In this document: piece by piece, positions 1 to 64,000 of the stretch
How the letters are laid out: each line of letters starts with the position of its first letter
How positions within the stretch are numbered: the stretch's first letter is position 1
Assembly: GCA_964187785.1 (NCBI GenBank)
Contig: OZ076409.1
Location: 74,092,001 to 74,156,000 of the forward strand
Source: Amphiscolops sp. MND2022
Lineage: Eukaryota
Reading direction: 5' to 3'
Length of the DNA stretch: 64,000 bases
The notes under the pieces: model-generated
What the model was told of the DNA's origin: nothing
The model's input: the letters and a program-made list of their open reading frames with translations, nothing else
Database searches by the model: none
Program-made: the position numbers and the translations under genes

Positions 1-705
1 GGCCGGTTTTATTCCCAGCAAAACCATTTGGCCCTAAATACGGAGTTTCAGCGTTCCAGCATTCCCGGGCGAAAAGTTGTGGGACTTAGAAAAGTTCAAA
101 AATTTTCAAAAAAATTTTTTTCCGTTATTTGGGCCCCCAAAGTGGGGGAAAAGACCCCCCAACCAGTAAAGCAAGTGAATGCATGTGCAAAGCCCATGTT
201 TAGAGGAGAAAAATGCCGTTTAGAACGTCTTTTTATCTTGGCTCAACGTTGACTTATGACGTTTTGAAGGTGATGATTGGAGGTGTAAAGCACGTGAATA
301 GTAAACGTTATGAGTATTTATCTGATCTGAAAGCCATTGAGATGCAATATGGTTTGCTCAAAACGTAATTCATGGCAGTTTGGCAATCAATCAACACCCT
401 TTGTTGTCGTTTGACATACTTTTGTGTTGTTATAATAAAAAATTTTGTGTATTTATTCATTTTTTTCACATCAAATAACTTGAAACAGTTGAGTACATTC
501 CATCCCCCCCTTCCGGGGGAGATGAGAATGTACTCGCAAAAAGCACCGAACTACGGCCCTTACCTTCCCGAGCTACGCAGTATAAGGATTGCATATTGGT
601 TCCGACATTTTGATAGAGTTATATCTTGGTAATCTGTCTGGATATGCAGAAAAACCAGCACGTGCTTTTTTATACCAAGTTGCTTACAACGACAATTATT
701 TTATA

Positions 706-808
706 TCAACGCCCCCATATTTATCAACGCCCCCCGTCCGTGGGCATGCCGAGGCATGCCCTTCGACGACGTATACCAAGATATACATCGAGCGCGTTAG
801 CCTAGGTG
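706..808 (+). other. Representative conserved 3' terminal module/junction: two TCAACGCC direct repeats, GGGCATGCC-GA-GGCATGCCC hairpin, TTCGACGAC, variable GC-rich segment, CTAG|GTG
   Basis: TCAACGCC at 706-713 and 724-731, hairpin at 742-761, CTAG at 802-805. The layout recurs at nearly every junction. A hairpin followed by CTRR is the established Helitron 3' end signature. Confidence 0.85.
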
Positions 809-2067
809 CCGGGATTTCTATTCGATAAAGTATTTTGCGCGGTTGGGTAGGGCCCCGTGAGCGCGCCAGGGGATTGTGTTAGAACAACCGGAAATTCGGC
901 ATACGATTTTGGCGATTTTCTAAACTATCCATACGATTTGGCTCAAATTTGGCATACGGGTTCCTGAGACAGATATAAGAACTAATTCCTACTGGCGTTT
1001 TGCCCGGAAAATTTTTTTTGTTGCCCAAAATTGAAATTTTCGGCAAAAAAATGCGATTTTTTTTGAAAAATTTTTTTTGAGAGGCCATATCTTTTTTCAG
1101 GGAGCCCGGAGCGGGACGCGTTAAACTAATTATAAACTCTACGGTTCATGGGCTTTACGGAGAACCTAGGCTCGTTTCGATCGGACAAATAGTCTTGGAG
1201 ATATAACTGCATTTTTTGGGAATTTTTTGGAAATTTTTCTAACGGTCCAGCTTATCTTTGCCATTTTTTCGAAAATGTACTCGCCTAAAGGCCTCCCCTG
1301 GCCGGTTTTATTCCCAGCAAAACCATTTGGCCCTAAATACGGAGTTTCAGCGTTCCAGCATTCCCGGGCGAAAAGTTGTGGGACTTAGAATAATTTTTTG
1401 GAAACGCAAAATGTGTAAAGTCAACTTCAGGCCTCCCAAAGTCAAGGAACTTCCACACAACTAGTATTGCAAGTGAATGCATGTGGAGAGTACTCGAATA
1501 GACGAGGAAAATGAGCTGTAGAACGTCTCTGTAGCTTAACCTGACGTTGACTTATGACCTTTTGAGTGTGAGCTTGCTATGCGAGAAAAAATGCAAAACA
1601 TGAAAATGGAAGCAAAGTATCGTCGAAAACCCATCATAAGATGTTCAACTCATCCTAGAGCGGTTTATTTACAGTTGTTTAGTAGAGCAACACCATTCAT
1701 GATCATGTGACCCATTTTTATGGGGAATGAGATTGTCTTATTCATCCGATAGCCCAAAGCAGTTGAGTACATTCCATCTCACCTCCGTGTGAGATGAGAA
1801 TGTACTCGCTAAAGTCCAGGTACTACAGCCCATATTGGTTTTATGCGCCGCTCTGTATGCAAAAGAGCATACTTGACATTTTATAGCTGATATTTTTTTA
1901 AACTGCACTTTGACTCTGACCTGACATACTGAATATTTAGTCCTTATAACATACACATAATTAACGTCAACGCCCCATCCTTGCATCAACGCCCACCGTC
2001 CGTGGGCATGCCGAGGCATGCCCTTCGACGACGCGCACCAAAATATTCCCCGAGCGCGTTAGCCTAG
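806..2067 (+). mobile_element. Non-autonomous unit, ~1.28-kb class (type A), 1262 bp
   Basis: Bounded by CTAG|GTG junctions. Has the GGGTAGGGCCCC box (845-856), the central CCTCCCCTGGCCGG...GGGACTTAGAA block and a long hairpin at 1765-1807. No credible ORF. Confidence 0.8.
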
Positions 2068-3455
2068 GTGGTTGGGGCGGTCCCCAGAACGCACAAGGAG
2101 GCGCGGGGAGGGTCCTGCGCCGACGTAGAATAATTTCATATAATACTAGTATCCTACATGGGTGTTTTAGAAGCGATTTTGGAATCTAACCGTAGGATTT
2201 GGATAATTTTTTGCATGCGGCCATAACTCAAAATTCTAAGAACTTTTTCCTACTGTCATTTTCCCCGCAAATTGTTTTTTGTTGACTTATGGCCGAAAAA
2301 CCGGAAATAACGTCCTTTTCAGACGTTATATCCGAAGTGTTGTCATAACTTTTTTCCAGGGCATGCTAGCGTTCTCGTTCATTTTTACACTTAGTTGCAG
2401 CATCTCAAAATACAACTGGTGGAAAATTTTGGTTGCATTCGGATCACCCCCCACCGAGATAGAAGGGTTCCCCCCTCCAGTTTTACCCTCCAAATTTGCA
2501 AAAAAGTTAATTTTGAGCATGAAGCCGAGGATTTAGCGTACCCGCACCCTTCTAATGTTTTGTTGTACGTTTTAGGGTCAATCTGACGACATGTGTGGTT
2601 TTCACCCCCAACCCCCCCTGGGACCGGAAATGACACTTTTTTGTGTTTTTTGGCAGAATTTAGCCTTTTTCATTACTAGGCAGTCGTTTTAGGGACTCCT
2701 AGCAGGATATCGAAATGGAAATACAACCTGATCTGAACCCAGTGACAACATGTTGGCCACTTGGAGGTACCATCGTGACCGGAAGTGGGGTCAAACCCCC
2801 CTTTTTGTGACCGCTTTTTGACCTTGTGCACCAAAATGCCAACAGCTTGAGGTCTAATGACGCATTCAAATCTGTACAAAGATAGAATGGTAGACAACTG
2901 AAGTCCCGGATGCTCTTTAGCATATACCGGAAGTCACCCCCATGACCGGAAGTTACCCAATGTGACCGGAAAGGGTCCAAAAAATAATGTAAAGTTGAAT
3001 TTTTCACTATTTCAAGACCACTTCATTGAACATTTTCAATCCCAAAACTAGCGTATTGTCTTGTTTTGCTGAATTTATGGAAATTGATGAGCTCTATCAC
3101 CCCCGATAGCCTTCGAAGTTGACCTTGCGTCAACTTTGGAGGCTATCGATACTGAAAATGAACAACAAAGTACATTGTTACTCTCGTTTTTTTCCCGTTG
3201 TTTTTCCTCAAACATTCTTGAGACATATACATGGCCTTTAGTTGAAATCAATATTTAGCCCATGATATAGCTGGAGCAGCGAAGCGTTACACAGACTAGT
3301 GTGGTTTTGAAATTACAATATTTAAAACAACAACTGACCGTCTTAGTCAACTCCACACATTCATACAAACGCCCACCGTCTGTGGGCATGCCGAGGCATG
3401 CCCTTCGACGACGTATGACGAATCCACTCCAACAACACCCGCAGTCCTCAGCTAG
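2068..3455 (+). mobile_element. Non-autonomous unit type B, 1388 bp
   Basis: Distinct interior rich in ACCGGAA(A/G)T motifs. Near-identical copy at 12679-14055. Same terminal module as type A. Confidence 0.8.
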
Positions 3456-6400
3456 GTGGCCGGGAACTTTTTTTCCTGCATTTTTCTGTCCAATTGGGGG
3501 AGGGGCCCCAAGTGGCTGTTATCCGGTTTTACTACCTACCCTAAACACGCTCAAAAAATGACGATCTCGAAAACCACCCCTTAGATTTTCCTGAAACTTT
3601 GCATACAGGCCTAGAATCAAATCCTAAGAACTATTTCCTACTGGCGTTTTTCCGAATTTTTTCAAAAAGTTGGTCAAAAATGCAACAAAAGTTGCCAATG
3701 GACATAAAAAACGCAACTTTTCGACTTTGAGGGCTCATAACTTTTTCCAGAGTGCCCGGAGCGATTCGCACAATAAGAACAATATTGCTCAGCATTGTCG
3801 GAGAAGTGCGTGGACGAAGTTTGAGGTGAATCGAATGAAAATTGATTGAGAAATAAACGCAAATGTTTGTGCATTTGTTGCAAACACCAGTCTATCTCTG
3901 CCATTTTCGCCAAAAATTTTTCCCAGAGCCTTTATAGGAGGCAACCCCTGCCCAAATTTCTGCCGAGCAAACCCATTTGGCCCTAAATACGGAGTTTCAG
4001 CATTCTATGATTCCCGGGCGAAAAGTTGTGGGACTTAGAAAAATTTCAAAAAAACGCAAAAATTGTAAAAAGTAACTTCAGGCGCCCAAAGTCTCAAAAC
4101 TTCCACACAACTAGTATTGCAAGTGAATGCATGTGGAAAGTACTCGGATAGACGAGAAAAATGAGCTATAGAACAACTCTGTAGCTTAATCTGAAGTTGA
4201 CTTATGACTTTTTGAGTGTGAGCATCCTATAGGATTTTAATGTCAAAAATGAGATTTTGTAAGTCATGTCTCATCAAAAACTCATCGGAATACGTTCAAT
4301 CATCCCCATAGCTGTTCAATCACCGTTGCTTAGTAGAGCAACGCCATTTATTGTCTTTGGACCCATTTTGAAAATTTTCCTTACCGTCTTATTCGTCCGA
4401 TATCACGAAACAATTGAGTACATTCCATCTCCCCCCTTGTGGGGGAGATGAGAATGTACTCGCCAAAGACCTGAAACAATGGCCCATATTGGTTTTTATT
4501 TGACTTTTCTCACAATATTGCACACGGATAGCTGTGTTTGGTAAAAGTTTTCCTTTGCACCATGTTTCCAGAAGCAAAACCACTTCTTTAGCTTACTACT
4601 TCCACTCAAACATCACTAACGTCAACGCCACATACTCGCATCAACGCCCGCCGTCCGTGGGCATGCCGAGGCATGCCCTTCGACGATGTATGCCAAATAG
4701 CGCCACCTGGCGCCCCCAATTTCCGCTAGGTGCCGGGATTTCTATTCGATAAAGTATTTTGCGCGGTTGGGTAGGGCCCCGTGAGCGCGCCAGGGGATTG
4801 TGTTAGAACAACCGGAAATTCGGCATACGATTTTGGCGATTTTCTAAACTATCCATACGATTTGGCTCAAATTTGGCATACGGGTTCCTGAGACAGATAT
4901 AAGAACTAATTCCTACTGGCGTTTTGCCCGGAAAATTTTTTTTGTTGCCCAAAATTGAAATTTTCGGCAAAAAAATGCGATTTTTTTTGAAAATTTTTTT
5001 TGAGAGGCCATATCTTTTTTCAGGGAGCCCGGAGCGGGACGCGTTAAACTAATTATAAACTCTACGGTTCATGGGCTTTACGGAGAACCTAGGCTCGTTT
5101 CGATCGGACAAATAGTCTTGGAGATATAACTGCATTTTTTGGGAATTTTTTGGAAATTTTTCTAACGGTCCAACTTATCTTTGCCATTTTTTCGAAAATG
5201 TACTCGCCTAAAGGCCTCCCCTGGCCGGTTTTATTCCCAGCAAAACCATTTGGCCCTAAATACGAAGTTTCAGCGTTCTAGTATTCCCGGGCGAAAAGTT
5301 GTGGGACTTAGAAAAAATTTTTGGAAACGCAAAATGTGTAAAGTCAACTTCAGGCCTCCCAAAGTCAAGAAACTTCCACACAACTAGGATTGCAAGTGAA
5401 TGCATGTGGAAAGTACTCCAATAGACAAGGAAAATGGGCTATAGAACAACTCTGTAGCTTAACTTGACGTTGACTTATGACAATTTTAGTGTGAGCTTGC
5501 TGTGTGAGAAAAAAATTCAAAAGATGAAAATCAAAGCTAAATCTCATCCAAAACTCATCGGAATACGTTCAATGCATCCCAAAGCAGCTTATTTCCAAGT
5601 GTCTGGTCCAGCAACACCATTCAAGAACATTTGACTCATTTTTATAAACTTTGACAGCGTATTATTCATCCGAGAGCACGAAACAGTTGAGTACATTCCA
5701 TCTCCCTTTCGGGGGAGATGAGAATGTACTCGCTAAAGTCCAGGTACTACAGCCCATATTTGTTTTTATGCAACGCTTTTTATGCTAGTGCGCACACGTA
5801 TTAATCTTTTAACTGAATTTTCTCTTGTCGGCACTTTGACTTTGACTTGACATATACTGAAAGTTTTTGTCCTTACAACATACACATGACTTACGTCAAC
5901 GCCCCATCCTTGCATCAACGCCCACCGTCCGTGGGCATGCCGAGGCATGCCCTTCGACGACCCGCACCAAAATATACGTCGAGCGCGTTAGCCTAGGTGC
6001 CGGTGTTTTCTTCACTTTTAAGGATGTTGCGCGTGTGGGTAGGGCCCCTGGCGCGCTCCGTTATCCCCCGGTTTACAACTTAGAAAATTTGAACAATTTT
6101 TTGGGATCTCGAAAACTGGCCACACGATTTGGCTGAAATTTTGCATGCGGCTCCCTATGACAGTTGTAAGAACTAATCCCTAGTGGCGTTTTGCCCGGAA
6201 AATTTTTTTTGTTGACTTATTCACATTTTTAGGGTCAAAAAATGGCGTTTTTTTGAAAAAATTTTTTTTCAGAGACAAATACTCGAAACTGGTGCACCCA
6301 GCGCAGTAACGCCTAGCTGATTTATTGTTGGGCATTTCATGAGGAGTCCGTATACAAATTTTCCTCCAAATCGGATTAAAATTGATTGAGAAATAACTGA

Positions 6401-8537
6401 AAATTTGAGGAATTTTTTTGGAAATTTTCGAAAACCCAGTCTATCTCTGCCGTTTTTTGCCCAGATTTTTTTTGAGACACTCTCCTAAAGACCTCCCCTG
6501 GCCGGTTTTCCTCCCAGCAAAACCATTTGGCCCTAAATACGAAGTTTCAGCGTTCTAGCATTCCCGGGCGAAAAGTTGTGGGACTTAGAAAAAATTTTTG
6601 GAAACGCAAAATGTGTAAAGTCAACTTCAGGCCTCCCAAAGTCAAGGAACTTCCACACAACTAGTATTGCAAGTGGATGCATGTGAAAAGTACTCAAACA
6701 GACGAGAAAAATGGGCTATAGAACGACTCTGTAGCTTAACTTGACGTTGACTTATGACAATTTTAGTGTGAGCTTGCTGTGTGAGAAAAAAATTCAAAAG
6801 ATGAAAATCAAAGCTAAATCTCATCCAAAACTCATCGGAATACGTTCAGTCCATCCAAGAGCGGTTTAATTCCAGCTATATAATGCAGCAACACTATTCA
6901 AGACCATTTGATCCACTTACATTAGTTTTGACACCGTATTATTCTTCCGAGAGCACAAAACAGTTGAGTACATTCCATCTCCCTTTCGGGGGAGATGAGA
7001 ATGTACTCGCTAAAGTCCAGGTACTACAGTCCATATTTGTTTTTATGCGACGCTCTTATGGTTTGTATGCTATTGCGTACACGTATTAATCTTTTAACCT
7101 ATTTTTTGTTGTCTGCAGTTTGATTTTGACTTGACATAAACTGAACGTTTTGTCCTTACAACAGACATGACTAACGTCAACGCCCCATCCTTGCATCAAC
7201 GCCCACCGTCCGTGGGCATGCCGAGGCATGCCCTTCGACGACGTATACCAAGATATACATCGAGCGCGTTAGCCTAGGTGCCGGTGTTTTTCACGACAAA
7301 GAAAGTTGCGCGCTTTGGGTAGGGTCCCGGCGCGCTTTTGGGGTTCATTTTTACAACCTGATAGGACACATGCTGAAATGACCGATCTCCTAAACTACCC
7401 TACCAATTTTGCTGAAATTTGGCACGAAGCTTCCTTGGAACATTCTAAGAACAAATCCCTACTGGCGTTTTGCTGGGAAAAATCAAAAAGTTGGTCAAAA
7501 ATGCGATTTTCCGACAAAATTTTGGGGTAAAATTTTTTTGAAACGTTATATCTCGCCACAGGGTCACGCTAGCGCCTCGCAACCTATGATCGTGTTTTGT
7601 TGGGCGTTGTCTGTAGAACACGTATGCCAAATTTGGTGGCGATCGGACTTAAACTCAGGGAGATATAGCGATTTTTTAGGTGCATTTTTTGACATTTTTT
7701 GCATTTGCCGATTTATCTCTGCCGTTTTTGCCCAAATTTTTTTTGAGACACTCTCCTAAAGACCTCCCCTGGCCGGTTTACCTCCCAGAAAAACCATTTG
7801 GCCCTAAATACGAAGTTTCAGCGTTCTAGCATTCCCGGGCAAAAAGTTGTGGGACTTAGAATAGTTTTTATGGTAACGCAAAATGTGTAAAGTCAACTTC
7901 AGGCCTCCCAAAGTCAAAGAACTTCCACACAACTAGGATTGCAAGTGGGTGCATGTGGAAAGTACTCGGATAGACGAGAAAAATGAGCTATAGAACGACT
8001 TTGTAGCTTAACCTGACGTTGACTTATGACAATTTTAGTGTGAGCTTGCTATTTGGTGTAAAAATTCAAATGATGAAAATCGAAGCTAAGTCTCATCCAA
8101 AACTCATCGGAATACGTTCAATGCACCCCAAAGCGGATTAATTCGAGATGTTTAGTGCAGCAACACCATTCAAGACCATTTGACCCATTTTTATAAGTTT
8201 TGACAACGTATTATTCATACGAGAGCACGAAACAGTTGAGTACATTCCATCTCCCTTTCGGGGGAGATGAGAATGTACTCGCTAAAGTCCAGGTACTACA
8301 GCCCATATTTGCTTTTATGCGACGCTCTTATGCTAGTGCGCATACTTTTTAATCGTTTAACTGAATTTTCTTCTGTCTGCACTTTGACTTTGACTTGACA
8401 TATAGTGAACGTTTTGTCTTACAACTTACAAATGAGTAACGTCAACGCCCCATCCTTGCATCAACGCCCACCGTCCGTGGGCATGCCGAGGCATGCCCTT
8501 CGACGACGTATGCCCTCACAATCGCGGTAGCCGCTAG
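3456..8537 (+). mobile_element. Four consecutive type A non-autonomous units (1274, 1267, 1281, 1260 bp)
   Basis: Junction CTAG ends at 4729, 5996, 7277 and 8537. Shared central block and long hairpin; left halves differ. Confidence 0.8.
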
Positions 8538-10507
8538 GTGCGGGGGGGAAACCCCATCCTTTATCTTGGAGGATTCGGGTAGGGTCCTGAATCCGAGTTC
8601 AGTGCCGCCAGCTCTCAGTAGAAATCTGGGAAATTTTTTGCGATCTCGTGATCTAACCATAGGATTTTAAAGTTGGAGCGGCCCCCACCAGATTTTCCAA
8701 AGTTATTCGCCCCCCACCGGGTTCCAGCGTGATTGAAATATTCTGACGGGGTACACGGACGACCGTTAGGGGTCATTTTAGGGGTAAAATTTATATAATG
8801 TCGCATAACTTTTTTCCTGTTGGATTAAAACTTTGGGACCCTGCTAAAAGTTTCTTGACCGTGTTGCGGGGGCTCCGGAGGTCCAAACCAAATTTTTCTA
8901 TCTTGAAGCTATCTCCAAGTACCCCCCCGCCCAAACCGTTATTTTTCCGGAAACGCCGGTTTTTGACCCGGAAGGAGTCGTCTGAGCGCGGGGTCGTTAG
9001 GTGATGTTTTGGGGACGGCCTCGAGACGAAGCGGGGGATATATAGTTTGCCGACCCCAGTTTACCCCCCGCACGGGAAATGACCGTTATATGAGCGGGAA
9101 AAATGCCCCCCTCCACGTTTTACCGCTATTTCCGGTGTGAAGGAGTGGGAGTAGCGCGTCGGGTGTTATATAACAAAAGTAGGTTTAGACAAGGACCTAT
9201 CGGAAACATGTAGTTTGGGACCCCCTGGACCAACCCGTTAGCGGGAAATGGGGCTTCCGCCTCCTTTTTTTACTGCTAAAACCGTAAAATGGGCATTGAG
9301 GGGTAAATATCTCGTGAACGCGTGGAGCAATCGTGTCCATCACTACTACAAGGTTTCATACCCATGATATGGTGCCTTCAGGGGGGCAAACAGATTTCCG
9401 CTATCTATCACCGTTACCGACTTGGCCCCCCAGCCTAACCGCTATGTGACCGGAATTGTCACTTTTTGAGCCCAAAGGGTCGGTCCCAGCCGGGGAACGT
9501 TAGGTAACTTATTGTAGTACTCAATGAGACGAGTTGGGGGATATAGTTTCAGTCACCCCCCGTTACCCCTTGGGACCGGAAATGACCGTTATGTGGGTAA
9601 AATTGCAATTTTTATACTTTTAAGTGTATTTAGGTGCGGAAGGAGTGGTAATAGGTGCTTGGACACTATATGAGGTAAGGGAGGACGTGAGGCGAGCATT
9701 CGGAAATAACCGTTATATTGACCCTAAAGTCCCCCTGGTACCGTAAACGACCGGAAATGGTCAAATTTTGTGTCTATTGGGTACAAATGTTTAGTATTTT
9801 GTAGATAAAAGTATCTATTAGGTGTTTCGACGGTCTGCAATAGTGAACATAGTCATGAAACCTTGTGGGGGGTAACGGGGTATATAGCACCGGAAGTCCA
9901 AACCGTTGGACACAGGATAGGTTTTTGGTTTGAAAATGTCTTTCGGCGTACTTTTGTCGACTATTATGGACTATTATTAAAAATTAAAGTTTTTCCATAT
10001 AGTTTCAGAGACTCCGAAACCTCAACCAACATAACCGTTACATTTTGATAGCCTTTCAAGTTGGCCTGGTGTCAACTTGGAAGCGCTATCCTTCTGAAAT
10101 CGTTAATCAAGAGTGTTTTTGGGTAGGTATATATTGCATTAGTACCAATTAGAGCTTCATCAATAGTGTATCAACGACAAAAACTATGCCGTCATGATTC
10201 CGTTATTAGAATCATAGTGAGCAAATTGTTGAAAAAAATGGTTTTTTCCATACAAAATGTGTCCTAAATGCCAGGAAACCTATTTACCTAACAAATGGTA
10301 TTAATTGGAATGTATGTAACAGATTTATAAAAGTTCAAATTGAATATTACATTTCATTATGGAAGCTGAAACGTCATATTTTAGTTTAATTAACGTCAAC
10401 GCCACACACTTTACATCAACGCACACCGTCTGTGGGCATGCCGAGGCATGCCCTTCGACGACGTATGACAAATCCATATCAAACGACGCCCGTACATCCC
10501 GGGCTAG
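8538..10507 (+). mobile_element. Non-autonomous unit type C, 1970 bp
   Basis: GC-richer interior starting GTGCGGGGGG. Homologous to the units at 20851-26785. Same terminal module. Confidence 0.8.
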
Positions 10508-12678
10508 GTGGATGGTATTTTATAACAATTAAAGTGTTTTTTTCCGGAGTTTGTGGCTTTGGAAAAAACAAAAGGCGAGAAATTGGGCACTCCAGGCTGA
10601 ACCTAAAAACACCCTAAAATTCGCCCGATTTTTTTACGATCTCGAAACCCAACCGTACGATTTGGCTGAAAATTTGCATGTGGCTCCTAATCAAAGAGTA
10701 ATGAAAAAGTGTAGAGGTGACTTTTTCTGGGAAAATTGTTTTTGTTGCACTTTTTGCGCAATTTTTGACCGATTGTTGCGTTTTTTATGTCGCTTTTGAC
10801 TTTTCAGGCAAAAAACGCATAGATGCTTTGATCCTAGCGCATCCAGTGTTTCGAACAAAAAGTTGAAGCATGTTCTTTTACGTATGTTGTGAAAATTTGG
10901 TTGCCATCGTATCACCCCCCACTGAGATAGAGGGGAACTTCCGGTGGATTTTAGTACCCTAAAAACGAGGACCTCCTAAATTTCAGCATGAATCCGTAGT
11001 TTTAGCGTGCTCATACCCTGCTGAAGTTTTGTTGGGCATATTGAGATAGTCGTGATATCATGTGTTCAGTTCACCCCCCATCACCCCCTGGACCGGAAAT
11101 GAACGTTTTTTGCACTATCAACCCGGAAGTCTCCAATTTCACCGCTAAGCAGTTCTTGTACGAGCAACTACCAGGACATCAAAATTGAAGAACCACCTGA
11201 GGTCAACGTACTGACTACTTGTTGTCCAGTCATAGCTTCCGCTATGACCGGAAATGGGGTCAAAACCCCCTTTTTGGTTGTTTTTTAACAATTTGACTAG
11301 TGTTTAGTCCACATTCAAGTCGCGTAAGTCAATTGAACCAACGTCAGAATGAACTGTATGCTCACTGCGTAGACGTAACTTACACTGACAGATACGGGAA
11401 GTAACCGCCTGTGACCGGAAGTGGTCAATTTTGACCGGAAATGGTCCAAAAAGTAGCGTAAAGCAGTTTTTCACTGCTAATTAAGGTCAAATTTTTACAT
11501 TTTTTAATCTGCGCGAGCTTGTTTTCAGGTTCGTTTTTGCCGCCCGTGCACAGTGCATCAAATTTACAACTGTTAAAACTTCTCTATAATGTCGTCGGAG
11601 AGAAATAATGGGTTATTGGGACTTCTTTCAAAAACATTAGTCTATATCTGTCATTTTTACAAAAAATTATTCAACAGTACAACCACAGCGATTAGTCTCT
11701 ACCCATATTTGTGCCTAACAAAACTATTTGGCCCATTGGCCTCAGTTTGAGCGCTGCAGCTTTGCCCTGTCATAAGTTAGGGCTCCTTAAAATTTTTCAA
11801 ACATCTTTCAAAAAAAACTTCTCAACTTCAGGTCTCCCAAAGTAAAGAAATTTCCACACAAGTAGGTTTCCAAATGGTTGCATGTGGGAAGCCCTATAGT
11901 TGAAAAGAAAAATGCCGCTTAGAACGCCACTTTATCGTAACTAGACGTTAACGTATGGTGCTTTGAATGAGAGCTTGATAAGGGGTTGAGAAATCAAAGT
12001 GTGTAAATGGAACGTATGTCTCGTCGAAAAGTCATGAAAATACATTCCGTGAACACCAATTATCATCAATTGCAGTTGCCTAGTGCAAAAACGTCTCTCA
12101 AGGACAATTTATCCGTTTTCATAACTGTCCAACTTGCTTTTAAATTCAGTTAGCAAGAAACAGTTGAGTACATTCTCATCTCTCCCCATAGGGTGAGATG
12201 AGATTGTTCTTGCTAAAAGCCAGGTACTACGGCCCACTTTTGTTTTAATGTGACGCATTTTGTGCTTTAGCACATAGATACTTTTATTTCGTCTGACTTC
12301 TCGTATACACTCTGAAATGTCAATGTAAATTTTTCGTCATTACTTTACATAAACTTACTACCATACAACTTTAACTTCAACGCCACATACATTCAGACGC
12401 CCACTATTCCGTAGGTACGCCGCGGCATGCCTTTCGACGACGTATGTCAAAACGCAAACGCAATAAAAAGTGCTGAAATTCAGAAACAGTGACAAACAAA
12501 TATGATTACTTGAAATATGGGAGGTTTTTATATGGAACTTACACATAGCTGACATTTCACAACATTGCAGCTGACGCCCACGTGCCAACATCAACGCCCA
12601 CCGTCCGTGGGCATGCCGAGGCATGCCCTTCGACGACGTATAGCAAATCCCTTTCACCGACGCGAACTCTCCCGCTAG
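10508..12678 (+). mobile_element. Divergent composite unit (B-like left part, A-like right part, doubled 3' terminus), 2171 bp
   Basis: About 10900-11480 resembles type B and about 11640-12250 resembles a diverged type A. A degenerate terminus lies at ~12377-12447 and an intact one ends at 12678. Confidence 0.7.
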
Positions 12679-14055
12679 GTGGTTGGGGCGGTCCCCAGAA
12701 CGCACAAGGAGGCGCGGGGAGGGTCCTGCGCCGACGTAGAATAATTTCATATAATACTAGTATCCTACATGGGTGTTTTAGAAGCGATTTTGGAATCTAA
12801 CCGTAGGATTTGGATAATTTTTTGCATGCGGCCATAACTCGAAATTCTAAGAACTTTTTCCTACTGTCATTTTCCCCGCAAATTGTTTTTTGTTGACTTA
12901 TGGCCGAAAAACCGGAAATAACGTCCTTTTTAAACGTTATATCCGAAGTGTCGTCATAACTTTTTTCCAGGGCATGCTAGCGTTCTCGTTCACTTTTACA
13001 CTTAGTTGCAGCATCTCAAAATACAACTGGTGGAAAATTTTGGTTGCATTCGGATCACCCCCCACCGAGATAAAAGGGTTCCCCCCTCCAGTTTTACCCC
13101 CCAATTTTGCAAAAAAGCCAATTTTGAGCATGAAGCCGAGGATTTAGCGTACCCGCACCCTTCTGATGTTTTGTTGTACCTATTGGGGTCAATCTGACGA
13201 CATGTGTGGTTTTCACCCCCAACCCCCCCTGGGACCGGAAATGACACTTTTTTGTGTTTTTTGGCAGAATTTAGCCTTTTTCATTATTAGGTAGTCGTTT
13301 TAGGGACTCCTAGCAGGATATCGAAATTGAAATACAACCTGATCACAACCCAGTGACAACATGTTGGCCACTTGGAGGTATCATCATGACCGGAAGTGGG
13401 GTCAACCCCCCCTTTTTGTGACCGCTTTTTGACCTTGTGCACCAAAATGTCAACAACTTGAGGCCTAATGAGGCATTCAAATCTGTACAAAGATAAAATG
13501 TTAGACAATGGAAGTCCCGGAAGATCTTTAGCATATACCGGAAGTTACCCCCCATGACCGGAAGTTACCCAATGTGACCGGAAATGGTCCAAAAATTAAT
13601 GTAAAGTTGAATTTTTCACTATTTCAAGACCACTTTCATTCCCAAAACTAGCGTACTGGCTTGTTTTCCTGAATTTATGGAAATTGATCAGCTCTATCAC
13701 CCCCGATAGCCTTCGAAGTTGACCTAGCGTCAACTTTGGAGGCTATCGATACTGAAAATGAACAACAAAGTACATTGTTGCTCTCGGTTTTTTCCCGTTG
13801 TTTTTCCTCAAACATTCTTGAGACATATACATGGCCGTTAGTTGAAATCAATATTTAGCCCATGTTATAGCTGGAGCAGCGAAGCGTTACACAGAATAGT
13901 GTGATTTTGAAATTACATTATTTAAATTAACAACTGACCGTCTTAGTCAACTCCACACATTCATACCAACGTCCACCGTCTGTGGGCATGCCGAGGCATG
14001 CCCTTCGACGACGTATGACGAATCCACTCCAACGACACCCGCAGTCCTCAGCTAG
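12679..14055 (+). mobile_element. Non-autonomous unit type B, 1377 bp
   Basis: Near-identical to 2068-3455. Confidence 0.8.
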
Positions 14056-17000
14056 GTGGTCGGGGCGCTCTCCCAACCTCTTCCGCCGCCTCGGGGAGGG
14101 TCCTGATTGGCGGCACCCCTTATGGAAAACTTACTGTTAGAAACGCACCAGTGTAATGCTGATTTCGAAAACCACCCGTACGATTTTGCTCAAATTTTGC
14201 ATGTAGCTCCCAAATTCCAATACAAGAACTAATTCCTACTGCCATTTTTCCGGGAAAACTCAAAAAGTTGGTCAAAAATGACATTTTCTGAGTGAAAAAT
14301 GGCCATTTTTTGACTTTTTTATTTTTGATCGGCTATAACTTTTTCCAGGGTGCTCGGATCGAAAAAAGTTTGTATAGGTAAAGTTGTTCGGCACTTCGAG
14401 TAGAACTCGTAGACAAAGTTTGGTTGAGATCGGATGAAAATTGACTGAGGAATAACCGAAAAACCATCGATTTTTTGAAAAAAATTTTGACACACTAGTA
14501 TGACTCTGCCGTTTTTCGGCCAAAGTTCTTTCTAGAACCTCGTCTAAAGTCCTCCCCTGGCTGAATTACCTCCCAGCAAAACCATTTGGCCCATTTGCCG
14601 AAGTTTCAGCGTTCCAGCATTCCCCGGGTAAAAGATAAATGACTTAGAATTTTTACAAAAAAATTTCAAAAAAAAATTTTTTTCTTCAAGCTTCCCAAAG
14701 TCAAGGAACTTCCACACAACTAGTATTGCAAGTGAATGCATGTGGAAAGTGCTCGAATAGACGAGAAAAATGAGCTATTATGAAGCTCTGTAGCTTAACC
14801 TGACGTTGACTTATGACAATTTTAGTGTGAGCTTGCTATGTCGTAAAAATGAAAAAAAACTCAAAATCGAAGCTAAGTCTCATCCAAAACTCATCGGAAT
14901 ACGTTCAATCAACCCCAGAGCTGTTCAATCAGCGCTGTTTAGTGCAGCAACGCTATTTAGGGCCTTAGGATCCATTTTGGTAAGTTTTGAAACCGTCTTA
15001 TCCTTCTAATAGCACAAAACAGTTTCGTACATTCCATCTCCCTCTCGGGGGAGATGAGAATGTACTCACAAAAAACCAAGTATTACACCCCCATTCTACC
15101 AGTAGTGGCGTTACAAATGCAGCAGCGTGAGCTTTACAGTAGTCTCTACGTGTGTTGACTCTGAGCTAGAAATGTATTTATATCACCAAACGTGAATGAA
15201 ATGTTTTACTCCAAAATTATTTTACATTTAATATGTCATCAATGCACGCATTTCAATCTATCTACAACTACTACTACCTACCCCCGTGCTAGTCACGCAC
15301 AAGCCTGCAGCGCTAGGTGGCCGGAAATTTTTTTTTCAGCAAAATCTTTGCCATTGGGGGAGGGGCCCCGGATGGCCAGTAGTACGGGATAGCTTCCTAC
15401 CAAATCCAGGCGGAAAAAACGTGATTTTGGAAACTAGCCGTCAGAATTTGCTCAAATTTTGCATACGGCTTCCTATAACAATCCTAAGAACTAATCCCTA
15501 CTGGCATTTTGCCCAAAAAACGCAAAAAGTTGGTCAAAATCTTAGTTTTTTGGTCAAAAAATGGCAATTTTTCGAAAAAAATTTTTTTCAGAGACAATTA
15601 CTCGTAACTGGTTCACCCAGCGCAAAAACGCCTAGCTGATTTATTGTTGGGCACTTCATGAGGAGTGCGTATACAAATTTTCGTCCAGATCGGAAGAAAA
15701 TTGACTAAGTATTAGCCGGAATTCGGACGCATTTTTTCGCAAATTTTTGAAAACCTAGTCTATCTCTGCCGTTTTTTGCCCAGATTTTTTTCCAGGTCCT
15801 CTCCTAAAGGCCTCCCCTGGCCGGTTTACTTCCCAGAAAAACCATTTGGCCCTAAATACGGAGTTTCAGCGTTCTAGCATTCCCGGGCGAAAAGATGTGG
15901 GACTTAGAAAAAATTCAAAATTTTTCAAAAAAATTTTTTTTCGTTTTCCGGCCCCCCAATGAAGGGGAACGACCCCCCAACGAGGATTTTTGGTGAATTC
16001 ACGTGGAAAGGCCTTGTTTTGTGGAGCAAATTGCCGTTTAGAGTGACTTTTTATCTTAACTTGACGTTGACCTCTGTCGTTTTGAATTTGATATTAGTAT
16101 GTGTTGAGCATGTGAAAAGTTGATGATTTCAGTTGTTCTCTCGTGTTCAAGCCATTGAGATACAAGCGGTAGTGATCAAAATGTGATTTATCGCAATTTG
16201 GTGGTGCTTTTGGTGTATTTTGATTCTTTTAAATAAAAAGTTGTTCTTTATATATTTGGTGTATTGATTCAAATGAACAAGAAACAGTTGAGTACATTTC
16301 ATCTCCCCCCTTGTGGGGGAGATGAGGATGTACCCGCTAAATGACACGCACAATGGCCCAATTTTATTTTTATGCGACATTTTCTAGGCTTTTGCGCAAG
16401 CCCACTAAAATTTAGACTGGTTTCCTTTTCTTTTACTCCAAAATTTTCCGTACTAACCACCTTACGCACCACCAGCTCAACGTAACATCTGTAACGTCAA
16501 CGCCACACACTCTCACTAACGCCCACCGTCCGTGGGCATGCCGAGGCATGCCCTTCGACGACGTATGCCAAATAGCGCCACAGGGCGCAAACTTGTCCGC
16601 TAGGTGCCGGTGTTTTTCACGACAAAGAAAGTTGCGCGCTTTGGGTAGGGTCCCGGCGCGCTTTTGGGGTTCATTTTAACAACCTGATCTCCCGTTGCAC
16701 GTATGTCCGATTTTCCAAACTATCCTACCAATTTTGCTGAAATTTTGCATGTGAGTCCCTATGGACATTCTAAGAACAAATCCCTACTGGCGTTTTGCCC
16801 GGAAAATTTTTTTTGTTGACTTATTGACAATTTTAGGTGCCGAAAATGACGTTTTTTCAAAAAAAAAAATTTTAAGAGCCCATATCTCGCTCCCAGGTGC
16901 CCGGAGCGGGTCGCATGTGGACGTTGATATTGCTAGACACTTCGTAAAGAGTCTGTAGACAAATTTTGGTTCAGATTGGATGAAAATTGATTGAGTAATA

Positions 17001-17885
17001 GCCGCAAATTGGACGCATTTTGTCGAAATTTTTCGAAACCCCAGTCTATCTCTGCCGTTTTTTGCCCAGATTTTTTTCTAGACCCTCTCCTAAAGACCTC
17101 CCCTGGCCGGAATACCTCCCAGCAAAACCATTTGGCCCTAAATACGAAGTTTCAGCGTTCTAGCATTCTCGGGCGAAAAGTTGTGGGACTTAAAAAAATT
17201 TTTTTGAAAACGCAAATTGTGTAAAGTCAACTTCAGGCCTCCCAAAGTCAAGGAACTTCCACACAACTAGTATTGCAAGTGAATGCATGTGGAAAGTACT
17301 CGGATAGACGAGAAAAATGAGCTACTATAAATCTCTGTAGCTTAACCTGACGTTGACTTATGACAATTTTAGTGTGAGCTTGCTATGTGAGAAAAAAATT
17401 CAAAATTGAAAATCGAAGCTAAGTCTCATCCAAAACTCATCGGAACACGTTCAATCCATCCCAGAGCGGTTTAATTCCAGCTATATAATGCAGCAACACT
17501 ATTCAAGACCATTTGATCTACTTACATTAGTTTTGACACCGTATTATTCATCCGAGAGCACAAAACAGTTGAGTACATTCCATCTCCCTTTCGGGGGAGA
17601 TGAGAATGTACTCGCTAAAGTCCAGGTACTACAGCCCATATTTGTTTTTATGCGACGCTTTTTTGGTTTGTATGCTAGTGCGTACACGTATTAATCTTTT
17701 ACCATATTTTTTGTCGTCTGCAGTTTGCTTTTGACTTGACATAAACTGAACGTTTTGTCCTTACAACATACACATTACTAACGTCAACGCCCCATCCTTG
17801 CATCAACGCCCACCGTCCGTGGGCATGCCGAGGCATGCCCTTCGACGACGTATACCAAGATATACATAAGCGCGGTAGCCGCTAG
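14056..17885 (+). mobile_element. Three type A units (1261, 1287, 1282 bp); the first has a variant terminus
   Basis: Junction CTAG ends at 15316, 16603 and 17885. Central block present in all three. Confidence 0.8.
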
Positions 17886-20850
17886 GTGCCGTGGGGGGGT
17901 CCCCGGACTTTATTTTGAGGCGCGGGTAGGGTCCTGCGCCGAAGTGGAAAATTACTATAAACAACCTAGGGAAACCGTACCCCAAAACGAGCGATATTCT
18001 AAACTACCCATACGATTGGGCTGAAATTTTGCATGCAGCTCCTATTTGTTATTCTAAGAACAAAGTCCTACTACCATTTTGCTGGCAAAACTCAATTTGT
18101 TGGTCAAAATCACTATTTTAGGTGCCAAAAATGACCTTTTTTTAAAGGAAAAATTTTTAAGAGCCAATATCTCGCTCGCAGGTGCCCGTAGCGGCCTGAC
18201 CTCGAACCGCACTATTGCTGGGCACTTCACAGGGAGTCCGTATGCAAATTTTCGTCCAGATCGGATGAAAATTGATAGAGTTATAACCGATTTTTGGCGC
18301 ATTTTTTCAAAAATTTCGGAAACTCCAGTATATCTCTGCCGTGTTTTGCCCAAAATTTTTTTGAGACACTCGCCTAAAGGCCTCCCCTGGCCGGTTTACG
18401 TCCCAGAAAAACCATTTGACCCTAAATACGGAGTTTCAGCGTTCCAGGATTCCCCGGGTAAAAGATAAATGACTTAGAATTTTTTCGAAAAATTTTCAAA
18501 TTTTTTTTTCAAGTTCAGGCCTCCCAAAGTTAAGAAACTTCCACACAACTAGTATTGCAAGTGAATGCATGTGGAAAGTACTCGGATAGACAAGAAAAAT
18601 GAGCTATTATAAACCTCTGTAGCTTAACTTGACGTTGACTTATGACATTTTGAGTGTGAGCTAGCAAAGGTGTCGAAAAATGAAAAATCAAAAATTTTGT
18701 CTTAGTCTCATCGGAAACTCATCGGAACGCAAGCAATGGACCCCAGAGCGTGCTAAATGGTAGTTGTCGAATGCATAATTACTATTCAAGGTCTTTGGAC
18801 CCATTTTAATAACTTTAGATACCGTCTTAAACATTCTATAGCACGAAACAGCTAAGTACTTTCCATCTCCCCTCTTGGGGATCTTCTAAACTATCCATAC
18901 AATTTGCCTGAAATTTGGCACAGAGCCTCCTTGAAAGACTCTAAGAACTTTTTCCCACTGGCGTTTTTCGATTGAAATAATCTATACTGACCAAAATTGC
19001 ATTTAAAGTGTCCAATTTTGCGTTTTAAGTGAATTTTTTAACTTTGACGGTCCTTAACTTTTTCTGAGGTGCTCGGAGCGGGTCGCATGTGCACAGCAAT
19101 ATTGTTCAGCGGTTTGTGTAGAGTTTATAGGGTAATTTTCGTCGAAATCGGATCGAAATTGACAGAATTATAACTAGTTTTTGGACAAATTTTGCGGAAA
19201 ACCCAGTCTATCTCTGCCATTTTCGCCAAAATTTTCAAAAGTGCTTTTACAGGAGGGAACCCCTGGCCAAATTTCTGCCGAACAAAACCATTTGGCCCTA
19301 AATACGAAGTTTCAGCGTTCTAGCATTTCCCAGTGAAAAGTTATGGGACTTAGAATTTTCACAAAAATTTTCTAAAATTTGTTTTTCAACTTTAAGACCC
19401 CCAAAGTCAGGAATTTTCCACACAACTAGAATTGCAAGTGAATCCATGTGGAAAGCCCTGCAACTGAAGAGAACAATGCCGTTTAGATCGACTTTCTATC
19501 TTAACTTGACGTTGATTTATGATATTTTGTCAAACTAAATGTTTAGACATGTTTTCTCTATGACTAAACATCTTCAAAGGTCGTTCGTGGTGTGGGCCTT
19601 CTGATTCGTTCACAGGATAAATCAATTGAAGTAAACATCTGGGAAGCCTGGGATCACAATGAAAAGTGATTTCATCAAAATTGTACTCATTTTCGTCAAT
19701 CACTATGTACACAGAATGCATAGTGTGAGTTTTATCACTTGAATGATGTTTTTGAAGAACTTGGGCTGGTCAAGGTGATGTATGAGACATTTTTTTCATT
19801 TATACTTCTACATTTCCTAAAACTTTTAACCCATTATCTCAAAACGCTAACTTTGCAAAATACGTTCAGTTACTTTATTCAACGATTAGAGTATCGGTGA
19901 ACGGTGTGGTTGATCAGAAACTCTCAGTTCTTTTGTTTTACGAGATAATTCCCTTCCCATGCGTTACATTTGTATCAGAAAAAAAAGTAGAAGCTAAAAA
20001 ATACGCTATTTTGCAAAGATAGAATCGCCACGATTGTGTCTAAAAACACTTTAAACACTTCTAACGCCACCTTACGGACCCAAGATGGTGGAAAATACCG
20101 TTCACAATGTTGCAATGTGCTTTTTTTACAATCCAGGTTGAACAATTTTTGTATATTTTACAAGTAGCTGTTAACTGAATCTTGTGATAGCCTTTCAAAT
20201 TGGCCTTGTGTCAACTTGGGAAGGCTATCACCACAAAAAACACTGAACAAAGTCACTTCTCGTTTATGGGATAATGCTGGCGATAGTCGTTTTCGTGATT
20301 CTTTCCTACCGTTATTACCTTCCATCAAGTCAGCTATCGATTGCATTCAGTCTTGATAAAAACCTTATGAATTCGAAGACCTTTTTCTATTTTTTGTTGA
20401 CAGCAGTACTTATGAAGTTTATATTGAATCTAAACATTTAGTACAAAAATTTTAGCTTTCTTTACCGTTATCAGCCCCATCCACCCCGTACGTTCTCGTA
20501 CCCCAACACAACAAATTCTCTAAGTCAACGCCACACACTCGCATCAATGCCCACAGTCCGTAGGCATGCCGAGATGAACGTCATCATTTTTTTTGCCAAG
20601 ATAACAGAATAAGTTAACATTATGTTGTTTCTCACGCGCAAGAGCGAGATTGAAGATCCAAGTCGAAAAAAGATGTTGTCAACTTTTACACTAATGTGTT
20701 CCTATTAAACATCAGAACCAATACTGACGCAATCTAATTACCCGACGCCACATACCCTCATCAACGCCCACTGTCCGTAGGCATGCCGAGGCATGCCTTT
20801 CGACGACGTATGCCAAATACCTTCCAGCGACGCCCGCGCTCCCCGGCTAG
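17886..20850 (+). mobile_element. Composite unit, 2965 bp: two fused partial type A units plus ~1.2 kb of sequence unique in the window
   Basis: Fusion at ~18881. Unique sequence at ~19530-20760. Truncated terminus at ~20525-20575 and intact terminus at 20761-20850. Confidence 0.7.
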
Positions 20851-23800
20851 GTGCGGGGGGGTAACCCCTACAAAGATATTGGAGGATTCGGGTAGGGTCC
20901 TGAATCCGATTTTAACTCTAATAGCTATCGATAGGAAATCTTGCAAAAATTTCGGGATCTCGTGATCTAACCATAGGATTTTAAAGTTGGAGCGGCCCCC
21001 ACCAGATTTTCCAAAATTATTCGCCCCCCACCGGGTTCCAGCGTGATTGAAATATTTTGTCGGGGTACACGGGCGACCGTTAGGGGTCATTTTGGGGGTA
21101 AAATTTATATAATGTCGCATAACTTTTTTCCTGTTGGATTAAAACTTTGGGACCCTGCTAAAAGTTTCTTGACCGTGTTGCGGGGGCTCCGGAGGTCCAA
21201 ACCAAATTTTTCTATCTTGAAGCTATCTCCAAGTACCCCCCCGCCCAAACCGTTATTTTTCCGGAAACGCAGGTTTTTGACCCGGAAGGAGTCGTCTGAG
21301 CGCGGGGTCGTTAGGTGATGTATTGGGGACGGCTTCGAGACGAAGCGGGGGACGTGTAGTTTGCCGACCCCAGTTTACCCCCCGGACGGGAAATGACCGT
21401 TATTTGAGCGTGAAAAATGTCCCCCTCCACGTTTTACCGCTATTTCCGGTGTGAAGGAGTGGGAGTAGCGCGTCGGGTGTTATATAACAAAAGTAGGTTT
21501 AGACAAGGACCTATCGGAAACATGTAGTTTGGGACCCTCTGGACCAACCCGTTAGCGGGAAATGGCGCTTCCGCTTCCTTTTTTTACTGCTAAAACCGTA
21601 AAATGGGCATTGAGGGGTAAATATCTCGTGAACGCGTGGAGCAATCGTGTCCATCACTACTACAAGGTTTCATACCCATGATATGGTGCCTTCAGGGGGG
21701 CAAACAGATTTCCGCTATCTATCACCGTTACCGACTTGGCCCCCCAGCCTAACCGCTATGTGACCGGAAATGTCACTTTTTGAGCCCAAAGGGTCGGTCC
21801 CAGCCGGGGAACGTTAGGTAACTTATTGTAGTACTCAATGAGACGAGTTGGGGGATATAGTTTCAGTCACCCCCCGTTACCCCTTGGGACCGGAAATGAC
21901 CGTTATGTGGGTAAAATTGCAATTTTTATACTTTTTCAAGTGTATTTAGGTGCGGAAGGAGTGGTAATAGGTGCTTGGACACTATATGAGGTAAGGGAGG
22001 ACGTGAGGCGAGCATTCGGAAATAACCGCTATGTTGACCCTAAAGTCCCCCTGGTACCGTAAACGACCGGAAATGGTCAAATTTTGTGTCTATTGGGTAC
22101 AAATGTTTAGTATTTTGTAGATAAAAGTATCTATTAGGTGTTTCGACGGCCTGCAATAGTGAACATAGTCATGAAACCTTGTGGGGGGTAACGGGGTATA
22201 TAGCACCGGAAGTCCAAACCGTTGGACACAGGATAGGTTTTTGGTTTGAAAATGTCTTTCGGCGTACTTTTGTCGACTATTATGGACTATTATTAAAAAT
22301 TAAAGTTTTTCCATATAGTTTCAGAGACTCCGAAATCTCAACCAACATAACCGTTACACTTTGATAGCCTTTCAAGTTGGCCTGGTGTCAACTTGGAAGC
22401 GCTATCCTTCTGAAATCGTTAATCAATAGTGTTTTTGGGTAGGTATATATTGCATTAGTACCAATTAGAGCTTCATCAACAGTGTATCAACGACAAAAAC
22501 TATGCCGTCATGATTCCGTTATTAGAATCATAGTGAGCAAATAGTTGAAAAAAATGGTTTTTTCCATACAAAATGTGTCCTAAATGCCAGGAAACCTATT
22601 TACCTAACAAATGGTATTAATTGGAATGTATGTAACAGATTTATAAAAGTTCAAATTGAATATTACATTTCATTATGGAAGCTGAAACGTTATATTTTAG
22701 TTTGATTAACGTCCACGCCACATACTTTACATCAACGCCCACCGTCTGTGGGCATGCCGAGGCATGCCCTTCGACGACATATACCAAATACATACCTAAC
22801 GACGCCCGTACATCCCGGGCTAGGTGCGGGGGGGTAACCCCAACAAATATATTGGAGGATTCGGGTAGGGTCCTGAATCCGATTTTAACTCTAATAGCTA
22901 TCGATAGGAAATCTTGCAAAAATTTCGGGATCTCGTGATCTAACCATAGGATTTTAAAGTTGGAGCGGCCCCCACCAGATTTTCCGAAAATTAGCGCCCC
23001 CCACCGGGTTCCAGCGTGATTGAAATATTTTGACGGGGTACACGGGCGACCGTTAGGGGTCATTTTGGGGGTAAAATTTATATCCGGTCGCATAACTTTT
23101 TTTCTGTTGATTTAAAACATTGGAACCCTGCTAAAAGTTTCTTGACCGTGTTGCAAGGGCCCCGAAGGTCCAAACCAAATTTTTCTATCTTGAAGCTATC
23201 TCCAAGTACCCCCCCGCTCAAACCGTTATTTTTCCGGAAACGCAGGTTTTTGACCCGGAAGGAGTCGTCTGAGCGCGGGGTCGTTAGGTGATGTATTGGG
23301 GACGGCCTTGAGACGAAGTGGGGGACAAGTAGTTTGCCAACCTCAATTTACCCCCCGGACGGGAAATGACCGTTATATGAGCGTGAAAAATGCCCCCTCC
23401 ACGTTTTACCGCTATTTCCGGTGTGAAGGAGTGGGAGTAGCGCGTCGGGTGTTATATAACAAAAGTAGGTTTAGACAAGGACCTATCGGAAACATGTAGT
23501 TTGGGACCCCCTGGACCAACCCGTTAGCGGGAAATGGGGCTTCCGCCTCCTTTTTTTAGTGCTAAAACCGTAAAATGGGCATTGAGGGGTAAATATCTCG
23601 TGAACGCGTGGAGCAATCGTGTCCATCACTACTACAAGGTTTCATACCCATGATATGGTGCCTTCAGGGGGGCAAACAGATTTCCGCTATCTATCACCGT
23701 TACCGACTTGGCCCCCCAGCCTAACCGCTATGTGACCGGAAATGTCACTTTTTGAGCCCAAAGGGTCGGTCCTAGCCGGGGAACGTCAGGTAACTTATTG

Positions 23801-26785
23801 TAGTACTCAATGAGACGAGTTGGGGGATGTAGTTTCAGTCACCCCCCGTTACCCCTTGGGACCGGAAATGACCGTTATGTGGGTAAAATTGCAATTTTTA
23901 TACTTTTTCAAGTGTATTTAGGTGCGGAAGGAGTGGTAATAGGTGCTTGGACACTATATGAGGTAAGGGAGGACGTGAGGCGAGCATTCGGAAATAACCG
24001 TTATGTTGACCCTAAAGTCCCCCTGGTACCGTAAACGACCGGAAATGGTCAAATTTTGTGTCTATTGGGTACAAATGTTTTGTATTTTGTAGATAAAAGT
24101 ATCTATTAGGTGTTTCGACGGTCTACAGTAGTGAACATAGTCATGAAACCTTGTGGGGGGTAACGGTATATAGCACCGGAAGTCAAACCGTTGGAGACAG
24201 GATAGGTTTTTTGGTTTTAAAATGTCTTTCGGCGTAATTTTTTCGACTCTTGTGGACTATTTTTAAAAATTAAAGTTTTTCCATATAGTTTCAGAGACTC
24301 CGAAACCTCAACCAACATAACCGTTACCTTATGATAGCCTTTCAAGTTGGCCTGGTGTCAACTTGGAAGCGCTATCCTTCTGAAATCGTTAATCAAGAGT
24401 GTTTTTGGGTAGGTATATATTGCATTAGTACCAATTAGAGCTTCATCAACAGTGTATCAACGACAAAAACTATGCCGTCATGATTCCGTTATTAGAATCA
24501 TAGTGAGCAAATTGTTGAAAAAAATGGTTTTTTCCATACAAAATGTGTCCTAAATGCCAGGAAACCTATTTACCTAACAAATGGTATTAATTGGAATGTT
24601 TGTAACAGATTTATAAAAGTTCAAATTGAATATTACATTTCATTATGGAAGCTGAAACGTCATATTTTAGTTTAATTAACGTCAACGCCACACACTTTAC
24701 ATCAACGCCCATCGTCTGTGGGCATGCCGAGGCATGCCCTTCGACGACATATACCAAATACATACCTAACGACGCCCGTACATCCCGGGCTAGGTGCGGG
24801 GGGGTAACCCCAACTTTTTTCTTGGAGGAATCGGGTAGGGTCCTGATTCCGAGTTCAGTGCCGCCAGCTATCGTTAAAAACCCATACCTTTTAAACCCGA
24901 TCTCGGGAACTAACCACGCCCCTTCTTTAATTTTTTGGCCCCCACTCACTTTTTGATAGTAGATCGCCCCCCACTGGGTTCCAAGTTGGGCAAAAATGGA
25001 GGTCATGGGTAACGGGGACCGTTAAAGGGTAACTCAGGGGGTAAAATTTATTTTTTGCGTCATATCTTTTCCCCCCGTGGATTTAGCGCTTCCGGTCAGC
25101 AGACAAAACCTCATGTACGTGATGCGGGGCCTCCATAGGTCCAAACAAAATTTTTCTATCATGCACCGTTACGGACTTGGCCCCCCGGCCCAACCGTTAT
25201 TTTACCGGAAATTGCACTTTTTGACCGGGAAGGAGTCGTCTGAACACGGAGTCGTTTGGTAATGTTTTGTAGTGCATCTGAAGACGTGTTGGGGGACATG
25301 TAGTTTGCCGGCCCCAGTTTACCCCCCGGACGGGAAATGACCGTTATGTGAGTTTTAAAATTACCCCCCTTCAATTTTCCCCGTTATTTCCGGTGTGAAG
25401 GAGTGGGAGTAGCACGTCGGGTGCCATATATCAAAAGTAGGTTTAGACAAGGACCAACCGGAAACTTGTGGTTTGGGACCCCCTGACCCAACCCGTTAGC
25501 CGTTATAAGGGTGATCGCCTCCTTTTTTTACTCTCAAAACCGGAAAATGGGCATTGAGGGGTAAATATCTCGTGAACGCGTGGAGCAATCGTGTCCATCA
25601 CTACTACAAGGTTTCATACCCATGATATGGTGCCTTCAGGGGGGCAAACAGATTACCGCTATCTATCACCGTTATCGACTTGGCCCCCCAGCCTAACCGC
25701 TATGTGACCGGAAATTGCACTTTTTGAGCCCAAAGGGTCAATCCTAGCCGGGCAACGTTAGGTAACTTATTGTAGTACTCATTGAAACGAGTTGGGGGAC
25801 ATAGTTTCAGTCACCCCCCGTTACCTCTTAGGACCGGAAATGACCGTTATGAGGGTAAAACTGCAATTTTTATACATTTTGAAGGGCATTTAGGTGCGGA
25901 AGGAATGGTAATAGGTGCTTGGACACTATATGATGTAATGGAGGTCGTGAGGAGAGCATTCGGAAGTAACCGTTACGTTGACCCCAAAGTCCCCCTGGTA
26001 CCGTTAACATTCGGAAATGGCCAAATTTTGTGTTTATAGGGTACAAATGTTGGGTATTTTTGGATAAAAATACCTGGAAGGTGTTTTAAAGGCCTCCAGA
26101 AGTGAACATAGTCATGAAACTTTGTGGGGGGTAACGGTATATAGCACCGGAAGTCCAAACCGTTGGTCACAGAATAGGTTTTTTGGTTTCAAAATGTCTT
26201 TAGGCGTAGTTTTGTGGGTTGAATCGTCATAATATCAACTAATACGGACTTTTTTCGGAAATAAAATTTTTTCACATTAGTTTCAGGGACCTCCATTGTT
26301 TCAGTCAACATAACCGTTACATTTTGATAGCCTTTCCAGTTGGCCTGGTGTCAACTTGGAAGGGCTATCCTTCTGAAATCGTTAATCAAGAGTGTTTTTG
26401 GATAGATATATGTTGCATTAGTACCAATTAGAGCTTCATCAACAGTTTGCCAACGGCAAAACAATGTCGTGATAATTCCGTTATAAGAATATTAATTAAC
26501 AAATTGTTTCCAAAGTTTATTTTTTCCATTCGAAATGTGTCCTAATGCCACGAAATTGAATAAAATAATAAATGGTATTGACTAAAACTAAATAACATTG
26601 AAAAAGAAGCTCAACATTTTTAATAGGTCTCATTATGGAAGCTGAAACCTCACGTTTTAACTTAATTAACGTCAACGCCACATACTTTACATCAACGCCC
26701 ACCGTCTGTGGGCATGCCGAGGCATGCCCTTCGACGACGTATACCAATTACATATATATCTACACCCACCCGCGGTAGCAGCTAG
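20851..26785 (+). mobile_element. Three tandem type C units (1973, 1970, 1992 bp)
   Basis: Junction CTAG ends at 22823, 24793 and 26785. The first two are near-identical to each other and to 8538-10507; the third is more diverged. Confidence 0.8.
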
Positions 26786-29700
26786 GTGCCGGGATTTCTA
26801 TTCGATAAAGTAAGTTGCGCGGTTGGGTAGGGCCCCGTGAGCGCGCCCGTGTCTGTGTTTTTTGAACCTGAATTTGCGGGTGCCAAAATAGACGATCTCC
26901 TAAACTATCCATACGATTTTGCTCAAATTTGGCATACGGGTTCCTGAGACAGATATAAGAACTAATTCCTACTGGCGTTTTGCCCGGAAAATTTTTTTTG
27001 TTGCGCAAACTTGAAATTTTTGACAAAAAAATGCGATTTTTTTTGAAAAATTTTTTTTGAGAGGCCATATCTTTTTTCAGGGAGCCCGGAGCGGGACGCG
27101 TTAAACTGATTATAAACTCTACGGTTCATGGGCTTTACGGGAAACCTATTTTTGTTGGAATCCGACTTGTAGATTTTGAGATATATCATCAAATTTGGGT
27201 GTTTTTTTTCCAATTTTTCGAAAAACCTGGTTTATCTCTGCCGTTTTTTGCCCAGATTTTTTTCTAGACCCTCTCCTAAAGGCCTCCCCTGGCCGGATTA
27301 CGTCCCAGCAAAACCATTTGGCCCTAAATACGAAGTTTCAGCGTTCTAGCATTCTCGGGCGAAAAGTTGTGGGACTTAGAAAATTTTTTTTTTAAACGCA
27401 AAATGTGTAAAGTCAACTTCAGGCCTCCCAAAGTCAAGGAACTTCCACACAACTAGGATTGCAAGTGGATGCATGTGGAAAGTGCTTGAATAGACGAGGA
27501 AAATGAGCTATTATAAAACTCTGTAGCTTAACCTGACGTTGACTTATGACAATTTTAGTGTGAGCTTGCTATGTGAGAAAAAATTTCAAAAATTGAAAAT
27601 CGAAGCTAAGTCTCATCCAAAACTCATCGGAATACGTTCAATCCATTCCAAAGCGGTTTACTTCCAGCTATAGACTGCAACAACACTATTCAAGACCATT
27701 GTACCCCTTTATATTAGTTTTGACATTGTATTATTCATCCGAGAGCACAAAGCAGTTGAGTACATTCCATCTCCCTTTCGGGGGAGATGAGAATGTACTC
27801 GCTAAAGAACAGGTACTACAGCCAATTTTTGTATTTATGCGAAGCCATTCTATGCTATTGCACATAACAACTATGCTATTGACTTAATGTTGCCTACACT
27901 TTGCTATGACATATGCTAAACGTTTGGTCCTTACAACAACATACACATGACTAACGTCAACACCACATACTGTTACCAACGCCCACCGTCCGTGGGCATG
28001 CCGAGGCATGCCCTTCGACGACGTATGCCAAATACCTTCCAGCGACGCTCGCGCTCCCCGGCTAGGTGGCCGGAAATTTTTTTTTTCATCAAAATCTTTG
28101 CCATTGGGGGAGGGGCCCCGGATGGCCAGTAGTTCGGCTTGGCTACCTGCAAAATCAGGTACAAAAAAACACGATCTCAAAATTGGCCCGTCAGAATTCG
28201 CTCATTTTTTGCATGCGGCCCTAAAATCAATATATAAGAACAAAGTCCTGCTGACGTTTTGCCGAAAAAACATTTTTTGTTGACCAAAAATAACATTTTT
28301 CATGCCAAAATGACCGTTTTTTCACATTTTTCAACTTTGAGAGCTCATATCTCGTTCCCAGGTGCCCGGAGCGGTACGCACGTGAACTGCAATATTGCTT
28401 AACGTTGTTAACGGAGTGCGTGGACAAATTTTGGTCCAAATCGGACTTAAACTCGAGGAGATATAAACGGATTTTTGGGGGTTTCCGGGGTATATTTTTT
28501 AACGGTCCAGCTTATCTTTGCCATTTTTTGGAAAATGTACTCGCCTAAAGGCCTCCCCCTGGCCGAATTTACTCCCAGCAAAACCATTTGGCCCTAAATA
28601 CGGAGTTTCAGCGTTCTAGCATTTCCGGGCGAAAAGTTGTGGGACTTAGAAAAAAATCAAAATTTTTCAAAATTTTTTTTTTCGTTTTCCGGCCCCCCAA
28701 TGAAGGGGAACGACCCCCCAACTAGGATTTTTGGTGAATCCATGCGAAAAGGTCTTGTTTAGTGGAGAAAAATGCCGTTTAGAGCGACTTTCTATCTTAA
28801 CTTGACGTTGACTTATGTCGTTTTGAATTTGATATTAGTATGTGTTGAGCATGTGAAAAGTTGAATATTTCAGTTGTTCTTTCGTGTTAGCCATTGAGAT
28901 ACAAGCTGTAGTGATCAAATTGTGATTTTTTGCAGTTTCGTGGTGCTTTTGGTGTATTTTGATTCTTTTGATAAAAAAGTTGTTCTTTATATATTGACAA
29001 TTTTGGTGTATTGATTCAAATGAACATGAAACAGTTGAGTACATTTCATCTCCCTCTTGGGGGAGATGAGAATGTACTCGCTAAAGTCCTAGTACTATGG
29101 CCCATTTTTGTTTTTATCAGACGCAGATACTGCCAACGGATACTTTTTGTTGGTGAAACTTTCCCCTGCACAAAGTCTTTAGAAGCTAGAAAACTCTATG
29201 CCTCTAGCTTACTTCTCCTACAAATTCGTCACCGACGTCAACGCCACACACTCTCACTAACGCCCACCGTCTGTGGGCATGCCGAGGCATGCCCTTCGAC
29301 GACGTATGCCAAATAGCGCCACAGGGCGCCCAATTTTGTCTAGGTGCCGGGATTTCCATTCGATAAGGAATTCTGCGCGTGTGGGTAGGGCCCCTGGCGC
29401 GCTCCTGTGTTTTGGGTTTTCCTACTCTAAATTCACACATCAGTTATCTCGGATCTCGAAAACTAGCCATACGATTTGGCTGAAATTTGGCACACGTACC
29501 CCCCTCGGCACGGTGAAGATGATTTCCTACTGACGTTTTTCCCGCTAAACATTTTTTGTTGACCAAAATAACGGTTTTTGGGGTAAAATTTTCAACTTTT
29601 TTTAAATTTCATCTTATATCTCGCCACGGGTGCACGCTAGCGCTTCCGAACCTTGCTGACGAAAGTTTGCAAACTGTCTCAGGAATGCTGTGCGAAAATT

Positions 29701-32700
29701 TCAGCTCAATCGGACCTAAACTCGAGGAGATATAGCGTTTTTCCGGAGCGGGGGGGTTTCATTTTTCTAACGGTCCAGCTTATCTTTGCCATTTTTTCGA
29801 AAATGCACTCGCCTAAAGGCCTCCCCTGGCCGGTTTTATTCCCAGCAAAACCATTTGGCCCTAAATACGGAGTTTCAGCGTTCCAGCATTCTCGGGCGAA
29901 AAGTTGTGGGACTTAGAAAATTTCAAAAAATTTCAAAAAAAATTTTTTTCGTTATTTGGGCCCCCAAAGTGGGGGAAAAGACCCCCCAACCAGTAAATCA
30001 AGTGAATGCATGTGGAAAGGCCATGTTTAGAGGAGAAAAATGCCGTTTAGAACGTCTTTTTATCTTGGCTCAACGTTGACTTATGACGTTTTGAAGGTGA
30101 TGTTTGGAGGTGTAAAGCAAGTGAATAGTAAACGTTATGAGTATTTATCTGATCTGAAAGCCATTGAGATGCAATATGATTGCTCAAAACGTAATTCATT
30201 GCAGTTTGGCAATCAATCAACACCCTTTGTTGTCGTTTGACATACTTTTTTGTTGTTAAAATAAAAAATTTTGTGTATTTATTCATTTTTTTCTCATCAA
30301 ATAACTTGGAACAGTTGAGTACATTCCATCCCCCCCTTCCGGGGGAGATGAGAATGTACTCGCAAAAAGCACCGAACTACGGCCCTTACCTTCCCGAGCT
30401 ACGCAGTATAAGGATTACATATTGGTTCCGACATTTTCATAGAGTTATATCTTGGTAATCTGTCTGGATATGCCGAAAAATCAGCACGTGCCTTTTAATA
30501 CCAAGTTGCTCACAACGACAATTATTTTATATCAACGCCCCCATATTTATCAACGCCCCCCGTCCGTGGGCATGCCGAGGCATGCCCTTCGACGACCCGC
30601 ACCAAAATATGCGTTAGCGCGGTAGCCGCTAGGTGGCCGGGAATTTTTTTTTCCACATAAATCTTTGCCACTGGGGTAGGGGCCCCGAGTGGCTGTTGTT
30701 CGGTTTACTTCCCATAGGATTTGACCGCTGCGGAGACGATCTCAGAAACTAGCCATACGATTTGGCTCAAACTTGGCACAGAGCCTCCTTGAAAGATTAT
30801 AAGAACTTTTTCCTAGTGGCGTTTTTCGATTGAAATATTTTATGTTGACCAAAATTGCGTTCAAAGTGTCCATTGTTGCGTATTTTTTGTCTTTTTCAAC
30901 TTTGATGGTTCATAACTTTTTTTGAGATGCCCGGAGCGGGTCGCACGTGATGAACAATATTGCTGGGCACTTCAAGAGCTGTCCGTAGACAAATTTTCGT
31001 CCAGATTGGAAAAAAAATGATGGAGTAATAGCCCCAAAGCGCACACATTTTGTCGAATTTTTTCGAAACCCTAGTCTATCTCTGCCGTTTTTTGCCCAGA
31101 TTTTTTTCCAGGACCTCTCCTAAAGGCCTCCCCTGGCCGGTTTACCTCCCAGAAAAACCATTTGGCCCTAAATACGGAGTTTCAGCATTCCAGTATTCCC
31201 CGGGTAAAAGATAAATGACTTAGAATTTTTTTCGAAAAATTTTCAAATTTTTTTTTTCAACTTCAGGCCTCCCAAAGTCAGGAAACTTCCACACAACTAG
31301 TATTGCAAGTGAATGCATGTGGAAAGTGCTTGAATAGACAAGAAAAATGAGCTATTATACGACTCTGTAGCTTAACCTGACGTTGACTTATGACAATTTT
31401 AGTAAGAGCTTCCTATGTGAGAAAAAATTTCAAAAAGTGAAAATTGAATCTAAGTCTCTTCCAAAACTCATCGGAATACGTTCAATTCACACCAGAGCGG
31501 TTCAATTCCAGTTGTATAGTGCAGCAACACCATTCAAGGTCTTTTGGTCCATTTTTATAACTTTTGACACCGTCTTGTTCATCCGATAGCACAAGACAGT
31601 TGAGTACATTCCATCTCCCCCCTTGTGGGGGAGATGAGAATGTACTCGCTAAAAGTCAGGTACTATAGCGCCCATTTTGTTTTATTCGACGCTAGTGATG
31701 CTATTGCACACGAATACAATAGTTTTGTCAAATCATGTTTGACATGATGAATCTTACTTTACCTTTAGTTTACGTTTACCTACTACTACAACATCGCAGC
31801 CCTAACGTCAACGCCACACACTCTCACTAACGCCCACTGTCCGTGGGCATGCCGAGGCATGCCCTTCGACGACGTATGCCAAATAGCGCCACAGGGCGCA
31901 AACTTGTCCGCTAGGTGCCGGGATTTCTATTCGATAAAGTATGTGGCGCGCCTTGGGTAGGGTCCCTTGCGCGCTCTTGGGTATGGTGTTCACCAGCTAG
32001 GAAACAGGGGTCGATTTTTCGGGATCTCCTAAACTAGCCACACGATTTGGCTGAAATTTGGCACACGTACTCCCCTCGGCACGGTGAAGATGATTTCCTA
32101 CTGACGTTTTTCCCGCAAAATTTTTTTTGTTGTCCAAAATAACGGTTTTTGATGTAAAATTTTGAATTTTTTTTAAATTTTATTTTATATCTCGCCACGG
32201 GTTTACGCTAGCGCTTCAAAACCCTGCTAAAGAAAGCTTGCAAACTGTCTCAGGAATGCGGTGTGAAATTTTCAGCTCAATCGGACTCAAACTCAGGGAG
32301 ATATAGCGTTTTTCCGGAGCGGGGGGGTTTCATTTTTCTAACGGTCCAGCTTATCTTAGCCATTTTTTCGAAAATGCACTCGCCTAAAGGCCTCCCCTGG
32401 CCGGTTTTATTCCCAGCAAAACCATTTGGCCCTAAATACGGAGTTTCAGCGTTCCAGCATTCCCGGGCGAAAAGTTGTGGGACTTAGAAAAGTTCAAAAG
32501 TTTTCAAAAAAATTTTTTTTCCGTTTTCCGCCCTCCCCCCCTAGGGGAAAAGACCCCCCAACCAGTAATTTGAGTGAATTCATGTGGAAAGGCCATGTTT
32601 GGAGGAGAAAAATACCGTTTAGATAGTCTTTTTATCTTTATTCAACGTTGACTTATGACGTTTTGAAGGTGATGTTTGGAGGTGTGAAGCACGTGAAAAG

Positions 32701-33202
32701 TAAACGTTATGAGTATTTATCTGATCTGAAAGCCATTGAGATGCAACCTGTTTTGCTCAAAACGTAATTCATATCAATTTGGTAGTCAATCAACACCCTT
32801 TGTTGTCATTTGACATCTTTTTTGTTGATATAAGAAAAAATTTCGTGTATTTATTCATTTTTTTCTCATCAAATAACTTGAAACAGTTGAGTACATTCCA
32901 TCCCCCCTTCACGGGGGAGATGAGAATGTACTCGCAAAAAGCCCCGAACTACGGCCCTTACCTTCCTTAGCTACGCAGTATAAAGATTGCATATTGGTTC
33001 CGACATTTAGATAGAGTTATATCTTGGTAATCTGTCTGGGTATGCAGAAAAACCAGCACGTGCTTTTTTATACCAAGTTGCTCACAACGACATTTATTTT
33101 ATATCAACGCCCCCATATTTATCAACGCCCCCCGTCCGTGGGCATGCCGAGGCATGCCCTTCGACGACGTATACCAAGATATGTTCGAGCGCGTTAGCCT
33201 AG
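26786..33202 (+). mobile_element. Five type A units (1280, 1278, 1289, 1282, 1288 bp)
   Basis: Junction CTAG ends at 28065, 29343, 30632, 31914 and 33202. Confidence 0.8.
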
Positions 33203-35894
33203 GTGCCGGGATTTCTATTCGTTTGGGGAAGATGCGCGCTGTTGGGGAGGGTCCCAGGCGCGCTCAGGTGTTTGTGGTTTTCCAACTTTGGAATCAGCAC
33301 CCGCTGGGAACGATCTCGAGAACTATCCATACGATTTGGCTGAAATTTTGCATGTGGCTCCCAATGGACATTGTAAGAACAAATCCCTACTGGCGTTTTG
33401 CTGGGAAAAATCAAAATGTTGGTCAAAAATGCGATTTTCCGACGAAATTTTTGACTTTTTTTTCTTTGACAGTCAAAATCTCGCCACAGGGTCACGCTAG
33501 CTACCCTAAACCTCCCCAATTATAATTTGCAAAGTGTCTCAGGAATGCGGTGTGAAATTTTCAGGTCAATCGGACTTAAACTCAGCGACTTAGAGCGGTT
33601 TTTTAGGTGCATTTTTTGACATTTTTTGCATTTGCCGATTTATCTCTGCCGTTTTTTGCCCAGATTTTTTTTGAGACCCTCTCCTAAAGACCTCCCCTGG
33701 CCGGTTTACCTCCCAGCAAAACCATTTGGCCCTAAATACCAAGTTTCAGCGTTCTAGCATTCCCGGGCGAAAAGTTGTGGGACTTAGAAAATTTTTTTGA
33801 AAACGCAAAATGTGTAAAGTCTACTTCAGGCCTCCCAAAGTCAAGGAACTTCCACACAACTAGTATTGCAAGTGAATGCATGTGGAGAGTACTCGAATTG
33901 ACGAGGAAAATGAGCTATAGAACGTCTCTGTAGCTTGACCTGACGTTGACTTATGGTGTTTTGAGTGTGAGCTTCCTAAGGGGTCAGAAAATCAAAAATT
34001 GAAAATTGAGTTATTCCAAAGCAAAAACTTCTTTAAATAGGCTAATTAGGTATCAGTAACATGAAACACGGTTGTACGGAGTGATTATTATCATAGGCGA
34101 TACGGTTCGTTCCAAAAAACTTCCAAAAATTCTGCTCTTTTTTCGTAGGTTTTTTTGTCTAGGATTTTTTTCTTTGGTTTTTTCCTTAGGTTATAGGTGT
34201 AGGTTATAGGTTAGGCTTTTTCTAAGGTCCTTTTTTGCTTTCCCTGTTCACAGCATAGTTTGTTTTTAGTGGCAGAAGAAGACGACGACGACCAAGCATA
34301 CGACTTTTTCTTTTTTTTTGGTTTTCCTTGGGGTTAATGGCTATCCCGAAACCAGTGGCTCCTGCTCGAGGGCTTCTCGGGTGCTGGTTTCGTGTATGGG
34401 GTTATCCCCCCCCAGTAGGTAACCTCTGCCCAAATTTTCAATCGTCCCTCGTAATTCGCATTTTGCCGGTGTCTTTTTTTTACGGGCGTTTCGTCGAAAA
34501 AGATAGAATTTTTCTCGGAACCGGCAAAATCGGAAAATCAATCACCAAAAGTAAACGACTTCGAGACTTCGATCTGACTTATAGGGCGTCCTGTTGCTCC
34601 AAAGAAGAACTACAGTTTAACCTTGCTTCAGTTTCAGGTGCCAGTCAATCAAGCTCAAGATGTCTTTTTCTGGAACTTATTAAATAGTCCATAAAATTAT
34701 TGAAAATAGGGAAATTTCCAAAGGTTAGATTTTTTTTGAAATATTGAATGAATGTTTTGAACATATGTGCTAGTACTTTGAAAAACAATAGGAGAAATAA
34801 ACATAAAGTAAATCAAATTGCAGTTCAACTGTTCTAATTGCCTTCAGTTTTAGCTTACAGATAAAGATTCGCCGTAGCGATACGTCACGTAATTTTCTAA
34901 ATCGAATTCGTCGCAATGACTATTATCTGCGCATCGTTCGTACGGTCGTTTTTGAGCATAAATTACGCTCATTGAAAAAATGTGTGATCGTCGTCGTTCT
35001 ATTTCAACGTGTAATAGTCATATGTGCCCTATTATGAAGTCTTATATTTTATCAATTCTCTGCGGGATATCTACTATGATATAATTTTAACCATTTTAAC
35101 ATTTTGACTATTGGTTTTTCGCACCAAACCTATAAATGGATGTTTGATGAATCTGTTTTTCATTTTGATCAAAGTTTTACGTCTTCGACATATTATACAA
35201 ATTTGACACCTTGTTTTTTCCTCAGTTTACACAATTTGACTTTTGGTAGATATTTTGAACCCGCAGAGATAACTTTTCCAATGTAAAGGCTATGTTTATA
35301 ACTCACTTTGTACCTAATGCTCTGAATAATGAATTCCGCTAATAAACGACTTGAAACCTCTTGTACTGTATGTTTGATGTATGTATATTTTGTACTGAGA
35401 GTCAAGTAGCAAAAGTTGTTTCATCAGCACTACGGTTTTAGAGTTTTGATCACTTGTATTTTTTCTCAAACGAGTGATGTGCTCACTGTTTTTTTTCGTT
35501 ATGAAATTGTTTCCGTCAGCCAAAAGAGTATTGAGACAGTTACAGAAAACTCTGACTTTACTGGTCCATCCAAAATTCAGCTTGGACTGATTCTCAATTG
35601 TGAAACAGTTTTTCTTAGTCATTTTTTCGCTTTAAAACGGTGCAAGCGCGGATTTTGTTTATCAACAGTGTATTTACCAAATTTCCATGTTTTGGTTCGT
35701 AGCCCTCGATCTTTTCATGTTGACAGCGTTGCGCATAATTTTGGCTCCATGTGAAATGAGTTTTTTCTTCAAATTTCGGTAAAATTTTTTGGTTCTCACA
35801 TCCCGTCGCTAGCATAATAATCAATCTTGCATGCGAACTTTCTTGTAGATTTTGAAATAGCTGAAAGTTAACGCTTTGGTTGTTTTCCAGGGTT

Positions 35895-38800
35895 ATGGCT
35901 CCAGGTCGCGGTCGCGGACGCGCCAGCAGTCGACCTGTACGAAACACTTGTTCTCAGTGTAGAGTCTTTGTTTCAAGAACTGCTACTCTTTGTGGACAAT
36001 GTACAATCCAACAACAAACAGTTGAAACTGACAACATTTCTAACACTGCCCCTTCTTCTCCCCCTGCTTTATCGCAATCACCTGCACCCGCTCTTTGTAC
36101 ATTATGTAGAACTAATGGAAGTTCACTGGGTTCTCTCTGCAACTTTTGCTGCCCACTCACTTTGTCAAGTTTATCGTCCACAGAGTGCCATAAATGCAGA
36201 CGCAAGCCATCAACCGCTCTAAATAGAATTCAAATTCGGGATGTAAAAAGAACAGCGTTTGGGTGTGTCGTTACTGGATCTCCCGATGAAACGGTGAACC
36301 TCTGCAATGAATGTTTATTGTACTCTATGCACGGTAGCCAATCAAATTGGGCTGCAGCTTGGCCTAGTGTTTTGATCGATTTCCTTACAGGGAAATTTAA
36401 TGGGTCTGTTTGCTCCAAGCCATTCCATGAAGTCATGCCGAAAAACATTATGCAACAGTATCAGCACCTGTTGCCACGCTCAGTTTCTGATAACGATAAT
36501 ATCTTCGATGATCTCACTTCCAAAGTTCATCATTTTAACGAATTGAAACAGGGTTTGACTATTGAAGGTGTTAGAGACGCACACGACAAATATTGCTTCC
36601 CTGAAGTGAGGTGTCCATTCGGTTGCTCAGAATTTGTCGGAGAAACTGGTTTGGTTCCGTTACATTACTTTTTGAAGAAGTTGGACCCGAAATTCAAGTT
36701 TGGAAAAGTCAATTGGAAACACAAGTTAGCTTGTGTTAGACCTGACTGGCTAAGCGAATACAATCACAACGAGATGTTCAAAATGAAGCCTCATGTGTTT
36801 AACGACGAGGTTAAAGGCCTCTGCATAGCTACTTGCAAGTTTCACAATGGTGGCTCCAACAACCAGTTTGTTCACCCGCCTAGTAATCCGACAGGAAGAC
36901 TTCCTTCAAAACATCAAGACCGATTGGGACCCGCAACAATGAGTTACAACTGCTACAAGCCTACTAAACCCAACTTCTCAACGCACACGTTCTCTATGGG
37001 CGTTGCCAAAGGAAACTTTGGAGGCATTAGCTCAACTACCATTGGTTGCAAACGGAGATGGGATGTGGCCTTCGGAAAAGATGATGTCGTGAGAGAGTCG
37101 CTATGTTGTAATAAGCGACAAGATATAAAACCTTTACTTCAAAAATTGGTGAAAAAACGTGAGTTGTCTCAAGACCTTTTTGAAAGCATCACTTCGATCG
37201 ATTCTTTACCATGTTCGGAAAGCATCTATAAATGCCTTCAAAACACAACATCTGTCTCATTTGAATCGTCAATGGCTGTAAAAGAAATGCAAGAGAAAGG
37301 AATAGACGCAGCGTATTTCCCAATTTTTGCTCATCCTTTTGATGAATATGGTAGCCAACCATATGATTTTGCCTTCAGCAACGTCGATCATTTGTTTTTA
37401 TGGTGGTTCTCAACGATGTTCTCTATCAGTTGTAAATTTCACACCGCCCTCCACCTTTGCCATTCGTCACATCATGCCAATTTGAGGAAACTTTTTGCGA
37501 CAATCTTCTGTAACAACAACAAACCAATTGGTCCAAAACAGAAAGAAAACTTTCTTTCATGCATCCAAAGCCTCTCCACAGAGTTCGAAGGAGATTGTAC
37601 TCAAAAACTCAATTCCTTGATGTCCTCAGTTCCGTACTGCAATAAACAAGAAATCAATGAGAGAGGATCTGTCGAATCGATTCTCATGTCAATGGATGCT
37701 GAAGTTGTCAGTTTTGTCAACAATTGCACACGAACCACCCATGATTCGTTTTTGCCCGATCGAGTTGTAACACGGGAAGGACGATCTACATACGAATTGC
37801 GGTCTATCACTGTATTAGAAGGAGATAAAGCTAAAACAGTCATCAGACACGGTAAACAGTACTGCTGTTGGTGGATGTACTCCAGTGATTGCAAAATGCC
37901 ATCCAAGATTAATTTAAACGATGCTTCCAAACTTGTTCAATTTCATTCCAGTTGGAGAACTTGCCATTATGAATTGATAGACTCAGCCAGCATACGAGAA
38001 GCGAAGTATCAATACTTGGAGTATTTGGGAGGCCAAGGTAGGTTCATTTGTGAAAACCACCAGATTCCCCTCACTGTCGTCAATCGTAAGGATTCTTCAA
38101 CTTGTTGTTTCCAAGAAAAATGTAGAAGAAAGGCGGCTTGGCTCTGCCCTGAAGATGACTGTTTCTCTTCAGTCTGTCGACACCACTTCAAGACCTTTTC
38201 AACCAGTACTGATCGAGTGTTAATCAAACCACCGACAACAAATGACTCTATTCATCCAGCATCGTCCGACTTGAACGACACTGCAGACGATACTTCTGAA
38301 TTTTCAGAACCTGATTCTGATATTGATGAATTTTCCTTCGTTCAATTTGCAACAGATGCTGGCCAGGTAGATGATGCTCAGAATATCCTTAACACAGATT
38401 CCGGTGATGTTCCGATTGTTGCGAACACATTCGATAAAAGCATACCAACTCACGTATTACTCAACTCGGATTGCCATGTACTTCAGCGACACAACCTGCG
38501 GAATGAAACGAATAAGAATTCGTCACGATTCTTACAAAACCTTGTTGCCTCGACGCCAGGTGATTCCGTGCCTTTAATTTACCCGGACGCTGCTCTTTTC
38601 CCGACACATTTTTATCATGAACAAGGAGACAATACGTTCACTGGCGCTCTTCCAGCTCCACTTTACAACGATACACAAAGCAAAAAACTGAATTTTGCAG
38701 ATGTCCAAGATCACAAAAGAACTGCCTTGTTGAATCCGAACCTTTTGCAATCAACAGATATAAGAAGTATACAGACCTCATTCGACACAGTATTCAACAA

Positions 38801-41800
38801 AAATCTCAGTTTCTCAGACACCAGACTAGTTTTGAATCGCGGTTTCCAAGAAGTTTCTGTGAATCAACGAAAATCTATTGCCACAGATAACACAAGACTC
38901 CAGTTTGACAGTGCGGATTCCAGAGTCAGAGTCAATGAATTGGCAGCGCTTTTGTCAGAGAAACCCGCTACATTTTTCCTTACCTTGACCTGTAATCAAA
39001 AGGAACATTTTGGGGTGGCGCCAATTTTTGAGGCTCTGGAAAGGAAATTCGCCAGGAATAACAAAGAAGAATGGGAGAAAGCCGTACAAGCTGAAATAGT
39101 TTTGCTCACCCGAGCTTGGTACCGTGCTGCTGTTGCCTTAATGGATTACATAGAGAACTCCGCTGAGAAACCGTTGGGAACAGTCACAAAGCTTTGGTAT
39201 AGATTCGAATTCCAATCTACCAAGGGCAATTTACCCCATATACATGCTGTCATCTGGACAAATGAAAAACGTGAAGAACTTCAACACAAGGTGTCCTGCT
39301 CTGGTTCTTCTGCTATGTTCGAGTTGAAGAAAGTTGCCGCTGAAACTCAACTATTTCAAGATAGTGAAATTCTAAACATTTGGGAGCTTTTGATGACAGT
39401 GCAAACTCATTCCTGTGAAAAAGCCGGGTTCCGTTGTCATAAGGTTGTCAAGGAGAATGGGGAAAGCATTTGCAGAGTTCCAAGATACCCCTTCTCGAAT
39501 ATCTACTCTTGGAGACGAGTTCCTGCGTGCCATTCAGACGAGGCTTTGGAAAAACTTTTTTATCTCGACTTAGCTGTTCCTTCGTCTTCCAAAGATAACA
39601 CTTTTGATATTTGTCCATCTCTCCAAGGTGGCAAATACGAATACCCTGCCTCATCAGATGAACATCTTTCGCCATTCAATGTACTTCTCTTCGCTTTGAC
39701 AAAATCATCTCAGAATCTGCAAATTTGCGATGAATATTTGTCGGCAAGATATATTGCTAAATATGCAGCGGGAGTAGAAGAACGAGCAGATGCTAGAGTT
39801 GACCCTATCACTTTCAAGGATGTCAAAGTTAAAACGAAAGGAATGAGAAACATCAAGGTTGCTGGTGTCAAACTTAGAGAAAAAGAGACTGACAAGAAGT
39901 CCTTAGTTCAAATAATTTCTCTGGTCGAATCCATCTGGTGGCTTTTGGGATTCAATTACGTCTACAGTTCTGTTTCTTTTGTCCATCTGTCTACTCATGA
40001 AAAAACAGAAAGAGCAACTTTTCTTAAACGTAGAGTTCCCTTGCTACAATCAGACTCGTTACCACTCCACGTGACGAAAAGTTTCAGCTTGCCAGCAGCC
40101 CGTCAATACACTCAATCGCAACTTATGTTGTTAAAAGACTATTTGACAAGTGACTACACCAATTGCAAAATTTCCCTTTTCAGTGGACGTCCTCCAGCAC
40201 TTTTGTTCGTTGACAATCCACGCTTGTATTTTACTTGGTTTAAACGTGTTACAGTGCATAACCCGGACAAAAAACTTACAACGAATGTGTCTACGTCTTC
40301 CTGGATCGACCTCTTTGGTCAAGTTGTGTATTTGCGACGATGTTACTTTGAAGACTTCCGAAACTACTATCTACGTTCAATGACTGAAGGTCACTCCAAT
40401 TTGTTCCGATTCAATGCTGATACATCTATTCTCGATCTACAAAACGACGTGATTGGCTTGAAAACAATAAATGACAGTCTTGTTCAAGTTGTTACTTCGA
40501 ACATTGTTCCTTCAAGTCCATTCAAATTCCTAATTCATTACGCTCTTTCAAATGGCTGTTTCGAAACTGAGATTGACTTATTTAATCATTCAAACATGCT
40601 AGAAGTTTACCAACATTGCAAGCTCTTGCCTGAATCCTCCTCCTTGACACAGCAGGACGCATTCACATTGATTAGAAGATACGTTTTGAATGAGCTCAAA
40701 TTTTTACCTGGAGCAAGCCGGTCTTTCGATAGACACCTGATATCATGCTTTGATTTGTTCATGAATTTGGTCATGAATAATCAAATTCACTGCTCCGCTT
40801 TGCCACCAGCATTACACTGTGAAATTACAGAAGAAGCAGAAATAACTTACCACTTGTTCAACCACCAGAAAAGAGAAAGATCTGTGCAAGGTTGTCTATT
40901 GAATTCTGCCTTACAACCGTTACAAAGTAAACAAGATCAATTTATCGATGCAACAAGGCAGAATCCTTTTCCTTATAATTTTCCTTTCCCGCGAGCAGTC
41001 GGACAATCCGATGAATCCTATTTGTTCCAGCAGCATGTTTTCGATAAGTGCCTTGAGAAATTAGAACTCTTCGTACACGGCATTCAAGGTTTTGTGAGGC
41101 ATCAGCTTTTTCTAGGCCGTCCAGGTAGTGGAAAAACTTTAGTTTGTACGATGTTGTTTTTGAAAGCTGTTGCGAAAGGCCTCAATTGTTCCATCACGTG
41201 TTTGAGCGGAGAGCGTGCCCAACAGCTTGGAGGCGAACACGTACACAAAATGTTTAAATTCCGAGTGAATAAGATGAAGATACCGGAACACATGGCCAGT
41301 CAAAGTATTAACTCCCTGTTAAAAGATGTCACTAGATTTACGGATTTGGAACGCCTCGAAGTTTTGTTTATTGACGAAGTTGGTCAATTAAGTTGTGAAC
41401 TTCTTTCTGCCATGGAAATAGTGCTACAGAATGTACGGGACAATCGGCTTCCGATGGGTGGAGTGTTAACTATCATGACAGGCGATCCAAAGCAATTGAA
41501 ACCCCCTGATGGATCCTTAGTGTGGTTATCCCCAAAAATGTTGACCAACTACGATTTTCATTACTTTCAACATTATGTACGTGCAACACCTGGTCTTTTG
41601 CGGGAAGTCCTTACTCGATTAGACAACACCTCAATCACAGAGATAGAAGCTATAGACATCGCGAAGAAAATAATCTCTACTTGCGTTATCAAATCATCTT
41701 GGGAGGAAGAAAGAGATAGTTTTCAGATGCGAGTATTCAGTACAAGAGCTGCGGAACAGCAGGCAGTCTTGAAACATACGCAAATTGTCATGAGTGATGG

Positions 41801-42902
41801 ATCACGAAATTGTGTCCAATTGGTTGCAACAGACGAGGAGAGCTCAACCGGCTCTTCTATATGGCTCCCTGCGTCTCCGCAAAACAGCAGACATTTGGAT
41901 ATACATTCTATTACCCCCAGCAAATTGATATTGTACAGAAACGCGCTTCTCAGATTTACCGCGAATATACCTAATCTTCAGGCAAGACAGGGTCAGCTAT
42001 GTGTTATAATGGAGACTCCTTCTGCAACCGCGTCTAGTTTAGAAGTTTTGATTGCACCTCCGGGATGCCGAACAGTGACCTCTAGTGATGAGTTGATTCT
42101 GCTGATGTCAGGCTGGAGAAAAGTTACCGTCAATCAAGTGTACACTCCAGTGTACACAAATAAAACTTCCTTTCTCAGACGCTACTTTTTCCCTCTAAAA
42201 AACTATGTCGCGTCTACAATCCACAAGTGCCTGGGCGACACATTTCCGAAAATTGTTACTAAAATCTCCTCTACCGATTCAGATTATAAGCTTTGGGAGA
42301 AAGAACAGCTGTTGGTACTTTTAAGCCGAGTGTCAAAGTTGGAAGAAATTACCTTCATTGGTGAGAAAGCTGATATAGAAGCCACATTGTGTACAATCAT
42401 CCAAAAACAAAACTGTTGGAGCGAATTCATAGAAAACTTTTTAACTAGATTGAAACCATCCTCCAACCCCAACTCAACAGCTTCGTTGAACTTAACAACA
42501 ACATGCTTCTCGCCTTGGAACACAGTATTACCAGCTGACGAGACTGGATTCGTTTATTTACTTACCAGTACCAAAATTGCTAGCGCTTTCTTTATCGGCG
42601 AAACAGTTGGTTTGAGAAAATGCTTGAAAGAAATAAATTGTGGCTATGGTCCCGACAGCACACGGCCCATAGAAAGGCGACCTTGGGCATTACTGGCCTT
42701 TGCTACTGGGTTCACGACCGAAAATATGATGACGAATGCCAGACAGAGAAAATCATTAGAAGCAACCATGACTCACAAAGCAGCACAGCTCGGCCCCAAT
42801 GTTTCGTCAGTATCCGTTTTCCAAATATTCAACGATTGTGCCAAATGTTTTGGAGACGTCAACCAACAAGAAATTTGTGTGGTTCAATGTGGCCAAATAT
42901 GA
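35895..42902 (+). CDS. RepHel-type transposase, ~2335 aa: RG-rich N-terminus, Cys-rich Zn fingers, HUH/Y2 Rep, SF1B Pif1-like helicase, C-terminal GIY-YIG-like domain
   Basis: Rep motifs FFLTLTCN, FEFQSTKGNLPHIHAVIW and YIAKY. Helicase motifs GRPGSGKT, FIDEVG, GDPKQLKP, STIHKCLG and VLLSRV. C-terminal GFVYLL..FFIGET..RPWALLAFATGF. ATG 35895 chosen because it follows TTTCCAG-GGTT, as in the paralog. Confidence 0.93.
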   Translation: MAPGRGRGRASSRPVRNTCSQCRVFVSRTATLCGQCTIQQQTVETDNISNTAPSSPPALSQSPAPALCTLCRTNGSSLGSLCNFCCPLTLSSLSSTECHKCRRKPSTALNRIQIRDVKRTAFGCVVTGSPDETVNLCNECLLYSMHGSQSNWAAAWPSVLIDFLTGKFNGSVCSKPFHEVMPKNIMQQYQHLLPRSVSDNDNIFDDLTSKVHHFNELKQGLTIEGVRDAHDKYCFPEVRCPFGCSEFVGETGLVPLHYFLKKLDPKFKFGKVNWKHKLACVRPDWLSEYNHNEMFKMKPHVFNDEVKGLCIATCKFHNGGSNNQFVHPPSNPTGRLPSKHQDRLGPATMSYNCYKPTKPNFSTHTFSMGVAKGNFGGISSTTIGCKRRWDVAFGKDDVVRESLCCNKRQDIKPLLQKLVKKRELSQDLFESITSIDSLPCSESIYKCLQNTTSVSFESSMAVKEMQEKGIDAAYFPIFAHPFDEYGSQPYDFAFSNVDHLFLWWFSTMFSISCKFHTALHLCHSSHHANLRKLFATIFCNNNKPIGPKQKENFLSCIQSLSTEFEGDCTQKLNSLMSSVPYCNKQEINERGSVESILMSMDAEVVSFVNNCTRTTHDSFLPDRVVTREGRSTYELRSITVLEGDKAKTVIRHGKQYCCWWMYSSDCKMPSKINLNDASKLVQFHSSWRTCHYELIDSASIREAKYQYLEYLGGQGRFICENHQIPLTVVNRKDSSTCCFQEKCRRKAAWLCPEDDCFSSVCRHHFKTFSTSTDRVLIKPPTTNDSIHPASSDLNDTADDTSEFSEPDSDIDEFSFVQFATDAGQVDDAQNILNTDSGDVPIVANTFDKSIPTHVLLNSDCHVLQRHNLRNETNKNSSRFLQNLVASTPGDSVPLIYPDAALFPTHFYHEQGDNTFTGALPAPLYNDTQSKKLNFADVQDHKRTALLNPNLLQSTDIRSIQTSFDTVFNKNLSFSDTRLVLNRGFQEVSVNQRKSIATDNTRLQFDSADSRVRVNELAALLSEKPATFFLTLTCNQKEHFGVAPIFEALERKFARNNKEEWEKAVQAEIVLLTRAWYRAAVALMDYIENSAEKPLGTVTKLWYRFEFQSTKGNLPHIHAVIWTNEKREELQHKVSCSGSSAMFELKKVAAETQLFQDSEILNIWELLMTVQTHSCEKAGFRCHKVVKENGESICRVPRYPFSNIYSWRRVPACHSDEALEKLFYLDLAVPSSSKDNTFDICPSLQGGKYEYPASSDEHLSPFNVLLFALTKSSQNLQICDEYLSARYIAKYAAGVEERADARVDPITFKDVKVKTKGMRNIKVAGVKLREKETDKKSLVQIISLVESIWWLLGFNYVYSSVSFVHLSTHEKTERATFLKRRVPLLQSDSLPLHVTKSFSLPAARQYTQSQLMLLKDYLTSDYTNCKISLFSGRPPALLFVDNPRLYFTWFKRVTVHNPDKKLTTNVSTSSWIDLFGQVVYLRRCYFEDFRNYYLRSMTEGHSNLFRFNADTSILDLQNDVIGLKTINDSLVQVVTSNIVPSSPFKFLIHYALSNGCFETEIDLFNHSNMLEVYQHCKLLPESSSLTQQDAFTLIRRYVLNELKFLPGASRSFDRHLISCFDLFMNLVMNNQIHCSALPPALHCEITEEAEITYHLFNHQKRERSVQGCLLNSALQPLQSKQDQFIDATRQNPFPYNFPFPRAVGQSDESYLFQQHVFDKCLEKLELFVHGIQGFVRHQLFLGRPGSGKTLVCTMLFLKAVAKGLNCSITCLSGERAQQLGGEHVHKMFKFRVNKMKIPEHMASQSINSLLKDVTRFTDLERLEVLFIDEVGQLSCELLSAMEIVLQNVRDNRLPMGGVLTIMTGDPKQLKPPDGSLVWLSPKMLTNYDFHYFQHYVRATPGLLREVLTRLDNTSITEIEAIDIAKKIISTCVIKSSWEEERDSFQMRVFSTRAAEQQAVLKHTQIVMSDGSRNCVQLVATDEESSTGSSIWLPASPQNSRHLDIHSITPSKLILYRNALLRFTANIPNLQARQGQLCVIMETPSATASSLEVLIAPPGCRTVTSSDELILLMSGWRKVTVNQVYTPVYTNKTSFLRRYFFPLKNYVASTIHKCLGDTFPKIVTKISSTDSDYKLWEKEQLLVLLSRVSKLEEITFIGEKADIEATLCTIIQKQNCWSEFIENFLTRLKPSSNPNSTASLNLTTTCFSPWNTVLPADETGFVYLLTSTKIASAFFIGETVGLRKCLKEINCGYGPDSTRPIERRPWALLAFATGFTTENMMTNARQRKSLEATMTHKAAQLGPNVSSVSVFQIFNDCAKCFGDVNQQEICVVQCGQI

Positions 42903-43213
42903 TTATATCTTCACTTATTCAATGGTGAGATTCAATGAGGAAGTTTGCTATTTATTGAATTCAAACTGCAATAAACTTTAGAGTTTGCCGGGATCACGCA
43001 GTGAGCCCAAGGCAAACTCTTCCTGAATATCAGTATAAACAGACTTTGATTCTATTGTTTACTTATGTAAAATTGTTTGTTTCTTCAAATTGGTTGTTGC
43101 AAATCCGAATCCATTATAATACGGATTCCATGTTAATTTGTAATTGGACACTCGTTGAACATTGTTGCATTGAAACTCATATCGGAATGAATTTTATTCA
43201 TTCGACTGAAATC

Positions 43214-43381
43214 AGAAAAAAAACAAAAAAAATGACATGACGGATGAGACAGAAAAAAACAAAAAATTCGACATGATGGATGAGACAGTTCAATTATTGC
43301 ACTCTATTACTCTTTTTCCAAGGACGAAGTAGTAGTTCTGATTGAAGTAGCTAGTTCTGATTGCAAGTAACTCTGAATGCT
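43214..43381. repeat. Short local tandem duplications in the RepHel-ORF2 spacer
   Basis: GAAAAAAACAAAAAA..GACATGA(C/T)GGATGAGACAG occurs twice, and (G)AAGTAG..TAGTTCTGATT occurs 2-3 times. Confidence 0.6.
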
Positions 43382-43459
43382 GCAACGAAGTATTAAACAA
43401 CTAATGAAATATGATTTTTTTCAGAAACTCTGTTATTGTACACATATTGCTTGAAAGAC

Positions 43460-44626
43460 ATGCCTGTGATCAACAAAGATTTATCTTTGGAGGAAGCAGC
43501 AACGAGAACAACAACTAAATTAACGTCCATTTCGCTGTCCGAAGTGTTGGAGGGGGCTTCTACAGACAGAAAATACCTTCTATGCATTTTGCTGCATGCC
43601 AAGAAGTGCGTAAAAGCGGTGTCGTACTTCAAAATGTCACAAGGACAAAAGCAAAGGCATGAGACTAGCTTTAACAGGTTCCTACTGTTAGGAGTTTTGG
43701 GAACTGATAAGGTTATTGCCATCTTTACTTACAACCAGCAAGAGAGTGTGGAGCTCCTTAGATTCTGTGATCATCTGACTCCAGGTAAAACGTGTGCGCT
43801 GATAATAGGCAAATTTGATCACAAGTTTATGGGAACGGTGTCGACAACACCAATAGTATCAACTGTCGAACCCCTGGTGCCTCTTAATATGAAAAGTTTC
43901 CCAATTGTTAGCTGCCCCCGGAATGTTTCTTCGCCAGACTTCGTACAGTTTAACATCATGACAAAAAACTTGACCCTCACCAATGTGGACGCAGTTTCTC
44001 CAGTCTGTAACGGTGTTTTCTGCGACGGTCAACCAAAGGGTGAATGTCCCTGTTTGGAAGTGGATAATAGGAATACCAGTTGGGTCCTTAGTGCTGATGT
44101 TGCTTGTTCAGAGATATACCATAGTGCAAAAATACGATCGAAGAATTTGATCTCCTTGTTTGCCCCTGAATGTAAAAAGGCTGATCCAAGTAAACGGCTG
44201 TTCGATGTTTTGGATCTCTCTGATTGTGTGGACGCATGTGTGGCCAAAATAAATGCAGCTAGTGGATGGAAACTGTTTGGATGGCTTAAGCCTACTGAAA
44301 CAGCGCTGGAGACAACTAATTATGACTGCGACATTCACATAGTTCACATTTGTCCTTGTGTTCCAGCCGAAATAACAGCTGGTTAGTCCATTTTGTTTTC
44401 CATCTGCATTGTTTCCGCATTGACTATTCAGTTGTTTTTTGATACAATATGCAAAAACCTAGGACGGAACTTTGTCATGACATTTAAGGAAACTAACGAC
44501 ATACAATCGTGCAGAAGCTTTTTGATTTTGCAAGTCGAGTTTCTGGAACAATGAATTTTTTCAGACGACTACAAAGCTCATCATTACAAACTACCGGCAA
44601 CAGCTGCAGTTGTTTTGGGCGAATAA
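43460..44626 (+). CDS. Accessory ORF2, predicted two exons (43460-44381, 44565-44626), 327 aa; Cys-motif protein, possibly OB-fold/RPA-like
   Basis: Clear paralog at 58634. Exon 1 is 922 nt in both copies with a phase-1 GT..TTTCAG intron, and both second exons encode YxxxxYKLP. CNGxFCDGQPKGxCPC is conserved. The function is inferred only. Confidence 0.85.
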
Positions 44627-45429
44627 AGTCAAAGATTCACAAACAGTTGTGTACCATGTCGCTCCTAAAAGACATTTACAACCAGAGACATCGAAAGATT
44701 TGAAATTTGAAGTCAAACCTACACTGGACAACAATTGAGTTGAACTCATGTATAAACTGTGCTCGTTTCCCATATTTGTCAAATATGGTCTAGTAACATT
44801 TCAATTTAAAGTAAAACAAATGAGCATATGAAATAATGATTCTTCTGTTGATTGTTTATAAGGTTACTTAGTGAAAACAACTATGTTGTTTGCAACTTTG
44901 GTGATGTATCCTGTTCATTACAAGTATTATTTATTTGTTGATATATTTTTGTTTGTTTTAATTAACAGATTATTCGCTATATTTCTTTGAAATCGACTGT
45001 ACATTAGACATTCACACAAGGTAGGATATTCAAATCAGATTATAAGCTTTCTGGGTAAAGTGTATTTTGATCATTTAAACAAGTATTACATAGCATGTAA
45101 ATGAGTGCTTATTTTTTTTATTAGATATATATATCAATTATAAAAATACATATAAAATTATATAAAGAGCATCCTTTTTATCGCAAACTTGTCACGTTCA
45201 ACAAATATTTTCTCCAGAAAAAAACTAAAAGGTTGAGCTATTGTGATTTTTGATTTTTTGGAAAATTAGCGAACTCCAATTCAAAAATTATAGTATATTT
45301 TAAATATGCTCTTTATATTTTCAACGCCCAAAGTCACAAATCAACGCTCATAGTCCGTAGGCATGCCGAGGCATGCCTTTCGACGACGTATGCCAAATAC
45401 CTTAAAACCGACGCGCACTCTCCCGCTAG

Positions 45430-46717
45430 GTGCCGGGATTTCTATTCGATAAAGTATGTGGCGCGCCTTGGGTAGGGTCCCTTGCGCGCTCTTGGGTATG
45501 GTGTTCACCAGCTAGGAAACAGGGGTCGATTTTTCGGGATCTCCTAAACTAGCCACACGATTTGGCTGAAATTTGGCACACGTACTCCCCTCGGCACGGT
45601 GAAGATGATTTCCTACTGACGTTTTTCCCGCAAAATTTTTTTTGTTGTCCAAAATAACGGTTTTTGGGGTAAAATTTTGAATTTTTTTTAAATTTTATCT
45701 TATATCTCGCCACGGGTTTACGCTAGCGCTTCAAAACCCTGCTAAAGAAAGCTTGCAAACTGTCTCAGGAATGCGGTGTGAAATTTTTAGCTCAATTGGA
45801 CTCAAACTCGGGGAGATATAGCGTTTTTCCGGAGCGGGGGGGTTTCATTTTTCTAACGGTCCAGCTTATCTTAGCCATTTTTTCGAAAATGTACTCGCCT
45901 AAAGACCTCCCCTGGCCGGTTTTATTCCCAGCAAAACCATTTGGCCCTAAATACGGAGTTTCAGCGTTCCAGCATTCCCGGGCGAAAAGTTGTGGGACTT
46001 AGAAAATTTCAAAAAATTTCAAAATTTTTTTTTTCGGTTTTCCACCCTCCCCCCCGAGGGGAAAAGACCCCCAACCAGTAATTTGAGTGAATTCATGTGG
46101 AAAGGCCATGTTTAGAGGAGAAAAATCCCGTTTAAATTGTCTTTTTATCTTTATTAAACGTTGACTTATGACGTTTTGAAGGTGATGTTTGGAGGTGTGA
46201 AGCACGTGAAAAGTAAACGTTATGAGTATTTATCTGATCTGAAAGCCATTGAGATGCAACCTGTTTTGCTCAAAACGTAATTCATATCAGTTTGGTAGTC
46301 AATCAACACCCTTTGTTGTCATTTGACATCTTTTTTTGTTGATATAAGAAAAAATTTCGTGTATTTATTCATTTTTTTCTCATCAAATAACTTGAAACAG
46401 TTGAGTACATTCCATCCCCCCTTCACGGGGGAGATGAGAATGTACTCGCAAAAAGCCCCGAACTACGGCCCTTGCCTTCCTGAGCTACGCAGTATAAAGA
46501 TTGCATATTGGTTCCGACATTTTGATAGAGTTATATCTTGGTAATCTGTCTGGGTATGCAGAAAAACCAGCACGTGCTTTTTTATACCAAGTTGCTCACA
46601 ACGACATTTATTTTATATCAACGCCCCCATATTTATCAACGCCCCCCGTCCGTGGGCATGCCGAGGCATGCCCTTCGACGACGTATACCAAAATATTCCC
46701 CGAGCGCGTTAGCCTAG
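45430..46717 (+). mobile_element. Type A unit, 1288 bp, between the two autonomous elements
   Basis: Near-identical to 31915-33202. Confidence 0.8.
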
Positions 46718-47991
46718 GTGCCGGGATTTCTATTCGATAAAGTATGTGGCGCGTGTGGGTAGGGTCCCTGGCGCGCTCTTGGGTATGGTGTTCACCAGCT
46801 AGGAAATAGGGGTCGATTTTTCGGGATCTCCTAAACTAGCCACACGATTTGGCTGAAATTTGGCACACGTACTCCCCTCGGCACGGTGAAGATGATTTCC
46901 TACTGACGTTTTTCCCGCAAAATTTTTTTTGTTGTCCAAAATAACGGTTTTTGGTGGAAAATTTTGAACTTTTTTTAAACTTCATCTTATATCTCGCCAC
47001 CGGTTTACGCTAGCGCTTCAAAACCCTGCTAAAGAAAGCTTGCAAACTGTCTCAGGAATGCGGTGTGAAATTTTCAGCTCAATCAGACTCAAACTCAGGG
47101 AGATATAGCGTTTTTCCGGAGCGGGGGGGTTTCATTTTTCTAACGGTCCAGCTTATCTTTGCCATTTTTTCGAAAATGTACTCGCCTAAAGACCTCCCCT
47201 GGCCGGTTTTATTCCCAGCAAAACCATTTGGCCCTAAATACGGAGTTTCAGCGTTCCAGCATTCCCGGGCGAAAAGTTGTGGGACTTAGAAAATTTCAAA
47301 AATTTTCAAAAAATTTTTTTCCGTTTTCCGCCCTCCCCCCCTTGGGGAAAAGACCCCCCAACCAGTAATTTGAGTGAATTCATGTGGAAAGGCCATGTAT
47401 ACACGAGAAAATTGCCGTATAGAACGTCTTTCTATCTCAATGTGACATTAATTTAAGATGCTTTAAAAGTGATGTTTGGACGTGTGAAGCATGTAAAAAA
47501 AGGAAGTAGCAACGAACAATTTTGAATACATAATATATATTTCAAGTCTCTTTCAAAGAATGTCTTTAATAAACTCAATAGGAATTATTAACCTAATAAA
47601 TTTTAGATAATGAACAATAACAAACTATAATCAAAAACTTTATAAAGTTAGTATTGATATGAACATAATATTTATTAGGTACTTTAATTGCACATTTTTA
47701 CAAATGTATAGTATATAGTATTTAATATACACTAAATATTCATTGTGAAAAAGGTATAGCTTTCAACTTATAGTATTAGAAAGTATTTTGTTTTCTTAAA
47801 ATTTCTTATAAAAATAAAGAAATTGGTGTATAACAATAAATTCATTTCGAGCAGAGTAATATATTTTTAACTATTGAATTTTTTAAAATGTTGTGAATAG
47901 AAAGTCATAGTTGTTTGGTGTTTCAGTTCTCAAATCTAACTTATCATTGTGAAGGATGTGGTTTCAACTTTGAACTTTTTCAGAGAAAAAA

Positions 47992-48610
47992 ATGAATAGC
48001 ATCAATACAATTAATGATGAACGCGTAAGGGCTAAAGAGGTTTTAAAAGAAGCTGAGAGCAAGGAGATGTATTTAACCGTGGTTATAAAGTCAAAGACAA
48101 AGAAACCTGAAATTGATTTCAATACTAAAAAGGAGGCATTTGAGTTTGCTGAAAGTTTACTGCGTCAAATGAGTTTGGGCGCATCAAAGGTTACTGTGTC
48201 TGGTTTCAAACAGCTTTGGCTTCACTTGAATTTTGAAAGAATGAAGGTTAACATTTAACAGCATATTTGCAAATATCAACACTTCCAAAAAATTCGTCAT
48301 TATACAATTTAAATTTTTTAAGGACGCAAATCTCTGCAAGGAGTGGATAGAATCAAACAAAGATCTGAAAGAAAAATATCTAATTTATACAACCAATTTT
48401 CAAAAAAAACCAAGTATCTTTCATCAAAGTTGCAACCAAGGAGTAAAAAGACCACCACAGCATTTTCTTGCACCAACAACGAATGATACATCTACACCAA
48501 GTCGACAACACACAGCAAAAGATCTAAAATCAAGAGATGGGAACTTCAATCACGATACATTCATCAAAAACAAAAACAACAAAGATTACAAGCGACCAAA
48601 GATGTTTTAA
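47992..48610 (+). CDS. Predicted two-exon cargo gene of unknown function (47992-48246, 48323-48610), 180 aa
   Basis: ATG is preceded by TTTTTCAG. A phase-0 76-bp GT..AG intron joins the 85-codon exon to an uninterrupted 95-codon frame (DANLCKEWIESNKDLKEKY...KRPKMF*) in otherwise stop-dense AT-rich DNA. Confidence 0.6.
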
Positions 48611-50745
48611 GTATCGTTCTAATTTATTTTAATTTTTCGGTAATCATCAATGATATAAAAGTTGATTTATCTTTCTTGTTTTAGATGGAACTACAGTTGA
48701 GACCTTTAGGATCATAACTTTTGAATTATATCTGAGAAAAAATTGATAAATTATGGTATTGAAGATTTTTAGTTTTTTTTTGGTTTCATATGAATTAGTT
48801 GTGATCCTAAAATAGTCTCAAAAGAAAGTGCCATTGTATGCCGCAGATGACTCACAAAGACTTCTGGGACGCTGGGATGGTGGATTGGAAACAGAAAAGC
48901 ATTTAATACAATAAATAAGTAAGGGTATTTGTTATATCTGGAATTATTTTGTTTAAAAACATATTACTCTGACTCGAAATAATTTTGAAAAGTTTGAAAT
49001 AATTTTAAAGTTATTCAACGGTGTTCAGTTGGTTCATTAATCGAGCTGAAAGTACCTAATACACTAGAAGAATGCAACCAGGAGTTTTTATTCAGACAAT
49101 TTGTTGGAGTTTCATCATTTGTCTAAGTAACAAAAATATGACAAACTTTAAATAATAAATATAATTATTATAATTTTCATTCTGTTCATGTTCTTTAATT
49201 TCGAATAAAAATTTTTTGATATTATAAAATATATACATTTTATTGATATTATGTTTTCAAATCAATATTATATAAAAACTATATTATTATTAAATAAGAA
49301 ATTAAATCATTTTCTAAAATTTAACATATTAAATATTTTAAAAATTTGTAATTTTTTGAATTCAAATATTATCACAAACTTAAAATTAAAAACCTTTACA
49401 AAAAATCTTTCTTAAAAAGACATATAAGAATTTTTTTGTTAAAATTACAGTAACATAAATACATGAGGTGAGGTCTTTGGGTTTTAAAATACGGCTCATC
49501 AGAAGTTAGCTTGCGGCGTTATGCTGGTGGCCCTTCTGGTGATGCTATGTCCCCCCTATTTTTCGTGGGTAACCTATGCCCAATTTTTTTTCAGGCAAAA
49601 ATTTCCGTTTCGTCATTTTTAATCTCTGTTTTTTCAATTTTTTGAAAAAGATACATGAAATAGATTTCAAGGTAAGATGTGTAATAAAATTTTTCTAATT
49701 GTTTACACCTGTGGCTTGTTTTTGTATAATTAAATTTTAATTCCAAATTCAAATGCCTAATATTTTTACTTTCCTCATTTTTAAATCCATGCGTTTTGAA
49801 CAATTGAAAAAAATGAACTTTTGTGAAAATATTTACTTGTTAAAAATCATAAACATGATAAAACCTTTTTTTCGGCTTTTATTAGTTGAAACCGAAATCA
49901 ATTGCCAATTCTAAATGCAAACGCCGGAAAGCCTTAATTGGTTTCATTACTGCTCGATCTGAAAATCCGCAGGAAAAAAATGTTTAAATGAAGGCAAAAA
50001 CATATGTATTATAAAATGAATATTGAACATTCAGTTAAAAAAGATTCAATTCAGAGCTGAAAATCAAAAATTCTTAAACTTATAGATAAAGAATTTGGAA
50101 TTAGAATGATTTGGATTTTTGTAGTTGTTGAAATAATACTATATAGCCATAAAATTCATGACTTATGTTTCATTGTATTTCAAAATTTAACTTTGAATTG
50201 CTCAATAAAGATGTTAGAGACCTCTTGTACAGTATGTTGGATGAATGAATATTTTATACTGAGAGTACAGTGGGAATGCTATATAGCTAAATAATGACTA
50301 CGTTTCGCTTTTCCTATACGTATGAATTTGAAATCGTTCTCATAAATTCGAGTGGTCATACAGTTGCATCAAAATTGTTTTTCATATACGGATCATCGAA
50401 CGACAAAATACAAAAGGTATTTTACATTCGTTCTTCAAATGTTTTGAATTTGACTAAATTCAAAATGGGAATTTATATAAAACGCTCAGTCGATTTGTAA
50501 TTAGGGATGATTTGAAACTCTGATTTGTTATTGAAACACTATCTTTTTATTCGAGTTGATAATTTCGATTATAAAAAACAAGGTGTTTTTTGTTGAACGT
50601 GATTTTTTTAGTTATTTTCGAATCGTACGGTCGCTTTAATCGGCAAAAGTGGATACGTCGAGTCGTTTGATGTTTTAATAAGTACCGTTACGGTATTAGT
50701 TTAAAGTTTTCGATTTTCATCGTGGTATATATCTATTTCAGGGTT

Positions 50746-53700
50746 ATGGCACGTGGTCGTCGAAGTCGTGCTCGATCCACACGTAACACATGCACTCGAT
50801 GTAGAGTATTCATATCCAATTCCGCTACTCTTTGTGACAATTGCATTGGAGCTTCTCAACGAGCTGGTGTTATGGATACTACTTCACTTCCTTCAGATGA
50901 TCATCATCCAGTCATCTGTTTATTATGTAAAACAGAAAACGCATTTGTCGATTCTCTTTGTACAAGTTGTTGTCCAATTACTTTGACTACTATTACATCA
51001 GCCGAATGTTTCAAATGCAGGCGTATTCCCTTGACTGACCTAAACAGAATTAACGTTGGAGAAATGAAGAGAACGAAGTTTGGCTGCAATATTACAGAAA
51101 CATCATCACTGAACGTTGTTAACCTGTGCGATGAATGTACTCAATACTGTGTGGCAGGTCGTCAAAATTCTTGGTCCAGTGTTTGGCCTAGTGCTATCCT
51201 CGATTTTTTATGTGGCAAATACAAAGGATCGATATGTGGAAAACCGTTTCATAAAGTTTTGCCTTCAACAATTATGCATGAATATGAGCATCTCCTGAGG
51301 AATAACAATCCAAATGTTGAAACATTGTTCGAAGACCTCACCCCAAAAACAAAAGAATATAAAGACTTGAGGAACGATATGAGAATTGAAAACATCAAGA
51401 AGGCATACAATAAATATTGTTTCCCGGAGGTTAAATGCCCTTTCGGTTGTTCAGAATTTGTTGGCGAGAGTGGGCTTATTCCCATGCAGTACTTTTTAAA
51501 AATGTTGGATACAAACTTCAATTTCGGTAACACTAATTGGAAAAAATGCTTCCGATGTGTTAGACCTGATTGGTTGTGCAAATATGTCCACAATGATATC
51601 TTCGAAATCAAGCCTCATTTAGTTGTTGATGAAATTAAAGGCATTTGTGTATCTACGTGTCGTTTCCATAAGGGTGGTTCAAGTAAAATGTTTGTTCATC
51701 CCCCTACGAATCCCACAGGACGATTGCCATCAAAAACCTCCGATAGATTGGGCCCTGCAACAATTTGTTATAATTCATACAAGCCCGCTAAAGCAAATTA
51801 TTCAACTCATACCTACTCAATGGGTGTAGCCAAAGGAAACTTCTCAGGCATCAGTTCTACAACAATCAGCTGCAAAAGAAAGTGGGATATTGCTTTTGGA
51901 AATGATGATGTAGTCCGAGAATCACTATGCAGTAACAAGCGTAAAGACATTAAGCCTCTTCTCCAAAAATTGGTACATACACGTGAAATCTCACAAGATT
52001 TGTTTGAAAGCATAACTTCTGATTGTTCTCTGCCTGATTGTGCTTCAATAGCTAAATGCTTACAAAGTTCAACGTCTGTGCCTTTCGACGCTTCAATGGC
52101 CATAAAAGATATGCAGGAAAAAGGAATTGAAGCGAAATGTTTTCCATTTTTTTCGCACCCCTTGGACAGTTACGGTTGTGAGCCTCCTGATTTAGCAATT
52201 GCAGATCCAGAACAACTTCATATTTGGTGTGTTGCTGTTATGTTTTCGTTGAGTTGTACATTCCATATAAATCTTTGGAATTCCAATTCTCCTTTGGATA
52301 TTCATTTGAAAGACCTTTACAATCTTATGATATGCTACGATGGAAGGGCTCCTGATTCAACTCGCAAAAGAAATTTAGTTACTTGTCTTCAAAGTCTAAA
52401 TAACCAAGTATCTGATGTTTTATCGACTAATATTCGAGAGTTTCTAGATACCATTTCTTGGTGTAAAAATTACATTGTTACAGACAGAGACTCTGTAGAA
52501 ACATTGTTGAGCGATAATGACAATACAGATATCGTAAGCTTTACAACTCAGTGCCGGATGAGCCCAAACAACACGTTTCTTCAGGACAGATTGGTTACAC
52601 AAAGTAGACTTTCAACATACGAGCTGCGTTCAATTACAATGATAGACAACAATAAGTTGAAAACACTTGTAAGACATGGAAAACAATATTGTTGCTGGTG
52701 GATGTTTTCAAGTGATTCATTGACACCTTCAAAAATACAAATGGATGAAAATTCACTAATGTGCAAATTCCATTCAAGTTGGACATGTTGTCATTACGAA
52801 AGAATAGATTCAGTGGATATTCGTGAGAGAAAGTATCAATATTTAGAATATTTGGGAGGTCAAGGAAGGTTCATTTGCGAGGATCACGATGTTCCTTTAA
52901 TAGTTGCAACTTCAAAACAATCAACTGAGTGTTCTTTTGACGAAAGATGTCATCGAAAAGCTGCATGGAAATGCCCTGAAGGTTCTTGCACATCCGCAGT
53001 TTGCCGCAAACACTTCAGTCAGCACGCTGTAAATTCAGACAGAATACGATTACAGGCACAACCTGTGACTGCAACTAATATTTCATCACCTACAGAGACA
53101 TATTTAGGTAATGATAATCGGCAATCTCAACAATCTGATGAAGACAACTTGTCCGACATCTCTGACCCAGAATCAGATTATGATGAATTCTCGTTTGTAA
53201 ATTTTGCAACAGATTCTGGTCCCATTCAAAATGCCACAGATTTGAGTGCTACGAATTCAGGTGACGTACCACAATTTCTGGATGATTCAAACAACAGTAT
53301 TCCAACTCATGTACTGCTGAATTTTGACTGTCACGTACTTCAAAGGCAGAATTTGAGAAATGAAAGACACAAAAGTTCTTCCCGTTTTTTACAAAACATT
53401 GTTGCCTCGTCCGCGGGTGATTCAATTCCTCTCATTTATCCAGATTCATGTCTTTTTCCAACACAGTATTATCATGAACAGCAAGATAAAACGATGACAG
53501 GTGCTATTCCAGCACCCCTTTACAACGAGAAACAAAGCAAAATGTTCAACTTTGCCGACATTTCAGATCAAAAACGAACTGCTCTGCTGAACCCAGCTTT
53601 GCTCCAATCAACAGATGTTAGATACATTCAAACAACTTTTGACACAATCTTCAACAAAAATCTCAATTGTTCAGACACAAGGATTGTTCTGAACCGCGGA

Positions 53701-56700
53701 TTTCAAGAAATAACAAACAAAAACAGTAAAAGCATTTCGTCAGACAAATCAAGACTTCAGTTTGACAAAGCCGACTCACGAGTGAGAGTAAATGAATTAG
53801 CTGCACTTCTGAAAAGTGAACCAGCTACGTTTTTTCTGACTTTAACATGTAATCAAAGAGAACACTTTGGTGTTGCCCCTATTTTTGATGCATTGGAAAC
53901 CAAATATGATAGAAACAACAAAGACGATTGGAATAAAGCAGTACAGGCCGAAATAGTTCTGTTAACGAGAGCCTGGCATCGTTCGGCCATGGCTTTAATG
54001 GAATACATTGAAAAATCACCAGACAAACCGTTGGGATCAGTGACAAAAATTTGGTTTAGATTCGAATTTCAAACCACAAAAGGTAACCTACCACATATAC
54101 ATGCAGTAATTTGGACGAAAGAAACCAAGGAAGAACTCAAATACAAAGTCTCATGCTCAGGAAGTTCAGCTTTATTTGAATTAAAAAAAATTGCAACGGA
54201 AACCAATTTGATAGATAATGATGATGTTCTGAATTGGTTAGATCAACTGATGACCGTACAAACGCATTCGTGTGAGAAAGCAAATTACCGATGTCACAAA
54301 GTAATTAGTGAAAATAGAACAACACATTGCAGAGTTCCAAAGTATCCTCAGTCACACACCTACTCTTGGAGAAAGATTCCGACCTTCCATTCTGACGAGG
54401 CGCTGGAAAAACTTTTTTATCTTGACTTGGCCGTCCGTTCTCAAAATCGAGATGATACATATGATGTTTCCAGTGCACTACAAGGAGGGAAATTTGAATA
54501 TCCAGCGTCAAGTGACGAGCATCTTTCCCCATTCAATACCTTACTGTTTGTAATTACAAAGTCGTCACAAAATCTTCAACTTTGTGATGAATACCTGTCA
54601 GCAAGGTATATTGCTAAATATGCTGCAGGAATTGAGGAACGAGCAGACGCACGAATAGATCCCAAAACTTTCAAGGATATAACAATAAAAACGAATGGCA
54701 TAAAGAACATTAAAATTGCTGGCACGAAGTCAAAATTTGTAACAACAGATAGAAAAACTCTTGTTCAAATCCTGGCCCTTGTGGAAACAATTTGGTGGAT
54801 ACTTGGATTTGATTATGTTTACAGTTCAGTAAAATTTATTCATTTATCTACACACGAGAAGAGTGAACGAGCAGGAAAATTGAAACGAAAAACAACGATT
54901 GCTTCGTCAATAGAATTACCAAACTACGTTAGAAAAATTTCAACTTTCGAATCAACAAGACATTTCACCCAAAGTCAATTACTATTGTTAAAAGACTACT
55001 TATCATGTGAGTTTGTTAATTGCAAGATTTCCATATTCAGTGGCAGACCTCCAGCTCTTTTGTTTGTCGATAACCCAAAACTTTACTTCACATGGTTCAA
55101 AAGATCGTTCGTCAAGAGTCCAGAGACAAAAGTAAATTCCAATGTACATCTTTCAACGTGGATAGATGTATTTGGTTACGCTGTTCATTTGAGAAAAATA
55201 TATTTAGACGAATTTGAAAAGTTTTATGATCAAGCAATTTTGAATGGAAATCACAACTTACACCGATTCAATAACGACACTTCCATACTTTACCTGAAAA
55301 ATGATGTTACTGGAATAAAAACAGCCGAAGACATGCCTGTTCAAGTTGTAACATCCAACATCGTTCCTTCAAATCCATACAAGTTTCTTGTACACTTTGC
55401 TTTGTCTTATGGATGTTTTGAAACAGAGATTGACTTGTTTAATCAATCGAATATGATCGAAGTCTTCAAATATTGTAAACTTCTTCCAATTACTACACCT
55501 TACACAAGCGAACACTATTATGCTCTTGTGAAGAAATACGTTCTCGATGAACTCAAATTTTTACCGGGAGCAAGTCGGTCATTCGACCGTCATTTTCTTT
55601 CAAGCTTCAATGTGTTCTACAACCTTGTCATGAATAACCAAGTTCATTATGATGCAATACCTTCTGTTTTGCACTGCGAACTTTCAGAAAATGCTGAGAT
55701 TGATTATTTGTTATTTAATAATCAGAAACGTGCGAGAAGCGTGCAAGGATGTCTGCTCAATTCTGCTCTGACACCTTTACGATGCAAACAAAACGACTTT
55801 TTGGAAGCAACTCGAGAGAAACCATTTAATTACAATGTTTTGTTCCCACGAGCTGACGGACAATCTAATGATTCTTATGAATTTCAACAGCATGTATTTA
55901 AAAGATGCCTAATGCGTTTGGACTCCTTTATGCGTGGCAATCAGGGTTTTGTTAAACATCAATTGTTTCTCGGACGTCCTGGTAGTGGGAAAACCTTAGT
56001 ATGCACTATGCTTTTCTTAAAAGCTGTCGCAAGAGGACTAAATTGTTCAATTACCTGTTTGAGTGGCGAACGAGCTCAACAATTGGGTGGAGAGCATGTT
56101 CACAAAATGTTTAAATTCCGAGTCAATAAAATGCAAGTACCAGAACATATGGCAAGTCAAAGCATAAATGCACTCATGAAAGATGTAACCCGTTTTACAG
56201 ACCTTGAAAGACTTGACGTTTTATTTATCGATGAAATTGGACAACTTAACGCTGAGCTTCTTTGTGCTATGGAGTTAGTCCTTCAAACAGTTAAAGAAAA
56301 TAGACTTCCAATGGGTGGTGTTTTCGTAATTATGTCAGGAGACCCCAAACAGTTGAGGCCCCCTAACGGTTCACTTGTTTGGCTTTCACCTAAACTGCTT
56401 AGCAATTATGATTTTCATTATTTCCTTCACTACGTACGTGCTGTTCCTGGATTGTTGAGAGAAATTCTTTACGAGCTTGACGAAAATGAAATCAATGAAT
56501 CAAAAGCTGCTGAGATTGCCAAAGTCATAGTAACAAATTGTATTATCAAGGATTCTTGGAACAATGTAAATGATGATTTTTCAATGCGTGTATTCAGCAC
56601 AAGAGCTGCCGAACATGAAGCAGTAAAACAGCATACAGCAAAAATTACTAACAATACATCTTGTCCATCTGTAACAATGAATGCTGTAGATGAACAAAGT

Positions 56701-57837
56701 TCTACAGGATCTTCAATTTGGCTTCCAACTAGCGTTCAGAACTCCAACTATATCGATACGCAATCAATAACTCCAAAAAAAATTCTATTTTACAAAGGAG
56801 TTCTGCTTCGATTCACGGCCAACATTCCAAACATTCAAGCCAGACAGGGACAATTGTGCATTTCACTAGATGTTCCAGAACAATCAGCTACATCGTTAGC
56901 AGTTCTAATTGCACCTCCAGGCTGCCGAAGAGCTCCTACCACAGATGAAGGTACTTTGCTTAATTGTGGTTGGCAGAAACATAATGTATCCAAAGTGTAC
57001 ACCCCGGTGATAAATAATGGATCATGTTTTCTTAGAAGATATTTTTTCCCATTGAAAAACTACGTCGCGTCAACAATACACAAATGTTTGGGTGATACTT
57101 TTCCCAAGATTGTTACAAAAATTTCCGTAACTGAGAGCAATTACAAGATCTGGGAAAAAGAACAGCTCCTGGTTTTACTCAGTCGTGTGAGTAAACTTGA
57201 AGATTTAACTTTTGTAGGATCTGCAGAAGAATTACAAACTACTTTAACAACGATCATCCAGAAGCAGTCTTGTTGGAATAATTTCATAAACAATCTACTT
57301 GTCAAATTAGCTTTACCACCTCACAACCTAACAGCATCAATGAACCTGCTTAGCAGCAATTTTTTACCTTGGAATATCGTTTTACCTGCGGATGGTACGG
57401 GATTTGTTTATGTACTATTGAGTACCAAAATTGCAAACATATTTTACATTGGAGAATCAGTTTGTTTACGAAACAGTCTCAGAGAGCACAACTGTGGAAT
57501 TGGTTCAAAAGATACTGCACCAATAGAAAGACGACCATGGGCATTGCTTACATTTGCCACCGGTTAGAAAATGTTTTGTTTAATTCTGTATTCAATATGA
57601 AATCATGTATAAATTAAATATTTTATATTGTTGTGTCTTTTAGGATTCACAACTGAAAACATGACAGCCAATGGAAGACAAAGGAAGAATCTACAACTAG
57701 CAATGAAATATCAAGCATCATTACTGGGTCCAAACTTGTCTTCTGCTTCAGTATTTGCTTCATTTTCAAATTGTGTAAGAAGTTATGCACAGCAAAATGA
57801 TTTGAATTTACAAGTAATACAATGTGGTGCCTTGTGA
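50746..57837 (+). CDS. RepHel-type transposase paralog, two exons (50746-57562, 57644-57837), ~2336 aa, with C-terminal GIY-YIG-like domain
   Basis: Same Rep (FFLTLTCN, FEFQTTKGNLPHIHAVIW, YIAKY) and helicase motifs as copy 1. Removing an 81-bp GT..TAG intron restores ATG-FTTENM collinearity with copy 1 and gives almost the same length. Confidence 0.92.
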
Positions 57838-58633
57838 AAAAAGAACATAACTGCAATACTACATATGTTTGGTTGACCTAGTCACAAAGTGACGTTAGGT
57901 CAACCGTTTCAATCACTGTGATATAGACACTGCAATGGTGCTGTTTTGTTTCAAAAACTTATTACAAAGATGAACTGAAATTGTTGATAAATTATCTCAC
58001 ATTACTCAATATGGGCATATATATTAATATGTTAAAAATAAAAACCATACTCAGAAAAAACGTTGTATTATATATTAAAATTTTGCAAAAAATTGAGAAC
58101 AGGAATTAAATGAAAAATATTATAAATTATATAATTAAAATTTATTCTATTCAATGAATCGGAAAATTGTTCACTTGATAAAAGTTATTATCGTTATGAG
58201 TATGGTTTATTTTTAATAATGACAATATTATATTAACATAAGAAAATGATTTTAACTTGGATCTTCAATACAATTTCATTAGGGTGTTTTATTTGTATTT
58301 TGTTGAGCAGTTAATGAGGCACATGTTGGTTAAAATACATAACTTTACTCCCATTGTAAATATGTATTGGGATAATTGTATGCATTAGTTAATGATTTTA
58401 ACTTTATTGATGAAAGTTAATAAAAATCATAAATTGAAAACAGATGAAAATGAGAAAGTTAAATTATTTACCATTAAACATTTTTCGTTAGATAAGGCAA
58501 AAAAGTAGAAAATGAAAATCTGGTTTTCTTGGTGATTAAAAAATTTTGTGGTTCATATTATTAATATATGTGTCTGAAATTGAAAAATGTATGTTTTTTT
58601 CAGTTTGTGACTTGATACTTTAAAGCCTGAATC

Positions 58634-59920
58634 ATGCCTGTTATAAACAAGGATTTATCGGTAGAAGAAGCCGCAGCACGAGTACAAACTAAATTAACAA
58701 TCATGAAGTTGGATGATTTACTGGAAGGAGGCAACAGCGACAGACGCTATTTATTGTGTAATGTACTACACGCAAAGAAGTGCGTCAAATCTGTATCTTA
58801 CTACAAAATAAACAATGGACAAAAACAGAAACAAGAAATGAATTTTAACAGATTTGTCCTTATGGGTTCAGCAGATACAGAAAAGGTCATAGCAATATTT
58901 ACATATACTCAACAAGAAAGCGCTGAACTTCTTCGATTTTGTAATTATTTACAACCTGGCAATACGTGTGCACTTATAAGGGGCAAGTTTGATCAAAAGT
59001 ACATGGGAGCTGTGTCAACAACGCCTATCATAGCTACAGTAGAACCTTTAGTTCCATTAACTATAAAAACATGTCCTCCTATTCCTTGTCCTCGGACTAT
59101 TACTGCTCCAGACTTTTGTCATTTCATTGTCAAAACTAAGAATTTGGTTCTAAATAATATTGATGCTGTGGGACAGGTCTGCAACGGGATTTTCTGTGAC
59201 GGACAACCGAAAGGAGACTGTCCATGTCTGGAAGTGGACAATAGAAAGACAAGCTGGGTTGTGACTGCAAACTTAGCATCTGACAATATACATTTTACTG
59301 CAAAAATCAGATCTAAAAGGCTTATAAATTTATTTGCACCAAATTGTAAAAATGCAGACCCGAATAAAAGAAGTTTCGATGTTCTGGATTTCGCAGATGC
59401 TGTCGAAAAGTGTGTGGAACACGTAAATTCAAAAAATGGATGGGTTATATTTGGTTGGGTCAAACCAAACGACGTTGCAGTTGAAACAACCAACTATGAT
59501 TGCGATCTCCATATTGTGCATATCATTCCACAAGTTGCTGCAGATACACTTTCAAGTAAGAGAAATTTTTTTGAATCTCCAAATTCTTTTGAATACAATT
59601 TTCATCAATAATAAGTGTAAAGGTTAAATTTTTTTTAACACAAAAAAAAATCCAAAATTAAATTCAATAAACAAGTTTAATGTATGCACTCTATGAAAAC
59701 ATTATTACCTTAAAAAAATTTTTAAAAAGGTTTCATTTTTTGGGAATATTCTAAATAAAACTTCATAGAGATAATGAAATGTTTATTTTCAGCTGCATAT
59801 ATCGAGCTACAATACAAACTACCACCTACGCCTACTCTTGAAATTGAAGAAATAACTGCGCCTGTGGAAAATGAACAGACAACTGCTCCTGTACAAGCTG
59901 AACAGACAACTTCAGAATGA
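58634..59920 (+). CDS. Accessory ORF2 paralog, two exons (58634-59555, 59793-59920), 349 aa with acidic C-terminal tail
   Basis: Homologous to the 43460 gene. Donor A|GTAAGA and acceptor TTTTCAG. Exon 2 reads AYIELQYKLPPTPTLEIEEITAPVENEQTTAPVQAEQTTSE*. Confidence 0.85.
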
Positions 59921-60631
59921 AATCAACTCCAACTTTCAAATGAAAAATTGTAAATGACAACTTGGAAGAAAAAATTAGATTCTCTTGCAAACCAGAATAC
60001 TAAATATTCAATTGGATTATCATGTGAAGTTTACAAAAAAGTGTTATAAACTTACGTACCGAGAAATTGTTTATTTATACAAAGTTGTACGCAAATGAAT
60101 AAATACTATGATGTTTTTGCTTTGAATTAATTATAAACGTTGATTTACAAAGTATATTTCAAGTTTGAATTATCATTGTCTTGATTTATGATAAACTCAT
60201 GATGGTGTGCAATGTGTAAATTTGTTTTAGAACAAATTACCTATTTTATAAATATGTGTTAAATTGAATAAAAATTAACGTAAAGTTTATTTTTTCAAAA
60301 ATAATATAGATGCAATGTCTGTATGAAGTAAGAAGTGAAAAAAATGAATACATTTATAATAGTCATTTAAGAAACTAAACTTCAGAAACTTGAGTTAGCA
60401 AAAAAAATGAAAAGTTTAAAAACAAATGCAAGTAGAAGAAAACCAAATACAAATAGGATAAACTCGAACAGGTTAAGCATTACATCTAAAAAAATTTTTA
60501 AATTTGTTCTCCATAATGGTACTCGTGTAGCAAAATTAATTACAACGTAAATAGTCCGTAGGCATGCCGAGGCATGCCTTTCGACGATGTATGCCAAATA
60601 CCCTTTACCGACGCCCGCGCTCCCTGGCTAG

Positions 60632-63600
60632 GTGCCCGGATTTCTATTCATTAAAGTATGTTGCGCGTGTGGGTAGGGCCCCTGGCGCGCTCTTGTGTCC
60701 CTGTTCTCATAACTGCAATTTCCGGCAGCATTCTGAGCGATTTTCTAAACTATCCATACGATTTGGCTGAAATTTGGCATGTGAGTTCCTATGACAGTTC
60801 TAAGAAACATTTCCTACTGGCGTTTTGCCCGGAAAATTTTTTTTGTTGACTTATAACGGTTTTTTTGGTCAAAAAATGCAATTTTTTCAAAAAAAATTTT
60901 TTTTCGGAGCCCATATCTTTTTTCAGGGTGCCCGGAGCGGGACGCGTTAAACTGATTATAAACTCTACGGTTCATGGGCTTTACGGAGAACCTAGGCTCG
61001 TTTCGATCGGACGAATAGTCTTGGAGATATAACGGCATTTTTTGGGAATTTTTTGGAAATTTTTCTAACGGTCCAGCTTATCTTTGCCATTTTTTCGAAA
61101 ATGTACTCGCCTAAAGGCCTCCCCTGGCCGGTTTTAATCCCAGCAAAACCATTTGGCCCTAAATACGGAGTTTCAGCGTTCCAGCATTCCCGGGCGAAAA
61201 GTTGTGGGACTTAGAAAAATTTCAAAATTTTTCAAAATTTTTTTTTCCGTTTTCCGCCCTCCCCCCCGAGGGGAAAAGACCCCCCAACCAGTAATTTGAG
61301 TGAATTCATGTGGAAAGGCCATGTTTAGAGAAGAAAAATGCCGTTTAGATCGTCTTTTTATTTTAACCTGTCGTTGACTTATGTTGTTTTGAAGGTGATG
61401 TTTGGATGTGTGAAGCATGTGAAAAGGTAATTTATTGTGTCTTTAGCTCTTCTAAAAGTCATTGAGATACACGGTGTGTGACTCAGAACGTGTTTAATTC
61501 TAATTTAGCAATGCATCAACACTTTTTTATGTCTTTTGACTCTGTTTTAAAAAATTTTTCTGACTAAAATCAAAAATTATTTATAATTATTCACATTTTT
61601 TTTCTGATCTCATGACTCGAAACAGTTGAGTACATTCCATCTCCCTTCACGGGGGAGATGAGAATGTACTCTTTAGAGACCAGGTACTACAGTACTTACC
61701 TTCCCGGAGCAACGCCCCATAAAAATTGCGTTTTGATCCAGATATTTTGACATAATTTTATCTTTGTAATTTGACTGGAAATGAAGAAAATGCCGCACGT
61801 GCTCTTTTATATCAAGTATCTTAACAACGCCATCTCTTTTACGTCAACGCCCCATACTTTACACCAACGCCCCCCGTCCGTGGGCATGCCGAGGCATGCC
61901 CTTCGACGACGTATACCAAGATATACTCCCGAGCGCGGTAGCCGCTAGGTGCCGGGATTTCTATTCGATAAAGTATGTGGCGCGTGTGGGTAGGGTCCCT
62001 GGCGCGCTCTTGGGTATGGTGTTCACCAGCTAGGAAATAGGGGTCGATTTTTCGGGATCTCCTAAACTAGCCACACGATTTGGCTGAAATTTGGCACACG
62101 TACCCCCCTCGGCTCGGTGAAGATGATTTCCTACTGACGTTTTTCCCGCAAAATTTTTTTTGTTGTCCAAAATAACGGTTTTTGGGGTAAAATTTTGAAT
62201 TTTTTTTGAATTTCATCTTATATCTCGCCACCGGTTTACGCTAGCGCTTCAAAACCCTGCTAAAGAAAGCTTGCAAACTGTCTCAGGAATGCGGTGTGAA
62301 ATTTTCAGCTCAATCGGACTTAAACTCGGGGAGATATAGCGTTTTTCCGGAGCGGGGGGGTTTCATTTTTCTAACGGTCCAGCTTATCTTTGCCATTTTT
62401 TCGAAAATGCACTCGCCTAAAGGCCTCCCCTGGCCGGTTTTATTCCCAGCAAAACCATTTGGCCCTAAATACGGAGTTTCAGCGTTCCAGCATTCCCGGG
62501 CGAAAAGTTGTGGGACTTAGAAAAGTTCAAAAATTTTCAAAAATTTTTTTTCCGTTTTCCGCCCTCCCCCCCTAGGGGAAAAGACCCCCCAACCAGTAAT
62601 TTGAGTGAATTCATGTGGAAAGGCCATGTTTAGAGGAGAAAAATGCCGTTTAGAACGTCTTTTTATCTTGGCTCAACGTTGACTTATGACGTTTTGAAAG
62701 TGATGTTTGGAGGTTTAAAGCACGTGAATAGTAAACGTTACGTTTATTTATCTGATCTGAAAGCCATTGAGATGAATATGGTTTGCTCAAAACGTAATTC
62801 ATGGCAGTTTGGCAATCAATCAACACCCTTTGTTGTCGTTTGACATACTTTTTTGTTGTTATAATAAAAAATTTTGTGTATTTATTCATTTTTTTCTCAT
62901 CAAATAACTTGAAACAGTTGAGTACATTCCATCCCCCCTTCCGGGGGAGATGAGAATGTACTCGCAAAAAGCACAGAACTACGGCCCTTACCTTCCCGAG
63001 CTACGCAGTATAAGGATTACATATTGGTTCCGACATTTTCATAGAGTTAAATCTTGGTAATCTGTCTGGGTATGCAGAAAAACCAGCACGTGCTTTTTTA
63101 TACCAAGTTGCTCACAACGACATTTATTTTATATCAACGCCCCCATATTTATCAACGCCCCCCGTCCGTGGGCATGCCGAGGCATGCCCTTCGACGACGT
63201 ATACCAAGATATGTTTGAGCGCGTTAGCCTAGGTGCCGGTGTTTTTCACGACAAAGAAAGTTGCGCGCTTTGGGTAGGGTCCCGGCGCGCTTTTGGGGTT
63301 CATTTTAACAACCTGATCTCCCGTTGCACGTATGTCCGATTTTCCAAACTATCCTACCAATTTTGCTGAAATTTTGCATGTGGGTCCCTATGAACATTCT
63401 AAGAACAAATCCCTACTGGCGTTTTGCCCGGAAAATTTTTTTTGTTGACTTATTGACAATTTTAGGTGCCGAAAATGACGTTTTTTCAAAAAAAAAATTT
63501 TTAGGAGCCCATATCTCGCTCCCAGGTGCCCGGAGCGGGTCGCATGTGGACGTTGATATTGCTAGGCACTTCGTAAGGAGTCTGTAGACAAATTTTGGTT

Positions 63601-64000
63601 CAGATTGGATGAAAATTGATTGAGTAATAGCCGCAAATTGGACGCATTTTGTCGAATTTTTTCGAAACCCCAGTCTATCTCTGCCGTTTTTTGCCCAGAT
63701 TTTTTTCTAGACCCTCTCCTAAAGGCTTCCCCTGGCCGGATTACCTCCCAGCAAAACCATTTGGCCCTAAATACGAAGTTTCAGCGTTCTAGCATTCTCG
63801 GGCGAAAAGTTGTGGGACTTAGAAAAAATTTTTTGAAAACGCAAAATGTGTAAAGTCAACTTTAGGCCTCCCAAAGTCAAGGAACTTCCACACAACTAGG
63901 ATTGCAAGTGGATGCATGTGGGAAGTGCTTAAATAGGCGAGGAAAATGAGCTATTATAAAACTCTCTAGCTTAACCTGACGTTGACTTATGACAATTTTA
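60632..64000 (+). mobile_element. Two complete type A units (1317, 1284 bp) and one partial unit
   Basis: Junction CTAG ends at 61948 and 63232. The partial unit from 63233 is near-identical to the start of 16604-17885. Confidence 0.8.

Follow-up and report, generated by a model that had tools for sequence, protein, structure and literature searches.

The window, that is, the whole 64,000-nucleotide stretch that was analysed, is occupied by one array of units lying head to tail. CTAGGTG was found 27 times on the + strand and not once on the - strand, exactly as the initial annotation had counted, against the 1.5 per strand expected from a first-order Markov model. These junctions bound 26 whole units with no spacer between them, 24 short (1,260-2,965 bp) and 2 coding (12,227 and 13,914 bp), which confirmed the earlier description of interleaving with two 12-14 kb coding elements. 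The hairpin box GGCATGCCYTTCGACGAY lies within 70 nt upstream at 26 of the 27 junctions and is absent only at 15313.

1..64000, + strand: spacer-less, co-oriented head-to-tail array segment
802..808, + strand: first junction, CTAG|GTG, cut CTAG/GTG, the position being taken from host-flanked copies
2064, 3452, 4726, 5993, 7274, 8534, 10504, 12675, 14052, + strand: further junction starts
15313, 16600, 17882, 20847, 22820, 24790, 26782, 28062, 29340, + strand: further junction starts
30629, 31911, 33199, 45426, 46714, 60628, 61945, 63229, + strand: further junction starts
806..33202, + strand: 21 short non-autonomous (non-coding) units, 1.26-2.97 kb, as in the next four lines
806-2067, 2068-3455, 3456-4729, 4730-5996, 5997-7277, 7278-8537, 8538-10507, + strand: short units
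10508-12678, 12679-14055, 14056-15316, 15317-16603, 16604-17885, + strand: short units
17886-20850, + strand: composite short unit with internal duplication
20851-22823, 22824-24793, 24794-26785, 26786-28065, 28066-29343, 29344-30632, 30633-31914, 31915-33202, + strand: short units
33203..45429, + strand: autonomous element 1, GTG...CTAG, 12,227 bp
33234..33263, + strand: 5' subterminal hairpin of element 1, G-rich loop
35895..42902, + strand: RepHel transposase 1, open reading frame of 2,335 aa
39237-39245 and 39750-39764, + strand: HIH and Y..KY of the HUH Rep of transposase 1, preceded by a Cys-rich N-terminus
41115, + strand: Walker A of the Pif1 helicase of transposase 1
from about 42597, + strand: C-terminal GIY-YIG-like domain of transposase 1, without an arginine present in most relatives
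43460..44386, + strand: ORF2 of element 1, 308 aa
45359..45378, + strand: 3' subterminal hairpin (A/G)GGCATGCC-GA-GGCATGCC(T/C), about 50 nt upstream of the terminal CTAG
45430..46717, + strand: short non-autonomous unit between both autonomous elements
46718..60631, + strand: autonomous element 2, GTG...CTAG, 13,914 bp
50746..57837, + strand: RepHel transposase 2, 62% identical to transposase 1
58634..59611, + strand: ORF2 of element 2, 64% identical to ORF2 of element 1
60632-61948, 61949-63232, + strand: short units after element 2; a third begins at 63233 (63233-64508)

Coding elements, short units and extent of the array

Rep and Pif1 matches, together with the unit map, bore out the reading of the coding elements as Helitron-like RepHel genes among head-to-tail units. 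The Rep domain matched Pfam Helitron_like_N at 31.4 bits (cut-off 28.9), canonical Reps at an HH probability of 99, and the fold of Helraiser (7LCC; Z 13.2, rmsd 4.2, 217 residues aligned). HUH motifs 1-3 and the two tyrosines are present, and the motifs are conserved across 61 aligned proteins. The Pif1 helicase fused to Rep exceeded the PF05970 cut-off in both window proteins and matched Pif1 structures in PDB; a whole-RepHel sequence search of PDB returned helicases only. Transposase 2 has an apparent 81-nt GT-AG intron near the gene end (57563-57643). The C-terminal half of the element 1 ORF2 may be OB-fold-like (RPA70C/Teb1/POT1 type); for ORF2, no Pfam family scored above cut-off, the structure model had a pLDDT of 50, and there was no Foldseek match at E 0.001. 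No tyrosine recombinase family was found in the four long ORFs of the window, and its proteins matched neither apurinic endonuclease nor DUF6570.

The first 800 bp or so of element 1 are 82-84% identical to the 1.26-kb units, and the first 780 bp of element 2 are 94-95% identical to the commonest 1.29-kb units. The short units contain no ORF that matches a known family, and Rfam gave no match. Within 164 kb around the window, 92 whole units fell into 37 single-linkage clusters at 90% global identity and 21 at 80%, with global alignment for the pairs past a BLAST pre-filter. The diversity reported initially was real, but the figure of at least three families was too low. Summed BLAST identities inflated the likeness of the 2-kb units, and global alignments were therefore used instead. 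At 97% identity there were 64 clusters among the 92 units, and units were thus mostly unique in sequence. Interleaved units had best-match identities from 77% to 100%, some being without a close match among the 92, and units at least 99% identical lie scattered along the array, not at one entry site.

The array extends at least 50 kb to both sides of the window and probably continues for megabases; 34 co-oriented Rep genes lie in the 6 Mb around the window. An array start at C1:74,049,211 was considered as a host border and rejected, as the adjoining DNA proved to be another autonomous element. The junction had been described as one invariant site. CTAG|GTG is indeed dominant, but CTGG|GTG occurs at 2 of the 93 junctions in the 164 kb, and a CTTG|GTG junction was seen in another array.

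Element ends and target site

Elements run 5'-GTG...CTAG-3' with a hairpin near each end. All 92 units begin with GTG, and solo copies agree; the 3' ends are CTAG, CTGG or CTTG. The stem of the 5' hairpin varies in sequence between families with its pairing retained, and the outer pair of the 3' hairpin covaries (105 G:C, 12 A:T, zero mismatched). Asymmetric terminal inverted repeats were not found in the 92 units, whose longest inverted end match was 4-9 nt, mostly 5-7.

Genome-wide, 5,081 3'-hairpin motifs were detected, with 4,678 followed by CTAGGTG and 121 by CTAG and other bases. T stood at +2 in 110 of these 121 non-junction right flanks, and host-side left flanks were CTNG in 13 of 14 (the exception, at L057, was GTCC), in counts that exclude loci without a 5' end within 2.2 kb (7/12 in one set) and 3/20 missing an end in another. 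Host-flanked copies occupy the target CTNG^DT without duplication, and the CTAG^GT junction fits that target, which supports the initial reading of junctions as insertion sites. Families that went unrecognised may account for some of the CTAG "host" flanks, and one such flank did prove to be a family end. At one paralogous locus the site is empty and reads CTTG^AT; its filled counterpart differs only by the added GTG...CTAG, again without duplication (L036 versus L034; one pair). Left and right tetranucleotides are unlike in several solos. Two other roles for CTAG, a 4-bp duplication of the target and the 5' end, were ruled out, because the empty site contradicts them and some solos have CTTG or CTCG as their left tetranucleotide but CTAG as their right one. 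Although the flank of L031 resembled a tRNA, ARAGORN found nothing in the interrupted locus.

Dispersed singletons at A|T targets, set beforehand as evidence against junction targeting, were looked for genome-wide; few solo copies and no A|T target were found. The ordinary Helitrons of the Amphiscolops sp. MND2022 genome are dispersed over many chromosomes. Scrambling of unit order by the assembler is hardly credible as the source of the arrays, since false joins would be expected where long stretches are shared and not at 7 bp, and most units are unique; arrays with clean host borders and the empty-site paralogue also stand against it.

Neighbour changes and growth of the array

One left end recurs in the units at 2068 and 12679 after different right ends, and the left ends that come after the right end ..GGCGCAAACTTGTCCGCTAG differ between 16604 and 31915; both cases had been quoted in the initial annotation, and in both the combinatorial breakpoint falls exactly at CTAG|GTG. 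We found the same in unit pairs at least 98% identical. At the left junction, identity was 99.5% inside and 37% outside (random pairs 35%); at the right junction, it was 93% inside and 46% outside (random pairs 45%). These results demonstrated that units swap neighbours exactly at the 7-bp core, and breakpoints at internal homology, the other counter-evidence named in advance, were not what these near-identical pairs displayed. It is very unlikely that ordinary, satellite-like tandem repeats were shuffled through their conserved ends by homologous recombination or gene conversion after a transposase had merely seeded them. Internal breakpoints in 10 of 71 units, which are mosaic, are in keeping with such shuffling. 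However, identity ends at the core rather than within the conserved 30-bp box that lies 45 nt upstream, and the variable tail moves with its own unit, so that the breakpoint data largely refute it. Homologous recombination needs more than seven shared bases.

Pure rolling-circle concatemers were ruled out by the absence of 99%-identical neighbours (0 of 91 adjacent pairs; 1 of 91 at 97%). A 12-kb element present in three copies (96-98% identical, on two chromosomes) is bounded by CTAG|GTG in each and has three different right neighbours. A transposase 33% identical to those of the window is joined by CTAG|GTG into the same array. The 157 kb of units contain 568 internal CTNG^DT sites (both strands), yet the joints are the 93 junctions. 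Seven non-junction ends inside the large array or close to it were inspected. A clean nested insertion, at CTTG^GT, accounts for only one; the rest comprise mutated junctions, an inversion, joints lacking the consensus, and non-array DNA.

Copying of several units also occurs, as indicated by the dimer shared by units 17-18 and 58-59 (99.7-99.8%) and by the tails in the array at C1:3.49-3.51 Mb, which, unaligned, suggest a repeated three-unit block. Neighbours from the same broad family are commoner than in shuffles (23 versus 12.2). An explanation without chromosomal junction targeting would have the 3' end read through, so that strings of units are copied and inserted into host CTNG^DT sites; blocks would then duplicate, and precise single-unit excision would create new neighbours. 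The shared dimer, the apparent block repeat, local family clustering and small mixed arrays at host sites are consistent with it. We regard it as improbable, because it leaves unexplained how lineages 33% identical first entered one array and how the 12-kb element came by different neighbours on two chromosomes, and because among 30 near-identical unit pairs there was only one shared dimer. The growth and reshuffling at junctions proposed earlier stood as far as exact neighbour changes are concerned, but block duplication and recombination inside units also contribute to some extent.

Joining might instead occur off the chromosome, with Rep fusing circles of different families into mixed multimers that insert at host sites, chromosomal junctions not being targets. 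The chemistry would be the same as for insertion into junctions, and exact breakpoints, one orientation and small mixed arrays would all fit. However, a one-time multimer should contain only families active at that time, and units of very different ages are interleaved in arrays of up to megabases; we consider this account unlikely, slightly more so than read-through with block duplication.

From the anatomy of the genome, we infer that a separate clade of Helitron-like rolling-circle transposons probably targets its own head-to-tail junction and inserts single units there. An element is nearly always found at a seam between its own kind most likely because the seam is the insertion site of the enzyme, and most likely for that reason many unrelated families pile into huge one-way arrays. 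In the proposed mechanism, the HUH domain would nick after CTAG, the helicase would peel one strand away, and the next CTAG would close a single-unit circle with the junction CTAG|GTG, like Helraiser and IS91. The enzyme would then exchange strands between the circle junction and a chromosomal junction, which we propose is preferred because the two flanking hairpins make a full recognition site. An array would be seeded when, rarely, a unit inserts into a bare CTNG^DT of the host. As each insertion would make one target two, the seeded array would grow from within in one orientation, admitting every family with that core. For the OB-fold-like protein, the probable role is to bind the strand that is displaced, and the GIY-YIG-like domain may serve to trim branched intermediates.

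Clade position and known systems

The transposase formed a split separate from HLE1 and HLE2 with support of 1.0 in the Rep, helicase and joined trees, which are unrooted and use 47 of 66 sequences; mean identity to HLE1 was 18%. HLE2 is represented there by only 7 sequences, labelled from DUF6570 and similarity, so that the separation holds for the HLE2 subgroups sampled. Relatives were found at 18 metagenome loci and not in viral contigs. In the 10 longer metagenome contigs examined no arrays were seen and termini were not definable, and self-targeting is therefore claimed for the Amphiscolops sp. MND2022 genome only. In the literature searched, with limited coverage, we found no earlier description of mixed self-targeting Helitron-like arrays.

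Like HLE1 (Helraiser, wheat Xuan-Feng), the array elements have a Rep-Pif1 with the Helraiser fold, a 3' hairpin and CTRR end, no target duplication, and an OB-fold-like gene downstream of the transposase. They differ in a 5' GTG instead of TC, the target CTNG^DT instead of A|T, a 3' hairpin about 50 nt from the end, an additional 5' hairpin, a motif 2 two residues longer, the GIY-YIG-like domain and a separate clade. For Helraiser, head-to-tail circles are documented and clustering near donors is absent (PMC4778049), and for Xuan1 no genomic tandems are reported (PMC13286980). HLE2 (Helitron2, Helentron, FoHeli) likewise has hairpins at both ends, and OTU occurs in some relatives; occasional self-insertion and short tandems are reported for HLE2 in Fusarium and Metarhizium (PMC5148889), and one Sphagnum HLE2 family has captured GIY-YIG (PMC11417382). 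In contrast to HLE2, the array elements are a separate clade without asymmetric terminal inverted repeats, a T|T target, apurinic endonuclease or DUF6570. HELIANO lists four "unclassified" HLE clusters (PMC11417382). The telomere-targeting Helitrons of Paramecium form a third clade outside HLE1 and HLE2, site-specific and in one orientation, and their 3' end CCAA also matches the target repeat; that target is, however, the host telomeric repeat, which separates the copies, and Hel01 has by eye ordinary motif-2 spacing and no room for GIY-YIG, unlike the array transposases (PMC13085455).

In target logic, the array elements come closest to IS91 (bacterial Y2 HUH transposons). Its tetranucleotide targets CTTG, GTTC and CTCG resemble the terminal cleavage site CTCG, there is no duplication, circles have joined ends, and no mixed multi-family arrays are described in the part of the source consulted (10.1101/2025.01.24.634351). 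IS91 is a bacterial stand-alone Y2 without helicase, whereas the array enzyme is a 2,300-aa RepHel fusion. TrwC and AAV Rep, which combine HUH and helicase, integrate DNA into a resident copy of their own nick site (PMC6049929), and by analogy the array system most likely works like them, although they are not transposons and integrate singly, without a self-multiplying target or arrays. Tandem Helitrons also occur in plant centromere arrays (Xiong et al. 2016), and tandem TE dimers arise through a preferred site (McGurk and Barbash 2018), both as summarised in a review (PMC12628747). There, the centromere arrays are truncated, decayed copies of one element with many 5' ends and one 3' end and the dimers are of one family (PMC12628747), whereas the present arrays consist of whole units from dozens of families.

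The arrays had also been called integron-like, which holds for their architecture only, diverse units joined at a short core. The difference here is an HUH enzyme in place of a tyrosine recombinase, with the recombinase genes themselves being mobile cassettes. In integrons, diverse units are joined at a short core, and a site-specific enzyme, acting at hairpins, moves each unit individually. Here, short units are without a family-matching ORF and there are no cargo genes, the youngest units are scattered, all junctions look equivalent, and neither attI nor a promoter was found.

In the prevailing view, Helitrons insert at scattered dinucleotides, and tandems come only from over-replication of one element. 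The present clade stands beside HLE1 and HLE2 and may stand beside the Paramecium group as well, links the bacterial IS91 target logic to eukaryotic RepHels, and offers a direct route from a transposon to a megabase repeat array. Throughout the clade, the target appears to be IS91-like and insertion to go into the clade's own junctions, a form of gene avoidance that needs no host sequence. We lean slightly towards a broader reading as eukaryotic HUH site-specific recombination, in which a widespread, undescribed RepHel clade would treat hairpin-flanked CTAG^GTG as a recombination site common to deeply diverged lineages and build its own multi-megabase safe harbour unit by unit. The enzyme would then act as an integrase specific to junctions, with units of 1 to 14 kb as its substrates, and the arrays could form a chromosome domain, a candidate heterochromatic or centromeric one. 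Many transposase genes are open and young, with a defined 7-bp core and two hairpins, so that target choice and joining by a Helitron transposase become directly testable.

Composition and extent of the array

The 7-bp core CTAG|GTG, where the CTAG end of one unit abuts the GTG start of the next, was counted exactly over the whole window. All 27 copies lay on the + strand and the - strand had none; a first-order Markov model gives a chance expectation of about 1.5 per strand. The window comprised 26 whole, spacer-less units in one orientation. Of these, 24 were 1.26-2.97 kb long, and the other two measured 12.2 and 13.9 kb. The initial annotation had described left and right ends as pairing freely, and its examples were borne out when the window junctions were re-read. 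The array carried on through 50 kb on either side of the window (C1:74,092,001-74,156,000, in a eukaryotic assembly of 1.07 Gb). The window and flanks together held 93 junctions (91 CTAG|GTG and two CTGG|GTG) and 92 whole units, which fell into 37 clusters at 90% identity and 21 at 80%. A third autonomous element, with a protein 33% identical, was joined into the same array. The array phenomenon is real, and an artefact is scarcely credible. Three features of the window units were also recorded:

12424: extra internal copy of the 3' box, the conserved hairpin box that lies about 50 nt before the terminal CTAG, within the 2.17-kb unit
14056-15316: unit without any 3' box ahead of its CTAG; several families lack the box, and this unit belongs to one of them
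17886-20850: composite unit in which 400 bp are duplicated internally at 73% identity; a deletion has probably fused two units here

By hand count, 34 of the genome's 120 Rep matches lay at C1:70.56-76.46 Mb, all on the + strand, and 28 of these 34 had open frames of at least 2,200 aa. Five of six 1.3-kb samples inside this span were array units in the same orientation, compared with none of two outside it. These results suggest that the array, sampled and read discontinuously over this span, is likely to be of multi-megabase size. Orientation was locally inverted at C1:23.977-23.980 Mb (L008) and C1:72.44 Mb (L088), and the strand of Rep matches changed in blocks at C2:102-104 Mb and C3:2.4-3.9 Mb. 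The make-up varied between arrays (L001-L005, L007, L012-L015); the array at C1:3.5 Mb contained mainly 2-kb units, and box-less 1.07-kb families were grouped together. These differences may reflect lineage preference among junctions.

Termini, hairpins and target site

Across the genome, 4,678 of 5,081 3'-box motifs had CTAGGTG 20-48 nt downstream. Another 69 were followed by CTAG and A, C or T, and 52 by CTAGG and other bases, the remaining motifs falling outside these classes. T was found at +2 in 110 of these 121 alternative right flanks. Fourteen 5' ends in apparent host DNA were preceded by CTAG (5), CTTG (4), CTCG (3), CTGG (1) or GTCC (1). In one filled/empty paralogue pair, the empty site was CTTG^AT, into which GTG...CTAG had been inserted exactly and without duplication. 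The flank tallies and the empty paralogue indicate that the element runs from GTG to CTAG and inserts at CTNG^DT. The junction CTAG^GT itself matches this consensus.

The outer pair of the 3' hairpin was G:C in 105 cases, A:T in 12 and mismatched in none. The stem sequence of the 5' hairpin differed between families with pairing retained. No terminal inverted repeats were found when the ends of units were compared. At L031, a solo copy appeared by eye to break up a tRNA-like stretch; ARAGORN found no tRNA at this interrupted locus.

Changes of neighbour by single units and the proposed mechanism

None of the 91 adjacent pairs in the window and flanks reached 99% identity. The 30 unit pairs with an identity of 98% or more yielded a single shared dimer. 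Identity in such pairs dropped to background just beyond the 7-bp core, and homologous recombination is a very improbable explanation of the arrays. Two units identical at 100% had unlike neighbours on both sides, and the variable tail 3' of the conserved box moved together with its own unit. The 12-kb element was present in three copies 96-98% identical, two on C1 and one on C2, all bounded by junctions. Their right neighbours were all different, and their left neighbours belonged to the commonest family in two copies and to another in the third. Single units have changed neighbours. The 568 internal CTNG^DT sites of the units, six per junction, were essentially unused; elsewhere, a single clean nested insertion had gone into an internal CTTG^GT. 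Canonical Helitrons of the same genome were dispersed.

The one shared dimer was 99.7-99.8% identical (P 0.016 when compared with shuffles, at a 99% threshold). Tails at C1:3.49-3.51 Mb, compared unaligned, suggested a repeated three-unit block, and like families adjoined more often than in shuffles. Internal mosaics were found in 10 of 71 units, and inverted and deleted joints were present. These results indicate that block copying and ordinary recombination also act. Block copying with precise excision is unlikely to explain the arrays.

The arrays are probably explained by strand exchange between a circle junction and a chromosomal junction. A nick would be made after CTAG, a single strand would be displaced, and the next CTAG would close a circle, whose junction would exchange strands with a chromosomal one. 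A chromosomal junction would be favoured because the hairpins on either side complete the site, and targets would be doubled by every insertion. Fusion of circles off the chromosome, which would also yield joined units, is quite unlikely. Arrays were not seen in metagenome relatives, which were represented by short contigs only.

The transposase, ORF2 and related systems

Elements 1 and 2, the two long units, each coded for a protein of 2,300 aa that matched Helitron_like_N and PIF1 (Pfam), and each had another ORF, of 308-325 aa (ORF2). The transposases were 62% identical, with differences mostly at third codon positions. Transposase 2 had an apparent 81-nt GT-AG intron near its end (window 57563-57643), which was absent from transposase 1. 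HUH motifs and two tyrosines were intact in alignment with relatives. The Rep-domain model (pLDDT 83) had the Helraiser transposase as its sole clear structural match (Foldseek E 5.8e-5; Z 13.2, next best 5.6). The GIY-YIG-like C-terminus was under the Pfam cut-off in the window proteins and over it in relatives, with weak similarity to SLX1 (E 0.03). An arginine of this domain, taken to be catalytic, was absent from both window proteins and kept in 17 of the 24 relatives that fit a GIY-YIG motif defined in this analysis. For ORF2, OB-fold atlas features (0.93, recognition under the tool's threshold) and similarity of its model (pLDDT 50) to Teb1 OB-C (Z 6.7) weakly but consistently suggest an OB-fold-like protein. 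ORF2 relatives adjoined RepHel relatives at 5 of 18 metagenome loci. In the divergent autonomous element at L025, a 214-aa open frame (5570-6211) had no Pfam match and bears what we take to be SGNH-hydrolase-like motifs. In the metagenome relative L039, a 134-bp stretch 3' of the RepHel gene (5781-5914) had an inverted copy at the contig end (12731-12864); in both copies the shared sequence gave out at a CACACTAG, which may mark a 3' end.

A Rep-domain search matched 59 long proteins and 509 cluster representatives at E <=0.001; one named relative was from Perkinsus olseni. In unrooted FastTree trees of Rep, helicase and both jointly (19 of 66 sequences, without a recognised domain, dropped), 21 clade members, 19 HLE1-type (canonical) and 7 HLE2-type (Helitron2/Helentron) sequences, labelled in this analysis, formed three splits with support of 0.98-1.0. 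The longest stem was that of the window's clade. Mean identity was 18% between the clade and either type, against 22.5% between the types. Q and H of motif 2 were separated by 7 or 9 residues in all 59 clade proteins, and by 5 in 113 of the 120 canonical proteins. The same genome also carried dispersed elements of HLE1 and HLE2 type whose open frames were long (L076-L083). The window elements are Helitron-like, yet outside HLE1 and HLE2 by termini, target and tree.

The literature searched, mostly without subscription papers and Repbase Reports, described neither this clade (HELIANO unclassified clusters lay outside the comparison), nor the combination of GTG...CTAG ends and a CTNG^DT target, nor mixed junction-joined Helitron arrays. 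In the parts consulted, known Helitron tandems consisted of truncated copies of a single element or formed short strings (PMC12628747, PMC5148889, PMC12001565, PMC11934779, PMC13404089; related sources, also in part: PMC11417382, PMC3627910, PMC4778049, PMC13286980, PMC10288648, 10.64898/2026.09.17.752431). The arrays have a better-than-even chance of representing a new mode of self-targeted integration. Similar target logic is found in IS91, for which the text consulted gives CTTG, GTTC or CTCG as target and CTCG as terminal cleavage site (10.1101/2025.01.24.634351). According to the section consulted, TrwC and AAV Rep integrate into a copy of their own nick site (PMC6049929), as the window elements would. 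A Paramecium clade, compared on excerpts of its description other than the terminal alignments, shares the site specificity and the orientation, but has telomeric repeats as its target (PMC13085455). The 44-nt 'Mosaic' satellite of Paramecium Helitrons is described in supplement 3 of that source as randomly ordered and unexplained. CACCTAG, the junction's reverse complement, lies within the blue1 and blue3 units of this satellite and also spans green units that follow one another in tandem (PMC13085455, in part). This post hoc match could hint that very small units undergo the same kind of insertion into junctions.

Follow-up and report, generated by a model that had tools for sequence, protein, structure and literature searches.

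The systems closest to the locus presented here are the Helitron1/HLE1 elements, represented by Helraiser, and the Helentron/HLE2 elements. According to the available portion of the Helraiser report, CTAG is linked to the 5′ end in the circles that this element forms (PMC4778049). Helitrons are described as choosing their targets by no more than an A|T or T|T dinucleotide, and two consensus forms of Rep motif 2 are given in the accessible text of PMC4067079. The only report found of a GIY-YIG domain accompanying a Rep-helicase (RepHel) protein concerns HelenSM92, treated in one sentence and a legend in the available part of PMC11417382; subscription journals, theses, Repbase and bioRxiv supplements may hold more.

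The window analysed here is a stretch of 64,000 nucleotides from Amphiscolops sp. MND2022 (contig OZ076409.1, positions 74,092,001 to 74,156,000), and all coordinates below are window positions on the + strand. It contains two autonomous elements, each running from GTG to CTAG: copy 1 (33203..45429, 12,227 bp) and copy 2 (46718..60631, 13,914 bp). On balance, we favour with moderate confidence a reading in which the SLX1-type tail of their RepHel proteins is degenerate, is predicted not to cut DNA and likely persists as a module for DNA binding or scaffolding, while the transposase likely inserts at the CTAG|GTG joint between copies.

In the proteins of both copies, a Cys-rich N-terminal part precedes an HUH Rep and a Pif1 helicase; Pfam scores Helitron_like_N at 31.4 bits and PIF1 at 32.5 bits, both over cut-off. 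The element is Helitron-like: a single ORF joins an HUH Rep with two His and two Tyr to a downstream Pif1 helicase, and H1125, H1127, Y1296 and Y1300 are invariant in 30 aligned members. In copy 1, the coding sequence is uninterrupted and of 2335 aa (35895..42902), and it starts at the first ATG of an ORF of 2345 aa from stop to stop (35865-42902). The Cys-rich part is followed by Rep motif 1 (38976), HUH (39234) and YxxKY (39750), then by Walker A (41115) and motif VI (VLLSRV, 42315) of the helicase. The frame continues unbroken from motif VI to GFVYLL (42546) and the stop at 42902, which bears out the in-frame C-terminal fusion described in the first-pass annotation. The copy 2 ORF (50671-57567) stops at ...FATG*, and its tail is reached only through removal of a predicted 81-nt GT-AG phase-1 intron (57563..57643), located within the GIY-YIG domain and absent from copy 1. 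The predicted splice gives a two-exon coding sequence (50746-57562, 57644-57837) whose tail aligns to that of copy 1 without gaps. In the protein collection, clusters P0011 and P0042 stop at the position of the copy 2 FATG*, like unspliced gene calls. All the motifs quoted in the first-pass annotation are present, the GF..RKNLQ part of copy 2 only after the predicted splice.

At the 3′ end of copy 1 (45360..45429), a GC-rich hairpin (45360-45377) precedes CTAG (45426-45429), and the same order of hairpin and CTAG is found in copy 2 (60561..60631). Downstream of RepHel, both copies carry an ORF2, at 43460..44386 in copy 1, where a further 3′ exon may exist, and at 58634..59611 in copy 2, the two being 64% identical. 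ORF2 is predicted to encode a two-OB-fold, RPA70/Teb1/POT1-like ssDNA-binding protein. The model of the copy 2 protein, of middling confidence (pLDDT 74.7), matches the OB folds of Teb1, TEBP, MCM10, CST, RPA70 and POT1 over two domains (Z 7-8.7). Sequence searches returned no Pfam family at useful significance and no PDB sequence match, and the Atlas recognition score lies below the reliable mark. Homologs fall into 9 clusters. Assignment as an RPA-like protein is made with moderate confidence from the predicted fold. No Rfam family was found in the window.

The two autonomous copies belong to a head-to-tail array (806..63232) of 26 complete units and 27 CTAG|GTG junctions, which partial units extend to both window edges. 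Beside the 2 autonomous elements, it comprises 18 units of 1.26-1.39 kb and 6 of 2-3 kb; the autonomous copies share their first ~800 bp with the short units. On the + strand, CTAGGT is found 27 times where ~7 would be expected, and on the other strand 8 times where ~8 would be; all 27 + strand occurrences read CTAGGTG. A GC-rich hairpin lies 36-53 nt before 26 of the 27 junctions. Within the autonomous copies, CTAGGT is not significantly avoided, with none seen and ~1 expected in each. Centromeric Helitron arrays were reportedly described by Xiong et al. in 2016; the mixed head-to-tail array of 26 units joined at CTAG|GTG is new here.

The unit boundaries are confined to CTAGGTG. In Mantel tests on 26 junctions, similarity is linked within each side (r 0.41-0.84, p 0.0002) and shows no linkage across the junction (r -0.01 to 0.11, p 0.07-0.51). 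The 13 pairs of junctions that are at least 90% identical downstream share exact leftward runs of only 4-7 nt in 12 cases, and the 13 pairs alike upstream share exact rightward runs of only 3-7 nt in 11. Whole units, from GTG to CTAG, may be 95-98% alike end to end and yet lie in different neighbourhoods. The exact break point within the heptamer is placed by analogy, and the elements likely build the array by targeted insertion at one another's ends.

The array could instead consist of rolling-circle concatemers shuffled by unequal crossing-over, with no targeted insertion, a reading that we hold to be unlikely. Tandem Helitron arrays are known and have been ascribed to rolling-circle replication in the available text of PMC12001565. 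Two adjacent units, 20851 and 22824, are 96.8% identical and fit a local duplication or a rolling-circle dimer. Linkage across the hairpin is also weaker (r 0.41) than just upstream of it (0.84), and because of this drop some shuffling must be supposed to occur. However, among the 18 short units, a set that does not include this pair, the 13 adjacent pairs are no more alike (67% identity on average) than all pairs (68%). Moreover, linkage breaks in the 7-nt motif and not in the longer hairpin motif, where homologous exchange should fall. A single array also mixes units of two lineages, as judged by their ends. One of the 6 lineage loci found (L001-L006), L001, encodes a protein that is only 33% identical over 847 aa and has an intact active site, with a 25%-identical ORF2 homolog at the equivalent place. 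The L001 element terminates in CTAG, with GTG directly behind it; its terminal 17 nt and the 60 nt beyond are similar to the end and the start of unit 14056 of the window. CTAGGT is absent from L002-L006, short loci in which the end of the element may not be reached. Since L001 combines the same junction with an intact nuclease, the junction is independent of catalytic loss; and since intact and dead versions accompany the same junction, the GIY-YIG domain is probably not the target selector. Recognition of the junction by the degenerate domain, put forward in the first-pass annotation, is a conjecture.

The domain itself occupies 42546..42902 in copy 1, where it is documented by profile, AlphaFold model, structure matches and codons, and 57400..57837 in copy 2, where it is documented by the spliced reading and codons. 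Taken singly, a domain of the window falls under the Pfam cut-off (GIY-YIG E 0.018, 15.8 versus 22.6 bits) and reaches only E 0.2-1.4 against PDB sequences. A family profile of 8 domains gives 7 PDB sequence matches at E<=1, all of them GIY-YIG proteins (5 SLX1 and 2 UPF0213; best E 9.7e-6). With a profile of 30 full-length relatives, Slx1 is matched at E 4e-14 and a bacterial UPF0213 protein at 3e-5. An AlphaFold model of the domain (140 aa, pLDDT 93.8, pTM 0.87) was obtained from a 48-row alignment consisting mostly of intact relatives. Structural comparison of this model, a check proposed with the first-pass annotation, returned SLX1-family structures as the best matches by VIA-align: At-HIGLE at Z 10.7 and Slx1 at Z 10.2 and Z 10.0, with an rmsd of 2.2-2.5 Å across 102-106 residues. 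Beyond the SLX1 family, the next row stands at Z 6.8, with UvrC and 1ywl at 4.3. The profile matches and the modelled fold together confirm the earlier identification of the last ~120 aa as an SLX1-type GIY-YIG domain. A C-terminal RING finger is absent, the protein ending ~120 aa past the domain start, where the model has only helix-helix-strand. In the ESM Atlas, GIY-YIG clusters appear at 0.88-0.89, which is a lead only.

SLX1 proteins in which the catalytic Arg is changed to Ala are dead. For the catalytic set Tyr/Tyr/Arg/His/Glu, copy 1 reads Y/F/C/I/E and copy 2 reads Y/Y/S/H/Q. Codon by codon, copy 1 keeps the first Tyr (TAT, 42555) and the Glu (42759), and has Phe for the second Tyr (42591), Cys for Arg (42621) and Ile for His (42633); copy 2 keeps both Tyr (57409 and 57445) and His (57487), and has Ser for Arg (57475) and Gln for Glu (57694). 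The losses listed in the first-pass annotation are thus correct residue by residue. In At-HIGLE numbering, taken from the profile alignment, the changed residues are Y45 (to F), R55 (to C) and H59 (to I) in copy 1 and R55 (to S) in copy 2; the Glu position is assigned from the family alignment. In the accessible portions of the structural reports, R55 of At-HIGLE touches the scissile phosphate, and the E-to-Q mutants Cg-Slx1 E79Q and At-HIGLE E95Q are inactive. Copies 1 and 2 are therefore predicted from their residues to be unable to cut DNA. All 9 degenerate members of the local family have an invariant Arg two residues upstream of the lost one, which it might partly replace.

Loss of the active site does not characterize the lineage as a whole. 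When the last 606 aa were used as a phmmer query, 230 clusters were retrieved at E<=1e-30, of which the best 150 were analysed. Among these 150 of 230, 137 carry the GIY-YIG domain, a count biased upward by a query that contained it and favoured domain-bearing relatives; the 13 others mostly end at or just past motif VI, like cut gene calls. Intact Y/Y/R/H is found in 106 of the 137 carriers in this best-150 set, as the homolog survey suggested by the first-pass annotation shows, and from this proportion the ancestor of the lineage was probably an active nuclease. Still among the best 150 of 230 clusters, Glu is kept in 105 of these 106 and in only 8 of the remaining 31, 3 of which are truncated, so that catalytic losses cluster together across the lineage. 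They are stepwise and differ between subfamilies; in several of these, Arg is the only one of the five residues to be lost. The local family comprises 11 rows, of which 9 are degenerate; the intact ones are the close subfamilies P0007 and P0045, which like L001 have the full catalytic set. A FastTree phylogeny was built from helicase cores longer than 300 aa, drawn from the best 150 of 230 clusters and 12 further proteins, with truncated rows dropped (144 rows: 109 intact, 35 degenerate). On this tree, catalytic state switches 13 times, and 8 of these switches are forced by well-supported branches; catalytic state has thus changed at least 8 times in the lineage. Some of the 13 may be reversions, because Arg-to-Ser is a single base change. 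A small 16-row tree with long-branch warnings and five open nodes was left out of the counting. A scan of viral contigs gave only 8 weak helicase matches.

The degenerate domain is conserved as well as the helicase. When copy 1 is compared with spliced copy 2, saturation of the synonymous sites (pS 0.77) precludes a numerical dN/dS, and pN is 0.185 in the GIY core (67 codons), 0.175 in Rep and 0.21 in the helicase, along a path that may partly predate catalytic loss. For the 36 degenerate-degenerate pairs of the local family, identity is 0.66 in the non-catalytic core versus 0.70 in the helicase, and for 5 degenerate pairs outside this family, it is 0.65 versus 0.59. In degenerate clusters, there are 5, 6 and 11 distinct members of full length with 88-100% identity, counts that assembly haplotypes could inflate. 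The positions that contact DNA in At-HIGLE tend to stay basic in the degenerate local members (R57 9/9, R39 9/9, R54 6/9), although the family is closely related and 9/9 stands for fewer than 9 independent cases. A DNA-binding role in the local family is plausible from these residues.

It could also be that the dead domain is a structural cap against the helicase only and does not bind DNA, which we judge unlikely. Such a cap would fit the positions kept in all 35 degenerate members, which are structural (P, G, S, N, PW and GF, at 0.77-1.0), and it would fit the erosion of basic residues and of the glycine loop outside the local family: there, 26 degenerate relatives have shed basic residues (mean net charge 0.3 versus 2.9) and lost the G-x-G..T loop. 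Because of this erosion, DNA binding is not the general reason for which the domain is retained. Yet the local family keeps a net charge of 3.0 together with the positions of At-HIGLE sites I and III. In the local family, DNA binding would thus be the favoured role; in the deeper degenerate members, it would be a structural one.

Persistent nuclease activity from a rearranged active site, in which for example the upstream Arg substitutes for the lost one, is very unlikely. The local invariance of that Arg and the subfamilies deprived of Arg alone would suit such an enzyme, but copy 1 is without three of the five residues, the E-to-Q change of copy 2 is the one that kills Cg-Slx1 and At-HIGLE, and the losses cluster together across the lineage. 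Finally, a pseudogenising relic with no present role, to which the stepwise losses and a less conserved tail past the core (pN 0.34) might point, is about as unlikely, for the core is constrained like Rep and helicase, the early-ending P0002, P0011, P0012 and P0042 stop at the predicted intron, and P0013, P0020 and P0026 are broken upstream of the domain.

Returning to the favoured reading of a non-cutting module and insertion at junctions, a mechanism can be outlined by analogy with Helraiser, in which Rep would nick at the GTG 5′ end, the helicase would peel off one strand and ORF2 would coat it. Having passed the hairpin, synthesis would terminate at CTAG, and closure of the circle would create a CTAG|GTG joint. 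Because the sequence of this joint is the same as that of every array junction, the target of the HUH domain would be CTAG|GTG as well; its use in both donor and target would stack unrelated subfamilies head to tail. The ancestral GIY-YIG nuclease may have trimmed a flap or a fork in the transposition reaction. In copies 1 and 2, this cut would be either dispensable or supplied in trans, by host enzymes or by sister subfamilies whose nuclease is intact.

Natural pairs with an intact and a dead nuclease, such as P0007 and P0001, make the role of the extra nuclease of Helentrons testable. If a Helitron did insert only at its own ends, this would amount to a harmless-site strategy, would offer transposons a way of building satellite arrays, and would provide a candidate site-specific integration tool. 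As these proteins hardly score in Pfam, the clade may be overlooked by standard repeat annotation. More tentatively, and with rather less confidence than a coin toss would give, the lineage may be a third major, largely uncatalogued eukaryotic rolling-circle clade, combining RepHel-SLX1 with an RPA-like gene, site-specific at its own junction, with satellite-like arrays shared down to 33% identity and an SLX1 domain that repeatedly became a pseudo-nuclease holding branched intermediates rather than cutting them.

How the locus stands with respect to known systems is best seen from its Rep signature. Motif 2 reads ExQ-x(3-7)-GNxxHxH in most of the 64 sequences parsed out of 82 long members, with W.R or F.R before it in 58 of the 64 and no RGSP, and it is unlike both consensus forms in the available text of PMC4067079. 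A lineage profile from 30 full-length relatives gives Helraiser (PDB 7lcc) 84.5 bits, no better than yeast Pif1 (89). These signatures and profile scores support a distinct RepHel lineage, as the first-pass annotation had proposed; a dead domain is not what defines it, given the majority of intact carriers.

With the SLX1 nucleases (At-HIGLE 7wme; Slx1 6seh, 7cq2 and 4xlg), the domain shares the fold, the order of motifs, the RPW and GF signatures and the basic DNA-binding positions; it differs in being without a RING finger, in its fusion to a transposase and in the catalytic residues lost in copies 1 and 2. As far as the available texts describe them (PMC4067079, PMC11417382), Helentron/HLE2 elements likewise combine Rep, a Pif1 helicase and a C-terminal nuclease in one ORF and have short non-autonomous partners. 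The Rep signature gives a mixed picture: their aromatic-x-Arg before motif 2 recurs here, but their Ser before PHxH does not. In contrast to them, the nuclease here is GIY-YIG and not an AP endonuclease, and Rep motif 2 is longer, with GNxxHxH rather than RGSPHxH. Pfam scans of 36 long members (2, 18 and 16 proteins at E cut-offs of 1, 1e-3 and 1e-5) reported neither an AP endonuclease nor DUF6570, the HLE2 marker. The ends are GTG...CTAG instead of T-flanked inverted repeats, terminal inverted repeats of at least 40 nt being absent from the window, and the junctions are not T|T. HelenSM92 of Sphagnum magellanicum is likewise reported to have GIY-YIG besides RepHel (PMC11417382, Suppl. Fig. 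S8), and it may or may not belong to the lineage presented here; it is placed in HLE2 and has TT|TT sites and short inverted repeats.

Compared with Helitron1/HLE1, of which Helraiser is the reference in the accessible text of PMC4778049, the 3′ hairpin followed by CTAG is the same, in agreement with the CTRR end, as is the two-tyrosine HUH Rep. An RPA-like gene downstream of RepHel is likewise a pattern that HELIANO reports for HLE1, in the part of PMC11417382 at hand. The units start with GTG instead of TC, insertion is not into A|T, the hairpin stands 36-53 nt before CTAG, and the ExQxRGLPHxH form of motif 2 is not matched; no GIY-YIG is described for Helraiser in the available text (PMC4778049). 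Lastly, the Paramecium HLE clade, compared by its description in the accessible files of PMC13085455, has CCAA ends and telomeric-repeat targets, and 'GIY' does not appear in the main text and 7 supplement files. Like the lineage presented here, however, it is divergent, falls outside HLE1 and HLE2, inserts in a sequence-specific manner and accumulates with non-autonomous copies (PMC13085455).

Throughout the window, Helitron-like units of mixed kinds, the complete ones (806-63232) each running from GTG to CTAG, are arranged head-to-tail with CTAG|GTG at their joints, and no host sequence lies between them. Because the unit at 14056-15316 is missing the common hairpin and has ends resembling those of L001 (L001 6002-6078), a distant element, two lineages seem, judging by their ends, to be present in one array. 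In a 2-kb non-autonomous family, located at 8538-10507 and 20851-26785, a stretch of roughly 180-240 bp is duplicated internally, and three of the family's members are consecutive in the array. The unit at 17886-20850 (2,965 bp) is similar to the short units over its first kilobase and contains a second partial copy 877 bp further on; it is possibly a truncated or nested insertion.

The autonomous copy 2 (46718-60631) is much more AT-rich, with a GC content of 0.34 versus 0.40 for copy 1 and 0.42 for the short units. Despite this AT-richness, copy 2 matches units 31915, 45430 and 61949 at 94% identity over its initial 780 bp. Copy 1 has a short TTAGG-like repeat, TTAGGTTATAGG (34186-34215), in the part of its 5′ region that is unique to it. 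Upstream of the start codons of both Rep-helicase (RepHel) genes, a pyrimidine tract, CAG and an identical GGTT (35881-35897 and 50731-50748) form a sequence resembling the acceptor site at which an intron in the 5′ UTR would end.

ORF2, the gene downstream of RepHel, is conserved in both copies (43460-44386 and 58634-59611) and in L001 (4032-5099), and combines predicted OB folds with a cluster of Cys residues. An additional 3′ exon is possible, since in the window each of the two ORF2 copies terminates close to a GT that looks like a splice donor. Extra proteases are present in some members of the lineage, with an N-terminal OTU in P0077 and a Ulp1-type C48 peptidase C-terminal to the GIY-YIG domain in P0105.
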